A stretch of DNA of 64,000 nt from Eledone cirrhosa (Eukaryota), in contig OZ024757.1 of NCBI GenBank assembly GCA_964016885.1, forward strand, positions 43,152,001-43,216,000, in the 5' to 3' direction. The position numbers and the translations under genes were made by a program. This document shows, piece after piece, positions 1 through 64,000 of the stretch (within the stretch, counting starts at the first letter, position 1; the number at the start of each line of letters is the position of its first letter). The notes beneath the pieces were generated by a model. The model was given only the letters and a program-made list of their open reading frames with translations, did not search any database and was not told the DNA's origin.

Positions 1-11
1 CGGCGGCCTTG

Positions 12-22
12 GCGCATGCGCA
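12..22. promoter_or_regulatory. NRF1-type motif GCGCATGCGCA (first of up to ~2,000 copies, one per monomer)
   Basis: Matches 11 of 12 positions of the NRF1 consensus TGCGCATGCGCA; full 12/12 in TTTGCGCATGCGCA variants (e.g. 41-52). Motif match only, no binding evidence. Confidence 0.4.
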
Positions 23-1082
23 CTAAGGGCCATCGTTCTTTGCGCATGCGCACAACGGTCCGGCGGCCTTGGTGCATGCGCACTACGGTCCGGCAGCCTT
101 GGCGCATGCGCACTACGGTCCGGCGGCTTTCGTGCATGCGCACTACGGTCTAGCAGCATTGGGGCATGCGCACTACAGCCCGGCGGCCTTGGCGCATGCG
201 CAGTACGGCCCGGCGACCTTGGCGCATGCGCACTACGGTCTGGCGGCCTTGGCGCACGCGCACTACGGTCCGGCGGTCTTGGCGCATGCGCACTACGGTC
301 CGGCGACCTTGTCGCATGCGCACTACGTCCTGGTGGCCTTGGCGCATGCGCAGTACAGTCCAGTGGCCTTGGCGCCTGCGCAGTAAGATTCGGCGGCCAT
401 GGCGCATGCGCACTAAGGGCCAGCGGTCTTTGCGCATGCGCAAAATGGTCCGGCGGCCTTGCCGCATGCACACTACGGCCCGGCGGCCTTGGCGCCTGCG
501 CACTACGGTCCGGCGGCTTTGGTTCATGCGCACTACGGTCTGGCAGCATTGGCGCATGCGCACTACGGTCCGGCGGTCTTGGCGCATGCGCACTACGGTC
601 CGGCGACCTTGCCGCATGCGCACTACATTCCGGTGGCCTTGGCACATGCGCAGTACGGTCCGGTGGCTTTAGCGCATGCGCACTACGGTCTGGCAGACTT
701 GGCGCATGCGCACTACGGTCTGATGGCCTTGGCGCGTGCGCACTACGGTCCGATGGCCTTGGCGCGTGCGCACTACGGTCCAGTGGCCTTGGCGCATGCG
801 CACAACGGTCCGGTGGCCTTGGCGCATGCGCACTACGGTCCGGCAGCTTTGGTGCATGCGCACTACGGTCTGGCAACATTGGCGCATGCGCACTACGGTC
901 CGCGGCCTTGGCGCATGCGCAGTACGGCCCGGCGGCCTTGGCGCATGCGCACTACGGTCTGGCGGCCTTGGCGCATGCGCACTACGTTCCGGCGGCGTTG
1001 GCGCATGCGCACTACGGTTCGGAGGCCTTGGCGCATGCGCACTACGGTCCGACGTCCTTGACGCATGTGCAGTACGGTCCGG

Positions 1083-1348
1083 ATGAATTTTTAGCCATTT
1101 TAAGCCTTTATGTTGCCATATTTAGCCATTTTGAGTTATTTTAGTAATTTATGATGCAGTTTAACCATTTTAGAGCCATTTATAGTCATTTTAGACGTTT
1201 CAGTCGTGTTAGAGTCATTCTAGTCAATTATGATACGGTTTTAGCATTTTATTGTCACTTTAGTCATTTATTATGCCGTCTTAGCCATTTTGTTGTAATT
1301 TCAGACATACATGATGACATTTCGGCCATGTTAGTCCTTTTTGATGAA
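1083..1348 (+). repeat. AT-rich 266-bp spacer, copy 1, subtype A (GATGAA ends)
   Basis: ATGAATTTTTAGCCATTTT...CCTTTTTGATGAA between a forward and a reverse satellite arm. Confidence 0.97.
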
Positions 1349-4300
1349 GTGCCCATGCGCCAAGACCGCCAGACCGTACTGCGCATGCGCCAAGGGCGCC
1401 GGACCGTAGTGCGCATGCGCCAAGGCCGCCTGACTGTACTGCGCATGCGTCAAGGTCGCAGTACCGAACTGCGCATGCGCTAAGGCCGCCGAACCGCATT
1501 GCGCATGCGCCAAGGCCACCTGACTGTACTGCGCATGCGTCAAGGTCGCAGTACCGAACTGCGCATGCGCTAAGGCCGCCGGACCGTACTGCGCATGCGC
1601 CAAGGCCGCCGGACCGTAGTGCGCATGCGCCAAGGCCGCCTGACTGTACTGCGCATGCATCAAGGTCCCAGTACCGTACTGCGCATGCACCAAGGCCACC
1701 AGGACGTAGTGCGCATGCGCCAAGGCCATCGGACCGTAGTGCGCATGCGCCAAGTCTGCCAGACCGTAGTGCGCATGCGCCAAAGCCACCGGACCGTACT
1801 GCGCATGTGCCAAGGCCACCGGAACGTAGTGCGCATGCGGCAAGGTCGCTGGACCGTAGTGCGCATGCGCCAAGACCGACGGTCCGGTGGCTTTGGCGCA
1901 TGCGCACTACGGTCCGGCGTCCTTGGCGCATGTGCAGTACGGTCCGGTGACCTTGGCGCATGCGCACTACGGTCCAGCTGCTTTGGCGCATGCGCAGTAC
2001 GGTTCAGCGGCCTTAGCGCATGCGCACTACGGTCCGGCGGGCTTGGCGCATGTGCAGTATGGTCCGGCGACCTTGACGCATGCGCACTACGGTTCGGCGG
2101 CTCTGGCGCATGCGCACTGCGGTCAGCGGCCTTGGCGCATGCGCACTACGTTCCGGTGGCCTTGGCGCATGCGCAGTACGCTCCAGTGGCCTTGGCGCAT
2201 GCGCAGTAAGGTCCGGCGGCTTTGGCGCATGCGCACTATGGTCTGTCAGTCTTGGCGCATGCGCACTACGGTCCGGCTGCCTTCGTGGATGCGCACTACG
2301 TTCCGGCGGCCTTGCCGCATGCGCACTACGGTCCGGTGGCTTTGGCGCATGCGCACTACGGTCTGGCAGACTTGGCGCATGCGCACTACGGTCCGATGGC
2401 CTTGGCGCATGCGCACTACGGTCTGGCAGCATTGGCGCATGCGCACTACGGTCCGGCGGTCTTGGCGCATGCGCACTACGGTCCGGCGACCTTGCCGCAT
2501 GCGCACTACGTTCCGGTGGCCTTGGCACATGCGCAGTACGGTCCGGTGGCTTTAGCGCATGCGCACTACGGTCTGGCAGACTTGGCGCATGCGCACTACG
2601 GTCCGATGGCCTTGGCGCGTGCGCACTACGGTCCAGTGGCCTTGGCGCATGCGCACAACGGTCCGGCGGCCTTGGCGCATGCGCACTACGGTCCGGCAGC
2701 TTTGGTGCATGCGCACTACGGTCTGGCAGCATTGGCGCATGCGCACTACGGTCCGGCGGCCTTGGCGCATGCGCAGTAAGGTCCGGCGGCCATGGCGCAT
2801 GCGCACTAAGGGCCAGCGGTCTTTGCGCATGCGCACAATGGTACGGCGGCCTTGGCGCATGCGCACTACGTTCCGGTGGCCTTGACGCATGCGCAGTACT
2901 GTCCAGTGGCCTTGGCGCATGCGCAGTAAGGTCCGGCGGCCTTAGCGCATGCGCAGTACGTTCCGGCGGCCTTGGCGCATGCGCACTAAGGGCCATCGTT
3001 CTTTGCGCATGCGCACAACGGTCCGGCGACCTTGCCGCATGCGCACTACGTTCCGGTGGCCTTGGCACATGCGCAGTACGGTCCGGTGGCTTTGGCGCAT
3101 GCGCACTACGGTCTGGCAGACTTGGCGCATGCACACTACGGTCCGATGGCCTTGTCGCATGCGCACTACGTCCTGGTGGCCTTGGCGCATGCGCAGTACA
3201 GTCCAGTGGCCTTGGCGCATGCGCAGTGAGGTCCGGCGGCCTTAGCGCATGCGCAGTAAGGTCCGGCGGCCATGGCGCATGCGCACTAAGGGTCAGCGGT
3301 CTTTGCGCATGCGCACAACGGTCCGGCGGCCTTGGCGCATGCACACTACGGCCCGGCGGCCTTGGCGCCTGCGCACTACGGTCCGGCGGCTTTGGTGCAT
3401 GCGCACTACGGTGTGGCAGCATTGGCGCATGCGCACTACGGTCTGGCAGACTTGGCGCATGCGCACTACGGTCCGATGGCCTTGGCGCGTGCGCACTACG
3501 TTCTGGTGGCCTTGGCGCATGCGCACTACGTTCCGGTGGCCTTTGCGCATGCGCAGTACGGTCCAGCGGCCTTGGCGCATGCGCACAACGTTACGGTGGC
3601 CTTGGCGCATGCGCAGTACTGTCCAGTGGCCTTGGCGCATGCGCAGTAAGGTCCGGCGGCCTTAGCGCATGCGCAGTACGTTCCGGCGGCCTTGGCGCAT
3701 GCGCACTAAGGGCCATCGTTCTTTGCGCATGCGCACAACGGTCCGGCGGCCTTGGTGCATGCGCACTACGGTCCGGCGGCCTTGGCGCATGCGCACTACG
3801 GTCCGGCGGCTTTGGTGCATGCGCACTACGGTCTAGCAGCATTGGGACATGCGCACTACAGCCCGGCGGCCTTGGCGCATGCGCAGTACGGCCCGGCGAC
3901 CTTGGCGCATGCGCACTACGGTCTGGCGGCCTTGGCGCACGCGCACTACGGTCCGGCGGTCTTGGCGCATGCGCACTACGGTCCGGCGACCTTGCCGCAT
4001 GCGCACTACGTTCCGGTGGCCTTGGCACATGCGCAGTACGGTCCGGTGGCTTTGGCGCATGCGCACTACGGTCTGGCAGACTTGGCGCATGCGCACTACG
4101 GTCCGATGGCCTTGGCGCATGCGCACTACGTCCTAGTGGCCTTGGCGCATGCGCAGTACAGTCCACTGGCCTTGGCGCATGCGCACTATGGTCTGTCAGT
4201 CTTGGCGCATGCGCACTACGGTCCGGCTGCCTTCGTGGATGCGCACTACGTTCCGGCGGTCTTGCCGCATGCGCATTACGGTCCGGTGGCTTTGGCGCAT

Positions 4301-6056
4301 GCGCACTACGGTCTGGCAGACTTGGCGCATGCGCACTACGGTCCGATGGCCTTGGCGCATGCGCACTACGGTCTGGCAGCATTGGCGCATGCGCACTACG
4401 GTCCGGCGGTCTTGGCGCATGCGCACTACGGTCCGGCGACCTTGCCGCATGCGCACTACGTTCCGGTGGCCTTGGCACATGCGCAGTACGGTCCGGTGGC
4501 TTTAGCGCATGCGCACTACGGTCTGGCAGACTTGGCGCATGCGCACTACGGTCCGATGGCCTTGGCGCGTGCGCACTACGGTCCAGTGGCCTTGGCGCAT
4601 GCGCACAACGGTCCGGCGGCCTTGGCGCATGCGCACTACGGTCCGGCAGCTTTGGTGCATGCGCACTACGGTCTGGCAGCATTGGCGCATGCGCACTACG
4701 GTCCGGCGGCCTTGGCGCATGCGCAGTAAGGTCCGGCGGCCATGGCGCATGCGCACTAAGGGCCAGCGGTCTTTGCGCATGCGCACAATGGTACGGCGGC
4801 CTTGGCGCATGCGCACTACGTTCCGGTGGCCTTGACGCATGCGCAGTACTGTCCAGTGGCCTTGGCGCATGCGCAGTAAGGTCCGGCGGCCTTAGCGCAT
4901 GCGCAGTACGTTCCGGCGGCCTTGGCGCATGCGCACTAAGGGCCATCGTTCTTTGCGCATGCGCACAACGGTCCGGCGGCCTTGGTGCATGCGCACTACG
5001 GTCCGGCGGCCTTGGCGCATGCGCACTACGGTCCGGCGGCTTTGGTGCATGCGCACTACGGTCTAGCAGCATTGGAGCATGCGCACTACAGCCCGGCGGC
5101 CTTGGCGCATGCGCAGTACGGCCCGGCGACCTTGGCGCATGCGCACTACGGTCTGGCGGCCTTGGCGCACGCGCACTACGGTCCGGCGGTCTTGGCGCAT
5201 GCGCACTACGGTCCGGCGACCTTGCCGCATGCGCACTACGTTCCGGTGGCCTTGGCACATGCGCAGTACGGTCCGGTGGCTTTGGCGCATGCGCACTACG
5301 GTCTGGCAGACTTGGCGCATGCACACTACGGTCCGATGGCCTTGGCGCATGCGCACTACGTCCTGGTGGCCTTGGCGCATGCGCAGTACAGTCCAGTGGC
5401 CTTGGCGCATGCGCAGTGAGGTCCGGCGGCCTTAGCGCATGCGCAGTAAGGTCCGGCGGCCATGGCGCATGCGCACTAAGGGTCAGCGGTCTTTGCGCAT
5501 GCGCACAACGGTCCGGCGGCCTTGGCGCATGCACACTACGGCCCGGCGGCCTTGGCGCCTGCGCACTACGGTCCGGCGGCTTTGGTGCATGCGCACTACG
5601 GTGTGGCAGCATTGGCGCATGCGCACTACGGTCTGGCAGACTTGGCGCATGCGCACTACGGTCCGATGGCCTTGGCGCGTGCGCACTACGTTCTGGTGGC
5701 CTTGGCGCATGCACAGTACGGTCCAGTGGCCTTGGCGCATGCGCACAACGGTCCGGCGGCCTTGGCGCATGCGCACTACGGTCCGTCAGCTTTGGTGCAT
5801 GCGCACTACGGTCTGGCAGCATTGGCGCATGCGCACTACGGTCCGGCGGCCTTGGCGCATGCGCAGTACGGCCCGGTGGCCTTGGCGCATGCGCACTACG
5901 GTCTGGCGGCCTTGGCGCATGCGCACTACGGTCCGGCGGCCTTGGCGCATGCGCACTACGGTCCGGCGGCGTTGGCGCATGCGCACTACGGTTCGGAGGC
6001 CTTGGCGCATGCGCACTACGGTCCGACGTTCTTGACGCATGTGCAGTACGGTCCGG

Positions 6057-6322
6057 ATGACTTTTTAGCCATTTTAAGCCTTTGTGTTGCCATATTTAGC
6101 CATTTTGAGTTATTTTAGTAATTTATGATGCAGTTTAACCATTTTAGAGCCATTTATAGTCATTTTAGACGTTTCAGTCGTGTTAGAGTCATTCTAGTCA
6201 ATTATGATACGGTTTTAGCATTTTATTGTCACTTTAGTCATTTATTATGCCGTCTTAGCCACTTTGTTGTAATTTCAGACATACATGATGACATTTCGGC
6301 CATGTTAGTCCTTTTTGATGAC
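6057..6322 (+). repeat. AT-rich 266-bp spacer, copy 2, subtype C (GATGAC ends)
   Basis: Near-identical to copy 1; diagnostic GATGAC, CTTTGTGTT, GCCACTTTG, GATGACGTG. Confidence 0.97.
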
Positions 6323-8292
6323 GTGCCCATGCGCCAAGACCGCCAGACCGTACTGCGCACGCGTCGATACGGCCTGATCGTAGTGCGCATGCGCCAAAGC
6401 CGCCTAACCGTAGTGCGCATGCGCCAAGGCCGCCGATACATAGTGCACATGCGCCAAGGCCGTCGGACCATACTGCGCATGCGCCAAGGGCGCCGGACAG
6501 TTGTGCGCATGCACCAAGGCCGCCTGACTTACTGCGCATGCGTCAAGGTCGCAGTACCGAACTGCGCATGCGCTAAGGCCTCCGGACCGTACTGCGCATG
6601 CGCCAAGGCCACCTGACTGTACAGCGCATGCGTCAAGGTCGCAGTACCGAACTGCGTATGCGCTAAGGCCGCCGGACCGTACTGCGCATGCGCCAAGGCC
6701 GCCGGACCGTAGTGCGCATGCGCCAAGGCCGCCTGACTGTACTGCGCATGCATCAAAGTCCCAGTACCGTACTGCACATGCACCAAGACCGCCGGACCGT
6801 AGTGCGCATGCGCCAGAGCCGCCGAACCGTAGTGCGCATGCGCCAAGGCCGCCGGACCATACTGCGCATGCGCCAAGGCCGCCGGGCCGTAGTGCGCATG
6901 CGCCAAAGACGCGGGCCCGTAGTGCGCATGCGCCAAGGCCACCTGACTGTACTGCGCATGCGTCAAGGTCGCAGTACTGAACTGCGCATGCGCTAAGGCC
7001 GCCGGACCGTAATGTGCATGCGCCAAGGCCGCCTGACTGTACTGCGCATGCGTCAAGGTCGCAGTACCGAACTGCGCATGCGTTAAGGCCGGCGGCCTTG
7101 GCGCATGCGCACTACGTTCCGGTGGCCTTGACGCATGCGCAGTACTGTCCAGTGGCCTTGGCGCATGCGCAGTAAGGTCCGGCGGCCTTAGCGCATGCGC
7201 AGTACGTTCCGGCGGCCTTGGCGCATGCGCACTAAGGGCCATCGTTCTTTGCGCATGCGCACAACGGTCCGGCGGCCTTGGTGCATGCGCACTACGGTCC
7301 GGCAGCCTTGGCGCATGCGCACTACGGTCCGGCGGCTTTCGTGCATGCGCACTACGGTCTAGCAGCATTGGGGCATGCGCACTACAGCCCGGCGGCCTTG
7401 GCGCATGCGCAGTACGGCCCGGCGACCTTGGCGCATGCGCACTACGGTCTGGCGGCCTTGGCGCACGCGCACTACGGTCCGGCGGTCTTGGCGCATGCGC
7501 ACTACGGTCCGGCGACCTTGTCGCATGCGCACTACGTCCTGGTGGCCTTGGCGCATGCGCAGTACAGTCCAGTGGCCTTGGCGCCTGCGCAGTAAGATCC
7601 GGCGGCCATGGCGCATGCGCACTAAGGGCCAGCGGTCTTTGCGCATGCGCAAAATGGTCCGGCGGCCTTGCCGCATGCACACTACGGCCCGGCGGCTTTG
7701 GCGCCTGCGCACTACGGTCCGGCGGCTTTGGTGCATGCGCACTACGGTCTGGCAGCATTGGCGCATGCGCACTACGGTCCGGCGGTCTTGGCGCATGCGC
7801 ACTACGGTCCGGCGACCTTGCCGCATGCGCACTACATTCCGGTGGCCTTGGCACATGCGCAGTACGGTCCGGTGGCTTTAGCGCATGCGCACTACGGTCT
7901 GGCAGACTTGGCGCATGCGCACTACGGTCTGATGGCCTTGGCGCGTGCGCACTACGGTCCGATGGCCTTGGCGCGTGCGCACTACGGTCCAGTGGCCTTG
8001 GCGCATGCGCACAACGGTCCGGTGGCCTTGGCGCATGCGCACTACGGTCCGGCAGCTTTGGTGCATGCGCACTACGGTCTGGCAACATTGGCGCATGCGC
8101 ACTACGGTCCGGCGGCCTTGGCGCATGCGCAGTACGGCCCGGCGGCCTTGGCGCATGCGCACTACGGTCTGGCGGCCTTGGCGCATGCGCACTACGTTCC
8201 GGCGGCGTTGGCGCATGCGCACTACGGTTCGGAGGCCTTGGCGCATGCGCACTACGGTCCGACGTCCTTGACGCATGTGCAGTACGGTCCGG

Positions 8293-8558
8293 ATGAATTT
8301 TTAGCCATTTTAAGCCTTTATGTTGCCATATTTAGCCATTTTGAGTTATTTTAGTAATTTATGATGCAGTTTAACCATTTTAGAGCCATTTATAGTCATT
8401 TTAGACGTTTCAGTCGTGTTAGAGTCATTCTAGTCAATTATGATACGGTTTTAGCATTTTATTGTCACTTTAGTCATTTATTATGCCGTCTTAGCCATTT
8501 TGTTGTAATTTCAGACATACATGATGACATTTCGGCCATGTTAGTCCTTTTTGATGAA
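8293..8558 (+). repeat. AT-rich spacer, copy 3, subtype A
   Basis: Matches copy 1. Confidence 0.97.
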
Positions 8559-10409
8559 GTGCCCATGCGCCAAGACCGCCAGACCGTACTGCGCATGCGC
8601 CAAGGGCGCCGGACCGTAGTGCGCATGCGCCAAGGCCGCCTGACTGTACTGCGCATGCGTCAAGGTCGCAGTACCGAACTGCGCATGCGCTAAGGCCTCC
8701 GGACCGTACTGCGCATGCGCCAAGGCCACCTGACTGTACAGCGCATGCGTCAAGGTCGCAGTACCGAACTGCGTATGCGCTAAGGCCGCCGGACCGTACT
8801 GCGCATGCGCCAAGGCCGCCGGACCGTAGTGCGCATGCGCCAAGGCCGCCTGACTGTACTGCGCATGCATCAAAGTCCCAGTACCGTACTGCACATGCAC
8901 CAAGACCGCCGGACCGTAGTGCGCATGCGCCAGAGCCGCCGAACCGTAGTGCGCATGCGCCAAGGCCGCCGGACCATACTGCGCATGCGCCAAGGCCGCC
9001 GGGCCGTAGTGCGCATGCGCCAAAGACGCGGGCCCGTAGTGCGCATGCGCCAAGGCCACCTGACTGTACTGCGCATGCGTCAAGGTCGCAGTACTGAACT
9101 GCGCATGCGCTAAGGCCGCCGGACCGTAATGTGCATGCGCCAAGGCCGCCTGACTGTACTGCGCATGCGTCAAGGTCGCAGTACCGAACTGCGCATGCGT
9201 TAAGGCCGGCGGCCTTGGCGCATGCGCACTACGTTCCGGTGGCCTTGACGCATGCGCAGTACTGTCCAGTGGCCTTGGCGCATGCGCAGTAAGGTCCGGC
9301 GGCCTTAGCGCATGCGCAGTACGTTCCGGCGGCCTTGGCGCATGCGCACTAAGGGCCATCGTTCTTTGCGCATGCGCACAACGGTCCGGCGGCCTTGGTG
9401 CATGCGCACTACGGTCCGGCAGCCTTGGCGCATGCGCACTACGGTCCGGCGGCTTTCGTGCATGCGCACTACGGTCTAGCAGCATTGGGGCATGCGCACT
9501 ACAGCCCGGCGGCCTTGGCGCATGCGCAGTACGGCCCGGCGACCTTGGCGCATGCGCACTACGGTCTGGCGGCCTTGGCGCACGCGCACTACGGTCCGGC
9601 GGTCTTGGCGCATGCGCACTACGGTCCGGCGACCTTGTCGCATGCGCACTACGTCCTGGTGGCCTTGGCGCATGCGCAGTACAGTCCAGTGGCCTTGGCG
9701 CCTGCGCAGTAAGATCCGGCGGCCATGGCGCATGCGCACTAAGGGCCAGCGGTCTTTGCGCATGCGCAAAATGGTCCGGCGGCCTTGCCGCATGCACACT
9801 ACGGCCCGGCGGCCTTGGCGCCTGCGCACTACGGTCCGGCGGCTTTGGTGCATGCGCACTACGGTCTGGCAGCATTGGCGCATGCGCACTACGGTCCGGC
9901 GGTCTTGGCGCATGCGCACTACGGTCCGGCGACCTTGCCGCATGCGCACTACATTCCGGTGGCCTTGGCACATGCGCAGTACGGTCCGGTGGCTTTAGCG
10001 CATGCGCACTACGGTCTGGCAGACTTGGCGCATGCGCACTACGGTCTGATGGCCTTGGCGCGTGCGCACTACGGTCCGATGGCCTTGGCGCGTGCGCACT
10101 ACGGTCCAGTGGCCTTGGCGCATGCGCACAACGGTCCGGTGGCCTTGGCGCATGCGCACTACGGTCCGGCAGCTTTGGTGCATGCGCACTACGGTCTGGC
10201 AACATTGGCGCATGCGCACTACGGTCCGGCGGCCTTGGCGCATGCGCAGTACGGCCCGGCGGCCTTGGCGCATGCGCACTACGGTCTGGCGGCCTTGGCG
10301 CATGCGCACTACGTTCCGGCGGCGTTGGCGCATGCGCACTACGGTTCGGAGGCCTTGGCGCATGCGCACTACGGTCCGACGTCCTTGACGCATGTGCAGT
10401 ACGGTCCGG

Positions 10410-10675
10410 ATGAATTTTTAGCCATTTTAAGCCTTTATGTTGCCATATTTAGCCATTTTGAGTTATTTTAGTAATTTATGATGCAGTTTAACCATTTTAG
10501 AGCCATTTATAGTCATTTTAGACGTTTCAGTCGTGTTAGAGTCATTCTAGTCAATTATGATACGGTTTTAGCATTTTATTGTCACTTTAGTCATTTATTA
10601 TGCCGTCTTAGCCATTTTGTTGTAATTTCAGACATACATGATGACATTTCGGCCATGTTAGTCCTTTTTGATGAA
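10410..10675 (+). repeat. AT-rich spacer, copy 4, subtype A
   Basis: Matches copy 1. Confidence 0.97.
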
Positions 10676-13600
10676 GTGCCCATGCGCCAAGACCGCCAGA
10701 CCGTACTGCGCATGCGCCAAGGGCGCCGGACCGTAGTGCGCATGCGCCAAGGCCGCCTGACTGTACTGCGCATGCGTCAAGGTCGCAGTACCGAACTGCG
10801 CATGCGCTAAGGCCGCCGAACCGCACTGCGCATGCGCCAAGGCAACCTGACTGTACTGCGCATGCGTCAAGGTCGCAGTACCGAACTGCGCATGCGCTAA
10901 GGCCGCCGGACCGTACTGCGCATGCGCCAAGGCCGCCGGACCGTAGTGCGCATGCGCCAAGGCCGCCTGACTGTACTGCGCATGCATCAAGGTCCCAGTA
11001 CCGTACTGCGCATGCACCAAGGCCACCAGGACGTAGTGCGCATGCGCCAAGGCCATCGGACCGTAGTGCGCATGCGCCAAGTCTGCCAGACCGTAGTGCG
11101 CATGCGCCAAAGCCACCGGACCGTACTGCGCATGTGCCAAGGCCACCGGAACGTAGTGCGCATGCGGCAAGGTCGCTGGACCGTAGTGCGCATGCGCCAA
11201 GACCGACGGTCCGGTGGCTTTGGCGCATGCGCACTACGGTCCGGCGTCCTTGGCGCATGTGCAGTACGGTCCGGTGACCTTGGCGCATGCGCACTACGGT
11301 CCAGCTGCTTTGGCGCATGCGCAGTACGGTTCAGCGGCCTTAGCGCATGCGCACTACGGTCCGGCGGGCTTGGCGCATGTGCAGTATGGTCCGGCGACCT
11401 TGACGCATGCGCACTACGGTTCGGCGGCTCTGGCGCATGCGCACTGCGGTCAGCGGCCTTGGCGCATGCGCACTACGTTCCGGTGGCCTTGGCGCATGCG
11501 CAGTACGCTCCAGTGGCCTTGGCGCATGCGCAGTAAGGTCCGGCGGCTTTGGCGCATGCGCACTATGGTCTGTCAGTCTTGGCGCATGCGCACTACGGTC
11601 CGGCTGCCTTCGTGGATGCGCACTACGTTCCGGCGGCCTTGCCGCATGCGCACTACGGTCCGGTGGCTTTGGCGCATGCGCACTACGGTCTGGCAGACTT
11701 GGCGCATGCGCACTACGGTCCGATGGCCTTGGCGCATGCGCACTACGGTCTGGCAGCATTGGCGCATGCGCACTACGGTCCGGCGGTCTTGGCGCATGCG
11801 CACTACGGTCCGGCGACCTTGCCGCATGCGCACTACGTTCCGGTGGCCTTGGCACATGCGCAGTACGGTCCGGTGGCTTTAGCGCATGCGCACTACGGTC
11901 TGGCAGACTTGGCGCATGCGCACTACGGTCCGATGGCCTTGGCGCGTGCGCACTACGGTCCAGTGGCCTTGGCGCATGCGCACAACGGTCCGGCGGCCTT
12001 GGCGCATGCGCACTACGGTCCGGCAGCTTTGGTGCATGCGCACTACGGTCTGGCAGCATTGGCGCATGCGCACTACGGTCCGGCGGCCTTGGCGCATGCG
12101 CAGTAAGGTCCGGCGGCCATGGCGCATGCGCACTAAGGGCCAGCGGTCTTTGCGCATGCGCACAATGGTACGGCGGCCTTGGCGCATGCGCACTACGTTC
12201 CGGTGGCCTTGACGCATGCGCAGTACTGTCCAGTGGCCTTGGCGCATGCGCAGTAAGGTCCGGCGGCCTTGGCGCATGCGCAGTACGTTCCGGCGGCCTT
12301 GGCGCATGCGCACTAAGGGCCATCGTTCTTTGAGCATGCGCACAACGGTCCGGCGACCTTGCCGCATGCGCACTACGTTCCGGTGGCCTTGGCACATGCG
12401 CAGTACGGTCCGGTGGCTTTGGCGCATGCGCACTACGGTCTGGCAGACTTGGCGCATGCACACTACGGTCCGATGGCCTTGGCGCATGCGCACTACGTCC
12501 TGGTGGCCTTGGCGCATGCGCAGTACAGTCCAGTGGCCTTGGCGCATGCGCAGTGAGGTCCGGCGGCCTTAGCGCATGCGCAGTAAGGTCCGGCGGCCAT
12601 GGCGCATGCGCACTAAGGGTCAGCGGTCTTTGCGCATGCGCACAACGGTCCGGCGGCCTTGGCGCATGCACACTACGGCCCGGCGGCCTTGGCGCCTGCG
12701 CACTACGGCCCGGCGGCTTTGGTGCATGCGCACTACGGTGTGGCAGCATTGGCGCATGCGCACTACGGTCTGGCAGACTTGGCGCATGCGCACTACGGTC
12801 CGATGGCCTTGGCGCGTGCGCACTACGTTCTGGTGGCCTTGGCGCATGCGCACTACGTTCCGGTGGCCTTTGCGCATGCGCAGTACGGTCCAGCGGCCTT
12901 GGCGCATGCGCACAACGTTACGGTGGCCTTGGCGCATGCGCAGTACTGTCCAGTGGCCTTGGCGCATGCGCAGTAAGGTCCGGCGGCCTTAGCGCATGCG
13001 CAGTACGTTCCGGCGGCCTTGGCGCATGCGCACTAAGGGCCATCGTTCTTTGCGCATGCGCACAACGGTCCGGCGGCCTTGGTGCATGCGCACTACGGTC
13101 CGGCGGCCTTGGCGCATGCGCACTACGGTCCGGCGGCTTTGGTGCATGCGCACTACGGTCTAGCAGCATTGGGACATGCGCACTACAGCCCGGCGGCCTT
13201 GGCGCATGCGCAGTACGGCCCGGCGACCTTGGCGCATGCGCACTACGGTCTGGCAGCCTTGGCGCACGCGCACTACGGTCCGGCGGTCTTGGCGCATGCG
13301 CACTACGGTCCGGCGACCTTGCCGCATGCGCACTACGTTCCGGTGGCCTTGGCACATGCGCATGCGCCAAGGCCGCCGGACCGTAGTGCGCATGCGCCAA
13401 GGCCGCCTGACTGTACTGCGCATGCATCAAGGTCCCAGTACCGTACTGCGCATGCACCAAGGCCACCAGGACGTAGTGCGCATGCGCCAAGGCCATCGGA
13501 CCGTAGTGCGCATGCGCCAAGTCTGCCAGACCGTAGTGCGCATGCGCCAAAGCCACCGGACCGTACTGCGCATGTGCCAAGGCCACCGGTGACCTTGGCG

Positions 13601-16600
13601 CATGCGCACTACGGTCCGGCTGCTTTGGCGCATGCGCAGTACGGTTCAGCGGCCTTAGCGCATGCGCACTACGGTCCGGCGGGCTTGGCGCATGTGCAGT
13701 ATGGTCCGGCGACCTTGACGCATGCGCACTACGGTTCGGCGGCTCTGGCGCATGCGCACTGCGGTCAGCGGCCTTGGCGCATGCGCACTACGTTCCGGTG
13801 GCCTTGGCGCATGCGCAGTACGCTCCAGTGGCCTTGGCGCATGCGCAGTAAGGTCCGGCGGCTTTGGCGCATGCGCACTATGGTCTGTCAGTCTTGGCGC
13901 ATGCGCACTACGGTCCGGCTGCCTTCGTGGATGCGCACTACGTTCCGGCGGCCTTGCCGCATGCGCACTACGGTCCGGTGGCTTTGGCGCATGCGCACTA
14001 CGGTCTGGCAGACTTGGCGCATGCGCACTACGGTCCGATGGCCTTGGCGCATGCGCACTACGGTCTGGCAGCATTGGCGCATGCGCACTACGGTCCGGCG
14101 GTCTTGGCGCATGCGCACTACGGTCCGGCGACCTTGCCGCATGCGCACTACGTTCCGGTGGCCTTGGCACATGCGCAGTACGGTCCGGTGGCTTTAGCGC
14201 ATGCGCACTACGGTCTGGCAGACTTGGCGCATGCGCACTACGGTCCGATGGCCTTGGCGCGTGCGCACTACGGTCCAGTGGCCTTGGCGCATGCGCACAA
14301 CGGTCCGGCGGCCTTGGCGCATGCGCACTACGGTCCGGCAGCTTTGGTGCATGCGCACTACGGTCTGGCAGCATTGGCGCATGCGCACTACGGTCCGGCG
14401 GCCTTGGCGCATGCGCAGTAAGGTCCGGCGGCCATGGCGCATGCGCACTAAGGGCCAGCGGTCTTTGCGCATGCGCACAATGGTACGGCGGCCTTGGCGC
14501 ATGCGCACTACGTTCCGGTGGCCTTGACGCATGCGCAGTACTGTCCAGTGGCCTTGGCGCATGCGCAGTAAGGTCCGGCGGCCTTAGCGCATGCGCAGTA
14601 CGTTCCGGCGGCCTTGGCGCATGCGCACTAAGGGCCATCGTTCTTTGCGCATGCGCACAACGGTCCGGCGACCTTGCCGCATGCGCACTACGTTCCGGTG
14701 GCCTTGGCACATGCGCAGTACGGTCCGGTGGCTTTGGCGCATGCGCACTACGGTCTGGCAGACTTGGCGCATGCACACTACGGTCCGATGGCCTTGGCGC
14801 ATGCGCACTACGTCCTGGTGGCCTTGGCGCATGCGCAGTACAGTCCAGTGGCCTTGGCGCATGCGCAGTGAGGTCCGGCGGCCTTAGCGCATGCGCAGTA
14901 AGGTCCGGCGGCCATGGCGCATGCGCACTAAGGGTCAGCGGTCTTTGCGCATGCGCACAACGGTCCGGCGGCCTTGGCGCATGCACACTACGGCCCGGCG
15001 GCCTTGGCGCCTGCGCACTACGGTCCGGCGGCTTTGGTGCATGCGCACTACGGTGTGGCAGCATTGGCGCATGCGCACTACGGTCTGGCAGACTTGGCGC
15101 ATGCGCACTACGGTCCGATGGCCTTGGCGCGTGCGCACTACGTTCTGGTGGCCTTGGCGCATGCGCACTACGTTCCGGTGGCCTTTGCGCATGCGCAGTA
15201 CGGTCCAGCGGCCTTGGCGCATGCGCACAACGTTACGGTGGCCTTGGCGCATGCGCAGTACTGTCCAGTGGCCTTGGCGCATGCGCAGTAAGGTCCGGCG
15301 GCCTTAGCGCATGCGCAGTACGTTCCGGCGGCCTTGGCGCATGCGCACTAAGGGCCATCGTTCTTTGCGCATGCGCACAACGGTCCGGCGGCCTTGGTGC
15401 ATGCGCACTACGGTCCGGCGGCCTTGGCGCATGCGCACTACGGTCCGGCGGCTTTGGTGCATGCGCACTACGGTCTAGCAGCATTGGGACATGCGCACTA
15501 CAGCCCGGCGGCCTTGGCGCATGCGCAGTACGGCCCGGCGACCTTGGCGCATGCGCACTACGGTCTGGCGGCCTTGGCGCACGCGCACTACGGTCCGGCG
15601 GTCTTGGCGCATGCGCACTACGGTCCGGCGACCTTGCCGCATGCGCACTACGTTCCGGTGGCCTTGGCACATGCGCAGTACGGTCCGGTGGCTTTGGCGC
15701 ATGCGCACTACGGTCTGGCAGACTTGGCGCATGCGCACTACGGTCCGATGGCCTTGGCGCATGCGCACTACGTCCTAGTGGCCTTGGCGCATGCGCAGTA
15801 CAGTCTACTGGCCTTGGCGCATGCGCACTATGGTCTGTCAGTCTTGGCGCATGCGCACTACGGTCCGGCTGCCTTCGTGGATGCGCACTACGTTCCGGCG
15901 GTCTTGCCGCATGCGCATTACGGTCCGGTGGCTTTGGCGCATGCGCACTACGGTCTGGCAGACTTGGCGCATGCGCACTACGGTCCGATGGCCTTGGCGC
16001 ATGCGCACTACGGTCTGGCAGCATTGGCGCATGCGCACTACGGTCCGGCGGTCTTGGCGCATGCGCACTACGGTCCGGCGACCTTGCCGCATGCGCACTA
16101 CGTTCCGGTGGCCTTGGCACATGCGCAGTACGGTCCGGTGGCTTTAGCGCATGCGCACTACGGTCTGGCAGACTTGGCGCATGCGCACTACGGTCCGATG
16201 GCCTTGGCGCGTGCGCACTACGGTCCAGTGGCCTTGGCGCATGCGCACAACGGTCCGGCGGCCTTGGCGCATGCGCACTACGGTCCGGCAGCTTTGGTGC
16301 ATGCGCACTACGGTCTGGCAGCATTGGCGCATGCGCACTACGGTCCGGCGGCCTTGGCGCATGCGCAGTAAGGTCCGGCGGCCATGGCGCATGCGCACTA
16401 AGGGCCAGCGGTCTTTGCGCATGCGCACAATGGTACGGCGGCCTTGGCGCATGCGCACTACGTTCCGGTGGCCTTGACGCATGCGCAGTACTGTCCAGTG
16501 GCCTTGGCGCATGCGCAGTAAGGTCCGGCGGCCTTAGCGCATGCGCAGTACGTTCCGGCGGCCTTGGCGCATGCGCACTAAGGGCCATCGTTCTTTGCGC

Positions 16601-17698
16601 ATGCGCACAACGGTCCGGCGGCCTTGGTGCATGCGCACTACGGTCCGGCGGCCTTGGCGCATGCGCACTACGGTCCGGCGGCTTTGGTGCATGCGCACTA
16701 CGGTCTAGCAGCATTGGAGCATGCGCACTACAGCCCGGCGGCCTTGGCGCATGCGCAGTACGGCCCGGCGACCTTGGCGCATGCGCACTACGGTCTGGCG
16801 GCCTTGGCGCACGCGCACTACGGTCCGGCGGTCTTGGCGCATGCGCACTACGGTCCGGCGACCTTGCCGCATGCGCACTACGTTCCGGTGGCCTTGGCAC
16901 ATGCGCAGTACGGTCCGGTGGCTTTGGCGCATGCGCACTACGGTCTGGCAGACTTGGCGCATGCACACTACGGTCCGATGGCCTTGGCGCATGCGCACTA
17001 CGTCCTGGTGGCCTTGGCGCATGCGCAGTACAGTCCAGTGGCCTTGGCGCATGCGCAGTGAGGTCCGGCGGCCTTAGCGCATGCGCAGTAAGGTCCGGCG
17101 GCCATGGCGCATGCGCACTAAGGGTCAGCGGTCTTTGCGCATGCGCACAACGGTCCGGCGGCCTTGGCGCATGCACACTACGGCCCGGCGGCCTTGGCGC
17201 CTGCGCACTACGGTCCGGCGGCTTTGGTGCATGCGCACTACGGTGTGGCAGCATTGGCGCATGCGCACTACGGTCTGGCAGACTTGGCGCATGCGCACTA
17301 CGGTCCGATGGCCTTGGCGCGTGCGCACTACGTTCTGGTGGCCTTGGCGCATGCACAGTACGGTCCAGTGGCCTTGGCGCATGCGCACAACGGTCCGGCG
17401 GCCTTGGCGCATGCGCACTACGGTCCGTCAGCTTTGGTGCATGCGCACTACGGTCTGGCAGCATTGGCGCATGCGCACTACGGTCCGGCGGCCTTGGCGC
17501 ATGCGCAGTACGGCCCGGTGGCCTTGGCGCATGCGCACTACGGTCTGGCGGCCTTGGCGCATGCGCACTACGGTCCGGCGGCCTTGGCGCATGCGCACTA
17601 CGGTCCGGCGGCGTTGGCGCATGCGCACTACGGTTCGGAGGCCTTGGCGCATGCGCACTACGGTCCGACGTTCTTGACGCATGTGCAGTACGGTCCGG

Positions 17699-17964
17699 AT
17701 GACTTTTTAGCCATTTTAAGCCTTTGTGTTGCCATATTTAGCCATTTTGAGTTATTTTAGTAATTTATGATGCAGTTTAACCATTTTAGAGCCATTTATA
17801 GTCATTTTAGACGTTTCAGTCGTGTTAGAGTCATTCTAGTCAATTATGATACGGTTTTAGCATTTTATTGTCACTTTAGTCATTTATTATGCCGTCTTAG
17901 CCACTTTGTTGTAATTTCAGACATACATGATGACATTTCGGCCATGTTAGTCCTTTTTGATGAC
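17699..17964 (+). repeat. AT-rich spacer, copy 5, subtype C
   Basis: Matches copy 2. Confidence 0.97.
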
Positions 17965-18224
17965 GTGCCCATGCGCCAAGACCGCCAGACCGTACTGCGC
18001 ACGCGTCGATACGGCCTGATCGTAGTGCGCATGCGCCAAAGCCGCCTAACCGTAGTGCGCATGCGCCAAGGCCGCCGATACATAGTGCACATGCGCCAAG
18101 GCCGTCGGACCATACTGCGCATGCGCCAAGGGCGCCGGACAGTTGTGCGCATGCACCAAAGCCGCCTGACTTACTGCGCATGCGTCAAGGTCGCAGTACC
18201 GAACTGCGCATGCGCTAAGGCCTC

Positions 18225-21200
18225 CGGACCGTACTGCGCATGCGCCAAGGCCACCTGACTGTACAGCGCATGCGTCAAGGTCGCAGTACCGAACTGCGTA
18301 TGCGCTAAGGCCGCCGGACCGTACTGCGCATGCGCCAAGGCCGCCGGACCGTAGTGCGCATGCGCCAAGGCCGCCTGACTGTACTGCGCATGCATCAAAG
18401 TCCCAGTACCGTACTGCACATGCACCAAGACCGCCGGACCGTAGTGCGCATGCGCCAGAGCCGCCGAACCGTAGTGCGCATGCGCCAAGGCCGCCGGACC
18501 ATACTGCGCATGCGCCAAGGCCGCCGGGCCGTAGTGCGCATGCGCCAAAGACGCGGGCCCGTAGTGCGCATGCGCCAAGGCCACCTGACTGTACTGCGCA
18601 TGCGTCAAGGTCGCAGTACTGAACTGCGCATGCGCTAAGGCCGCCGGACCGTAATGTGCATGCGCCAAGGCCGCCTGACTGTACTGCGCATGCGTCAAGG
18701 TCGCAGTACCGAACTGCGCATGCGTTAAGGCCGGCGGCCTTGGCGCATGCGCACTACGTTCCGGTGGCCTTGACGCATGCGCAGTACTGTCCAGTGGCCT
18801 TGGCGCATGCGCAGTAAGGTCCGGCGGCCTTAGCGCATGCGCAGTACGTTCCGGCGGCCTTGGCGCATGCGCACTAAGGGCCATCGTTCTTTGCGCATGC
18901 GCACAACGGTCCGGCGGCCTTGGTGCATGCGCACTACGGTCCGGCAGCCTTGGCGCATGCGCACTACGGTCCGGCGGCTTTCGTGCATGCGCACTACGGT
19001 CTAGCAGCATTGGGGCATGCGCACTACAGCCCGGCGGCCTTGGCGCATGCGCAGTACGGCCCGGCGACCTTGGCGCATGCGCACTACGGTCTGGCGGCCT
19101 TGGCGCACGCGCACTACGGTCCGGCGGTCTTGGCGCATGCGCACTACGGTCCGGCGACCTTGTCGCATGCGCACTACGTCCTGGTGGCCTTGGCGCATGC
19201 GCAGTACAGTCCAGTGGCCTTGGCGCCTGCGCAGTAAGATCCGGCGGCCATGGCGCATGCGCACTAAGGGCCAGCGGTCTTTGCGCATGCGCAAAATGGT
19301 CCGGCGGCCTTGCCGCATGCACACTACGGCCCGGCGGCCTTGGCGCCTGCGCACTACGGTCCGGCGGCTTTGGTGCATGCGCACTACGGTCTGGCAGCAT
19401 TGGCGCATGCGCACTACGGTCCGGCGGTCTTGGCGCATGCGCACTACGGTCCGGCGACCTTGCCGCATGCGCACTACATTCCGGTGGCCTTGGCACATGC
19501 GCAGTACGGTCCGGTGGCTTTAGCGCATGCGCACTACGGTCTGGCAGACTTGGCGCATGCGCACTACGGTCTGATGGCCTTGGCGCGTGCGCACTACGGT
19601 CCGATGGCCTTGGCGCGTGCGCACTACGGTCCAGTGGCCTTGGCGCATGCGCACAACGGTCCGGTGGCCTTGGCGCATGCGCACTACGGTCCGGCAGCTT
19701 TGGTGCATGCGCACTACGGTCTGGCAACATTGGCGCATGCGCACTACGGTCCGGCGGCCTTGGCGCATGCGCAGTACGGCCCGGCGGCCTTGGCGCATGC
19801 GCACTACGGTCTGGCGGCCTTGGCGCATGCGCACTACGTTCCGGCGGCGTTGGCGCATGCGCACTACGGTTCGGAGGCCTTGGCGCATGCGCACTACGGT
19901 CCGACGTCCTTGACGCATGTGCAGTACGGTCCGGATGAATTTTTAGCCATTTTAAGCCTTTATGTTGCCATATTTAGCCATTTTGAGTTATTTTAGTAAT
20001 TTATGATGCAGTTTAACCATTTTAGAGCCATTTATAGTCATTTTAGACGTTTCAGTCGTGTTAGAGTCATTCTAGTCAATTATGATACGGTTTTAGCATT
20101 TTATTGTCACTTTAGTCATTTATTATGCCGTCTTAGCCATTTTGTTGTAATTTCAGACATACATGATGACATTTCGGCCATGTTAGTCCTTTTTGATGAA
20201 GTGCCCATGCGCCAAGACCGCCAGACCGTACTGCGCATGCGCCAAGGGCGCCGGACCGTAGTGCGCATGCGCCAAGGCCGCCTGACTGTACTGCGCATGC
20301 GTCAAGGTCGCAGTACCGAACTGCGCATGCGCTAAGGCCGCCGAACCGCACTGCGCATGCGCCAAGGCCACCTGACTGTACTGCGCATGCGTCAAGGTCG
20401 CAGTACCGAACTGCGCATGCGCTAAGGCCGCCGGACCGTACTGCGCATGCGCCAAGGCCGCCGGACCGTAGTGCGCATGCGCCAAGGCCGCCTGACTGTA
20501 CTGCGCATGCATCAAGGTCCCAGTACCGTACTGCGCATGCACCAAGGCCACCAGGACGTAGTGCGCATGCGCCAAGGCCATCGGACCGTAGTGCGCATGC
20601 GCCAAGTCTGCCAGACCGTAGTGCGCATGCGCCAAAGCCACCGGACCGTACTGCGCATGTGCCAAGGCCACCGGAACGTAGTGCGCATGCGGCAAGGTCG
20701 CTGGACCGTAGTGCGCATGCGCCAAGACCGACGGTCCGGTGGCTTTGGCGCATGCGCACTACGGTCCGGCGTCCTTGGCGCATGTGCAGTACGGTCCGGT
20801 GACCTTGGCGCATGCGCACTACGGTCCAGCTGCTTTGGCGCATGCGCAGTACGGTTCAGCGGCCTTAGCGCATGCGCACTACGGTCCGGCGGGCTTGGCG
20901 CATGTGCAGTATGGTCCGGCGACCTTGACGCATGCGCACTACGGTTCGGCGGCTCTGGCGCATGCGCACTGCGGTCAGCGGCCTTGGCGCATGCGCACTA
21001 CGTTCCGGTGGCCTTGGCGCATGCGCAGTACGCTCCAGTGGCCTTGGCGCATGCGCAGTAAGGTCCGGCGGCTTTGGCGCATGCGCACTATGGTCTGTCA
21101 GTCTTGGCGCATGCGCACTACGGTCCGGCTGCCTTCGTGGATGCGCACTACGTTCCGGCGGCCTTGCCGCATGCGCACTACGGTCCGGTGGCTTTGGCGC

Positions 21201-22885
21201 ATGCGCACTACGGTCTGGCAGACTTGGCGCATGCGCACTACGGTCCGATGGCCTTGGCGCATGCGCACTACGGTCTGGCAGCATTGGCGCATGCGCACTA
21301 CGGTCCGGCGGTCTTGGCGCATGCGCACTACGGTCCGGCGACCTTGCCGCATGCGCACTACGTTCCGGTGGCCTTGGCACATGCGCAGTACGGTCCGGTG
21401 GCTTTAGCGCATGCGCACTACGGTCTGGCAGACTTGGCGCATGCGCACTACGGTCCGATGGCCTTGGCGCGTGCGCACTACGGTCCAGTGGCCTTGGCGC
21501 ATGCGCACAACGGTCCGGCGGCCTTGGCGCATGCGCACTACGGTCCGGCAGCTTTGGTGCATGCGCACTACGGTCTGGCAGCATTGGCGCATGCGCACTA
21601 CGGTCCGGCGGCCTTGGCGCATGCGCAGTAAGGTCCGGCGGCCATGGCGCATGCGCACTAAGGGCCAGCGGTCTTTGCGCATGCGCACAATGGTACGGCG
21701 GCCTTGGCGCATGCGCACTACGTTCCGGTGGCCTTGACGCATGCGCAGTACTGTCCAGTGGCCTTGGCGCATGCGCAGTAAGGTCCGGCGGCCTTAGCGC
21801 ATGCGCAGTACGTTCCGGCGGCCTTGGCGCATGCGCACTAAGGGCCATCGTTCTTTGAGCATGCGCACAACGGTCCGGCGACCTTGCCGCATGCGCACTA
21901 CGTTCCGGTGGCCTTGGCACATGCGCAGTACGGTCCGGTGGCTTTGGCGCATGCGCACTACGGTCTGGCAGACTTGGCGCATGCACACTACGGTCCGATG
22001 GCCTTGGCGCATGCGCACTACGTCCTGGTGGCCTTGGCGCATGCGCAGTACAGTCCAGTGGCCTTGGCGCATGCGCAGTGAGGTCCGGCGGCCTTAGCGC
22101 ATGCGCAGTAAGGTCCGGCGGCCATGGCGCATGCGCACTAAGGGTCAGCGGTCTTTGCGCATGCGCACAACGGTCCGGCGGCCTTGGCGCATGCACACTA
22201 CGGCCCGGCGGCCTTGGCGCCTGCGCACTACGGCCCGGCGGCTTTGGTGCATGCGCACTACGGTGTGGCAGCATTGGCGCATGCGCACTACGGTCTGGGA
22301 GACTTGGCGCATGCGCACTACGGTCCGATGGCCTTGGCGCGTGCGCACTACGTTCTGGTGGCCTTGGCGCATGCGCACTACGTTCCGGTGGCCTTTGCGC
22401 ATGCGCAGTACGGTCCAGCGGCCTTGGCGCATGCGCACAACGTTACGGTGGCCTTGGCGCATGCGCAGTACTGTCCAGTGGCCTTGGCGCATGCGCAGTA
22501 AGGTCCGGCGGCCTTAGCGCATGCGCAGTACGTTCCGGCGGCCTTGGCGCATGCGCACTAAGGGCCATCGTTCTTTGCGCATGCGCACAACGGTCCGGCG
22601 GCCTTGGTGCATGCGCACTACGGTCCGGCGGCCTTGGCGCATGCGCACTACGGTCCGGCGGCTTTGGTGCATGCGCACTACGGTCTAGCAGCATTGGGAC
22701 ATGCGCACTACAGCCCGGCGGCCTTGGCGCATGCGCAGTACGGCCCGGCGACCTTGGCGCATGCGCACTACGGTCTGGCGGCCTTGGCGCACGCGCACTA
22801 CGGTCCGGCGGTCTTGGCGCATGCGCACTACGGTCCGGCGACCTTGCCGCATGCGCACTACGTTCCGGTGGCCTTGGCACATGCG
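18225..22885 (+). repeat. ~4.6-kb direct duplication of ~8700-13360 (offset 9525)
   Basis: Pairs 9395/18920, 10478/20003, 11549/21074, 13079/22604; shared rare variant TTTGAGCATG at ~12331 and ~21856. Confidence 0.85.
19935..20200 (+). repeat. AT-rich spacer, copy 6, subtype A
   Basis: Matches copy 1. Confidence 0.97.
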
Positions 22886-24338
22886 CAGTACGGTCCGGTG
22901 GCTTTGGCGCATGCGCACTACGGTCTGGCAGACTTGGCGCATGCGCACTACGGTCCGATGGCCTTGGCGCATGCGCACTACGTCCTAGTGGCCTTGGCGC
23001 ATGCGCAGTACAGTCCACTGGCCTTGGCGCATGCGCAGTAAGGTCCGGCGGCCTTAGCGCATGCGCAGTAAGGTCCGACGGCCATGGCGCATGCGCACTA
23101 AGGGCCAGCGGTCTTTGCGAATGCGCACAACGGTACGGCGGCCTTGGCGCATGCGCACTACGTTCCGGTGGCCTTGACGCATGCGCAGTACTGTCCAGTG
23201 GCCTTGGCGCATGCGCAGTAAGGTCCGGCGACCTTAGCGCATGCGCAGTACGTTCCGGCGGCCTTGGCGCATGCGCACTAAGGGCCATCGTTCTTTGCGC
23301 ATGCGCACAACGGTCCGGCGGCCTTGGTGCATGCGCACTACGGTCCGGCGGCCTTGGCGCATGCGCACTACGGTCCGGCGGCTTTGGTACATGCGCACTA
23401 CGGTCTAGCAGCATTGGGGCATGCGCACTACAGCCCGGCGGCCTTGGCGCATGCGCAGTACGGCCCGGCGACCTTGGCGCATGCGCACTACGGTCTGGCG
23501 GCCTTGGCGCACGCGCACTACGGTCCGGCGGTCTTGGCGCATGCGCACTACGGTCCGGCGACCTTGTCGCATGCGCACTACGTCCTGGTGGCCTTGGCGC
23601 ATGCGCAGTACAGTCCAGTGGCCTTGGCGCCTGCGCAGTAAGATCCGGCGGCCATGGCGCATGCGCACTAAGGGCCAGCGGTCTTTGCGCATGCGCAAAA
23701 TGGTCCGGCGGCCTTGCCGCATGCACACTACGGCCCGGCGGCCTTGGCGCCTGCGCACTACGGTCCGGCGGCTTTGGTGCATGCGCACTACGGTCTGGCA
23801 GCATTGGCGCATGCGCACTACGGTCCGGCGGTCTTGGCGCATGCGCACTACGGTCCGGCGACCTTGCCGCATGCGCACTACATTCCGGTGGCCTTGGCAC
23901 ATGCGCAGTACGGTCCGGTGGCTTTAGCGCATGCGCACTACGGTCTGGCAGACTTGGCGCATGCGCACTACGGTCTGATGGCCTTGGCGCGTGCGCACTA
24001 CGGTCCGATGGCCTTGGCGCGTGCGCACTACGGTCCAGTGGCCTTGGCGCATGCGCACAACGGTCCGGTGGCCTTGGCGCATGCGCACTACGGTCCGGCA
24101 GCTTTGGTGCATGCGCACTACGGTCTGGCAACATTGGCGCATGCGCACTACGGTCCGGCGGCTTTGGCGCATGCGCAGTACGGCCCGGCGGCCTTGGCGC
24201 ATGCGCACTACGGTCTGGCGGCCTTGGCGCATGCGCACTACGTTCCGGCGGCGTTGGCGCATGCGCACTACGGTTCGGAGGCCTTGGCGCATGCGCACTA
24301 CGGTCCGACGTCCTTGACGCATGTGCAGTACGGTCCGG

Positions 24339-24604
24339 ATGAATTTTTAGCCATTTTAAGCCTTTATGTTGCCATATTTAGCCATTTTGAGTTATTTTAG
24401 TAATTTATGATGCAGTTTAACCATTTTAGAGCCATTTATAGTCATTTTAGACGTTTCAGTCGTGTTAGAGTCATTCTAGTCAATTATGATACGGTTTTAG
24501 CATTTTATTGTCACTTTATTCATTTATTATGCCGTCTTAGCCATTTTGTTGTAATTTCAGACATACATGATGACATTTCGGCCATGTTAGTCCTTTTTGA
24601 TGAA
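24339..24604 (+). repeat. AT-rich spacer, copy 7, subtype A
   Basis: Matches copy 1 except private CACTTTATTCATT. Confidence 0.97.
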
Positions 24605-27600
24605 GTGCCCATGCGCCAAGACCGCCAGACCGTACTGCGCATGCGCCAAGGGCGCCGGACCGTAGTGCGCATGCGCCAAGGCCGCCTGACTGTACTGCGC
24701 ATGCGTCAAGGTCGCAGTACCGAACTGCGCATGCGCTAAGGCCGCCAAACCGCACTGCGCATGCGCCAAGGCCACCTGACTGTACTGCGCATGCGTCAAG
24801 GTCGCAGTACCGAACTGCGCATGCGCTAAGGCCGCCGGACCGTACTGCGCATGCGCCAAGGCCGCCGGACCGTAGTGCGCATGCGCCAAGGCCGCCTGAC
24901 TGTACTGCGCATGCATCAAGGTCCCAGTACCGTACTGCGCATGCACCAAGGCCACCAGGACGTAGTGCGCATGCGCCAAGGCCATCGGACCGTAGTGCGC
25001 ATGCGCCAAGTCTGCCAGACCGTAGTGCGCATGCGCCAAAGCCACCGGACCGTACTGCGCATGTGCCAAGGCCACCGGAACGTAGTGCGCATGCGGCAAG
25101 GTCGCTGGACCGTAGTGCGCATGCGCCAAGACCGACGGTCCGGTGGCTTTGGCGCATGCGCACTACGGTCCGGCGTCCTTGGCGCATGTGCAGTACGGTC
25201 CGGTGACCTTGGCGCATGCGCACTACGGTCCAGCTGCTTTGGCGCATGCGCAGTACGGTTCAGCGGCCTTAGCGCATGCGCACTACGGTCCGGCGGGCTT
25301 GGCGCATGTGCAGTATGGTCCGGCGACATTGACGCATGCGCACTACGGTTCGGCGGCTCTGGCGCATGCGCACTGCGGTCCGGCGGCCTTGGCGCATGCG
25401 CACTACGTTCCGGTGGCCTTGGCGCATGCGCAGTACGCTCCAGTGGCCTTGGCGCATGCGCAGTAAGGTCCGGCGGCTTTGGCGCATGCGCACTATGGTC
25501 TGTCAGTCTTGGCGCATGCGCACTACGGTCCGGCTGCCTTCGTGGATGCGCACTACGTTCCGGCGGCCTTGCCGCATGCGCACTACGGTCCGGTGGCTTT
25601 GGCGCATGCGCACTACGGTCTGGCAGACTTGGCGCATGCGCACTACGGTCTGGCAGCATTGGCGCATGCGCACTACGGTCCGGCGGTCTTGGCGCATGCG
25701 CACTACGGTCCGGCGACCTTGCCGCATGCGCACTACGTTCCGGTGGCCTTGGCACATGCGCAGTACGGTCCGGTGGCTTTAGCGCATGCGCACTACGGTC
25801 TGGCAGACTTGGCGCATGCGCACTACGGTCCGATGGCCTTGGCGCGTGCGCACTACGGTTCAGTGGCCTTGGCGCATGCGCACAACGGTCCGGCGGCCTT
25901 GGCGCATGCGCACTACGGTCCGGCAGCTTTGGTGCATGCGCACTACGGTCTGGCAGCATTGGCGCATGCGCACTACGGTCCGGCGGCCTTGGCGCATGCG
26001 CAGTAAGGTCCGGCGGCCATGGCGCATGCGCACTAAGGGCCAGCGGTCTTTGCGCATGCGCACAATGGTACGGCGGCCTTGGCGCATGCGCACTACGTTC
26101 CGGTGGCCTTGACGCATGCGCAGTACTGTCCAGTGGCCTTGGCGCATGCGCAGTAAGGTCCGGCGGCCTTAGCGCATGCGCAGTACGTTCCGGCGGCCTT
26201 GGCGCATGCGCACTAAGGGCCATCGTTCTTTGCGCATGCGCACAACGGTCCGGCGGCCTTGGTGCATGCGCACTACGGTCCGGCGGCCTTGGCGCATGCG
26301 CACTACGGTCCGGCGGCTTTGGTGCATGCGCACTACGGTCTAGCAGCATTGGAGCATGCGCACTACAGCCCGGCGGCCTTGGCGCATGCGCAGTACGGCC
26401 CGGCGACCTTGGCGCATGCGCACTACGGTCTGGCGGCCTTGGCGCACGCGCACTACGGTCCGGCGGTCTTGGCGCATGCGCACTACGGTCCGGCGACCTT
26501 GCCGCATGCGCACTACGTTCCGGTGGCCTTGGCACATGCGCAGTACGGTCCGGTGGCTTTGGCGCATGCGCACTACGGTCTGGCAGACTTGGCGCATGCA
26601 CACTACGGTCCGATGGCCTTGGCGCATGCGCACTACGTCCTGGTGGCCTTGGCGCATGCGCAGTACAGTCCAGTGGCCTTGGCGCATGCGCAGTGAGGTC
26701 CGGCGGCCTTAGCGCATGCGCAGTAAGGTCCGGCGGCCATGGCGCATGCGCACTAAGGGTCAGCGGTCTTTGCGCATGCGCACAACGGTCCGGCGGCCTT
26801 GGCGCATGCACACTACGGCCCGGCGGCCTTGGCGCCTGCGCACTACGGTCCGGCGGCTTTGGTGCATGCGCACTACGGTGTGGCAGCATTGGCGCATGCG
26901 CACTACGGTCTGGCAGACTTGGCGCATGCGCACTACGGTCCGATGGCCTTGGCGCGTGCGCACTACGTTCTGGTGGCCTTGGCGCATGCGCACTACGTTC
27001 CGGTGGCCTTTGCGCATGCGCAGTACGGTCCAGCGGCCTTGGCGCATGCGCACAACGTTACGGTGGCCTTGGCGCATGCGCAGTACTGTCCAGTGGCCTT
27101 GGCGCATGCGCAGTAAGGTCCGGCGGCCTTAGCGCATGCGCAGTACGATCCGGCGGCCTTGGCGCATGCGCACTAAGGGCCATCGTTCTTTGCGCATGCG
27201 CACAACGGTCCGGCGGCCTTGGTGCATGCGCACTACGGTCCGGCGGCCTTGGCGCATGCGCACTACGGTCCGGCGGCTTTGGTGCATGCGCACTACGGTC
27301 TAGCAGCATTGGGACATGCGCACTACAGCCCGGCGGCCTTGGCGCATGCGCAGTACGGCCCGGCGACCTTGGCGCATGCGCACTACGGTCTGGCGGCCTT
27401 GGCGCACGCGCACTACGGTCCGGCGGTCTTGGCGCATGCGCACTACGGTCCGGCGACCTTGCCGCATGCGCACTACGTTCCGGTGGCCTTGGCACATGCG
27501 CAGTACGGTCCGGTGGCTTTGGCGCATGCGCACTACGGTCTGGCAGACTTGGCGCATGCGCACTACGGTCCGATGGCCTTGGCGCATGCGCACTACGTCC

Positions 27601-28953
27601 TAGTGGCCTTGGCGCATGCGCAGTACAGTCCACTGGCCTTGGCGCATGCGCAGTAAGGTCCGGCGGCCTTAGCGCATGCGCAGTAAGGTCCGACGGCCAT
27701 GGCGCATGCGCACTAAGGGCCAGCGGTCTTTGCGAATGCGCACAACGGTACGGCGGCCTTGGCGCATGCGCACTACGTTCCGGTGGCCTTGACGCATGCG
27801 CAGTACTGTCCAGTGGCCTTGGCGCATGCGCAGTAAGGTCCGGCGACCTTAGCGCATGCGCAGTACGTTCCGGCGGCCTTGGCGCATGCGCACTAAGGGC
27901 CATCGTTCTTTGCGCATGCGCACAACGGTCCGGCGGCCTTGGTGCATGCGCACTACGGTCCGGCGGCCTTGGCGCATGCGCACTACGGTCCGGCGGCTTT
28001 GGTGCATGCGCACTACGGTCTAGCAGCATTGGGGCATGCGCACTACAGCCCGGCGGCCTTGGCGCATGCGCAGTACGGCCCGGCGACCTTGGCGCATGCG
28101 CACTACGGTCTGGCGGCCTTGGCGCACGCGCACTACGGTCCGGCGGTCTTGGCGCATGCGCACTACGGTCCGGCGACCTTGTCGCATGCGCACTACGTCC
28201 TGGTGGCCTTGGCGCATGCGCAGTACAGTCCAGTGGCCTTGGCGCCTGCGCAGTAAGATCCGGCGGCCATGGCGCATGCGCACTAAGGGCCAGCGGTCTT
28301 TGCGCATGCGCAAAATGGTCCGGCGGCCTTGCCGCATGCACACTACGGCCCGGCGGCCTTGGCGCCTGCGCACTACGGTCCGGCGGCTTTGGTGCATGCG
28401 CACTACGGTCTGGCAGCATTGGCGCATGCGCACTACGGTCCGGCGGTCTTGGCGCATGCGCACTACGGTCCGGCGACCTTGCCGCATGCGCACTACATTC
28501 CGGTGGCCTTGGCACATGCGCAGTACGGTCCGGTGGCTTTAGCGCATGCGCACTACGGTCTGGCAGACTTGGCGCATGCGCACTACGGTCTGATGGCCTT
28601 GGCGCGTGCGCACTACGGTCCGATGGCCTTGGCGCGTGCGCACTACGGTCCAGTGGCCTTGGCGCATGCGCACAACGGTCCGGTGGCCTTGGCGCATGCG
28701 CACATCGGTCCGGCAGCTTTGGTGCATGCGCACTACGGTCTGGCAACATTGGCGCATGCGCACTACGGTCCGGCGGCCTTGGCGCATGCGCAGTACGGCC
28801 CGGCGGCCTTGGCGCATGCGCACTACGGTCTGGCGGCCTTGGCGCATGCGCACTACGTTCCGGCGGCGTTGGCGCATGCGCACTACGGTTCGGAGGCCTT
28901 GGCGCATGCGCACTACGGTCCGACGTCCTTGACGCATGTGCAGTACGGTCCGG

Positions 28954-29219
28954 ATGAATTTTTAGCCATTTTAAGCCTTTATGTTGCCATATTTAGCCAT
29001 TTTGAGTTATTTTAGTAATTTATGATGCAGTTTAACCATTTTAGAGCCATTTATAGTCATTTTAGACGTTTCAGTCGTGTTAGAGTCATTCTAGTCAATT
29101 ATGATACGGTTTTAGCATTTTATTGTCACTTTAGTCATTTATTATGCCGTCTTAGTCATTTTGTTCTAATTTCAGACATACATGATGACATTTCGGCCAT
29201 GTTAGTCCTTTTTGATGAA
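28954..29219 (+). repeat. AT-rich spacer, copy 8, subtype A
   Basis: Matches copy 1 with variants CTTAGTCATT and TTGTTCTAAT. Confidence 0.97.
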
Positions 29220-31978
29220 GTGCCCATGCGCCAAGACCGCCAGACCGTACTGCGCATGCGCCAAGGGCGCCGGACCGTAGTGCGCATGCGCCAAGGCCGC
29301 CTGACTGTACTGCGCATGCGTCAAGGTCGCAGTACCGAACTGCGCATGCGCTAAGGCCGCCGAACCGCACTGCGCATGCGCCAAGGCCACCTGACTGTAC
29401 TGCGCATGCGTCAAGGTCGCAGTACCGAACTGCGCATGCGCTAAGGCCGCCGGACCGTACTGCGCATGCGCCAAGGCCGCCGGACCGTAGTGCGCATGCG
29501 CCAAGGCCGCCTGACTGTACTGCGCATGCATCAAGGTCCCAGTACCGTACTGCGCATGCACCAAGGCCACCAGGACGTAGTGCGCATGCGCCAAGGCCAT
29601 CGGACCGTAGTGCGCATGCGCCAAGTCTGCCAGACCGTAGTGCGCATGCGCCAAAGCCACCGGACCGTACTGCGCATGTGCCAAGGCCACCGGAACGTAG
29701 TGCGCATGCGGCAAGGTCGCTGGACCGTAGTGCGCATGCGCCAAGACCGACGGTCCGGTGGCTTTGGCGCATGCGCACTACGGTCCGGCGTCCTTGGCGC
29801 ATGTGCAGTACGGTCCGGTGACCTTGGCGCATGCGCACTACGGTCCAGCTGCTTTGGCGCATGCGCAGTACGGTTCAGCGGCCTTAGCGCATGCGCACTA
29901 CGGTCCGGCGGGCTTGGCGCATGTGCAGTATGGTCCGGCGACCTTGACGCATGCGCACTACGGTTCGGCGGCTCTGGCGCATGCGCACTGCGGTCCGGCG
30001 GCCCTGGCGCATGCGCACTACGTTCCGGTGGCCTTGGCGCATGCGCAGTACGCTCCAGTGGCCTTGGCGCATGCGCAGTAAGGTCCGGCGGCTTTGGCGC
30101 ATGCGCACTATGGTCTGTCAGTCTTGGCGCATGAGCACTACGGTCCGGCTGCCTTCGTGGATGCGCACTACGTTCCGGCGGCCTTGCCGCATGCGCACTA
30201 CGGTCCGGTGGCTTTGGCGCATGCGCACTACGGTCTGGCAGACTTGGCGCATGCGCACTACGGTCCGATGGCCTTGGCGCATGCGCACTACGGTCTGGCA
30301 GCATTGGCGCATGCGCACTACGGTCCGGCGGTCTTGGCGCATGCGCACTACGGTCCGGCGACCTTGCCGCATGCGCACTACGTTCCGGTGGCCTTGGCAC
30401 ATGCGCAGTACGGTCCGGTGGCTTTAGCGCATGCGCACTACGGTCTGGCAGACTTGGCGCATGCGCACTACGGTCCGATGGCCTTGGCGCGTGCGCACTA
30501 CGGTCCAGTGGCCTTGGCGCATGCGCACAACGGTCCGGCGGCCTTGGCGCATGCGCACTACGGTCCGGCAGCTTTGGTGCATGCGCACTACGGTCTGGCA
30601 GCATTGGCGCATGCGCACTACGGTCCGGCGGCCTTGGCGCATGCGCAGTAAGGTCCGGCGGCCATGGCGCATGCGCACTAAGGGCCAGCGGTCTTTGCGC
30701 ATGCGCACAATGGTACGGCGGCCTTGGCGCATGCGCACTACGTTCCGGTGGCCTTGACGCATGCGCAGTACTGTCCAGTGGCCTTGGCGCATGCGCAGTA
30801 AGGTCCGGCGGCCTTAGCGCATGCGCAGTACGTTCCGGCGGCCTTGGCGCATGCGCACTAAGGGCCATCGTTCTTTGCGCATGCGCACAACGGTCCGGCG
30901 GCCTTGGTGCATGCGCACTACGGTCCGGCGGCCTTGGCGCATGCGCACTACGGTCCGGCGGCTTTGGTGCATGCGCACTACGGTCTAGCAGCATTGGAGC
31001 ATGCGCACTACAGCCCGGCGGCCTTGGCGCATGCGCAGTACGGCCCGGCGACCTTGGCGCATGCGCACTACGGTCTGGCGGCCTTGGCGCACGCGCACTA
31101 CGGTCCGGCGGTCTTGGCGCATGCGCACTACGGTCCGGCGACCTTGCCGCATGCGCACTACGTTCCGGTGGCCTTGGCACATGCGCAGTACGGTCCGGTG
31201 GCTTTGGCGCATGCGCACTACGGTCTGGCAGACTTGGCGCATGCACACTACGGTCCGATGGCCTTGGCGCATGCGCACTACGTCCTGGTGGCCTTGGCGC
31301 ATGCGCAGTACAGTCCAGTGGCCTTGGCGCATGCGCAGTGAGGTCCGGCGGCCTTAGCGCATGCGCAGTAAGGTCCGGCGGCCATGGCGCATGCGCACTA
31401 AGGGTCAGCGGTCTTTGCGCATGCGCACAACGGTCCGGCGGCCTTGGCGCATGCACACTACGGCCCGGCGGCCTTGGCGCCTGCGCACTACGGTCCGGCG
31501 GCTTTGGTGCATGCGCACTACGGTGTGGCAGCATTGGCGCATGCGCACTACGGTCTGGCAGACTTGGCGCATGCGCACTACGGTCCGATGGCCTTGGCGC
31601 GTGCGCACTACGTTCTGGTGGCCTTGGCGCATGCACAGTACGGTCCAGTGGCCTTGGCGCATGCGCACAACGGTCCGGCGGCCTTGGCGCATGCGCACTA
31701 CGGTCCGGCAGCTTTGGTGCATGCGCACTACGGTCTGGCAGCATTGGCGCATGCGCACTACGGTCCGGCGGCCTTGGCGCATGCGCAGTACGGCCCGGTG
31801 GCCTTGGCGCATGCGCACTACGGTCTGGCGGCCTTGGCGCATGCGCACTACGGTCCGGCGGCCTTGGCGCATGCGCACTACGGTCCGGCGGCGTTGGCGC
31901 ATGCGCACTACGGTTCGGAGGCCTTGGCGCATGCGCACTACGGTCCGACGTTCTTGACGCATGTGCAGTACGGTCCGG

Positions 31979-32244
31979 ATGACTTTTTAGCCATTTTAAG
32001 CCTTTGTGTTGCCATATTTAGCCATTTTGAGTTATTTTAGTAATTTATGATGCAGTTTAACCATTTTAGAGCCATTTATAGTCATTTTAGACGTTTCAGT
32101 CGTGTTAGAGTCATTCTAGTCAATTATGATACGGTTTTAGCATTTTATTGTCACTTTAGTCATTTATTATGCCGTCTTAGCCACTTTGTTGTAATTTCAG
32201 ACATACATGATGACATTTCGGCCATGTTAGTCCTTTTTGATGAC
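31979..32244 (+). repeat. AT-rich spacer, copy 9, subtype C
   Basis: Matches copy 2. Confidence 0.97.
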
Positions 32245-34214
32245 GTGCCCATGCGCCAAGACCGCCAGACCGTACTGCGCACGCGTCGATACGGCCTGAT
32301 CGTAGTGCGCATGCGCCAAAGCCGCCTAACCGTAGTGCGCATGCGCCAAGGCCGCCGATACATAGTGCACATGCGCCAAGGCCGTCGGACCATACTGCGC
32401 ATGCGCCAAGGGCGCCGGACAGTTGTGCGCATGCACCAAGGCCGCCTGACTTACTGCGCATGCGTCAAGGTCGCAGTACCGAACTGCGCATGCGCTAAGG
32501 CCTCCGGACCGTACTGCGCATGCGCCAAGGCCACCTGACTGTACTGCGCATGCGTCAAGGTCGCAGTACCGAACTGCGTATGCGCTAAGGCCGCCGGACC
32601 GTACTGCGCATGCGCCAAGGCCGCCGGACCGTAGTGCGCATGCGCCAAGGCCGCCTGACTGTACTGCGCATGCATCAAAGTCCCAGTACCGTACTGCACA
32701 TGCACCAAGACCGCCGGACCGTAGTGCGCATGCGCCAGAGCCGCCGAACCGTAGTGCGCATGCGCCAAGGCCGCCGGACCATACTGCGCATGCGCCAAGG
32801 CCGCCGGGCCGTAGTGCGCATGCGCCAAAGACGCGGGCCCGTAGTGCGCATGCGCCAAGGCCACCTGACTGTACTGCGAGTGCGTCAAGGTCGCAGTACT
32901 GAACTGCGCATGCGCTAAGGCCGCCGGACCGTAATGTGCATGCGCCAAGGCCGCCTGACTGTACTGCGCATGCGTCAAGGTCGCAGTACCGAACTGCGCA
33001 TGCGTTAAGGCCGGCGGCCTTGGCGCATGCGCACTACGTTCCGGTGGCCTTGACGCATGCGCAGTACTGTCCAGTGGCCTTGGCGCATGCGCAGTAAGGT
33101 CCGGCGGCCTTAGCGCATGCGCAGTACGTTCCGGCGGCCTTGGCGCATGCGCACTAAGGGCCATCGTTCTTTGCGCATGCGCACAACGGTCCGGCGGCCT
33201 TGGTGCATGCGCACTACGGTCCGGCAGCCTTGGCGCATGCGCACTACGGTCCGGCGGCTTTGGTGCATGCGCACTACGGTCTAGCAGCATTGGGGCATGC
33301 GCACTACAGCCCGGCGGCCTTGGCGCATGCGCAGTACGGCCCGGCGACCTTGGCGCATGCGCACTACGGTCTGGCGGCCTTGGCGCACGCGCACTACGGT
33401 CCGGCGGTCTTGGCGCATGCGCACTACGGTCCGGCGACCTTGTCGCATGCGCACTACGTCCTGGTGGCCTTGGCGCATGCGCAGTACAGTCCAGTGGCCT
33501 TGGCGCCTGCGCAGTAAGATCCGGCGGCCATGGCGCATGCGCACTAAGGGCCAGCGGTCTTTGCGCATGCGCAAAATGGTCCGGCGGCCTTGCCGCATGC
33601 ACACTACGGCCCGGCGGCCTTGGCGCCTGCGCACTACGGTCCGGCGGCTTTGGTGCATGCGCACTACGGTCTGGCAGCATTGGCGCATGCGCACTACGGT
33701 CCGGCGGTCTTGGCGCATGCGCACTACGGTCCGGCGACCTTGCCGCATGCGCACTACATTCCGGTGGCCTTGGCACATGCGCAGTACGGTCCGGTGGCTT
33801 TAGCGCATGCGCACTACGGTCTGGCAGACTTGGCGCATGCGCACTACGGTCTGATGGCCTTGGCGCGTGCGCACTACGGTCCGATGGCCTTGGCGCGTGC
33901 GCACTACGGTCCAGTGGCCTTGGCGCATGCGCACAACGGTCCGGTGGCCTTGGCGCATGCGCACTACGGTCCGGCAGCTTTGGTGCATGCGCACTACGGT
34001 CTGGCAACATTGGCGCATGCGCACTACGGTCCGGCGGCCTTGGCGCATGCGCAGTACGGCCCGGCGGCCTTGGCGCATGCGCACTACGGTCTGGCGGCCT
34101 TGGCGCATGCGCACTACGTTCCGGCGGCGTTGGCGCATGCGCACTACGGTTCGGAGGCCTTGGCGCATGCGCACTACGGTCCGACGTCCTTGACGCATGT
34201 GCAGTACGGTCCGG

Positions 34215-34480
34215 ATGAATTTTTAGCCATTTTAAGCCTTTATGTTGCCATATTTAGCCATTTTGAGTTATTTTAGTAATTTATGATGCAGTTTAACCAT
34301 TTTAGAGCCATTTATAGTCATTTTAGACGTTTCAGTCGTGTTAGAGTCATTCTAGTCAATTATGATACGGTTTTAGCATTTTATTGTCACTTTAGTCATT
34401 TATTATGCCGTCTTAGCCATTTTGTTGTAATTTCAGACATACATGATGACATTTCGGCCATGTTAGTCCTTTTTGATGAA
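34215..34480 (+). repeat. AT-rich spacer, copy 10, subtype A
   Basis: Matches copy 1. Confidence 0.97.
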
Positions 34481-37400
34481 GTGCCCATGCGCCAAGACCG
34501 CCAGACCGTACTGCGCATGCGCCAAGGGCGCCGGACCGTAGTGCGCATGCGCCAAGGCCGCCTGACTGTACTGCGCATGCGTCAAGGTCGCAGTACCGAA
34601 CTGCGCATGCGCTAAGGCCGCCGAACCGCACTGCGCATGCGCCAAGGCCACCTGACTGTACTGCGCATGCGTCAAGGTCGCAGTACCGAACTGCGCATGC
34701 GCTAAGGCCGCCGGACCGTACTGCGCATGCGCCAAGGCCGCCGGACCGTAGTGCGCATGCGCCAAGTCCGCCTGACTGTACTGCGCATGCATCAAGGTCC
34801 CAGTACCGTACTGCGCATGCACCAAGGCCACCAGGACGTAGTGCGCATGCGCCAAGGCCATCGGACCGTAGTGCGCATGCGCCAAGTCTGCCAGACCGTA
34901 GTGCGCATGCGCCAAAGCCACCGGACCGTACTGCGCATGTGCCAAGGCCACCGGAACGTAGTGCGCATGCGGCAAGGTCGCTGGACCGTAGTGCGCATGC
35001 GCCAAGACCGACGGTCCGGTGGCTTTGGCGCATGCGCACTACGGTCCGGCGTCCTTGGCGCATGTGCAGTACGGTCCGGTGACCTTGGCGCATGCGCACT
35101 ACGGTCCAGCTGCTTTGGCGCATGCGCAGTACGGTTCAGCGGCCTTAGCGCATGCGCACTACGGTCCGGCGGGCTTGGCGCATGTGCAGTATGGTCCGGC
35201 GACCTTGACGCATGCGCACTACGGTTCGGCGGCTCTGGCGCATGCGCACTGCGGTCCGGCGGCCTTGGCGCATGCGCACTACGTTCCGGTGGCCTTGGCG
35301 CATGCGCAGTACGCTCCAGTGGCCTTGGCGCATGCGCAGTAAGGTCCGGCGGCTTTGGCGCATGCGCACTATGGTCTGTCAGTCTTGGCGCATGCGCACT
35401 ACGGTCCGGCTGCCTTCGTGGATGCGCACTACGTTCCGGCGGCCTTGCCGCATGCGCACTACGGTCCGGTGGCTTTGGCGCATGCGCACTACGGTCTGGC
35501 AGACTTGGCGCATGCGCACTACGGTCCGATGGCCTTGGCGCATGCGCACTACGGTCTGGCAGCATTGGCGCATGCGCACTACGGTCCGGCGGTCTTGGCG
35601 CATGCGCACTACGGTCCGGCGACCTTGCCGCATGCGCACTACGTTCCGGTGGCCTTGGCACATGCGCAGTACGGTCCGGTGGCTTTAGCGCATGCGCACT
35701 ACGGTCTGGCAGACTTGGCGCATGCGCACTACGGTCCGATGGCCTTGGCGCGTGCGCACTACGGTCCAGTGGCCTTGGCGCATGCGCACAACGGTCCGGC
35801 GGCCTTGGCGCATGCGCACTACGGTCCGGCAGCTTTGGTGCATGCGCACTACGGTCTGGCAGCATTGGCGCATGCGCACTACGGTCCGGCGGCCTTGGCG
35901 CATGCGCAGTAAGGTCCGGCGGCCATGGCGCATGCGCACTAAGGGCCAGCGGTCTTTGCGCATGCGCACAATGGTACGGCGGCCTTGGCGCATGCGCACT
36001 ACGTTCCGGTGGCCTTGACGCATGCGCAGGACTGTCCAGTGGCCTTGGCGCATGCGCAGTAAGGTCCGGCGGCCTTAGCGCATGCGCAGTACGTTCCGGC
36101 GGCCTTGGCGCATGCGCACTAAGGGCCATCGTTCTTTGCGCATGCGCACAACGGTCCGGCGACCTTGCCGCATGCGCACTACGTTCCGGTGGCCTTGGCA
36201 CATGCGCAGTACGGTCCGGTGGCTTTGGCGCATGCGCACTACGGTCTGGCAGACTTGGCGCATGCACACTACGGTCCGATGGCCTTGGCGCATGCGCACT
36301 ACGTCCTGGTGGCCTTGGCGCATGCGCAGTACAGTCCAGTGGCCTTGGCGCATGCGCAGTGAGGTCCGGCGGCCTTAGCGCATGCGCAGTAAGGTCCGGC
36401 GGCCATGGCGCATGCGCACTAAGGGTCAGCGGTCTTTGCGCATGCGCACAACGGTCCGGCGGCCTTGGCGCATGCACACTACGGCCCGGCGGCCTTGGCG
36501 CCTGCGCACTACGGTCCGGCGGCTTTGGTGCATGCGCACTACGGTGTGGCAGCATTGGCGCATGCGCACTACGGTCTGGCAGACTTGGCGCATGCGCACT
36601 ACGGTCCGATGGCCTTGGCGCGTGCGCACTACGTTCTGGTGGCCTTGGCGCATGCGCACTACGTTCCGGTGGCCTTTGCGCATGCGCAGTACGGTCCAGC
36701 GGCCTTGGCGCATGCGCACAACGTTACGGTGGCCTTGGCGCATGCGCAGTACTGTCCAGTGGCCTTGGCGCATGCGCAGTAAGGTCCGGCGGCCTTAGCG
36801 CATGCGCAGTACGTTCCGGCGGCCTTGGCGCATGCGCACTAAGGGCCATCGTTCTTTGCGCATGCGCACAACGGTCCGGCGGCCTTGGTGCATGCGCACT
36901 ACGGTCCGGCGGCCTTGGCGCATGCGCACTACGGTCCGGCGGCTTTGGTGCATGCGCACTACGGTCTAGCAGCATTGGGACATGCGCACTACAGCCCGGC
37001 GGCCTTGGCGCATGCGCAGTACGGCCCGGCGACCTTGGCGCATGCGCACTACGGTCTGGCGGCCTTGGCGCACGCGCACTACGGTCCGGCGGTCTTGGCG
37101 CATGCGCACTACGGTCCGGCGACCTTGCCGCATGCGCACTACGTTCCGGTGGCCTTGGCACATGCGCAGTACGGTCCGGTGGCTTTGGCGCATGCGCACT
37201 ACGGTCTGGCAGACTTGGCGCATGCGCACTACGGTCCGATGGCCTTGGCGCATGCGCACTACGTCCTAGTGGCCTTGGCGCATGCGCAGTACAGTCCACT
37301 GGCCTTGGCGCATGCGCAGTAAGGTCCGGCGGCCTTAGCGCATGCGCAGTAAGGTCCGACGGCCATGGCGCATGCGCACTAAGGGCCAGCGGTCTTTGCG

Positions 37401-38649
37401 AATGCGCACAACGGTACGGCGGCCTTGGCGCATGCGCACTACGTTCCGGTGGCCTTGACGCATGCGCAGTACTGTCCAGTGGCCTTGGCGCATGCGCAGT
37501 AAGGTCCGGCGACCTTAGCGCATGCGCAGTAAGGTCCGGCGACCTTAGCGCATGCGCAGTACGTTCCGGCGGCCTTGGCGCATGCGCACTAAGGGCCATC
37601 GTTCTTTGCGCATGCGCACAACGGTCCGGCGGCCTTGGTGCATGCGCACTACGGTCCGGCGGCCTTGGCGCATGCGCACTACGGTCCGGCGGCTTTGGTA
37701 CATGCGCACTACGGTCTAGCAGCATTGGGGCATGCGCACTACAGCCCGGCGGCCTTGGCGCATGCGCAGTACGGCCCGGCGACCTTGGCGCATGCGCACT
37801 ACGGTCTGGCGGCCTTGGCGCACGCGCACTACGGTCCGGCGGTCTTGGCGCATGCGCACTACGGTCCGGCGACCTTGTCGCATGCGCACTACGTCCTGGT
37901 GGCCTTGGCGCATGCGCAGTACAGTCCAGTGGCCTTGGCGCCTGCGCAGTAAGATCCGGCGGCCATGGCGCATGCGCACTAAGGGCCAGCGGTCTTTGCG
38001 CATGCGCAAAATGGTCCGGCGGCCTTGCCGCATGCACACTACGGCCCGGCGGCCTTGGCGCCTGCGCACTACGGTCCGGCGGCTTTGGTGCATGCGCACT
38101 ACGGTCTGGCAGCATTGGCGCATGCGCACTACGGTCCGGCGGTCTTGGCGCATGCGCACTACGGTCCGGCGACCTTGCCGCATGCGCACTACATTCCGGT
38201 GGCCTTGGCACATGCGCAGTACGGTCCGGTGGCTTTAGCGCATGCGCACTACGGTCTGGCAGACTTGGCGCATGCGCACTACGGTCTGATGGCCTTGGCG
38301 CGTGCGCACTACGGTCCGATGGCCTTGGCGCGTGCGCACTACGGTCCAGTGGCCTTGGCGCATGCGCACAACGGTCCGGTGGCCTTGGCGCATGCGCACT
38401 ACGGTCCGGCAGCTTTGGTGCATGCGCACTACGGTCTGGCAACATTGGCGCATGCGCACTACGGTCCGGCGGCCTTGGCGCATGCGCAGTACGGCCCGGC
38501 GGCCTTGGCGCATGCGCACTACGGTCTGGCGGCCTTGGCGCATGCGCACTACGTTCCGGCGGCGTTGGCGCATGCGCACTACGGTTCGGAGGCCTTGGCG
38601 CATGCGCACTACGGTCCGACGTCCTTGACGCATGTGCAGTACGGTCCGG

Positions 38650-38915
38650 ATGAATTTTTAGCCATTTTAAGCCTTTATGTTGCCATATTTAGCCATTTTG
38701 AGTTATTTTAGTAATTTATGATGCAGTTTAACCATTTTAGAGCCATTTATAGTCATTTTAGACGTTTCAGTCGTGTTAGAGTCATTCTAGTCAATTATGA
38801 TACGGTTTTAGCATTTTATTGTCACTTTAGTCATTTATTATGCCGTCTTAGCCATTTTGTTGTAATTTCAGACATACATGATGACATTTCGGCCATGTTA
38901 GTCCTTTTTGATGAA
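38650..38915 (+). repeat. AT-rich spacer, copy 11, subtype A
   Basis: Matches copy 1. Confidence 0.97.
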
Positions 38916-41044
38916 GTGCCCATGCGCCAAGACCGCCAGACCGTACTGCGCATGCGCCAAGGGCGCCGGACCGTAGTGCGCATGCGCCAAGGCCGCCTGA
39001 CTGTACTGCGCATGCGTCAAGGTCGCAGTACCGAACTGCGCATGCGCTAAGGCCGCCGAACCGCACTGCGCATGCGCCAAGGCCACCTGACTGTACTGCG
39101 CATGCGTCAAGGTCGCAGTACCGAACTGCGCATGCGCTAAGGCCGCCGGACCGTACTGCGCATGCGCCAAGGCCGCCGGACCGTAGTGCGCATGCGCCAA
39201 GGCCGCCTGACTGTACTGCGCATGCATCAAGGTCCCAGTACCGTACTGCGCATGCACCAAGGCCACCAGGACGTAGTGCGCATGCGCCAAGGCCATCGGA
39301 CCGTAGTGCGCATGCGCCAAGTCTGCCAGACCGTAGTGCGCATGCGCCAAAGCCACCGGACCGTACTGCGCATGTGCCAAGGCCACCGGAACGTAGTGCG
39401 CATGCGGCAAGGTCGCTGGACCGTAGTGCGCATGCGCCAAGACCGACGGTCCGGTGGCTTTGGCGCATGCGCACTACGGTCCGGCGTCCTTGGCGCATGT
39501 GCAGTACGGTCCGGTGACCTTGGCGCATGCGCACTACGGTCCAGCTGCTTTGGCGCATGCGCAGTACGGTTCAGCGGCCTTAGCGCATGCGCACTACGGT
39601 CCGGCGGGCTTGGCGCATGTGCAGTATGGTCCGGCGACCTTGACGCATGCGCACTACGGTTCGGCGGCTCTGGCGCATGCGCACTGCGGTCCGGCGGCCT
39701 TGGCGCATGCGCACTACGTTCCGGTGGCCTTGGCGCATGCGCAGTACGCTCCAGTGGCCTTGGCGCATGCGCAGTAAGGTCCGGCGGCTTTGGCGCATGC
39801 GCACTATGGTCTGTCAGTCTTGGCGCATGCGCACTACGGTCCGGCTGCCTTCGTGGATGCGCACTACGTTCCGGCGGCCTTGCCGCATGCGCACTACGGT
39901 CCGGTGGCTTTGGCGCATGCGCACTACGGTCTGGCAGACTTGGCGCATGCGCACTACGGTCCGATGGCCTTGGCGCATGCGCACTACGGTCTGGCAGCAT
40001 TGGCGCATGCGCACTACGGTCCGGCGGTCTTGGCGCATGCGCACTACGGTCCGGCGACCTTGCCGCATGCGCACTACGTTCCGGTGGCCTTGGCACATGC
40101 GCAGTACGGTCCGGTGGCTTTAGCGCATGCGCACTACGGTCTGGCAGACTTGGCGCATGCGCACTACGGTCCGATGGCCTTGGCGCGTGCGCACTACGGT
40201 CCAGTGGCCTTGGCGCATGCGCACAACGGTCCGGCGGCCTTGGCGCATGCGCACTACGGTCCGGCAGCTTTGGTGCATGCGCACTACGGTCTGGCAGCAT
40301 TGGCGCATGCGCACTACGGTCCGGCGGTCTTGGCGCATGCGCACTACGGTCCGGCGACCTTGCCGCATGCGCACTACGTTCCGGTGGCCTTGGCACATGC
40401 GCAGTACGGTCCGGTGGCTTTGGCGCATGCGCACTACGTTCCGGTGGCCTTGACGCATGCGCAGTACTGTCCAGTGGCCTTGGCGCATGCGCAGTAAGGT
40501 CCGGCGGCCTTAGCGCATGCGCAGTACGTTCCGGCGGCCTTGGCGCATGCGCACTAAGGGCCATCGTTCTTTGCGCATGCGCACAACGGTCCGGCGACCT
40601 TGCCGCATGCGCACTACGTTCCGGTGGCCTTGGCACATGCGCAGTACGGTCCGGTGGCTTTGGCGCATGCGCACTACGGTCTGGCAGACTTGGCGCATGC
40701 ACACTACGGTCCGATGGCCTTGGCGCATGCGCACTACGTCCTGGTGGCCTTGGCGCATGCGCAGTACAGTCCAGTGGCCTTGGCGCATGCGCAGTGAGGT
40801 CCGGCGGCCTTAGCGCATGCGCAGTAAGGTCCGGCGGCCATGGCGCATGCGCACTAAGGGTCAGCGGTCTTTGCGCATGCGCACAACGGTCCGGCGGCCT
40901 TGGCGCATGCACACTACGGCCCGGCGGCCTTGGCGCCTGCGCACTACGGTCCGGCGGCTTTGGTGCATGCGCACTACGGTTCGGAGGCCTTGGCGCATGC
41001 GCACTACGGTCCGACGTTCTTGACGCATGTGCAGTACGGTCCGG

Positions 41045-41310
41045 ATGACTTTTTAGCCATTTTAAGCCTTTGTGTTGCCATATTTAGCCATTTTGAGTTA
41101 TTTTAGTAATTTATGATGCAGTTTAACCATTTTAGAGCCATTTATAGTCATTTTAGACGTTTCAGTCGTGTTAGAGTCATTCTAGTCAATTATGATACGG
41201 TTTTAGCATTTTATTGTCACTTTAGTCATTTATTATGCCGTCTTAGCCACTTTGTTGTAATTTCAGACATACATGATGACATTTCGGCCATGTTAGTCCT
41301 TTTTGATGAC
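41045..41310 (+). repeat. AT-rich spacer, copy 12, subtype C
   Basis: Matches copy 2. Confidence 0.97.
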
Positions 41311-44300
41311 GTGCCCATGCGCCAAGACCGCCAGACCGTACTGCGCACGCGTCGATACGGCCTGATCGTAGTGCGCATGCGCCAAAGCCGCCTAACCGTA
41401 GTGCGCATGCGCCAAGGCCGCCGATACATAGTGCACATGCGCCAAGGCCGTCGGACCATACTGCGCATGCGCCAAGGGCGCCGGACAGTTGTGCGCATGC
41501 ACCAAGGCCGCCTGACTTACTGCGCATGCGTCAAGGTCGCAGTACCGAACTGCGCATGCGCTAAGGCCTCCGGACCGTACTGCGCATACGCCAAGGCCAC
41601 CTGACTGTACTGCGCATGCGTCAAGGTCGCAGTACCGTACTGCGCATGCGCCAAGGCCGCCGGACCGTAGTGCGCATGCGCCAAGGCCACCTGACTGTAC
41701 TGCGCATGCATCAAAGTCCCAGTACCGTACTGCACATGCACCAAGACCGCCGGACCGTAGTGCGCATGCGCCAAGGCCGCCGGACCATACTGCGCATGCG
41801 CCAAGGCCACCTGACTGTACTGCGCATGCGTCAAGGTCGCAGTACTGAACTGCGCATGCGCTAAGGCCGCCGGACCGTAATGTGCATGCGCCAAGGCCGC
41901 CTGACTGTACTGCGCATGCGTCAAGGTCGCAGTACCGAACTGCGCATGCGTTAAGGCCGGCGGCCTTGGCGCATGCGCACTACGTTCCGGTGGCCTTGAC
42001 GCATGCGCAGTACTGTCCAGTGGCCTTGGCGCATGCGCAGTAAGGTCCGGCGGCCTTAGCGCATGCGCAGTACGTTCCGGCGGCCTTGGCGCATGCGCAC
42101 TAAGGGCCATCGTTCTTTGCGCATGCGCTCAACGGTCCGGCGGCCTTGGTGCATGCGCACTACGGTCCGGCAGCCTTGGCGCATGCGCACTACGGTCCGG
42201 CGGCTTTGGTGCATGCGCACTACGGTCTAGCAGCATTGGGGCATGCGCACTACAGCCCGGCGGCCTTGGCGCATGCGCAGTACGGCCCGGCGACCTTGGC
42301 GCATGCGCACTACGGTCTGGCGGCCTTGGCGCACGCGCACTACGGTCCGGCGGTCTTGGCGCATGCGCACTACGGTCCAGCGACCTTGCCGCATGCGCAC
42401 TACGTTCCGGTGGCCTTGGCACATGCGCAGTACGGTCCGGTGGCTTTGGCGCATGCGCACTACGGTCTGGCAGACTTGGCGCATGCGCACTACGGTCCGA
42501 TGGCCTTGGCGCATGCGCACTACGTCCTGGTGGCCTTGGTGCATGCGCAGTACGGTACTGGGACCTTGATGCATGCGCAGTACAGTCAGGCGGCCTTGGC
42601 GCATGCGCACTACGGTCCGGCGGCCTTGGCGCATGCGCAGTACGCCAAGGCCGCCGGGCTGTAGTGCGCATGCCCCAATGCTGCTAGACCGTAGTGCGCA
42701 TGCACCAAAGCCGCCGGACCGTAGTGCGCATGCGCCAAGGCCGCCGGACCGTAGTGCGCATGCACCAAGGCCGCCGGACCGTTGTGCGCATGCGCAAAGA
42801 ACGATGGCCCTTAGTGCACATGCGCCAAGGCCGCCGGAACGTACTGCGCATGCGCTAATGTCGCCGGACCTTACTGCGCATGCGCCAAGGCCACTGGACA
42901 GTACTGCGCATGCGTCAAGGCCACCGGTACGTAGTGCGCATGCGCCAAGGCCGCGGTACCGTTGTGCGCATTCGCAAAGACCGCTGGCCCTTAGTGCGCA
43001 TGCGCCATGGCCGTCGGACCTTACTGCGCATGCGCTAAGGCCGCCGGACCTTACTGCGCATGCGCCAAGGCCAGTGGACTGTACTGCGCATGCGCCAAGG
43101 CCACTAGGACGTAGTGCGCATGCGCCAAGGCCATCGGACCGTAGTGCGCATGCGCCAAGTCTGCCAGACCGTAGTGCGCATGCGCCAAAGCCACCGGACC
43201 GTACTGCGCATGTGCCAAGGCCACCGGAACGTAGTGAGCATGCGGCAAGGTCGCCGGACCGTAGTGCGCATGCGCCAAGACCGCCGGACCGTAGTGCGCG
43301 TGCGCCAAGGCCGCCAGACCGTAGTGCGCATGCGCCAAGGTCGCCGGGCCGTACTGCGCATGCGCCAAGGCCGCCGGGCTGTAGTGCGCATGCCCCAATG
43401 CTGCTAGACCGTAGTGCGCATGCACCAAAGCCGCCGGACCGTAGTGCGCATGCGCCAAGGCCGCCGGACCGTAGTGCGCATGCACCAAGGCCGCCGGACC
43501 GTTGTGCGCATGCGCAAAGAACGATGGCCCTTATTGCGCATGCGCCAAGGCCGCCGGAACGTACTGCGCATGCGCTAAGGCCGCCGGGCCTTACTGCGCA
43601 TGCGCCAAGGCCACTGGACAGTACTGCGCATGCGCCAAGGCCACCGTAACGTTGTGCGCATGCGCCAAGGCCGCTGGACCGTACTGCGCATGCGCAAAGG
43701 CCACCGGAACGTAGTGCGCATGCGCCAAGGCGGCCGGAACGTAGTGCGCATGTCGGCATGCGCACAACGGTACGGCGGCCTTGGCGCATGCGCACTACGT
43801 TCTGGTGGCCTTGACGCATGCGCAGTACTGTCCAGTGGCCTTGGCGCATGCGCAGTAAGGTCCGGCGGCCTTAGCGCATGCGCAGTACTTTCCGGCGGCC
43901 TTGGCGCATGCGCACTAAGGGCCATCGTTCTTTGCGCATGCGCACAACGGTCCGGCGGCCTTGGTGCATGCGCACTACGGTCCGGCAGCCTTGGCGCATG
44001 CGCACTACGGCCCGGTGGATTTGGTGCATGCGCACTACGGTCTAGCAGCATTGGGGCATGCGCACTACAGCCCAGCTGCCTTGGCGCATGCGCAGTACGG
44101 CCCGGCGACCTTGGCGCATGCGCACTACGGTCTGGCGGCCTTGGCGCACGCGCACTACGGTCCGGCGGTCTTGGCGCATGCGCACTACGGTCCGGCGACC
44201 TTGCCGCATGCGCACTACGTTCCGGTGGCCTTGGCACATGCGCAGTACGGTCCGGTGGCTTTGGCGCATGCGCACTACGGTCTGGCAGACTTGGCGCATG

Positions 44301-44371
44301 CGCACTACGGTCCGATGGCCTTGGCGCATGCGCACTACGTCCTGGTGGCCTTGGCGCATGCGCAGTACAGT

Positions 44372-44604
44372 CCATATTTAGCCATTTTGAGTTATTTTAG
44401 TAATTTATGATGCAGTTTAACCATTTTAGAGCCATTTATAGTCATTTTAGACGTTTCAGTCGTGTTAGAGTCATTCTAGTCAATTATGATACGGTTTTAG
44501 CATTTTATTGTCACTTTAGTCATTTATTATGCCGTCTTAGCCATTTTGTTGTAATTTCAGACATACATGATGACATTTCGGCCATGTTAGTCCTTTTTGA
44601 TGAC
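44372..44604 (+). repeat. AT-rich spacer, copy 13, left-truncated (~33 bp lost)
   Basis: Satellite CAGTACAGT-CCA joins directly to CCATATTTAGCC; right end GATGAC. Confidence 0.95.
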
Positions 44605-47600
44605 GTGCCCATGCGCCAAGACCGCCAGACCTTACTGCGCACGCGCCGAGACGGCGTGATCGTAGTGCGCATGCGCCAAAGCCGCCTAACCGTAGTGCGC
44701 ATGCGCCAAGGCCGCCGATACATAGTGCACATGCGCCAAGGCCGTCGGACTATACTGCGCATGCGCCAAGGGCGCCGGACCGTTGTGCGCATGCGCCAAG
44801 GCCGCCTGACTGTACTGCGCATGCGTCAAGGTCGCATTACCGAACTGCGCATGCGCTAAGGCCGCCGGACCGTACTGCGCATGCGCCAAGGCCACCTGAC
44901 TGTACTGCGCATGCGTCAAGGTCGCAGTACCGAACTGCGCATGCGCTAAGGCCGCCGGACCGTACTGCGCATGCGCCAAGGCCGCCTGACTGTACTGCGC
45001 ATGCATCAAGGTCCCAGTACCGTACTGCGCATGCACCAAGACCGCCGGACCGTAGTGCGCATGCGCCAGAGCCGCCGAACCGTAGTGCGCATGCGCCAAG
45101 GCCGCCGGACCATACTGCGCATGCGCCAAGGCCGCCGGGCCGTAGTGCGCATGCGCCAAAGACGCGGGCCCGTAGTGCGCATGCGCCAAGGCCACCTGAC
45201 TGTACTGCGCATGCGTCAAGGTCGCAGTACTGAACTGCGCATGCGCTAAGGCCGCCGGACGGTAATGCGCATGCGCCAAGGCCGCCTGACTGTACTGCGC
45301 ATGCGTCAAGGTCGCAGTACCGAACTGCGCATGCGTCAAGTTCCCAGTACCGAACTGCGCATGCGCTAAGGCCGCCGGACCGTACTGCGCATGCGCCAAG
45401 GCCACCGGACCGTAGTGCGCATGCGCCAAGGCCGCCTGACTGTACTGCGCATGCGTCAAGGTCCCAGTACCGAACTGCGCATGCGCTAAGGCCGCCGGAC
45501 CGTACTGCGCATGCGCCAAGGCCGCCGGACCGCATTGCGCATGCGCCAGAGCCGCCGAACCGTAGTGCGCATGCGTCAAGGTCGCCGGACCATACTGCGC
45601 ATGCGCCAAGCCCGCCGGACCGTAGTGCGCATGGGCCAAAGCCGTCTGACCGTACTGCGCATGCGCCAAGTCCGCTGTACCGTACTGCGCATGCGACAAG
45701 GCCGCAGTACCGTAGTGCGCATGAGCCAAGGCCATATGACCGTAGTGCGCATGCGCCAAGGCCGCCGGACCGTAGTGCGCATGCGCCAAGGCCGCCGGAT
45801 CGTAGTGCGCATGCGCCAAAGCCGCTGAACCGTAGTGCGCATGCGCCAAGGCCGCCGATACATAGTGCACATGCGCCAAGGCCGTCGGTCCATACTGCGC
45901 ATGCGCCAAGGCCGCCGGACCGTAGTGCGCATGTGCCAAGGCCGCCTGACTGTACTGCGCATGCGTCAAGGTCGCAGTACCGAACTGCGCATGCGCTAAG
46001 GCCGCCGGACCGTACTGCGCATGCGCCAAGGCCACCTGACTGTACTGCGCATGCGTCAAGGTCGCAGTACCGAACTGCGCATGCGCTAAGGCCGCCGGAC
46101 CGTACTGCGCATGCGCCAAGGCCGCCAGACCGTAGTGCTCATGCGCCAAGGCCGCCTGACTGTACTGCGCATGCATCAAGGTCCCGGTACCGTACTGCGC
46201 ATGCACCAAGACCGCCGGACCGTAGTGCGCATGCGCCAGAGCCGCCGAACCGTAGTGCGCATGCGCCAAGACCGACTGACTGTACTGCGCATGCGTCAAG
46301 GTCCCAGTACCGAACTGCGCATGCGCTAAGGCCGCCGGACCGTACTGCGCATGCGCCAAGGCCGCCGGACCGCAGTGCGCATGCGCCAGAGCCGCCCAAC
46401 CGTAGTGCGCCTGCGTCAAGGTCGCCGGATCATACTGCGCATGCGCCAAGCCCGCCGGACCGTAGTGCACATGCGCTAAGGCCGCCGAACCGTACTGCGC
46501 ATGCGCCAAAGCAGCTGGACCGTAGTGCGCATGCGCCAAGGCCACGGGACGGTACTGCGCATGCTTCAAGACCGCCGGATCGTACTGCGCATGCCCCAAG
46601 GCCGTCGGACAGTAGTGCGCATGTGCCAAGGCCACCAGACCGTAGTGCGCATGCTCCAAGACCGCCGGATCTTACTGCGCATGCCCCAAGGCCGTCGGAC
46701 CGTAGTGCGCATGTGCCAAGGCCGCCAGACCGTAGTGCGCATGCGCCAAGGCCGCCGAACCGTACTGCGCATGCGCCAAGGCCGCCGGACCATACTGTGC
46801 ATGCGCCAAGGCCGCCGGACCGTAGTGCGCATGCCCCAAAGACGCCGGACCGTAGTGCGCATGCGCCAAGGCCACCTGACTGTACTGCGCATGCGTCAAG
46901 GTCGCAGTACCGAACTGCGCATGCGCTAAGGCCGCCGGACCGTACTGCGCATGCGCCAAGGCCGCCTGACTGTACTGCGCATGCGTCAAGGTCGCAGTAC
47001 CGAACTGCGCATGCGTTAAGGCCGCCGGACCGTACTGCGCATGTGCCAAGGCCGCCATACCGTAGTGCGCATGCGCCAAGGCCGCCGAACCGTACTGCGC
47101 ATGCGCCAAGGCCGCCGGACCATACTGTGCATGCGCCAAGGCCGCCGGACCGTAGTGCGCATGCCCCAAAGACGCCGGACCGTAGTGCGCATGCGCCAAG
47201 GCCACCTGACTGTACTGCGCATGCGTCAAGGTCGCAGTACCGAACTGCGCATGCGCTAAGGCCGCCGGACCGTACTGCGCATGTACCAAGGCCGCCGGAC
47301 CGTAGTGCGCATGCGCCAAAGCCGCCGAACCGTACTGCGCATGCGCCAAGGCCGCCGGACCGTAGTGCGCATGCGCCAAGACCGACTGACTGTACTGCGC
47401 ATGCGTCAAGGTCCCAGTACCGAACTGCGCATGCGCTAAGGCCGCCGGACCGTACTGCGCATGCGCCAAGGCCGCCGGACCGCAGTGCGCATGCGCCAGA
47501 GCCGCCGAACCGTAGTGCGCCTGCGTCAAGGTCGCCGAACCATACTGCGCATGCGCCAAGCCCGCCGGACCGTAGTGCGCATGCGCTAAGGCCGCCGAAC

Positions 47601-50172
47601 CGTACTGCGCATGCGCCAAAGCAGCTGGACCGTAGTGCGCATGCGCCAAGGCCACGGGACGGTACTGCGCATGCTCCAAGACCGCCGGATCGTACTGCGC
47701 ATGCCCCAAGGCCGTCGGACAGTAGTGCGCATGTGCCAAGGCCGCCAGACCGTAGTGCGCATGCTCCAAGACCGCCGGATCTTACTGCGCATGCCCCAAG
47801 GCCGTCGGACCGTAGTGCGCATGTGCCAAGGCCGCCAGACCGTAGTGCGCATGCGCCAAGGCCGCCGAACCGTACTGCGCATGCGCCAAGGCCGCCGGAC
47901 CTTTGTGCGCATGCGGTTCGGCGGCCTTGGCGCATGCGCACTACAGTCAGGCGACCTTCCCGCATGCGCACTACGTTCCGGTCGCCTTGGCACTTGCGCA
48001 GTACGGTCCGGCGGCTTTGGCGCATGCGCACTACGGTCTGGCAGCCTTGGCGCATGCGCACTAAAGCCCGGCGGCCTTGGCGCATGCGCACTAAAGCCCG
48101 GCGGCCTTGGCGCATGCGCAGTACGGCCCGGCGACCTTGGCGCATGCGCACTACGGTCTGGCGGCCTTGGCGCACGCGCACTACAGTCCGGCGGTCTTGG
48201 CGCATGCGCACTACGGTCCGGCGACCTTGCCGCATGCGCACTACGTTCCGGTGGCTTTGGCGCATGCGCACTACGGTCTGGCAGACTTGGCGCATGCGCA
48301 CTACGGTCCGATGGCCTTGGCGCATGCGCACTACGTCCTGGTGGCCTTGGCGCATGCGCAGTACAGTCCAGTGGCCTTGGCGCATGCGCAGTAAGGTCCG
48401 GCGGCCTTAGCGCATGCGCAGTAAGGTCCGGCGGCCATGGCGCATGCGCACTAAGGGCCAGCGGTCTTTGCGCATGCGCACTACGGTCTGGCAGCCTTGG
48501 CGCATGCGCACTACGGTCCAGCGGCCTTGGCGCATGCGCACTACGTTCCGGTGGCCTTGGCGCATGCGCAGTACGGTCCAGTGGCCTTGGCGCATGCGTA
48601 GTAAGGTCCGGCAGCCTTGGCGCATGCGCACTAAGGGCCAGCGGTCTTTGCGCATGCGCACAACGGTCCGGCGGCCTTGGCGCATGCGCACTAAGGTCCG
48701 GCGGCTTTGGTGCATGCGCACTACGGTCTGGCATCATTGGCGCATGCGCACTACGGTCCGGCGGCCTTGGCGCATGCGCAGTACGGCTGGCAACCTTGGC
48801 GTATGCGCACTACGGTTTGTCGGCCTTGGCGCATGCTCACTACTGTCCGGCGGCCTTGGCGCATGCGCAGTACGGTCCAGCGGCCTTGGCGCATGCGCAC
48901 TACGGTTCGGCGGCCTTGGCGCATGCGCACTACGGTTCGGCGGCCTTGGCGCATGCGTACAACGGTCCGGCGGCCTTGGCGCATGCGCACTACGGTCTGG
49001 CAGCATTGGCGCATGCGCACTAAGGTCCGGCGGCCTTAGCGCATGCGCAGTACGTTCCGGCGGCCTTGGCGCATGCGCACTAAGGGCCATCGTTCTTTGC
49101 GCATGCGCACAACGGTCCGGCGGCCTTGGTGCATGCGCACTATGGTCCGGCGGACTTGGCGCATGCGCACTACGGTCCGGCGGCTTTGGTGCATGCGCAC
49201 TACGGTCTAGCAGCATTGGAGCATGCGCACTACAGCCCGGCGGCCTTGGCGCATGCGCAGTACGGCCCGGCGACCTTGGCGCATGCGCACTACGGTCTGG
49301 CGGCCTTGGCGCACGCGCACTACGGTCCGGCGGTCTTGGCGCATGCGCACTACGGTCCGGCGACCTTGCCGCATGCGCACTACGTTCCGGTGGCCTTGGC
49401 ACATGCGCAGTATGGGTCCGGTGGCTTTGGCGCATGCGCACTACGGTCTGGCAGGCTTGGCGCATGCGCACTACGGTCCGATGGCCTTGGCGCATGCGCA
49501 CTACGTCCTGGTGGCCTTGGCGCATGCGCAGTACAGTCCAGTGGCCTTGGCGCATGCGCAGTGAGGTCCGGCGGCCTTAGCGCATGCGCAGTAAGGTCCG
49601 GCGGCCATGGCGCATGCGCACTAAGGGTACGGCGGCCTTGGCGCATGCACACTACGGCCCGGCGGCCTTGGCGCCTGCGCACTACGGTCCGGCGGCTTTG
49701 GTGCATGCGCACTACGGTCTGGCAGCATTGGCGCATGCGCACTACGGTTTGGCAGACTTGGCGCATGCGCACTACGGTCCGATGGCCTTGGCGCGTGCGC
49801 ACTACGTTCTGGTGGCCTTGGCGCATGCACAGTACGGTCCAGTGGCCTTGGCGCATGCGCACAACGGTCCGGCGGCCTTGGCGCATGCGCACTACGGTCC
49901 GGCAGCTTTGGTGAATGCGCACTACGGTCTGGCAGCATTGGCGCATGCGCACTACGGTCCGGCGGCCTTGGCGCATGCGCAGTACGGCCCGGCGGCCTTG
50001 GCGCATGCGCACTACGGTCTGGCGGCCTTGGCGCATGCGCACTACGGTCCGGCGGCCTTGGCGCATGCGCACTACGGTCCGGCGGCGTTGGCGCATGCGC
50101 ACTACGGTTCGGAGGCCTTGGCGCATGCGCACTACGGTCCGACGTCCTTGACGCATGTGCAGTACGGTCCGG

Positions 50173-50428
50173 ATGACTTTTTAGCCATTTTAAGCCTTTG
50201 TGTTGCCATATTTAGCCATTTTAGTAATTTATGATGCAGTTTAACCATTTTAGAGCCATTTATAGTCATTTTAGACGTTTCAGTCGTGTTAGAGTCATTC
50301 TAGTCAATTATGATACGGTTTTAGCATTTTATTGTCACTTTAGTCATTTATTATGCCGTCTTAGCCATTTTGTTGTAATTTCAGACATACATGATGACAT
50401 TTCGGCCATGTTAGTCCTTTTTGATGAC
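50173..50428 (+). repeat. AT-rich spacer, copy 14, C-like with a 10-bp internal deletion
   Basis: TTTAGCCATTTTAGTAATTT lacks the TTGAGTTATT unit; GATGAC at both ends. Confidence 0.95.
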
Positions 50429-52485
50429 GTGCCCATGCGCCAAGACCGCCAGACCGTACTGCGCACGCGTCGAGACGGCCTGATCGTAGTGCGCATGCGC
50501 CAAAGCCGCCTAACCGTAGTGCGCATGCGCCAAGGCCGCCGATACATAGTGCACATGCGCCAAGGCCGTCGGACCATACTGCGCATGCGCCAAGGGCGCC
50601 GGACAGTTGTGCGCATGCACCAAGGCCGCCTGACTTACTGCGCATGCGTCAAGGTCGCAGTACCGAACTGCGCATGCGCTAAGGCCTCCGGACCGTACTG
50701 CGCATGCGCCAATGCCACCTGACTGTACTGCGCATGCGTCAAGGTCGCAGTACCGAACTGCGCATGCGCTAAGGCCGCCGGACCGTACTGCGCATGCGCC
50801 AAGGCCGCCGGACCGTAGTGCGCATGCGCCAAGGCCGCCTGACTGTACTGCGCATGCATCAAAGTCTCAGTACCGTACTGCGCATGCACCAAGACCGCCG
50901 GACCGTAGTGCGCATGCGCCAGAGCCGCCGAACCGTAGTGCGCATGCGCCAAGGCCGCCGGACCATACTGCGCATGCGCCAAGGCCGCCGGGCCGTAGTG
51001 CGCATGCGCCAAAGACGCGGGCCCGTAGTGCGCATGCGCCAAGGCCACCTGACTGTACTGCGCATGCGTCAAGGTCGCAGTACTGAACTGCGCATGCGCA
51101 TAGGCCGCCGGACCGTAATGCGCATGCGCCAAGGCCGCCTGAATGTACTGCGCATGCGTCAAGGTCGCAGTACCGAACTGCGCATGCGTTAAGGCCGCCG
51201 GACCGTACTGCGCATGTGCCAAAGCCGCCGGACCGTAGTGCGCATGCGCCAAGGCCGCCGGACCGTAGTGCGCATGCGCCAAGGCCGCCTGACTGTACTG
51301 CGCATGCGTCAAGGTCCCAGTACCGAACTGCGCATGCGCTAAGGCCGCCGGACCGTACTGCGCATGCGCCAAGGCCGCCGGACCGCAGTGCGCATGCGCC
51401 AGAGCCGCCGAACCGTAGTGCGCATGCGTCAAGGTCGCTTGACCATACTGCGCATGCGCCAAGCCCGCCGGACCGTAGTGCGCATGGGCCAAAGCCGCCT
51501 GACCGTACTGCGCATGCGCCAAGTCCGCAGTACCGTACTGCGCATGCGACAGGGCCGCAGTACCGTAGTGCGCATGCGCCAAGGCCATATGACCGTAGTG
51601 CGCATGTGCCAAGGCCGCCGGACCGTAGTGCGCATGCGCCAAGGCCGCCGGATCGTAGTGCGCATGCGCCAAAGCCGCCGAACCGTAGTGCGCATGCGCC
51701 AAGGCCGCCGATACATAGTGCACATGCGCCAAGGCCGTCGGACCATACTGCGCATGCGCCAAGGCCGCCGGACCGTAGTGCGCATGTGCCAAGGCCGCCT
51801 GACTGTACTGCGCATGCGTCAAGGTCGCAGTACCGAACTGCGCATGCGCTAAGGCCGCCGGACCGTACTGCGCATGCGCCAAGGCCGCCGGACCGTAGTG
51901 CGCATGCGCCAAGGCCACTGGACTGTAGTGCTCATGCCCCAAGGCCACTGGACAGTACTGCGCATGCGTCAAGGCCACCGGAACGTAGTGCGCATGCGCC
52001 AAGGCCGCCGTACCGTTGTGCTTTGCGCATGCGCACAATGGTACGGCGGCCTTGGCGCATGCGCACTACGTTCCGGTGGCCTTGACGCATGCGCAGTACT
52101 GTCCAGTGGCCTTGGCGCATGCGCAGTACGGTCCGGCGGCCTTAGCGCATGCGCAGTTCGGTACTGCGACCTTGACGCATGCGCAGTACAGTCAGGTGGC
52201 CTTGGCGCATGCGCAGTACGGTCCGGAGGCCTTAGCGCATGCGCAGTTCGGTACTGCGACCTTGACGCATGCGCAGTAAGTCAGGCGGCCTTGGTGCATG
52301 CGCACAACTGTCCGGCGCCCTTGGCGCATGCGCAGTATGGTCCGACGGCCTTGGCGCATGTGCACTATGTATCGGCGGCCTTGGCGCATGCGCACTACGG
52401 TTAGGCGGCTTTGGCGCATGCGCACTACGATCAGGCCGTATCGACGCGTGCGCAGTACGGTCTGGCGGTCTTGGCGCATGGGCAC

Positions 52486-52751
52486 GTCATCAAAAAGGAC
52501 TAACATGGCCGAAATGTCATCATGTATGTCTGAAATTACAACAAAGTGGCTAAGACGGCATAATAAATGACTAAAGTGACAATAAAATGCTAAAACCGTA
52601 TCATAATTGACTAGAATGACTCTAACACGACTGAAACGTCTAAAATGACTATAAATGGCTCTAAAATGGTTAAACTGCATCATAAATTACTAAAATAACT
52701 CAAAATGGCTAAATATGGCAACACAAAGGCTTAAAATGGCTAAAAAGTCAT
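52486..52751 (-). repeat. AT-rich spacer, copy 15, subtype C, inverted
   Basis: Reverse complement of copy 2/9 (GTCATCAAAAAGG...TAAAAAGTCATC). Confidence 0.97.
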
Positions 52752-55510
52752 CCGGACCGTACTGCACATGCGTCAAGAACGTCGGACCGTAGTGCGCATG
52801 CGCCAAGGCCTCCGAACCGTAGTGCGCATGCGCCAACGCCGCCGGACCGTAGTGCGCATGCGCCAAGGCCGCCGGACCGTAGTGCGCATGCGCCAAGGCC
52901 GCCAGACCGTAGTGCGCATGCGCCAAGGCCACCGGGCCGTACTGCGCATGCGCCAAGGCCGCCGGACCGTAGTGCGCATGCGCCAATGCTGCCAGACCGT
53001 AGTGCGCATGCACCAAAGCTGACGGACCGTAGTGCGCATGCGCCAAGGCCGCCGGACCGTTGTGCGCATGCGCCAAGGCCACTGGACCGTACTGTGCATG
53101 CGCCAAGGCCACCAGAACGTAGTGCGCACGCGCCAAGGCCATCGGACCGTAGTGCGCATGCGCCAAGTCTGCCAGACCGTAGTGCGCATGCGCCAATGCT
53201 GCCACACCGTAGTGCGCATGCACCAAAGCCGCCGGACCGTAGTGCGCAGGCGCCAAGGCCGCCGGGCCGTAGTGTGCATGCGCCAAGGCCGCCGGACCGT
53301 TGTGCGCATGCGCAAAGACCGCTGACCCTTAGTGCGCATGCGCCATGGCCGCCGGACCTTACTGCGCATGCGCTAAGGCCGCCGGACCTCACTGCGCATG
53401 CACCAAGGCCACTGGACTGTACTGCGCATGCGCCAAGGCCACCAGGACGTAGTGCGCATGCGCCAAGGCCATCGGACCGTAGTGTGCATGCGCCAAGTCT
53501 GCCAGACCGTAGTGCGCATGCGCCAAAGCCACCGGACCGTACTGCGCATGTGCCAAGGCCACCGGAACGTAGTGCGCATGCGGCAAGGTCGCCGGACCGT
53601 AGTGCGCATGCGCCAAGACCGCCGGACCGTAGTGCGCGTGCGCCAAGGCCGCCAGACCGTAGTGCGCATGCGCCAAGGTCGCCGGGCCGTACTGCGCATG
53701 CGCCAAGGCCGCCGGGCTGTAGTGCGCATGCTCCAATGCTGCTAGACCGTAGTGCGCATGCACCAAAGCCGCCGGACCGTAGTGCGCATGCGCCAAGGCC
53801 GCCGGACCGTAGTGCGCATGCACCAAGGCCGCCGGACCGTTGTGCGCATGCGCAAAGAACGATGGCCCTTAGTGCGCATGCGCCAAGGCCGCCGGAACGT
53901 ACTGCGCATGCGCTAAGGCCGCCGGACCTTACTGCGCATGCGCCAAGGCCACTGGACAGTACTGCGCATGCGTCAAGGCCACCGGAACGTAGTGCGCATG
54001 CGCCAAGGCCGCCGTACCATTGTGCGCATGCGCAAAGACCGCTGGCCCTTAGTGCGCATGCGCCATGGCCGCCGGACCTTACTGCGCATGCGCCAAGGCC
54101 GCCGGACCGTAGTGCGCATGCGCCAATGCTGCCAGACCGTAGTGCGCATGCACCAAAGCTGCCGGACCGTAGTGCGCATGCGCCAAGGCCGCCGGACCGT
54201 TGTGCGCATGCGCCAAGGCCACTGGACCGTAGTGCGCACGCGCCAAGGCCATCGGACCGTAGTGCGCATGCGCCAAGTCTGCCAGACCGTAGTGCGCATG
54301 CGCTAAAGCCACCGGACCGTACTGCGCATGTGCCAAGGCCACCGGAACGTAGTGCGCATGCGGCAAGGTCGCCGGACCGTAGTGCGCATGCGCCAAGACC
54401 GCCGGACCGTAGTGCGCATGCGCCAATGCTGCCAGACCGTAGTGCGCATGCGCCAAGGCCATCGGACCGTAGTGCGCATGCGCCAAGTCTGCCAGACCGT
54501 AGTGCGCATGCGCCAAAGCCACCGGACCGTAATGCGCATGCGGCAAGACCGCCGGAACGTAGTGCGCATCCACGAAGGCAGCCGGACCGTAGTGCGCATG
54601 CGCCAAGACTGACAGACCATAGTGCGCATGCGCCAAAGCCGCCGGACCTTACTGCGCATGCGCCAAGGCCACTGGAGCGTACTGCGCATGCGCCAAGGCC
54701 ACCGGAACGTAGTGCGCATGCGCCAGGGCCGCCGGACCGCAGTGCGCATGCGCCAGAGCCGCCGAACCGTAGTGCGCATGCGTCAAGGTCGCCGGACCAT
54801 ACTGCACATGCGCCAAGCCCGCCGGACCGTAGTGCGCATGCGCTAAGGCCGCTGAACCGTACTGCGCATGCGCCAAAGCAGCTGGACCGTAGTGCGCATG
54901 CGCCAAGGTCACCGGACCGTACTGCACATGCGCCAAGGACGCCGGACCGTAGTGCGCATGCGCCAAAGCCACCGGACCGTCGGTCTTGGCGCATGCGCAC
55001 TACGGTCCAGCGACCTTGCCGCATGCGCACTGCGTTCCGGTGGCCTTGGCACATGCGCAGTACGGTCCGGTGGCTTTGGCGCATGCGCACTACGGTCTGG
55101 CAGACTTGGCGCATGCGCACTACGGTCCGATGGCCTTGGCGCATGCGCACTACGTCCTGGTGGCCTTGGTGCATGCGCAGTACGGTACTGGGACCTTGAT
55201 GCATGCGCAGTACAGTCAGGCGGCCTTGGCGCATGCGCACTACGGTCCGGCGGCCTTGGCGCATGCGCAGTACGGTCCGGCGGCCTTAGCGCATGCGCAG
55301 TTCGGTACTGCGACCTTGACGCATACGCAGTACAGTCAGGTGGCCTTGGCGCATGCGCAGTGCGGTTCGGCGGCCTTAGCGCATGCGCAGTTCGGTACTG
55401 CGACCTTGACGCATGCGCAGTACAGTCAGGCGGCCTTGGCGCATGCGCACTACGGTCCGGCGCCCTTGGCGCATGCGCAGTACGGTCTGGCGGTCTTGGC
55501 GCATGGGCAC

Positions 55511-55776
55511 TTCATCAAAAAGGACTAACATGGCCGAAATGTCATCATGTATGTCTGAAATTACAACAAAATGACTAAGACGGCATAATAAATGACTAAA
55601 GTGACAATAAAATGCTAAAACCGTATCATAATTGACTAGAATGACTCTAACACGACTGAAACGTCTAAAATGACTATAAATGGCTCTAAAATGGTTAAAC
55701 TGCATCATAAATTACTAAAATAACTCAAAATGGCTAAATATGGCAACATAAAGGCTTAAAATGGCTAAAAATTCAT
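55511..55776 (-). repeat. AT-rich spacer, copy 16, subtype A, inverted
   Basis: Reverse complement of subtype A; shares CTTAGTCATT variant with copy 8. Confidence 0.97.
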
Positions 55777-58700
55777 CCGGACCGTACTGCACATGCGTCA
55801 AGGACGTCGGACCGTAGTGCGCATGCGCCAAGGCCTCCGAACCGTAGTGCGCATGCGCCAACGCCGCCGGAACGTAGTGCGCATGCGCCAAGGCCGCCAG
55901 ACCGTAGTGCGCATGCGCCAAGGCCGCCGGGCCGTACTGCGCATGCGCCAAGGCCGCCGGACCGTAGTGCGCATGCGCCAATGTTGCCAGACCGTAGTGC
56001 GCATGCACCAAAGCTGCCGGACCGTAGTGCGCATGCGCCAAGGCCACCGGACCGTTGTGCGCATGCGCCAAGGCCACTGGACCGTAGTGCGCACGCGCCA
56101 AGGCCATCGGACCGTAGTGCGCACGCGCCAAGGCCATCAGACCGTAGTGCGCATGCGCCAAGTCTGCCAGACCGTAGTGCGCATGCGCTAAAGCCACCGG
56201 ACCGTACTGCGCATGTGCCAAGGCCACCGGAATGTAGTGCGCATGCGGCAAGGTCGCCGGACCGTAGTGCGCATGCGCCAAGACCGCCGGACCGTAGTGC
56301 GCATGCGCCAATGCTGCCAGACCGTAGTGCGCATGCACCAAAGCCGCCGGACCGTAGTGCGCAGGCGCCAAGGCCGCCGGGCCGTAGTGTGCATGCGGCA
56401 AGGCCGCCGGACCATTTTGCGCATGCGCAAAGACCGCTGGCCCTTAGTGCGCATGCGCCATGGCCGCCGGATCTTACTGCGCAGGCGCCAAGGCCACTGG
56501 ACTGTACTGCGCATGCGCCAAGGCCACCAGGACGTAGTGCGCATGCGACAAGGTCGCCGGACCGTAGTGCGCATGCGCCAAGGTCGCCTGACTGTACTGC
56601 GCATGCATCAAAGTCCCAGTACCGTACTGCGCATGCACCAAGACCGCCGGACCGTAGTGCGCATGCGCCAGAGCCGCCGAACCGTAGTGCGCATGCGCCA
56701 AGGCCGCCGGACCATACTGCGCATGCGCCAAGGCCGCCGGGCCGTAGTGAGCATGCGCCAAAGACGCGGGCCCGTAGTGCGCATGCGCCAAGGCCACCTG
56801 ACTGTACTGCGCATGCGTCAAGGTCGCAGTACTGAACTGCGCATGCGCTAAGGCCGCCGGATCGTAGTGCGCATGTGCCAAGGCCGCCTGACTGTACTGC
56901 GCATGCGTCAAGGTCCCAGTACCGAACTGCGCATGCGCTAAGGCCGCCGGACCGTACTGCGCATGCGCCAAGGCCGCCGGACCGCAGTGCGCATGCGCCA
57001 GAGTCGCCGAACCGTAGTGCGCATGCGTCAAGGTCGCCGGACCATACTGCGCATGCGCCAAGCCCGCCGGACCGTAGTGCGCATGGGCCAAAGCCGCCTG
57101 ACCGTACTGCGCATGCGCCAAGTCCGCAGTACCGTACTGCGCATGCGACAAGGCCGCAGTACCGTAGTGCGCATGCGCCAAGGCCATATGACCGTAGTGC
57201 GCATGCGCCAAGGCCGCCGGACCGTAGTGCGCATGCGCCAAGGCCGCCGGATCGTAGTGCGCATGCGCCAAAGCCGCCGAACCGTAGTGCGCATGCGCCA
57301 AGGCCGCCGATACATAGTGCACATGCGCCAAGGCCGTCGGACCATACTGCGCATGCGCCAAGGCCGCCGGACCGTAGTGCGCATGTGCCAAGGCCGCCTG
57401 ACTGTACTGCGCATGCGTCAAGGTCGCAGTACCGAACTGCGCATGCGCTAAGGCCGCCGGACCGTACTGCGCATGCGCCAAGTCCGCCGGACCGTAGTGC
57501 GCATGCGCCAAGGCCGCCTGACTGTACTGCGCATGCATCAAGGTCCCAGTACCGTACTGCGCATGCACCAAGACCGCCGGACCGTAGTGCGCATGCGCCA
57601 GAGCCGCCGAACCGTAGTTCGCATGCGCCAAGGCCGTCGGAACGTACTGCGCATGCGCTAAGGCCGCCGGACCTTACTGCGCATGCGCCAAGGCCACTGG
57701 TCAGTACTGCGCATGCGTCAAGGCCACCAGAACGTAGTGCGCATGCGCCAAGGCCGCCGTACCGTTGTGCGCATGCGCAAAGACCGCTGGCCCTTAGTGC
57801 GCATGCGCCATGGCCGCCGGACCTTACTGCGCATGCGCCAAGGCCACTGGACTGTAGTGCGCATGCCCCAAGGCCACTGGACAGTACTGCGCATGCGTCA
57901 AGGCCACCGGAACGTAGTGCGCATGCGCCAAGGCCGCCGTACCGTTGTGCGCATGCGCCAAGGCCGCTGGACCGTACTGCGCATGCGCAAAGGCCACCGG
58001 AACGTAATGCGCATGCGCCAAGGCCGCCGGAACGTAGTGCGCATGCGCCAAGGCCGCCGGACCGTAGTGCGCATGCGCCAAGACTGACAGACCATAGTGC
58101 GCATGCGTCAAAGCCGCCGGACCTTACTGCGCATGCGCCAAGGCCACTGGAGCGTACTGCGCATGCGCCAAGGCCACCGGAACGTAGTGCGCATGCGCCA
58201 AGGCCGCCGGACCGTAGTGCGCATGCGCCAAGGCTGCCAGACCGTAGTGCGCATGCGCCAAAGCCGCCGGACCGTACTGCGCATGTGCCAAGGCCACCGG
58301 AACGTAGTGCGCATGCGGGAAGGTCGCCGGACCGTAGTGCGCATGCGCCAAGGCCGCCGAACCGCATGCGCACAAAGGTCCGGCGGCCTTGGCGCATGCG
58401 CAGTACGGTTCGGCGGCCTTGGCGCATGCGCACTACGGTCTGGCGGCCTTGGCACATGCGCACTACGGTCCGACGGCCTTGGGGCATGCGCAGTAAGATC
58501 CGGCGGTCTTGGAGCATGCGCACTACGGTCTGGCGGCCTTGGCGCATGCGCACTACGGTCTGGCAGCCTTGGCGCATGCGCACTACGGTCCGGCGGCCTT
58601 GGCGCATGCGCACTACTTTCCGGTGGCCTTGGCGCATGCGCAGTACGCTCCAGTGGCCTTGGCGCATGCGCAGTAAGGTCCGGCGGCTTTGGCGCATGCG

Positions 58701-59641
58701 CACTATGGTCTGTCAGTCTTGGCGCATGCGCACTACGGTCCGGCGGCCTTGGCGCATGCGCACTACGTTCCGGCGGCCTTGGCGCATGCGCACTACGTTC
58801 CGGTGGCCTTTGCGCATGCGCAGTACGGTCCAGCGGCCTTGGCGCATGCGCACAACGGTACGGCGGCCTTGGCGCATGCGCACTACGGCCCGGTGGCCTT
58901 GACGCATGCGCAATACTGTCCAGTTGCCTTGGGGCATGCGCACTACAGTCCAGTGGCCTTGGCGCATGCGTAGTAAGGTCCGGCGGCCATGGCGCATGCG
59001 CACTAAGGGCCAGCGGTCTTTGCGCATGCGCACAACGGTACGGCGGCCTTGGCGCATGCGCACTACGTTCTGGTGGCCTTGACGCATGCGCAGTACTGTC
59101 CAGTGGCCTTGGCGCATGCGCAGTAAGGTCCGGCGGCCTTAGCGCATGCGCAGTACGTTCCGGCGGCCTTGGCGCATGCTCACTAAGATGGCCATCGTTC
59201 TTTGCGCATGCGCACAACGGTCCGGCGGCCTTGGTGCATGCGCACTACGGTCCGGCAGCCTTGGCGCATGCGCACTACGGTCCGCTGGCTTTGGTGCATG
59301 CGCACTACGGTCTAGCAGCATTGGGGCATGCGCACTACAGCCCGGCGGCCTTGGCGCATGCGCAGTACGGCCCGGCGACCTTGGCGCATGCGCACTACGG
59401 TCTGGCGGCCTTGGCGCACGCGCACTACGGTCCGGCGGTCTTGGCGCATGCGCACTACGGTCCGGCGACCTTGCCGCATGCGCACTACGTTCCGGTGGCC
59501 TTGGCACATGCGCAGTACGGTCCGGTGGCTTTGGCGCATGCGCACTACGGTCTGGCAGACTTGGCGCATGCGCACTACGGTCCGATGGCCTTGGCGCATG
59601 CGCACTACGTCCTGGTGGCCTTGGCGCATGCGCAGTACAGT

Positions 59642-59697
59642 CCATATTTAGCCATTTTGAGTTATTTTAGTAATTTATGATGCAGTTTAACCATTTT
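59642..59697 (+). repeat. AT-rich spacer remnant, copy 17 (56 bp, truncated both sides)
   Basis: CCATATTTAGCCATTTTGAGTTATTTTAGTAATTTATGATGCAGTTTAACCATTTT followed by CAAGGCC of the reverse arm. Confidence 0.95.
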
Positions 59698-59999
59698 CAA
59701 GGCCGCCGGACCGTACTGCGCATGCGCCAAGGCCACCTGACTGTACTGCGCATGCGTCAAGGTCGCAGTACCGAACTGCGCATGCGCTAAGGCCGCCGGA
59801 CCGTACTGCGCATGCGCCAATGCCGCCGGACCGTAGTGCGCATGCGCCAAGGCCGCCTGACTGTACTGCGCATGCATCAATGTCCCAGTACCGTACTGCG
59901 CATGCACCAAGACCGCCGGACCGTAGTGCGCATGCGCCAGAGCCGCCGAACCGTAGTGCGCATGCGCCAAGGCCGCCGGACCATACTGCGCATGCGCCA

Positions 60000-60860
60000 G
60001 GGCCGCCGGACCTTACTGCGCATGCGCCAAGGCCACTGGACTGTAGTGCGCATGCCCCAAGGCCACTGGACAGTACTGCGCATGCGTCAAGGCCACCGGG
60101 CCGTAGTGCGCATGCGCCAAGGCCGCCGTACCGTTGTGCGCATGCGCCAAGGCCGCTGGACCGTACTGCGCATGCGCAAAGGCCACCGGAACGTAGTGCA
60201 CATGCGCCAAGGCCGCCGGAACGTAGTGCGCATGCGCCAAGGCCGCCGGACCGTAGTGCGCATGCGCCAAGACTGACAGACCATAGTGCGCATGCGCCAA
60301 AGCCGCCGGACCTTACTGCGCATGCGCCAAGGCCACTGGAGCGTACTGCGCATGCGCCAAGGCCACCGGAAAGTAGTGCGCATGCGCCAAGGCCGCCGGA
60401 CCGTAGTGCGCATGCGCCAAGGCTGCCAGACCGTAGTGCGCATGCGCCAAGGCCGCCAGACCGTAGTGCGCATGCTCCAAGACCGCCGGATCTTACTGCG
60501 CATGCCCCAAGGCCGTCGGACCGTAGTGCGCATGTGCCAAGGCCGCCAGACCGTAGTGCGCATGCGCCAAGACCGCCGAACCGTACTGCGCATGCGCCAA
60601 GGCCGCCGGACCTTTGTGCGCATGCGGTTCGGCGGCCTTGGCGCATGCGCACTACGGTCCGGCGACCTTCCCGCATGCGCACTACGTTCCGGTGGCCTTG
60701 GCACATGCGCAGTACGGTCCGGCGGCTTTGGCGCATGCGCACTACGGTCTGGCAGCCTTGGCGCATGCGCACTACGGTCCGGCGGCCTTGGCGCATGCGC
60801 ACTACGTTCCGGTGGCCTTGGCGCATGCGCAGTACGCTCCAGTGGCCTTGGCGCATGCGC
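60000..60860 (-). repeat. ~0.85-kb inverted duplication of ~58130-58990
   Basis: Same order of monomer variants reverse-complemented, including rare CACTACTTTCC/GGAAAGTAGTG and the mirrored junction at 58363/60624; boundaries approximate. Confidence 0.8.
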
Positions 60861-63563
60861 ACTATGGTCTGTCAGTCTTGGCGCATGCGCACTACGGTCC
60901 GGCGGCCTTGGCGCATGCGCACTACGTTCCGGCGGCCTTGGCGCATGCGCACTACGTTCCGGTGGCCTTTGCGCATGCGCAGTACGGTCCAGCGGCCTTG
61001 GCGCATGCGCACAACGGTACGGCGGCCTTGGCGCATGCGCACTACGTTCCGGTGGCCTTGACGCATGCGCAGTACTGTCCAGTGGCCTTGGGGCATGCGC
61101 ACTACAGTCCAGTGGCCTTGGCGCATGCGCAGTAAGGTCCGGCGGCCATGGCGCATGCGCACTAAGGGCCAGCGGTCTTTGCGCATGCGCACAACGGTAC
61201 GGCGGCCTTGGCGCATGCGCACTACGTTCTGGTGGCCTTGACGCATGCGCAGTACTGTCCAGTGGCCTTGGCGCATGCGCAGTAAGGTCCGGCGGCCTTA
61301 GCGCATGCGCAGTACGTTCCGGCGGCCTTGGCGCATGCTCACTAAGATGGCCATCGTTCTTTGCGCATGCGCCAAGGCCACGGGACGGTACTGCGCATGA
61401 TCCAAGACCGCCGGATCGTACTGCGCATGCCCCAAGGCCGTCGGACAGTAGTGCGCATGTGCCAAGGCCGCCAGACCGTAGGGCGCATGCTCCAAGACCG
61501 CCGGATCTTACTGCGCATGCGCCAAGGCCGCCGGACCGCAGTGCGCATGCGCCAGAGCCGCCGAACCGTAGTGCGCATGCGTCAAGGTCGCCGGACCATA
61601 CTGCGCATGCGCCAAGCCCGCCGGACCGTAGTGCGCATGGGCCAAAGCCGCCTGACCGTACTGCGCATGCGCCAAGTCCGCAGTACCGTACTGCGCATGC
61701 GACAAGGCCGCAGTACCGTAGTGCGCATGCGCCAAGGCCATATGACCGTAGTGCGCATGCGCCAAGTCCGCCGGACCGTAGTGCGCATGCGCCAAAGCCG
61801 CCGGATCGTAGTGCGCATGCGCCAAAGCCGCCGAACCGTAGTGCGCATGCGCCAAAGCCGCCGAACCGTAGTGCGCATGCGCCAAGGCCGCCGATACATA
61901 GTGCACATGCGCCAAGGCCGTCGGACCATACTGCGCATGCGCCAAGGCCGCCGGACCGTAGTGCGCATGTGCCAAGGCCGCCTGACTGTACTGCGCATGC
62001 GTCAAGGTCGCAGTACCGAACTGCGCATGCGCTAAGGCCGCCGGACCGTACTGCGCATGCGCCAAGGCCACCTGACTGTACTGCGCATGCGTCAAGGTCG
62101 CAGTACCGAACTGCGCATGCGCTAAGGCCGCCGGACCGTACTGCGCATGCGCCAAGGCCGCCGGACCGTAGTGCGCATGCGCCAAGGCCGCCTGACTGTA
62201 CTGCGCATGCATCAAGGTCCCAGTACCGTACTGCGCATGCACCAAGACCGCCGGACCGTAGTGCGCATGCGCCAGAGCCGCCGAACCGTAGTGCGCATGC
62301 GCCAAGGCCGCCGGACCATACTGCGCATGCGCCAGGGCCGCCGGACCGTAGTGCGCATGCGCCAAAGACGCCGGACCGTAGTGCGCATGCGCCAAGGCCA
62401 CCTGACTGTACTGCGCATGCGTCAAGGTCGCAGTACCGAACTGCGCATGCGCTAAGGCCGCCGGACCGTACTGCGCATGCGCCAAGGCCGCCTGACTGTA
62501 GTGCGCAGGCGCCAAGGCCGCCGGGCCGTAGTGTGCATGCGCAAAGACCGCTGGCCCTTAGTGCGCATGCGGTTCGGCGGCCTTGGCGCAGGCGCACTAC
62601 GGTCCGGCGACCTTCCCGCATGCGCACTACGTTCCGGTGGCCTTGGCACATGCGCAGTACGGTCCGGCGGCCTTGGCGCATGCGCACTACGTTCCGGCGG
62701 CCTTGGCGCATGCGCACTACGTTCCGGTGGCCTTTGCGCATGCGCAGTACGGTCCAGCGGCTTTGGCGCATGCGCACAACGGTACGGCGGCCTTGGCGCA
62801 TGCGCACTACGTTCCGGTGGCCTTGACGCATGCGCAGTACTGTCCAGTGGCCTTGGGGCATGCGCACTACAGTCCAGTGGCCTTGGCGCATGCGCAGTAA
62901 GGTCCGGAGGCCATGGCGCATGCGCACTAAGGGCCAGCGGTCTTTGCGCATGCGCACAACGGTACGGCGGCCTTGGCGCATGCGCACTACGTTCCGGTGG
63001 CCTTGACGCATGCGCAGTACTGTCCAGTGGCCTTGGCGCATGCGCAGTAAGGTCCGGCGGCCTTAGCGCATGCGCAGTACGTTCCGGCGGCCTTGGCGCA
63101 TGCGCACTAAGGGCCATCGTTCTTTGCGCATGCGCACAACGGTCCGGCGGCCTTGGTGCATGCGCACTACGGTCCGGCAGCCTTGGCGCATGCGCACTAC
63201 GGTCCGGCGGCTTTGGTGCATGCGCACTACGGTCTAGCAGCATTGGGGCATGCGCACTACAGCCCGGCGGCCTTGGCGCATGCGCAGTACGGCCCGGCGA
63301 CCTTGGCGCATGCGCACTACGGTCTGGCGGCCTTGGCGCACGCGCACTACGGTCCGGCGGTCTTGGCGCATGCGCACTACGGTCCGGCGACCTTGCCGCA
63401 TGCGCACTACGTTCCGGTGGCCTTGGCACATGCGCAGTACGGTGCGGTGGCTTTGGCGCATGCGCACTACGGTCTGGCAGACTTGGCGCATGCGCACTAC
63501 GGTCCGATGGCCTTGGCGCATGCGCAATACGTCCTGGTGGCCTTGGCGCATGCGCAGTACAGT

Positions 63564-63619
63564 CCATATTTAGCCATTTTGAGATATTTTAGTAATTTAT
63601 GATGCAGTTTAACCATTTT
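63564..63619 (+). repeat. AT-rich spacer remnant, copy 18 (56 bp)
   Basis: Same breakpoints as copy 17, one substitution (GAGATATT). Confidence 0.95.
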
Positions 63620-64000
63620 CAAGGCCGCCGGACCGTACTGCGCATGCGCCAAGGCCACCTGACTGTACTGCGCATGCGTCAAGGTCGCAGTACCGAACTG
63701 CGCATGCGCTAAGGCCGCCGGACCGTACTGCGCATGCGCCAAGGCCGCCTGACTGTACTGCGCATGCGTCAAGGTCGCAGTACCGAACTGCGCATGCGTT
63801 AAGGCCGCCGGACCGTACTGCGCATGTGCCAAGGCCGCCGGACCGTAGTGCGCATGCGCCAAAGCCGCCGAACCGTACTGCGCATGCGCCAAGGCCGCCG
63901 GACCGTACTGCGCATGCGCCAAGGCCGCCGGACCGCAGTGCGCATGCGCCAGAGCCGCCGAACCGTAGTGCGCCTGCGTCAAGGTCGCCGGACCATACTG

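What the first reader, a model, noticed from the sequence alone, without database searches (positions are those of the whole stretch)
1..64000. A satellite built of tandem foldbacks: every AT-rich spacer sits at a forward-to-reverse switch
Seen: 41 orientation switches in 64 kb. Of 21 forward-to-reverse switches, 18 carry the spacer or a remnant. None of the 20 reverse-to-forward switches does. The amplified unit is a 2-7 kb module of forward 30-mers, spacer and reverse 30-mers, which can fold into a stem of hundreds of bp with an AT loop. Established: most satellite arrays are head-to-tail over long distances. Drosophila FB and sea urchin TU foldback elements have inverted arms made of short tandem repeats around a loop. 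Inference: this is either a foldback-type element amplified into a macro-satellite, or a structural locus (centromere-, origin- or hairpin-RNA-like) with converging binding-site arrays around an easily melted core. Descent from a single founder unit could also give this pattern without selection.
Basis: partly seen in the sequence, partly recalled or inferred. Interest (0 to 1): 0.82.

Follow-up and report, generated by a model that had tools for sequence, protein, structure and literature searches.

The report
Flip-flop satellite from one founder junction
This stretch is a 30-base repeat that reverses direction 41 times, and all 18 AT-rich spacers sit at the same kind of turn, most likely because they are copies of one old junction rather than because that layout is needed.

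Summary
Raw reads of another sample span both spacer junctions, so those are not assembly errors.

The asymmetry is not 18 independent events. All spacers are copies of one junction. Collapsed to distinct junctions the count is 1 of 4 against 0 of 6 (p = 0.4). Neutral simulations from one founder put 91-93% of spacers at forward-to-reverse switches.

The arms are not mirror copies: they pair at 79-85%, like any two stretches of the array. Loopless switches fold at least as well.

Best reading: a higher-order satellite amplified in 2-7 kb units from one inversion junction that holds a piece of an AT-rich minisatellite. The palindromic monomer core likely seeds new switches. It resembles Tribolium macro-dyad satellites and Tetris foldback-derived satellite; no transposon ends are present.

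One lead remains: the monomer core matches the NRF1 consensus (1,259 perfect sites), is under-mutated, and CpG transitions are not elevated.

The parts
1..64000 (.). Higher-order satellite of a GC-rich 30-bp monomer (about 2,035 monomers, 272 distinct 30-mers among 1,852 full-length ones); 38.8 kb forward, 20.9 kb reverse, 4.3 kb spacer; runs off both ends of the window
5934..5963 (+). One exact copy of the consensus monomer; positions 12-21 are the perfect palindrome GCGCATGCGC, and positions 15-22 are the least variable
1083..1347 (+). Reference spacer, type 1 (also 8293, 10410, 19935, 24339, 28954, 34215, 38650): 265 bp, 31% GC, decayed 10/40-bp minisatellite with 20 T-tracts phased at 10.0 bp, all on one strand
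6057..6322 (+). Spacer type 2 (also 17699, 31979, 41045; 50173 is a related copy with a 10-bp deletion), three internal differences from type 1
52486..52751 (-). Inverted spacer inside a 4.8-kb inverted copy (52021-56821, 98.4% to 27910-32709); a second inverted spacer lies at 55512-55776; both still sit at F>R switches because inversion preserves that geometry
44374..44604 (+). Spacer lacking its first 35 bp, joined to a different forward monomer through a CCA microhomology
   Evidence: the same junction in raw reads
59644..59697 (+). 54-bp spacer remnant (second copy 63566-63619), trimmed on both sides
   Evidence: a matching joint in 248 raw reads
1348..1878 (-). Short reverse arm of type-1 units (531 bp); type-2 units have a 766-bp arm (6323-7088); a 3.3-kb reverse arm lies at 44605-47913. 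Reverse-arm monomer types are largely distinct from forward-arm types (4 shared among 100 F and 40 R types in 1-41956)
1870..1885 (.). R>F junction type A, 8 copies (1878, 11205, 20730, 25134, 29749, 35010, 39445, inverted 54980); centre is a 5-bp stem with a 1-nt loop
7080..7097 (.). R>F junction type B, 5 copies (7088, 9205, 18730, 33010, 41956); centre is a 7-bp stem with a 1-nt loop
47900..47925 (.). R>F junction type E, 4 copies (47913, 58362 inverted, 60624, 62569, the last a partial match)
13357..13589 (-). 233-bp exact copy of the upstream reverse arm (10917): a ~2.4-kb tandem duplication that made a new spacerless F>R switch at a TGCGCA microhomology, followed by a ~120-bp loss at the centre of junction A
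43075..44374 (.). The only near-perfect local palindrome: 619-bp arms at 96.9%, 63 bp apart, centred on the loopless R>F switch at 43755
61355..61375 (.). Spacerless F>R switch inside the 11-bp palindromic core; a third spacerless F>R switch lies at 42642

Best explanation
This is a higher-order satellite in which every spacer is a copy of one junction between a forward and a reverse array of 30-mers, and the one-sided placement most likely comes from inheritance of that junction, not from selection for a hairpin with an AT loop. Shown: one left and one right spacer junction recur in all full copies; the two arms carry different monomer sets; units of 2-7 kb are 95-99.8% identical; inverted copies keep the F>R geometry. 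Inferred steps: (1) long ago an inversion or template switch trapped 265 bp of an AT-rich minisatellite between two opposed 30-mer arrays; (2) the arms then diverged separately; (3) unequal exchange or replication slippage copied arm-spacer-arm blocks in tandem, and each tandem copy needs one R>F join, which has no spacer to inherit; (4) the self-complementary monomer core gives forward and reverse monomers 6-11 bp of homology and so seeds new spacerless switches; (5) a 265-bp loop and about 80% arm identity make cruciform extrusion in duplex DNA unlikely, so the layout is tolerated.
For: Spacers differ by 0-3 internal point changes and share both junctions. The 20 R>F switches collapse to 6 junction types and the 21 F>R switches to 1 founder plus 3 new ones; Fisher p = 0.4. 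In neutral simulations (6 settings, 970-976 of 1,000 runs kept per setting, those with at least 8 spacers), 91-93% of spacers lie at F>R, under 0.2% at R>F, and 35-52% of runs have all spacers at F>R. Arm complementarity is 79-85% against 84 +/- 2% for controls. Point differences per base among type-1 copies: spacer 3 in 8 x 265, left flank 4 in 7 x 600 (one copy misaligned by an indel left out), right arm 4 in 7 x 531. Microhomology of at least 6 bp at 2 of 9 spacerless junction types, both in the core, against 1.7% expected (p about 0.01; read by hand, null). In yeast, longer spacers and lower identity sharply reduce inverted-repeat instability in duplex DNA (PMC10164571, passages).
Against: The observed share of F>R switches with a spacer (86%) is above the simulated means (64-77%), and about half of the runs or more put some spacer between same-orientation arrays, which the window never shows; the simulation parameters are arbitrary. 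The monomer core is under-mutated (8 of 24 possible alleles among 114 established types against 54 of 66 elsewhere, p = 5e-5), which neutral copying alone does not explain. A contig of a run labelled as another organism (X4) holds the spacer-reverse-arm junction with 3 differences in 227 bp, so the junction may be old and kept. Only 64 kb were seen; no genome was held.
Confidence: 0.7

Rival explanations
1. The founder was the interior of a foldback or MITE-type DNA transposon: long inverted arms of 30-bp repeats (extra transposase sites) around an AT-rich middle domain. Adjacent copies lost their head-to-head termini by central deletion and the rest amplified. This differs from the best explanation only in step 1, so the two confidences overlap.
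For: The layout matches Tetris: long inverted repeats with internal tandem repeats around a non-coding middle (PMC4079207, sections read). A conserved palindromic core fits a protein site. A ~120-bp central deletion of an R>F junction is caught at 13584.
Against: No terminus, outer domain, target-site duplication or coding remnant in 64 kb. The arms are not mirror copies next to the spacer and end in different monomer phases. Related AT-rich repeats occur on other contigs of X1 and X4, 5-8 differences in about 50 bp, which suggests a separate repeat family as the spacer's source.
Confidence: 0.35
2. The array is a functional chromosomal structure, a macro-dyad (peri)centromeric satellite as proposed for Tribolium, in which an NRF1/EWG-type protein binds the monomer core and the phased T-tract spacer forms a bent or nucleosome-poor hinge.
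For: 1,259 perfect GCGCATGCGC sites, the preferred NRF1 site (PMC10810270, passages). The core is under-mutated in established and in rare types. CpG transitions are not elevated: ratio 0.98, 95% interval 0.51-1.86; CpG observed/expected 1.17. T-tract phasing at 10.0 bp, p = 0.0005. Conserved inversion sites in Tribolium are read as possibly functional (PMC13081366, PMC12581902).
Against: The spacer is no more conserved than its flanks and is trimmed or absent at 6 of 21 F>R switches. The established-versus-rare contrast for the core is not significant (p 0.23-0.28), so conversion or repair bias could explain it. The phasing follows from the spacer being a decayed 10-bp repeat. The Tribolium papers state that function is untested.
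Confidence: 0.13
3. The units are hairpin-RNA templates or replication origins with the spacer as the unwinding element.
For: Single strands are predicted to gain 138-143 kcal/mol by pairing across a spacer, against 3-11 for head-to-tail controls. The spacer is 31% GC in a 66% GC array.
Against: Loopless switches gain as much or more (123-208 kcal/mol over seven tested). Perfect runs across spacer switches are only 20-49 bp. The arms have diverged apart rather than together. No Rfam family reaches its threshold in 500-7500.
Confidence: 0.05
4. The switches are assembly or read-chimera artefacts.
For: R>F junctions and the three spacerless F>R junctions were not tested against reads. No long reads were listed.
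Against: In X8 (raw reads, another sample and study) about 800-900 reads cross the left spacer junction and about 1,360 the right; 192 show the deletion junction and 248 the remnant joint. Junction types A and B recur identically in 8 and 5 units that carry private mutations. Arms are not the mirror images that fold-back chimeras give.
Confidence: 0.02

Closest known systems
Tribolium macro-dyad satellites (T. madens TmSat1/TmSat2, PMC13081366; T. freemani TfSat01/TfSat03 cassettes, PMC12581902)
   Same: Satellite arrays that change orientation every few kb; a few inversion-site types repeated at 97-99% identity; a second repeat type inside the arrays; function untested.
   Different: Here the monomer is 30 bp and GC-rich with a palindromic core, and the commonest centre is an unrelated 265-bp AT-rich insert, not a degenerate monomer. 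Chromosomal position is unknown. PMC13081366 says such macro-dyads were documented only in Tribolium. The organism here is not known to me.
Tetris foldback transposon and its TIR-220 satellite (Drosophila virilis, PMC4079207); Rehavkus-linked satellites (passage in PMC12581902)
   Same: Inverted arms built of tandem repeats around a non-coding middle; arm repeats expand into satellite.
   Different: Tetris has outer flanking domains, an inner domain and 8-10 bp target-site duplications; none is seen here. In Tetris the repeats expand inside one arm; here the whole arm-spacer-arm block is the tandem unit.
Xstir repeats of Xenopus MITEs (seen only as a table line and a reference title in PMC6947457; the rest recalled)
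   Same: Short repeats in tandem and inverted arrangement derived from a small inverted-repeat element.
   Different: No sequence comparison was possible; no MITE termini are present here.

Membership tests
Foldback transposon (Tetris/FB type) | Long inverted arms containing tandem repeats around a non-coding middle domain | tested here: met
   definition from PMC4079207 section 10
Foldback transposon (Tetris/FB type) | Arms are inverted copies of each other | tested here: not met
   79-85% complementary, equal to controls; largely separate monomer sets
Foldback transposon (Tetris/FB type) | Outer non-repetitive terminal domain and target-site duplication | tested here: not met
   Only monomer and spacer DNA in 64 kb; R>F joins hold no extra domain. 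Ends could lie outside the window.
Foldback transposon (Tetris/FB type) | Dispersed copies at unrelated loci and a partner transposase | not testable with these tools
   No genome held; no homologue in three collections
Macro-dyad satellite (Tribolium type) | Multi-kb satellite subarrays in alternating orientation | tested here: met
   42 subarrays of 0.2-4.2 kb
Macro-dyad satellite (Tribolium type) | Few inversion-site types, nearly identical among copies | tested here: met
   Spacer junction x18, A x8, B x5, E x4
Macro-dyad satellite (Tribolium type) | Megabase (peri)centromeric domains on many chromosomes | not testable with these tools
   Only 64 kb; no genome, FISH or ChIP
Macro-dyad satellite (Tribolium type) | Organisation confirmed on raw long reads | tested here: inconclusive
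   Short reads confirm spacer junctions only; no long-read run listed
NRF1/EWG binding-site array | Perfect GCGCATGCGC consensus | tested here: met
   1,259 sites; consensus from PMC10810270
NRF1/EWG binding-site array | Occupancy by the protein in vivo | not testable with these tools
   Needs ChIP or footprinting
Hairpin-RNA locus | Transcription across both arms and small RNAs from the stem | not testable with these tools
   No RNA holder listed, which is no evidence either way

The most novel reading that the evidence does not exclude
A macro-dyad satellite outside Tribolium in which nearly every 30-bp monomer is a site for an NRF1/EWG-type factor that keeps a CpG-dense array free of methylation damage and acts like CENP-B, with phased T-tract spacers as hinges between opposed arrays.
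Probability: 0.12. Interest if true: 0.75.

Novelty: new variant of a known kind. Interest (0 to 1): 0.36.

Why it matters
As it most likely stands, it is a clean worked example of how a striking satellite architecture can arise from one junction, and a caution for reading conserved inversion sites as functional, as has been suggested for Tribolium. It also shows a palindromic monomer core creating new orientation switches (13356, 61361). If the novel case held, it would extend macro-dyad architecture to a short GC-rich monomer and tie a conserved transcription factor to satellite maintenance, which one ChIP and one methylation read-out could test.

Tried and rejected
Own genome: none held.

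Relatives in collections: a two-monomer pattern found 0 stretches in metagenome, viral and prokaryote collections. A looser three-core pattern gave 42, 1 and 8 loci; all 51 match only the core (22-35 of 60 positions) and none gave a BLAST hit to spacer or monomers.

Sequencing runs: 10 listed, no RNA holder listed; 4 of the 10 were laid, on 1040-1390 only. X5 holds monomers but no spacer in what was laid. Its 'opposite strands' joint is an ordinary head-to-tail pair mapped onto my inverted reference and was discarded. 107 loose-end rows and 140 contig rows were not shown, so other spacer flanks are not excluded. RAD reads start at restriction sites and give no copy numbers.

Coding repeat: rejected. 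There are 362-635 stops per frame, indel monomers, frequent strand switches, and low variation at would-be third positions in the core; long stop-free runs reflect a consensus with few stops.

Rfam: four sub-threshold mir-637 matches, 25.8 bits against a cut-off of 71, taken as chance.

Selection test on the core (established versus rare types): not significant.

Greater stability of spacer-bearing centres: not supported, since F>R and R>F centres each show 6 distinct junction types once trimmed spacers are counted.

Earlier findings of the scan: five look-ups, nothing relevant.

Literature: nine searches showed no paper describing this monomer; the library lacks most subscription papers. The centromere atlas 10.64898/2026.09.17.752431 gave three irrelevant passages. 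No supplements were read; those of the Tribolium papers may hold closer parallels.
Full report
OBSERVATION. The window is satellite from end to end: a 30-bp monomer at about 66% GC, broken by AT-rich dips. Direct repeats of 2-9 kb are 95-99.8% identical, so the amplification is recent.

REALITY CHECK. No genome is held. Ten runs were listed and four were laid on the spacer with 43 bp of flank. In X8, raw reads from another sample and study of the same organism label, about 800-900 reads cross the left junction and about 1,360 the right. 192 reads show the deletion junction seen at 44373, and 248 show the joint that matches the 54-bp remnant. X1 contigs span both junctions. A contig of X4, labelled as a different organism, spans the right junction with 3 differences in 227 bp at low depth; mislabelling or carry-over cannot be excluded.

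INDEPENDENCE. The full spacers differ by 0-3 internal point changes and share both junctions; the trimmed ones are deletions of the same sequence. The two inverted spacers still sit F>R, because inverting forward-spacer-reverse gives forward-spacer-reverse. The 20 R>F switches are six junction types (A x8, B x5, E x4, and 13584, 43755, 52020). The F>R switches are one founder and three new joins. The raw p of 7.5e-9 becomes 0.4. A neutral model starting from one founder, with random duplication, deletion and inversion, puts 91-93% of spacers at F>R and under 0.2% at R>F; 35-52% of runs have every spacer at F>R (six settings, 970-976 of 1,000 runs kept). Against my reading, the observed 86% of F>R switches with a spacer exceeds the simulated 64-77%, though the parameters are arbitrary.

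ARE THESE FOLDBACKS? Only loosely. Arms across spacer switches pair at 79-85%, and random neighbouring same-strand stretches match at 84 +/- 2%. In 1-41956, only 4 monomer types are shared between 100 forward and 40 reverse types, so the arms diverged apart. Predicted single-strand folding gains 138-143 kcal/mol across three full spacers, 152-208 across five loopless R>F switches, 123-134 across two spacerless F>R switches, and 3-11 in eight head-to-tail controls. The loop is therefore not what makes the stem. In yeast duplex DNA, a 12-to-100-bp spacer increase lowers inverted-repeat recombination 300-fold and instability is lost at 75% identity, while long single-stranded regions lift these limits (PMC10164571, passages). 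The only near-perfect local palindrome is 43075-44374, around a loopless switch.

THE SPACER. It is a decayed 10/40-bp minisatellite, 31% GC, with 20 T-tracts and no A-tracts on one strand, phased at 10.0 bp. Related AT-rich repeats lie on other contigs of X1 and X4, so it likely came from a second repeat family. Among type-1 copies it gathers point changes at 0.14% per base against 0.10-0.11% in the flanks (few events).

HOW NEW SWITCHES FORM. Monomer positions 12-21 are a perfect palindrome, so forward and reverse monomers share 10 bp in register. At 13356 a ~2.4-kb tandem duplication joined a forward monomer to the upstream reverse arm through TGCGCA, and about 120 bp were lost from the centre of junction A through CCGG. 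At 61361 the join lies in the 11-bp core, although its right parent is matched over only 38 bp. Two of nine spacerless junction types have at least 6 bp of microhomology against 1.7% for random joins (p about 0.01; counts read by hand). Junctions A and B are centred on 5- and 7-bp mini-hairpins.

THE CORE. Positions 15-22 carry 14 of 156 changes on a spanning tree of 99 established types where 27% is expected (p = 5e-8), and 8 of 24 possible alleles against 54 of 66 elsewhere. Rare types are also depleted (13 observed, 25 expected among 97 of 158 rare types with a one-difference parent, p = 0.004), and the established-versus-rare contrast is not significant. Selection cannot be told from conversion or repair bias. 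[quoted passage not shown] CpG transitions are not elevated (15 in 762 against 24 in 1,191 site-opportunities; ratio 0.98), so either the organism methylates little or the array escapes it. This is the open lead.

COMPARISON. Orientation-switching satellites with a few highly conserved inversion sites are described in Tribolium, and one paper calls them exclusive to that genus (PMC13081366, abstract and passages; PMC12581902, passages and section 6). Foldback arms that feed satellites are described for Tetris (PMC4079207, abstract, sections 3 and 10 and the first part of section 16). This array works like a macro-dyad satellite. It fails two tested features of a foldback transposon (mirror arms; termini with target-site duplication), so I do not file it as one, although a transposon founder remains possible (about 0.35). 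No homologue was found in the collections and no paper on this monomer in nine searches.

VERDICT. It is a new variant of a known kind, interest 0.36. The most novel surviving reading, an NRF1-site macro-dyad satellite with a structural role, has probability about 0.12.

Noticed in passing
window 1-64000, monomer positions 12-22: 1,259 perfect GCGCATGCGC sites, the NRF1 consensus; the right half (positions 15-22) is far less variable than the left half, so the conservation is asymmetric across the palindrome.
   Followed up: partly
window 1-64000: CpG observed/expected is 1.17 and CpG transitions are no commoner than other C/G transitions (ratio 0.98), unlike a heavily methylated satellite.
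   Followed up: partly
window 1082-1087 and 1343-1348; 6056-6061 and 6317-6322: The spacer starts and ends with the same 6-mer, GATGAA at both ends in type 1 and GATGAC at both ends in type 2: a paired change at two sites 260 bp apart. The C form dominates in X8 reads (777 of 822 and 1,229 of 1,364), whereas 9 of 15 near-full window spacers are type 1, so unit types probably vary between individuals.
   Followed up: no
window 52021-56821: 4.8-kb inverted copy of 27910-32709 at 98.4%, 19 kb away; its start also pairs with 50205-50893 at 95.9%, 1.1 kb away.
   Followed up: partly
window 41957-64000: The right third is more rearranged, with more private monomer types and longer reverse arms, than the regular left two-thirds; it may be the older edge of the array.
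   Followed up: no
run X4, contig matching window 1116-1201: The match stops at the same spacer position as the 44373 deletion junction and 119 further letters were not shown; if it is the same junction, that derived variant is shared between two organism labels.
   Followed up: no
L001, L006, L007, L012, L029, L039 (metagenome contigs): An unrelated 30-bp tandem repeat with the same GCATGCGCA core, 5-6 copies, recurs in several related metagenomes; other loci hold 15- or 30-bp repeats with this core.
   Followed up: no

Follow-up and report, generated by a model that had tools for sequence, protein, structure and literature searches.

The closest known counterparts of the structure described here are the macro-dyad arrays of Tribolium freemani and T. 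madens (PMC12581902, PMC13081366) and, in the excerpted text of the second of these papers, satellite macro-dyad symmetries are documented only in Tribolium (PMC13081366). As the excerpts present them, the Tribolium arrays have opposite kilobase-sized subarrays, few types of conserved inversion segment that are copied often, and a cassette-like mode of spread, all of which they have in common with the DNA analysed here, a stretch of 64,000 nt (the window) that is one satellite array throughout, with alternating kilobase-sized subarrays and conserved inversion segments. If the window comes from a genus other than Tribolium, the range of macro-dyad symmetries would be widened. The monomer here is a GC-rich 30-mer, unlike those of Tribolium, and the likeness drawn here is one of array layout. 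Moreover, the inversion segments of Tribolium TfSat01 are described in the same excerpts (PMC12581902, PMC13081366) as having no extraneous sequence, whereas the main turn here holds a 267-bp foreign minisatellite with direct hexamers.

Other systems, again as described in excerpts of the cited papers, resemble parts of this arrangement. Tetris, a foldback transposon of Drosophila virilis (PMC4079207), likewise has inverted arms of tandem repeats and a non-coding middle, and has expanded into satellite arrays; unlike in Tetris, there is here no flanking domain, no terminal inverted repeat in register and no outer target-site duplication, and a direct repeat lies at the ends of the middle piece. 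Cryptons (PMC3212892), for which a circular intermediate has been proposed, and Replitrons (PMC10288648) likewise carry short direct repeats at each end, but here no coding partner is seen in the window, there is one insertion site, inverted binding arms are absent and the ends are dispensable. A further parallel is with microDNA and small eccDNA with flanking direct repeats of 2-15 bp (PMC8414719), in that a short segment between the two copies of a 6-bp direct repeat could be lost as a small circle, although the window has neither a deletion scar nor a circle junction. A search of the literature, with most subscription papers outside its scope, found the monomer motifs in no paper and no description of this satellite or of the structure.

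Layout of the array and its spacers

The window comprises about 1,980 copies of the GC-rich 30-bp monomer, whose orientation alternates over 42 blocks, and identical turns recur along it. BLAST within the window located an AT-rich spacer that interrupts the array 18 times (15 intact and three truncated copies); each of the 18 is the site of a turn from a forward to a reverse block, with inverted flanks in 18/18. Three further forward-to-reverse turns have no spacer, and GATGA is absent within 40 nt of them. The features are as follows (positions in the window, strand, description).

27..1081, +: left arm, forward GC-rich 30-bp satellite array
1082..1348, +: spacer of subtype A, 267 bp, 31% GC; a minisatellite, now decayed, whose seven units of 30-41 bp are built on a T-tract sub-repeat of 10 bp
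1082..1087, +: left hexamer GATGAA, where unit 1 starts; the initial G is readable as satellite too
1082..1111, +: unit 1, 30 bp; it and unit 7 are each other's best match
1313..1318, +: third GATGAC, internal, start of unit 7; invariant in both subtypes
1313..1342, +: unit 7, 30 bp; 23/30 identity to unit 1
1343..1348, +: right hexamer GATGAA, where an eighth unit starts; the final A equals the satellite consensus (position 29 is T in 1858/1987 monomers)
1349..1885, -: right arm, in the form of subtype A, with 18 satellite monomers in inverted orientation
1910..1969, +: sister of the left terminal monomer, then a rare monomer whose beginning (1946-1951) is similar to the left hexamer; eight copies in the window
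6056..6322, +: spacer of subtype C; its right arm is the subtype A arm plus four monomers
6323..8291, no strand assigned: 1969-bp satellite block between a C spacer and an A spacer; three copies, flanking hexamers discordant
8292..8558, +: spacer A; right arm changes to C type between +76 and +140
10409..10675, +: spacer A
17698..17964, +: spacer C
19934..20200, +: spacer A
24338..24604, +: spacer A
28953..29219, +: spacer A
31978..32244, +: spacer C
34214..34480, +: spacer A
38649..38915, +: spacer A
41044..41310, +: spacer C
44372..44604, +: truncated spacer, positions 35-267; left hexamer absent, right end C
50172..50428, +: spacer C with a 10-bp internal deletion
52486..52752, -: spacer C, inverted
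55511..55777, -: spacer A, inverted
59642..59697, +: spacer remnant, positions 35-90, without hexamer
63564..63619, +: second copy of the hexamer-less remnant

Turns from reverse to forward are of two recurrent types (1881-1885 and 7086-7098, with their repeats), found after A arms and after C arms, respectively, and identical across copies, a likeness to the conserved inversion types of Tribolium satellites. A higher-order repeat extends over 6056-41310 in C-A-A(-A) cassette groups, with C spacers spaced 11.6, 14.3 and 9.1 kb apart; past ~41 kb the array shows more rearrangement, with a segment in inverted orientation (52486-55777). In all three truncated spacers (44372, 59642, 63564) the left break is at position 35, where three bases of microhomology exist with a variant of the satellite monomer.

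End hexamers and the two spacer clades

As reported in the preliminary description, which had drawn attention to a direct repeat GATGA(A/C) that co-varies between the two spacer ends, the spacer at 1082 begins and ends with GATGAA (1082-1087, 1343-1348) and the one at 6056 with GATGAC (6056-6061, 6317-6322), and the two ends agree in all 15 intact spacers. Nine of these have GATGAA and six GATGAC, and there is an inverted copy among each type. The hexamer is a motif native to the spacer. All 47 GATGA sites of the window lie within spacers, three per intact copy, and none of the 47 in the 30-bp satellite; the third site, GATGAC at spacer position 232, is unchanged in the 16/16 copies that cover this position. 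The spacer is a decayed minisatellite with periods of 10 and 40-41 bp, in which a GATG-like motif begins each of seven units; this unit-start motif is found at spacer positions 1, 31, 72, ~112, 151, 191, 232 and 262, the last being the right hexamer, with which an eighth unit begins. Of 6328 random pairs of start and end at least 150 bp apart within the spacer, only 14 have the same 6-mer at both ends, and matching ends are therefore no trivial accident of composition. T-tracts recur in the spacer about every 10 bp (20 runs in 1082-1348), a spacing that we take to be the pattern expected of bent DNA. A base-calling artefact was considered and rejected: the internal motif is never read as GATGAA, and on both strands there are independent variants to which the end bases are linked.

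Between the copies at 1082 (A) and 6056 (C) there are four differences, at spacer positions 6, 29, 207 and 267, the C-type base at position 207 being present in only 5/6 C copies. In a tree built from the spacer with 67 bp to its left and 200 bp to its right, and with both end bases masked, the A (nine) and C (six) copies are separated on a single branch with support 100/100, the length of which is inflated by an arm deletion, and the A/C difference needs one change. Near-identical left flanks extend over 174-6348 bp within A, compared to 151-204 bp between A and C, and the near-identical right flank between the two types is 37 bp. A set of C spacer, 1969-bp block and A spacer recurs three times, and hence A and C are paralogues in a higher-order repeat. 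Since the 15 copies make up two clades, their concordance is a single contrast, not fifteen, which cautions that agreement among 15 copies can stem from one event. The caveat originally attached to the co-variation, that it involves two haplotypes and could come from linked SNPs, thus proves correct and is the main explanation, given the two clades in the masked tree and the type-private kilobase flanks. There is one clear A/C arm switch in ~23 kb (copy 8292, +76 to +140), for which the expected number of discordant spacers is 0.17 and P(0) = 0.84, a rough estimate that counts the clear arm switch alone. The A right arm equals the C right arm minus four monomers. The second monomer of the C right arm (6353-6382 and equivalents) is the most decayed near the spacer (8-9 mismatches, compared to a mean of 3.1) and is among the four that subtype A lacks.

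Junctions and origin of the spacer

We consider it probable, though well short of certain, that the matching ends reflect an internal minisatellite motif at both breakpoints together with linkage within a single paralogue split. Where the GC-rich 30-bp satellite array folds back, a piece of an AT-rich 10/40-bp minisatellite would have been captured once, with both breakpoints at the unit-start motif GATGAC, leaving a direct hexamer at each end, and with the left breakpoint probably at a microhomology with a rare satellite monomer. The cassette of arm, spacer and inverted arm would then have been duplicated into paralogues C, with the ancestral ends, and A, with two C-to-A changes and the four-monomer arm deletion, and multi-kilobase duplications would have subsequently multiplied the C and A cassettes; the ends would co-vary because they lie 261 bp apart on one haplotype, and the paired C-to-A changes would be coincidental. 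Read in this most likely way, the locus would be a modest example of satellite arrays acquiring and spreading a conserved inversion point.

The same terminal monomers are found at 15/15 left and 16/16 right junctions in the window. The start of the right arm occurs 16 times, every time after a hexamer, and the end of the left arm (with at most one mismatch) 23 times, of which 15 are before a hexamer and eight in the sister monomer; sharing of the two junctions implies a single insertion ancestor. The sister (eight copies) has two mismatches to the left terminal monomer and is the only other monomer with both rare variants T11 and T24 (8/23). The monomer that follows it starts like the C hexamer, with a one-base slip, and the 4-mer that it has in common with the hexamer is present at that monomer position in 9/1987 monomers, eight of them directly after the sister. 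This suggests that the left break was guided by microhomology and also that the C ends are ancestral, in agreement with the internal GATGAC and with an A right arm that is the C arm less four monomers. The A base at the right end, being equal to the satellite consensus, may be satellite-templated.

The spacer had been proposed to be a 261-bp unit or circle whose hexamer was duplicated on insertion, or else to be bounded by an excision signal. A target-site duplication copies bases of the target and leaves co-linear flanks. With a satellite that lacks the hexamer, flanks that are inverted and not co-linear, and shared terminal monomers, duplication of a satellite target site is not supported. 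A duplication renewed per insertion is likewise not supported, as all copies have the identical two junctions, and one made once cannot cause a later joint change of both ends. An excision signal also lacks support, the 64-kb window having no empty turn, with or without hexamer, and neither end-to-start joins nor tandem spacers (0 of each); three deletion breakpoints (positions 35 and 90, and the internal 10-bp loss) all lie away from the hexamers, and the hexamer-less remnant was itself duplicated (59642, 63564).

The part of that proposal that does fit is a one-time ring origin, in which a ring or tandem unit of 261 bp would have been opened a single time, by a staggered break at the hexamer, and the spacer, as one turn of it, joined with a fragment of satellite, with the A/C co-variation arising later by linkage; we regard this as possible but doubtful. 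Units 1 and 7, the only 30-bp units, are mutual best matches (23/30; score 16.0, with 6.0 the next best for either), and hence would be adjacent tandem sisters across the join. The end-to-start join does keep the 10-bp rhythm, as had been claimed, ranking 4 of 49 unit-start joins and equalling the best of six native junctions, a measure that is weakly discriminating, and the scarcity of random end pairs with a common 6-mer also favours a ring. Sister units and an in-rhythm join are not predicted by capture of a plain fragment. However, the window has no join or tandem spacers, other offsets within the spacer reach as high an identity as 23/30 (24/30 at lag 79), the sister satellite monomer accounts for most of the left hexamer, and opening a ring once leaves the co-variation unexplained.

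Against the capture of a minisatellite fragment also stand the one-base slip that the microhomology match requires and the paired change at the ends. C>A makes up 36/105 recent single-step changes in the array, which speaks for the capture of a fragment. Under the array mutation spectrum, two of 3-4 spacer substitutions are expected to hit the paired hexamer position with an identical change with a probability of 2.9-5.8 x 10^-4, rising to 1.2-2.4% when every repeated pair of 6-mers is admitted, whereas a model of renewed duplication expects a hexamer difference 5-8% of the time; the test is post hoc, the finding having been chosen from a scan. No donor locus was seen within the 64 kb examined. 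Because of the low chance of a coincident paired change, we keep as an unlikely alternative a templated or re-integration mechanism that actively renewed the match, with a 261-bp circle of which two alleles each integrated at the same turn, or with one hexamer templating the other's base after GATGA by transient primer misalignment. The altered base is exactly that 3' of the shared pentamer, and the arm stem would bring the spacer ends together: the arms fold back strongly (-150.8 kcal/mol, z -13.7) and the spacer alone weakly (about -8 kcal/mol), so that the spacer would be a loop of ~270 nt, which we infer may stabilise the inverted array. The preferred fold, however, leaves the hexamers outside the stem and not paired together. 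For integration to occur twice, an empty turn would have to be broken in the same way both times, and such a turn has 0 matches in the window; the third GATGAC is never altered (16/16); published short-range template switching, in the excerpts seen, concerns inverted repeats or nearby templates; and n = 1. It is very unlikely, in our view, that the AT-rich unit of 261 bp goes through a small circular form and enters the fixed satellite turn again and again, its hexamer being re-duplicated at each entry, which would make it a mobile, site-specific spacer without coding content and a builder of fold-back satellite cassettes. If true, this would offer a directly testable example of a satellite shaped by the re-integration of circles, a process called hypothetical in the excerpted text of PMC4079207.

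Identification of the spacer as a non-autonomous Crypton- or Replitron-like element, with the hexamer as its recombination or transposition signal, strikes us as highly improbable. The spacer has short terminal direct repeats within the 4-6 bp of Cryptons, for which the excerpts also give the proposed circular intermediate, but it occupies a single insertion site and folds weakly, inverted arms of 11-13 bp about a 6-8 bp core are not visible by eye in the junctions (the arms are out of register by 9 nt), duplication went on in remnants that lack hexamers, and the window has no non-repetitive coding sequence. Just as improbable is the converse, that the inverted satellite block is a foldback transposon inserted in an AT-rich repeat, with the hexamers as its target-site duplication. 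The hexamer is native to the AT-rich sequence and the block arms are tandem repeats in inverted orientation, like those of Tetris; against this, the block termini do not form in-register inverted repeats (11/30 at offset 0, with the best at offsets 9 and 39), the hexamers around one block agree in only 5/13 pairs and are discordant around the thrice-repeated 1969-bp block, and Tetris duplications are given in the excerpt as 8-10 bp.

Source and content of the array

Judged from the size of the array, its source looks eukaryotic. A prokaryotic or viral origin was rejected. A search of 185,579 bacterial and archaeal genomes with three spaced monomer cores returned five loci, of which 0/5 match the spacer; these were set aside as unrelated short repeats, one of them (L003) being only 69-78% identical to the satellite, over at most 120 bp. 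Plasmid and phage collections gave no match to the window sequence, Rfam on 900-1600 a single chance-level match (19.5 bits, compared to a cut-off of 52), and the window has no tRNA genes. A coding role was likewise rejected: the 69 long open frames are on both strands and in several frames, and variation modulo 3 (0.15/0.10/0.12) gives no coding signal.

Monomer positions 19-27 form a palindromic core that varies by 1-7% per position, compared to 10-28% at positions 1-13 (285 distinct monomers), and retains CpGs; it presumably resembles an NRF1-type palindrome. Selection or palindrome-templated repair are possible reasons for conservation of the core. In the literature search, the core motif combined with satellite terms matched one paper, on human Robertsonian chromosomes. 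Three of the bacterial loci (L001:4991-5081, L003:4-134 and L005:4947-5103) are 30-bp tandem repeats of 3-5 copies with the same palindromic core, a sharing that is probably coincidental given the search pattern.
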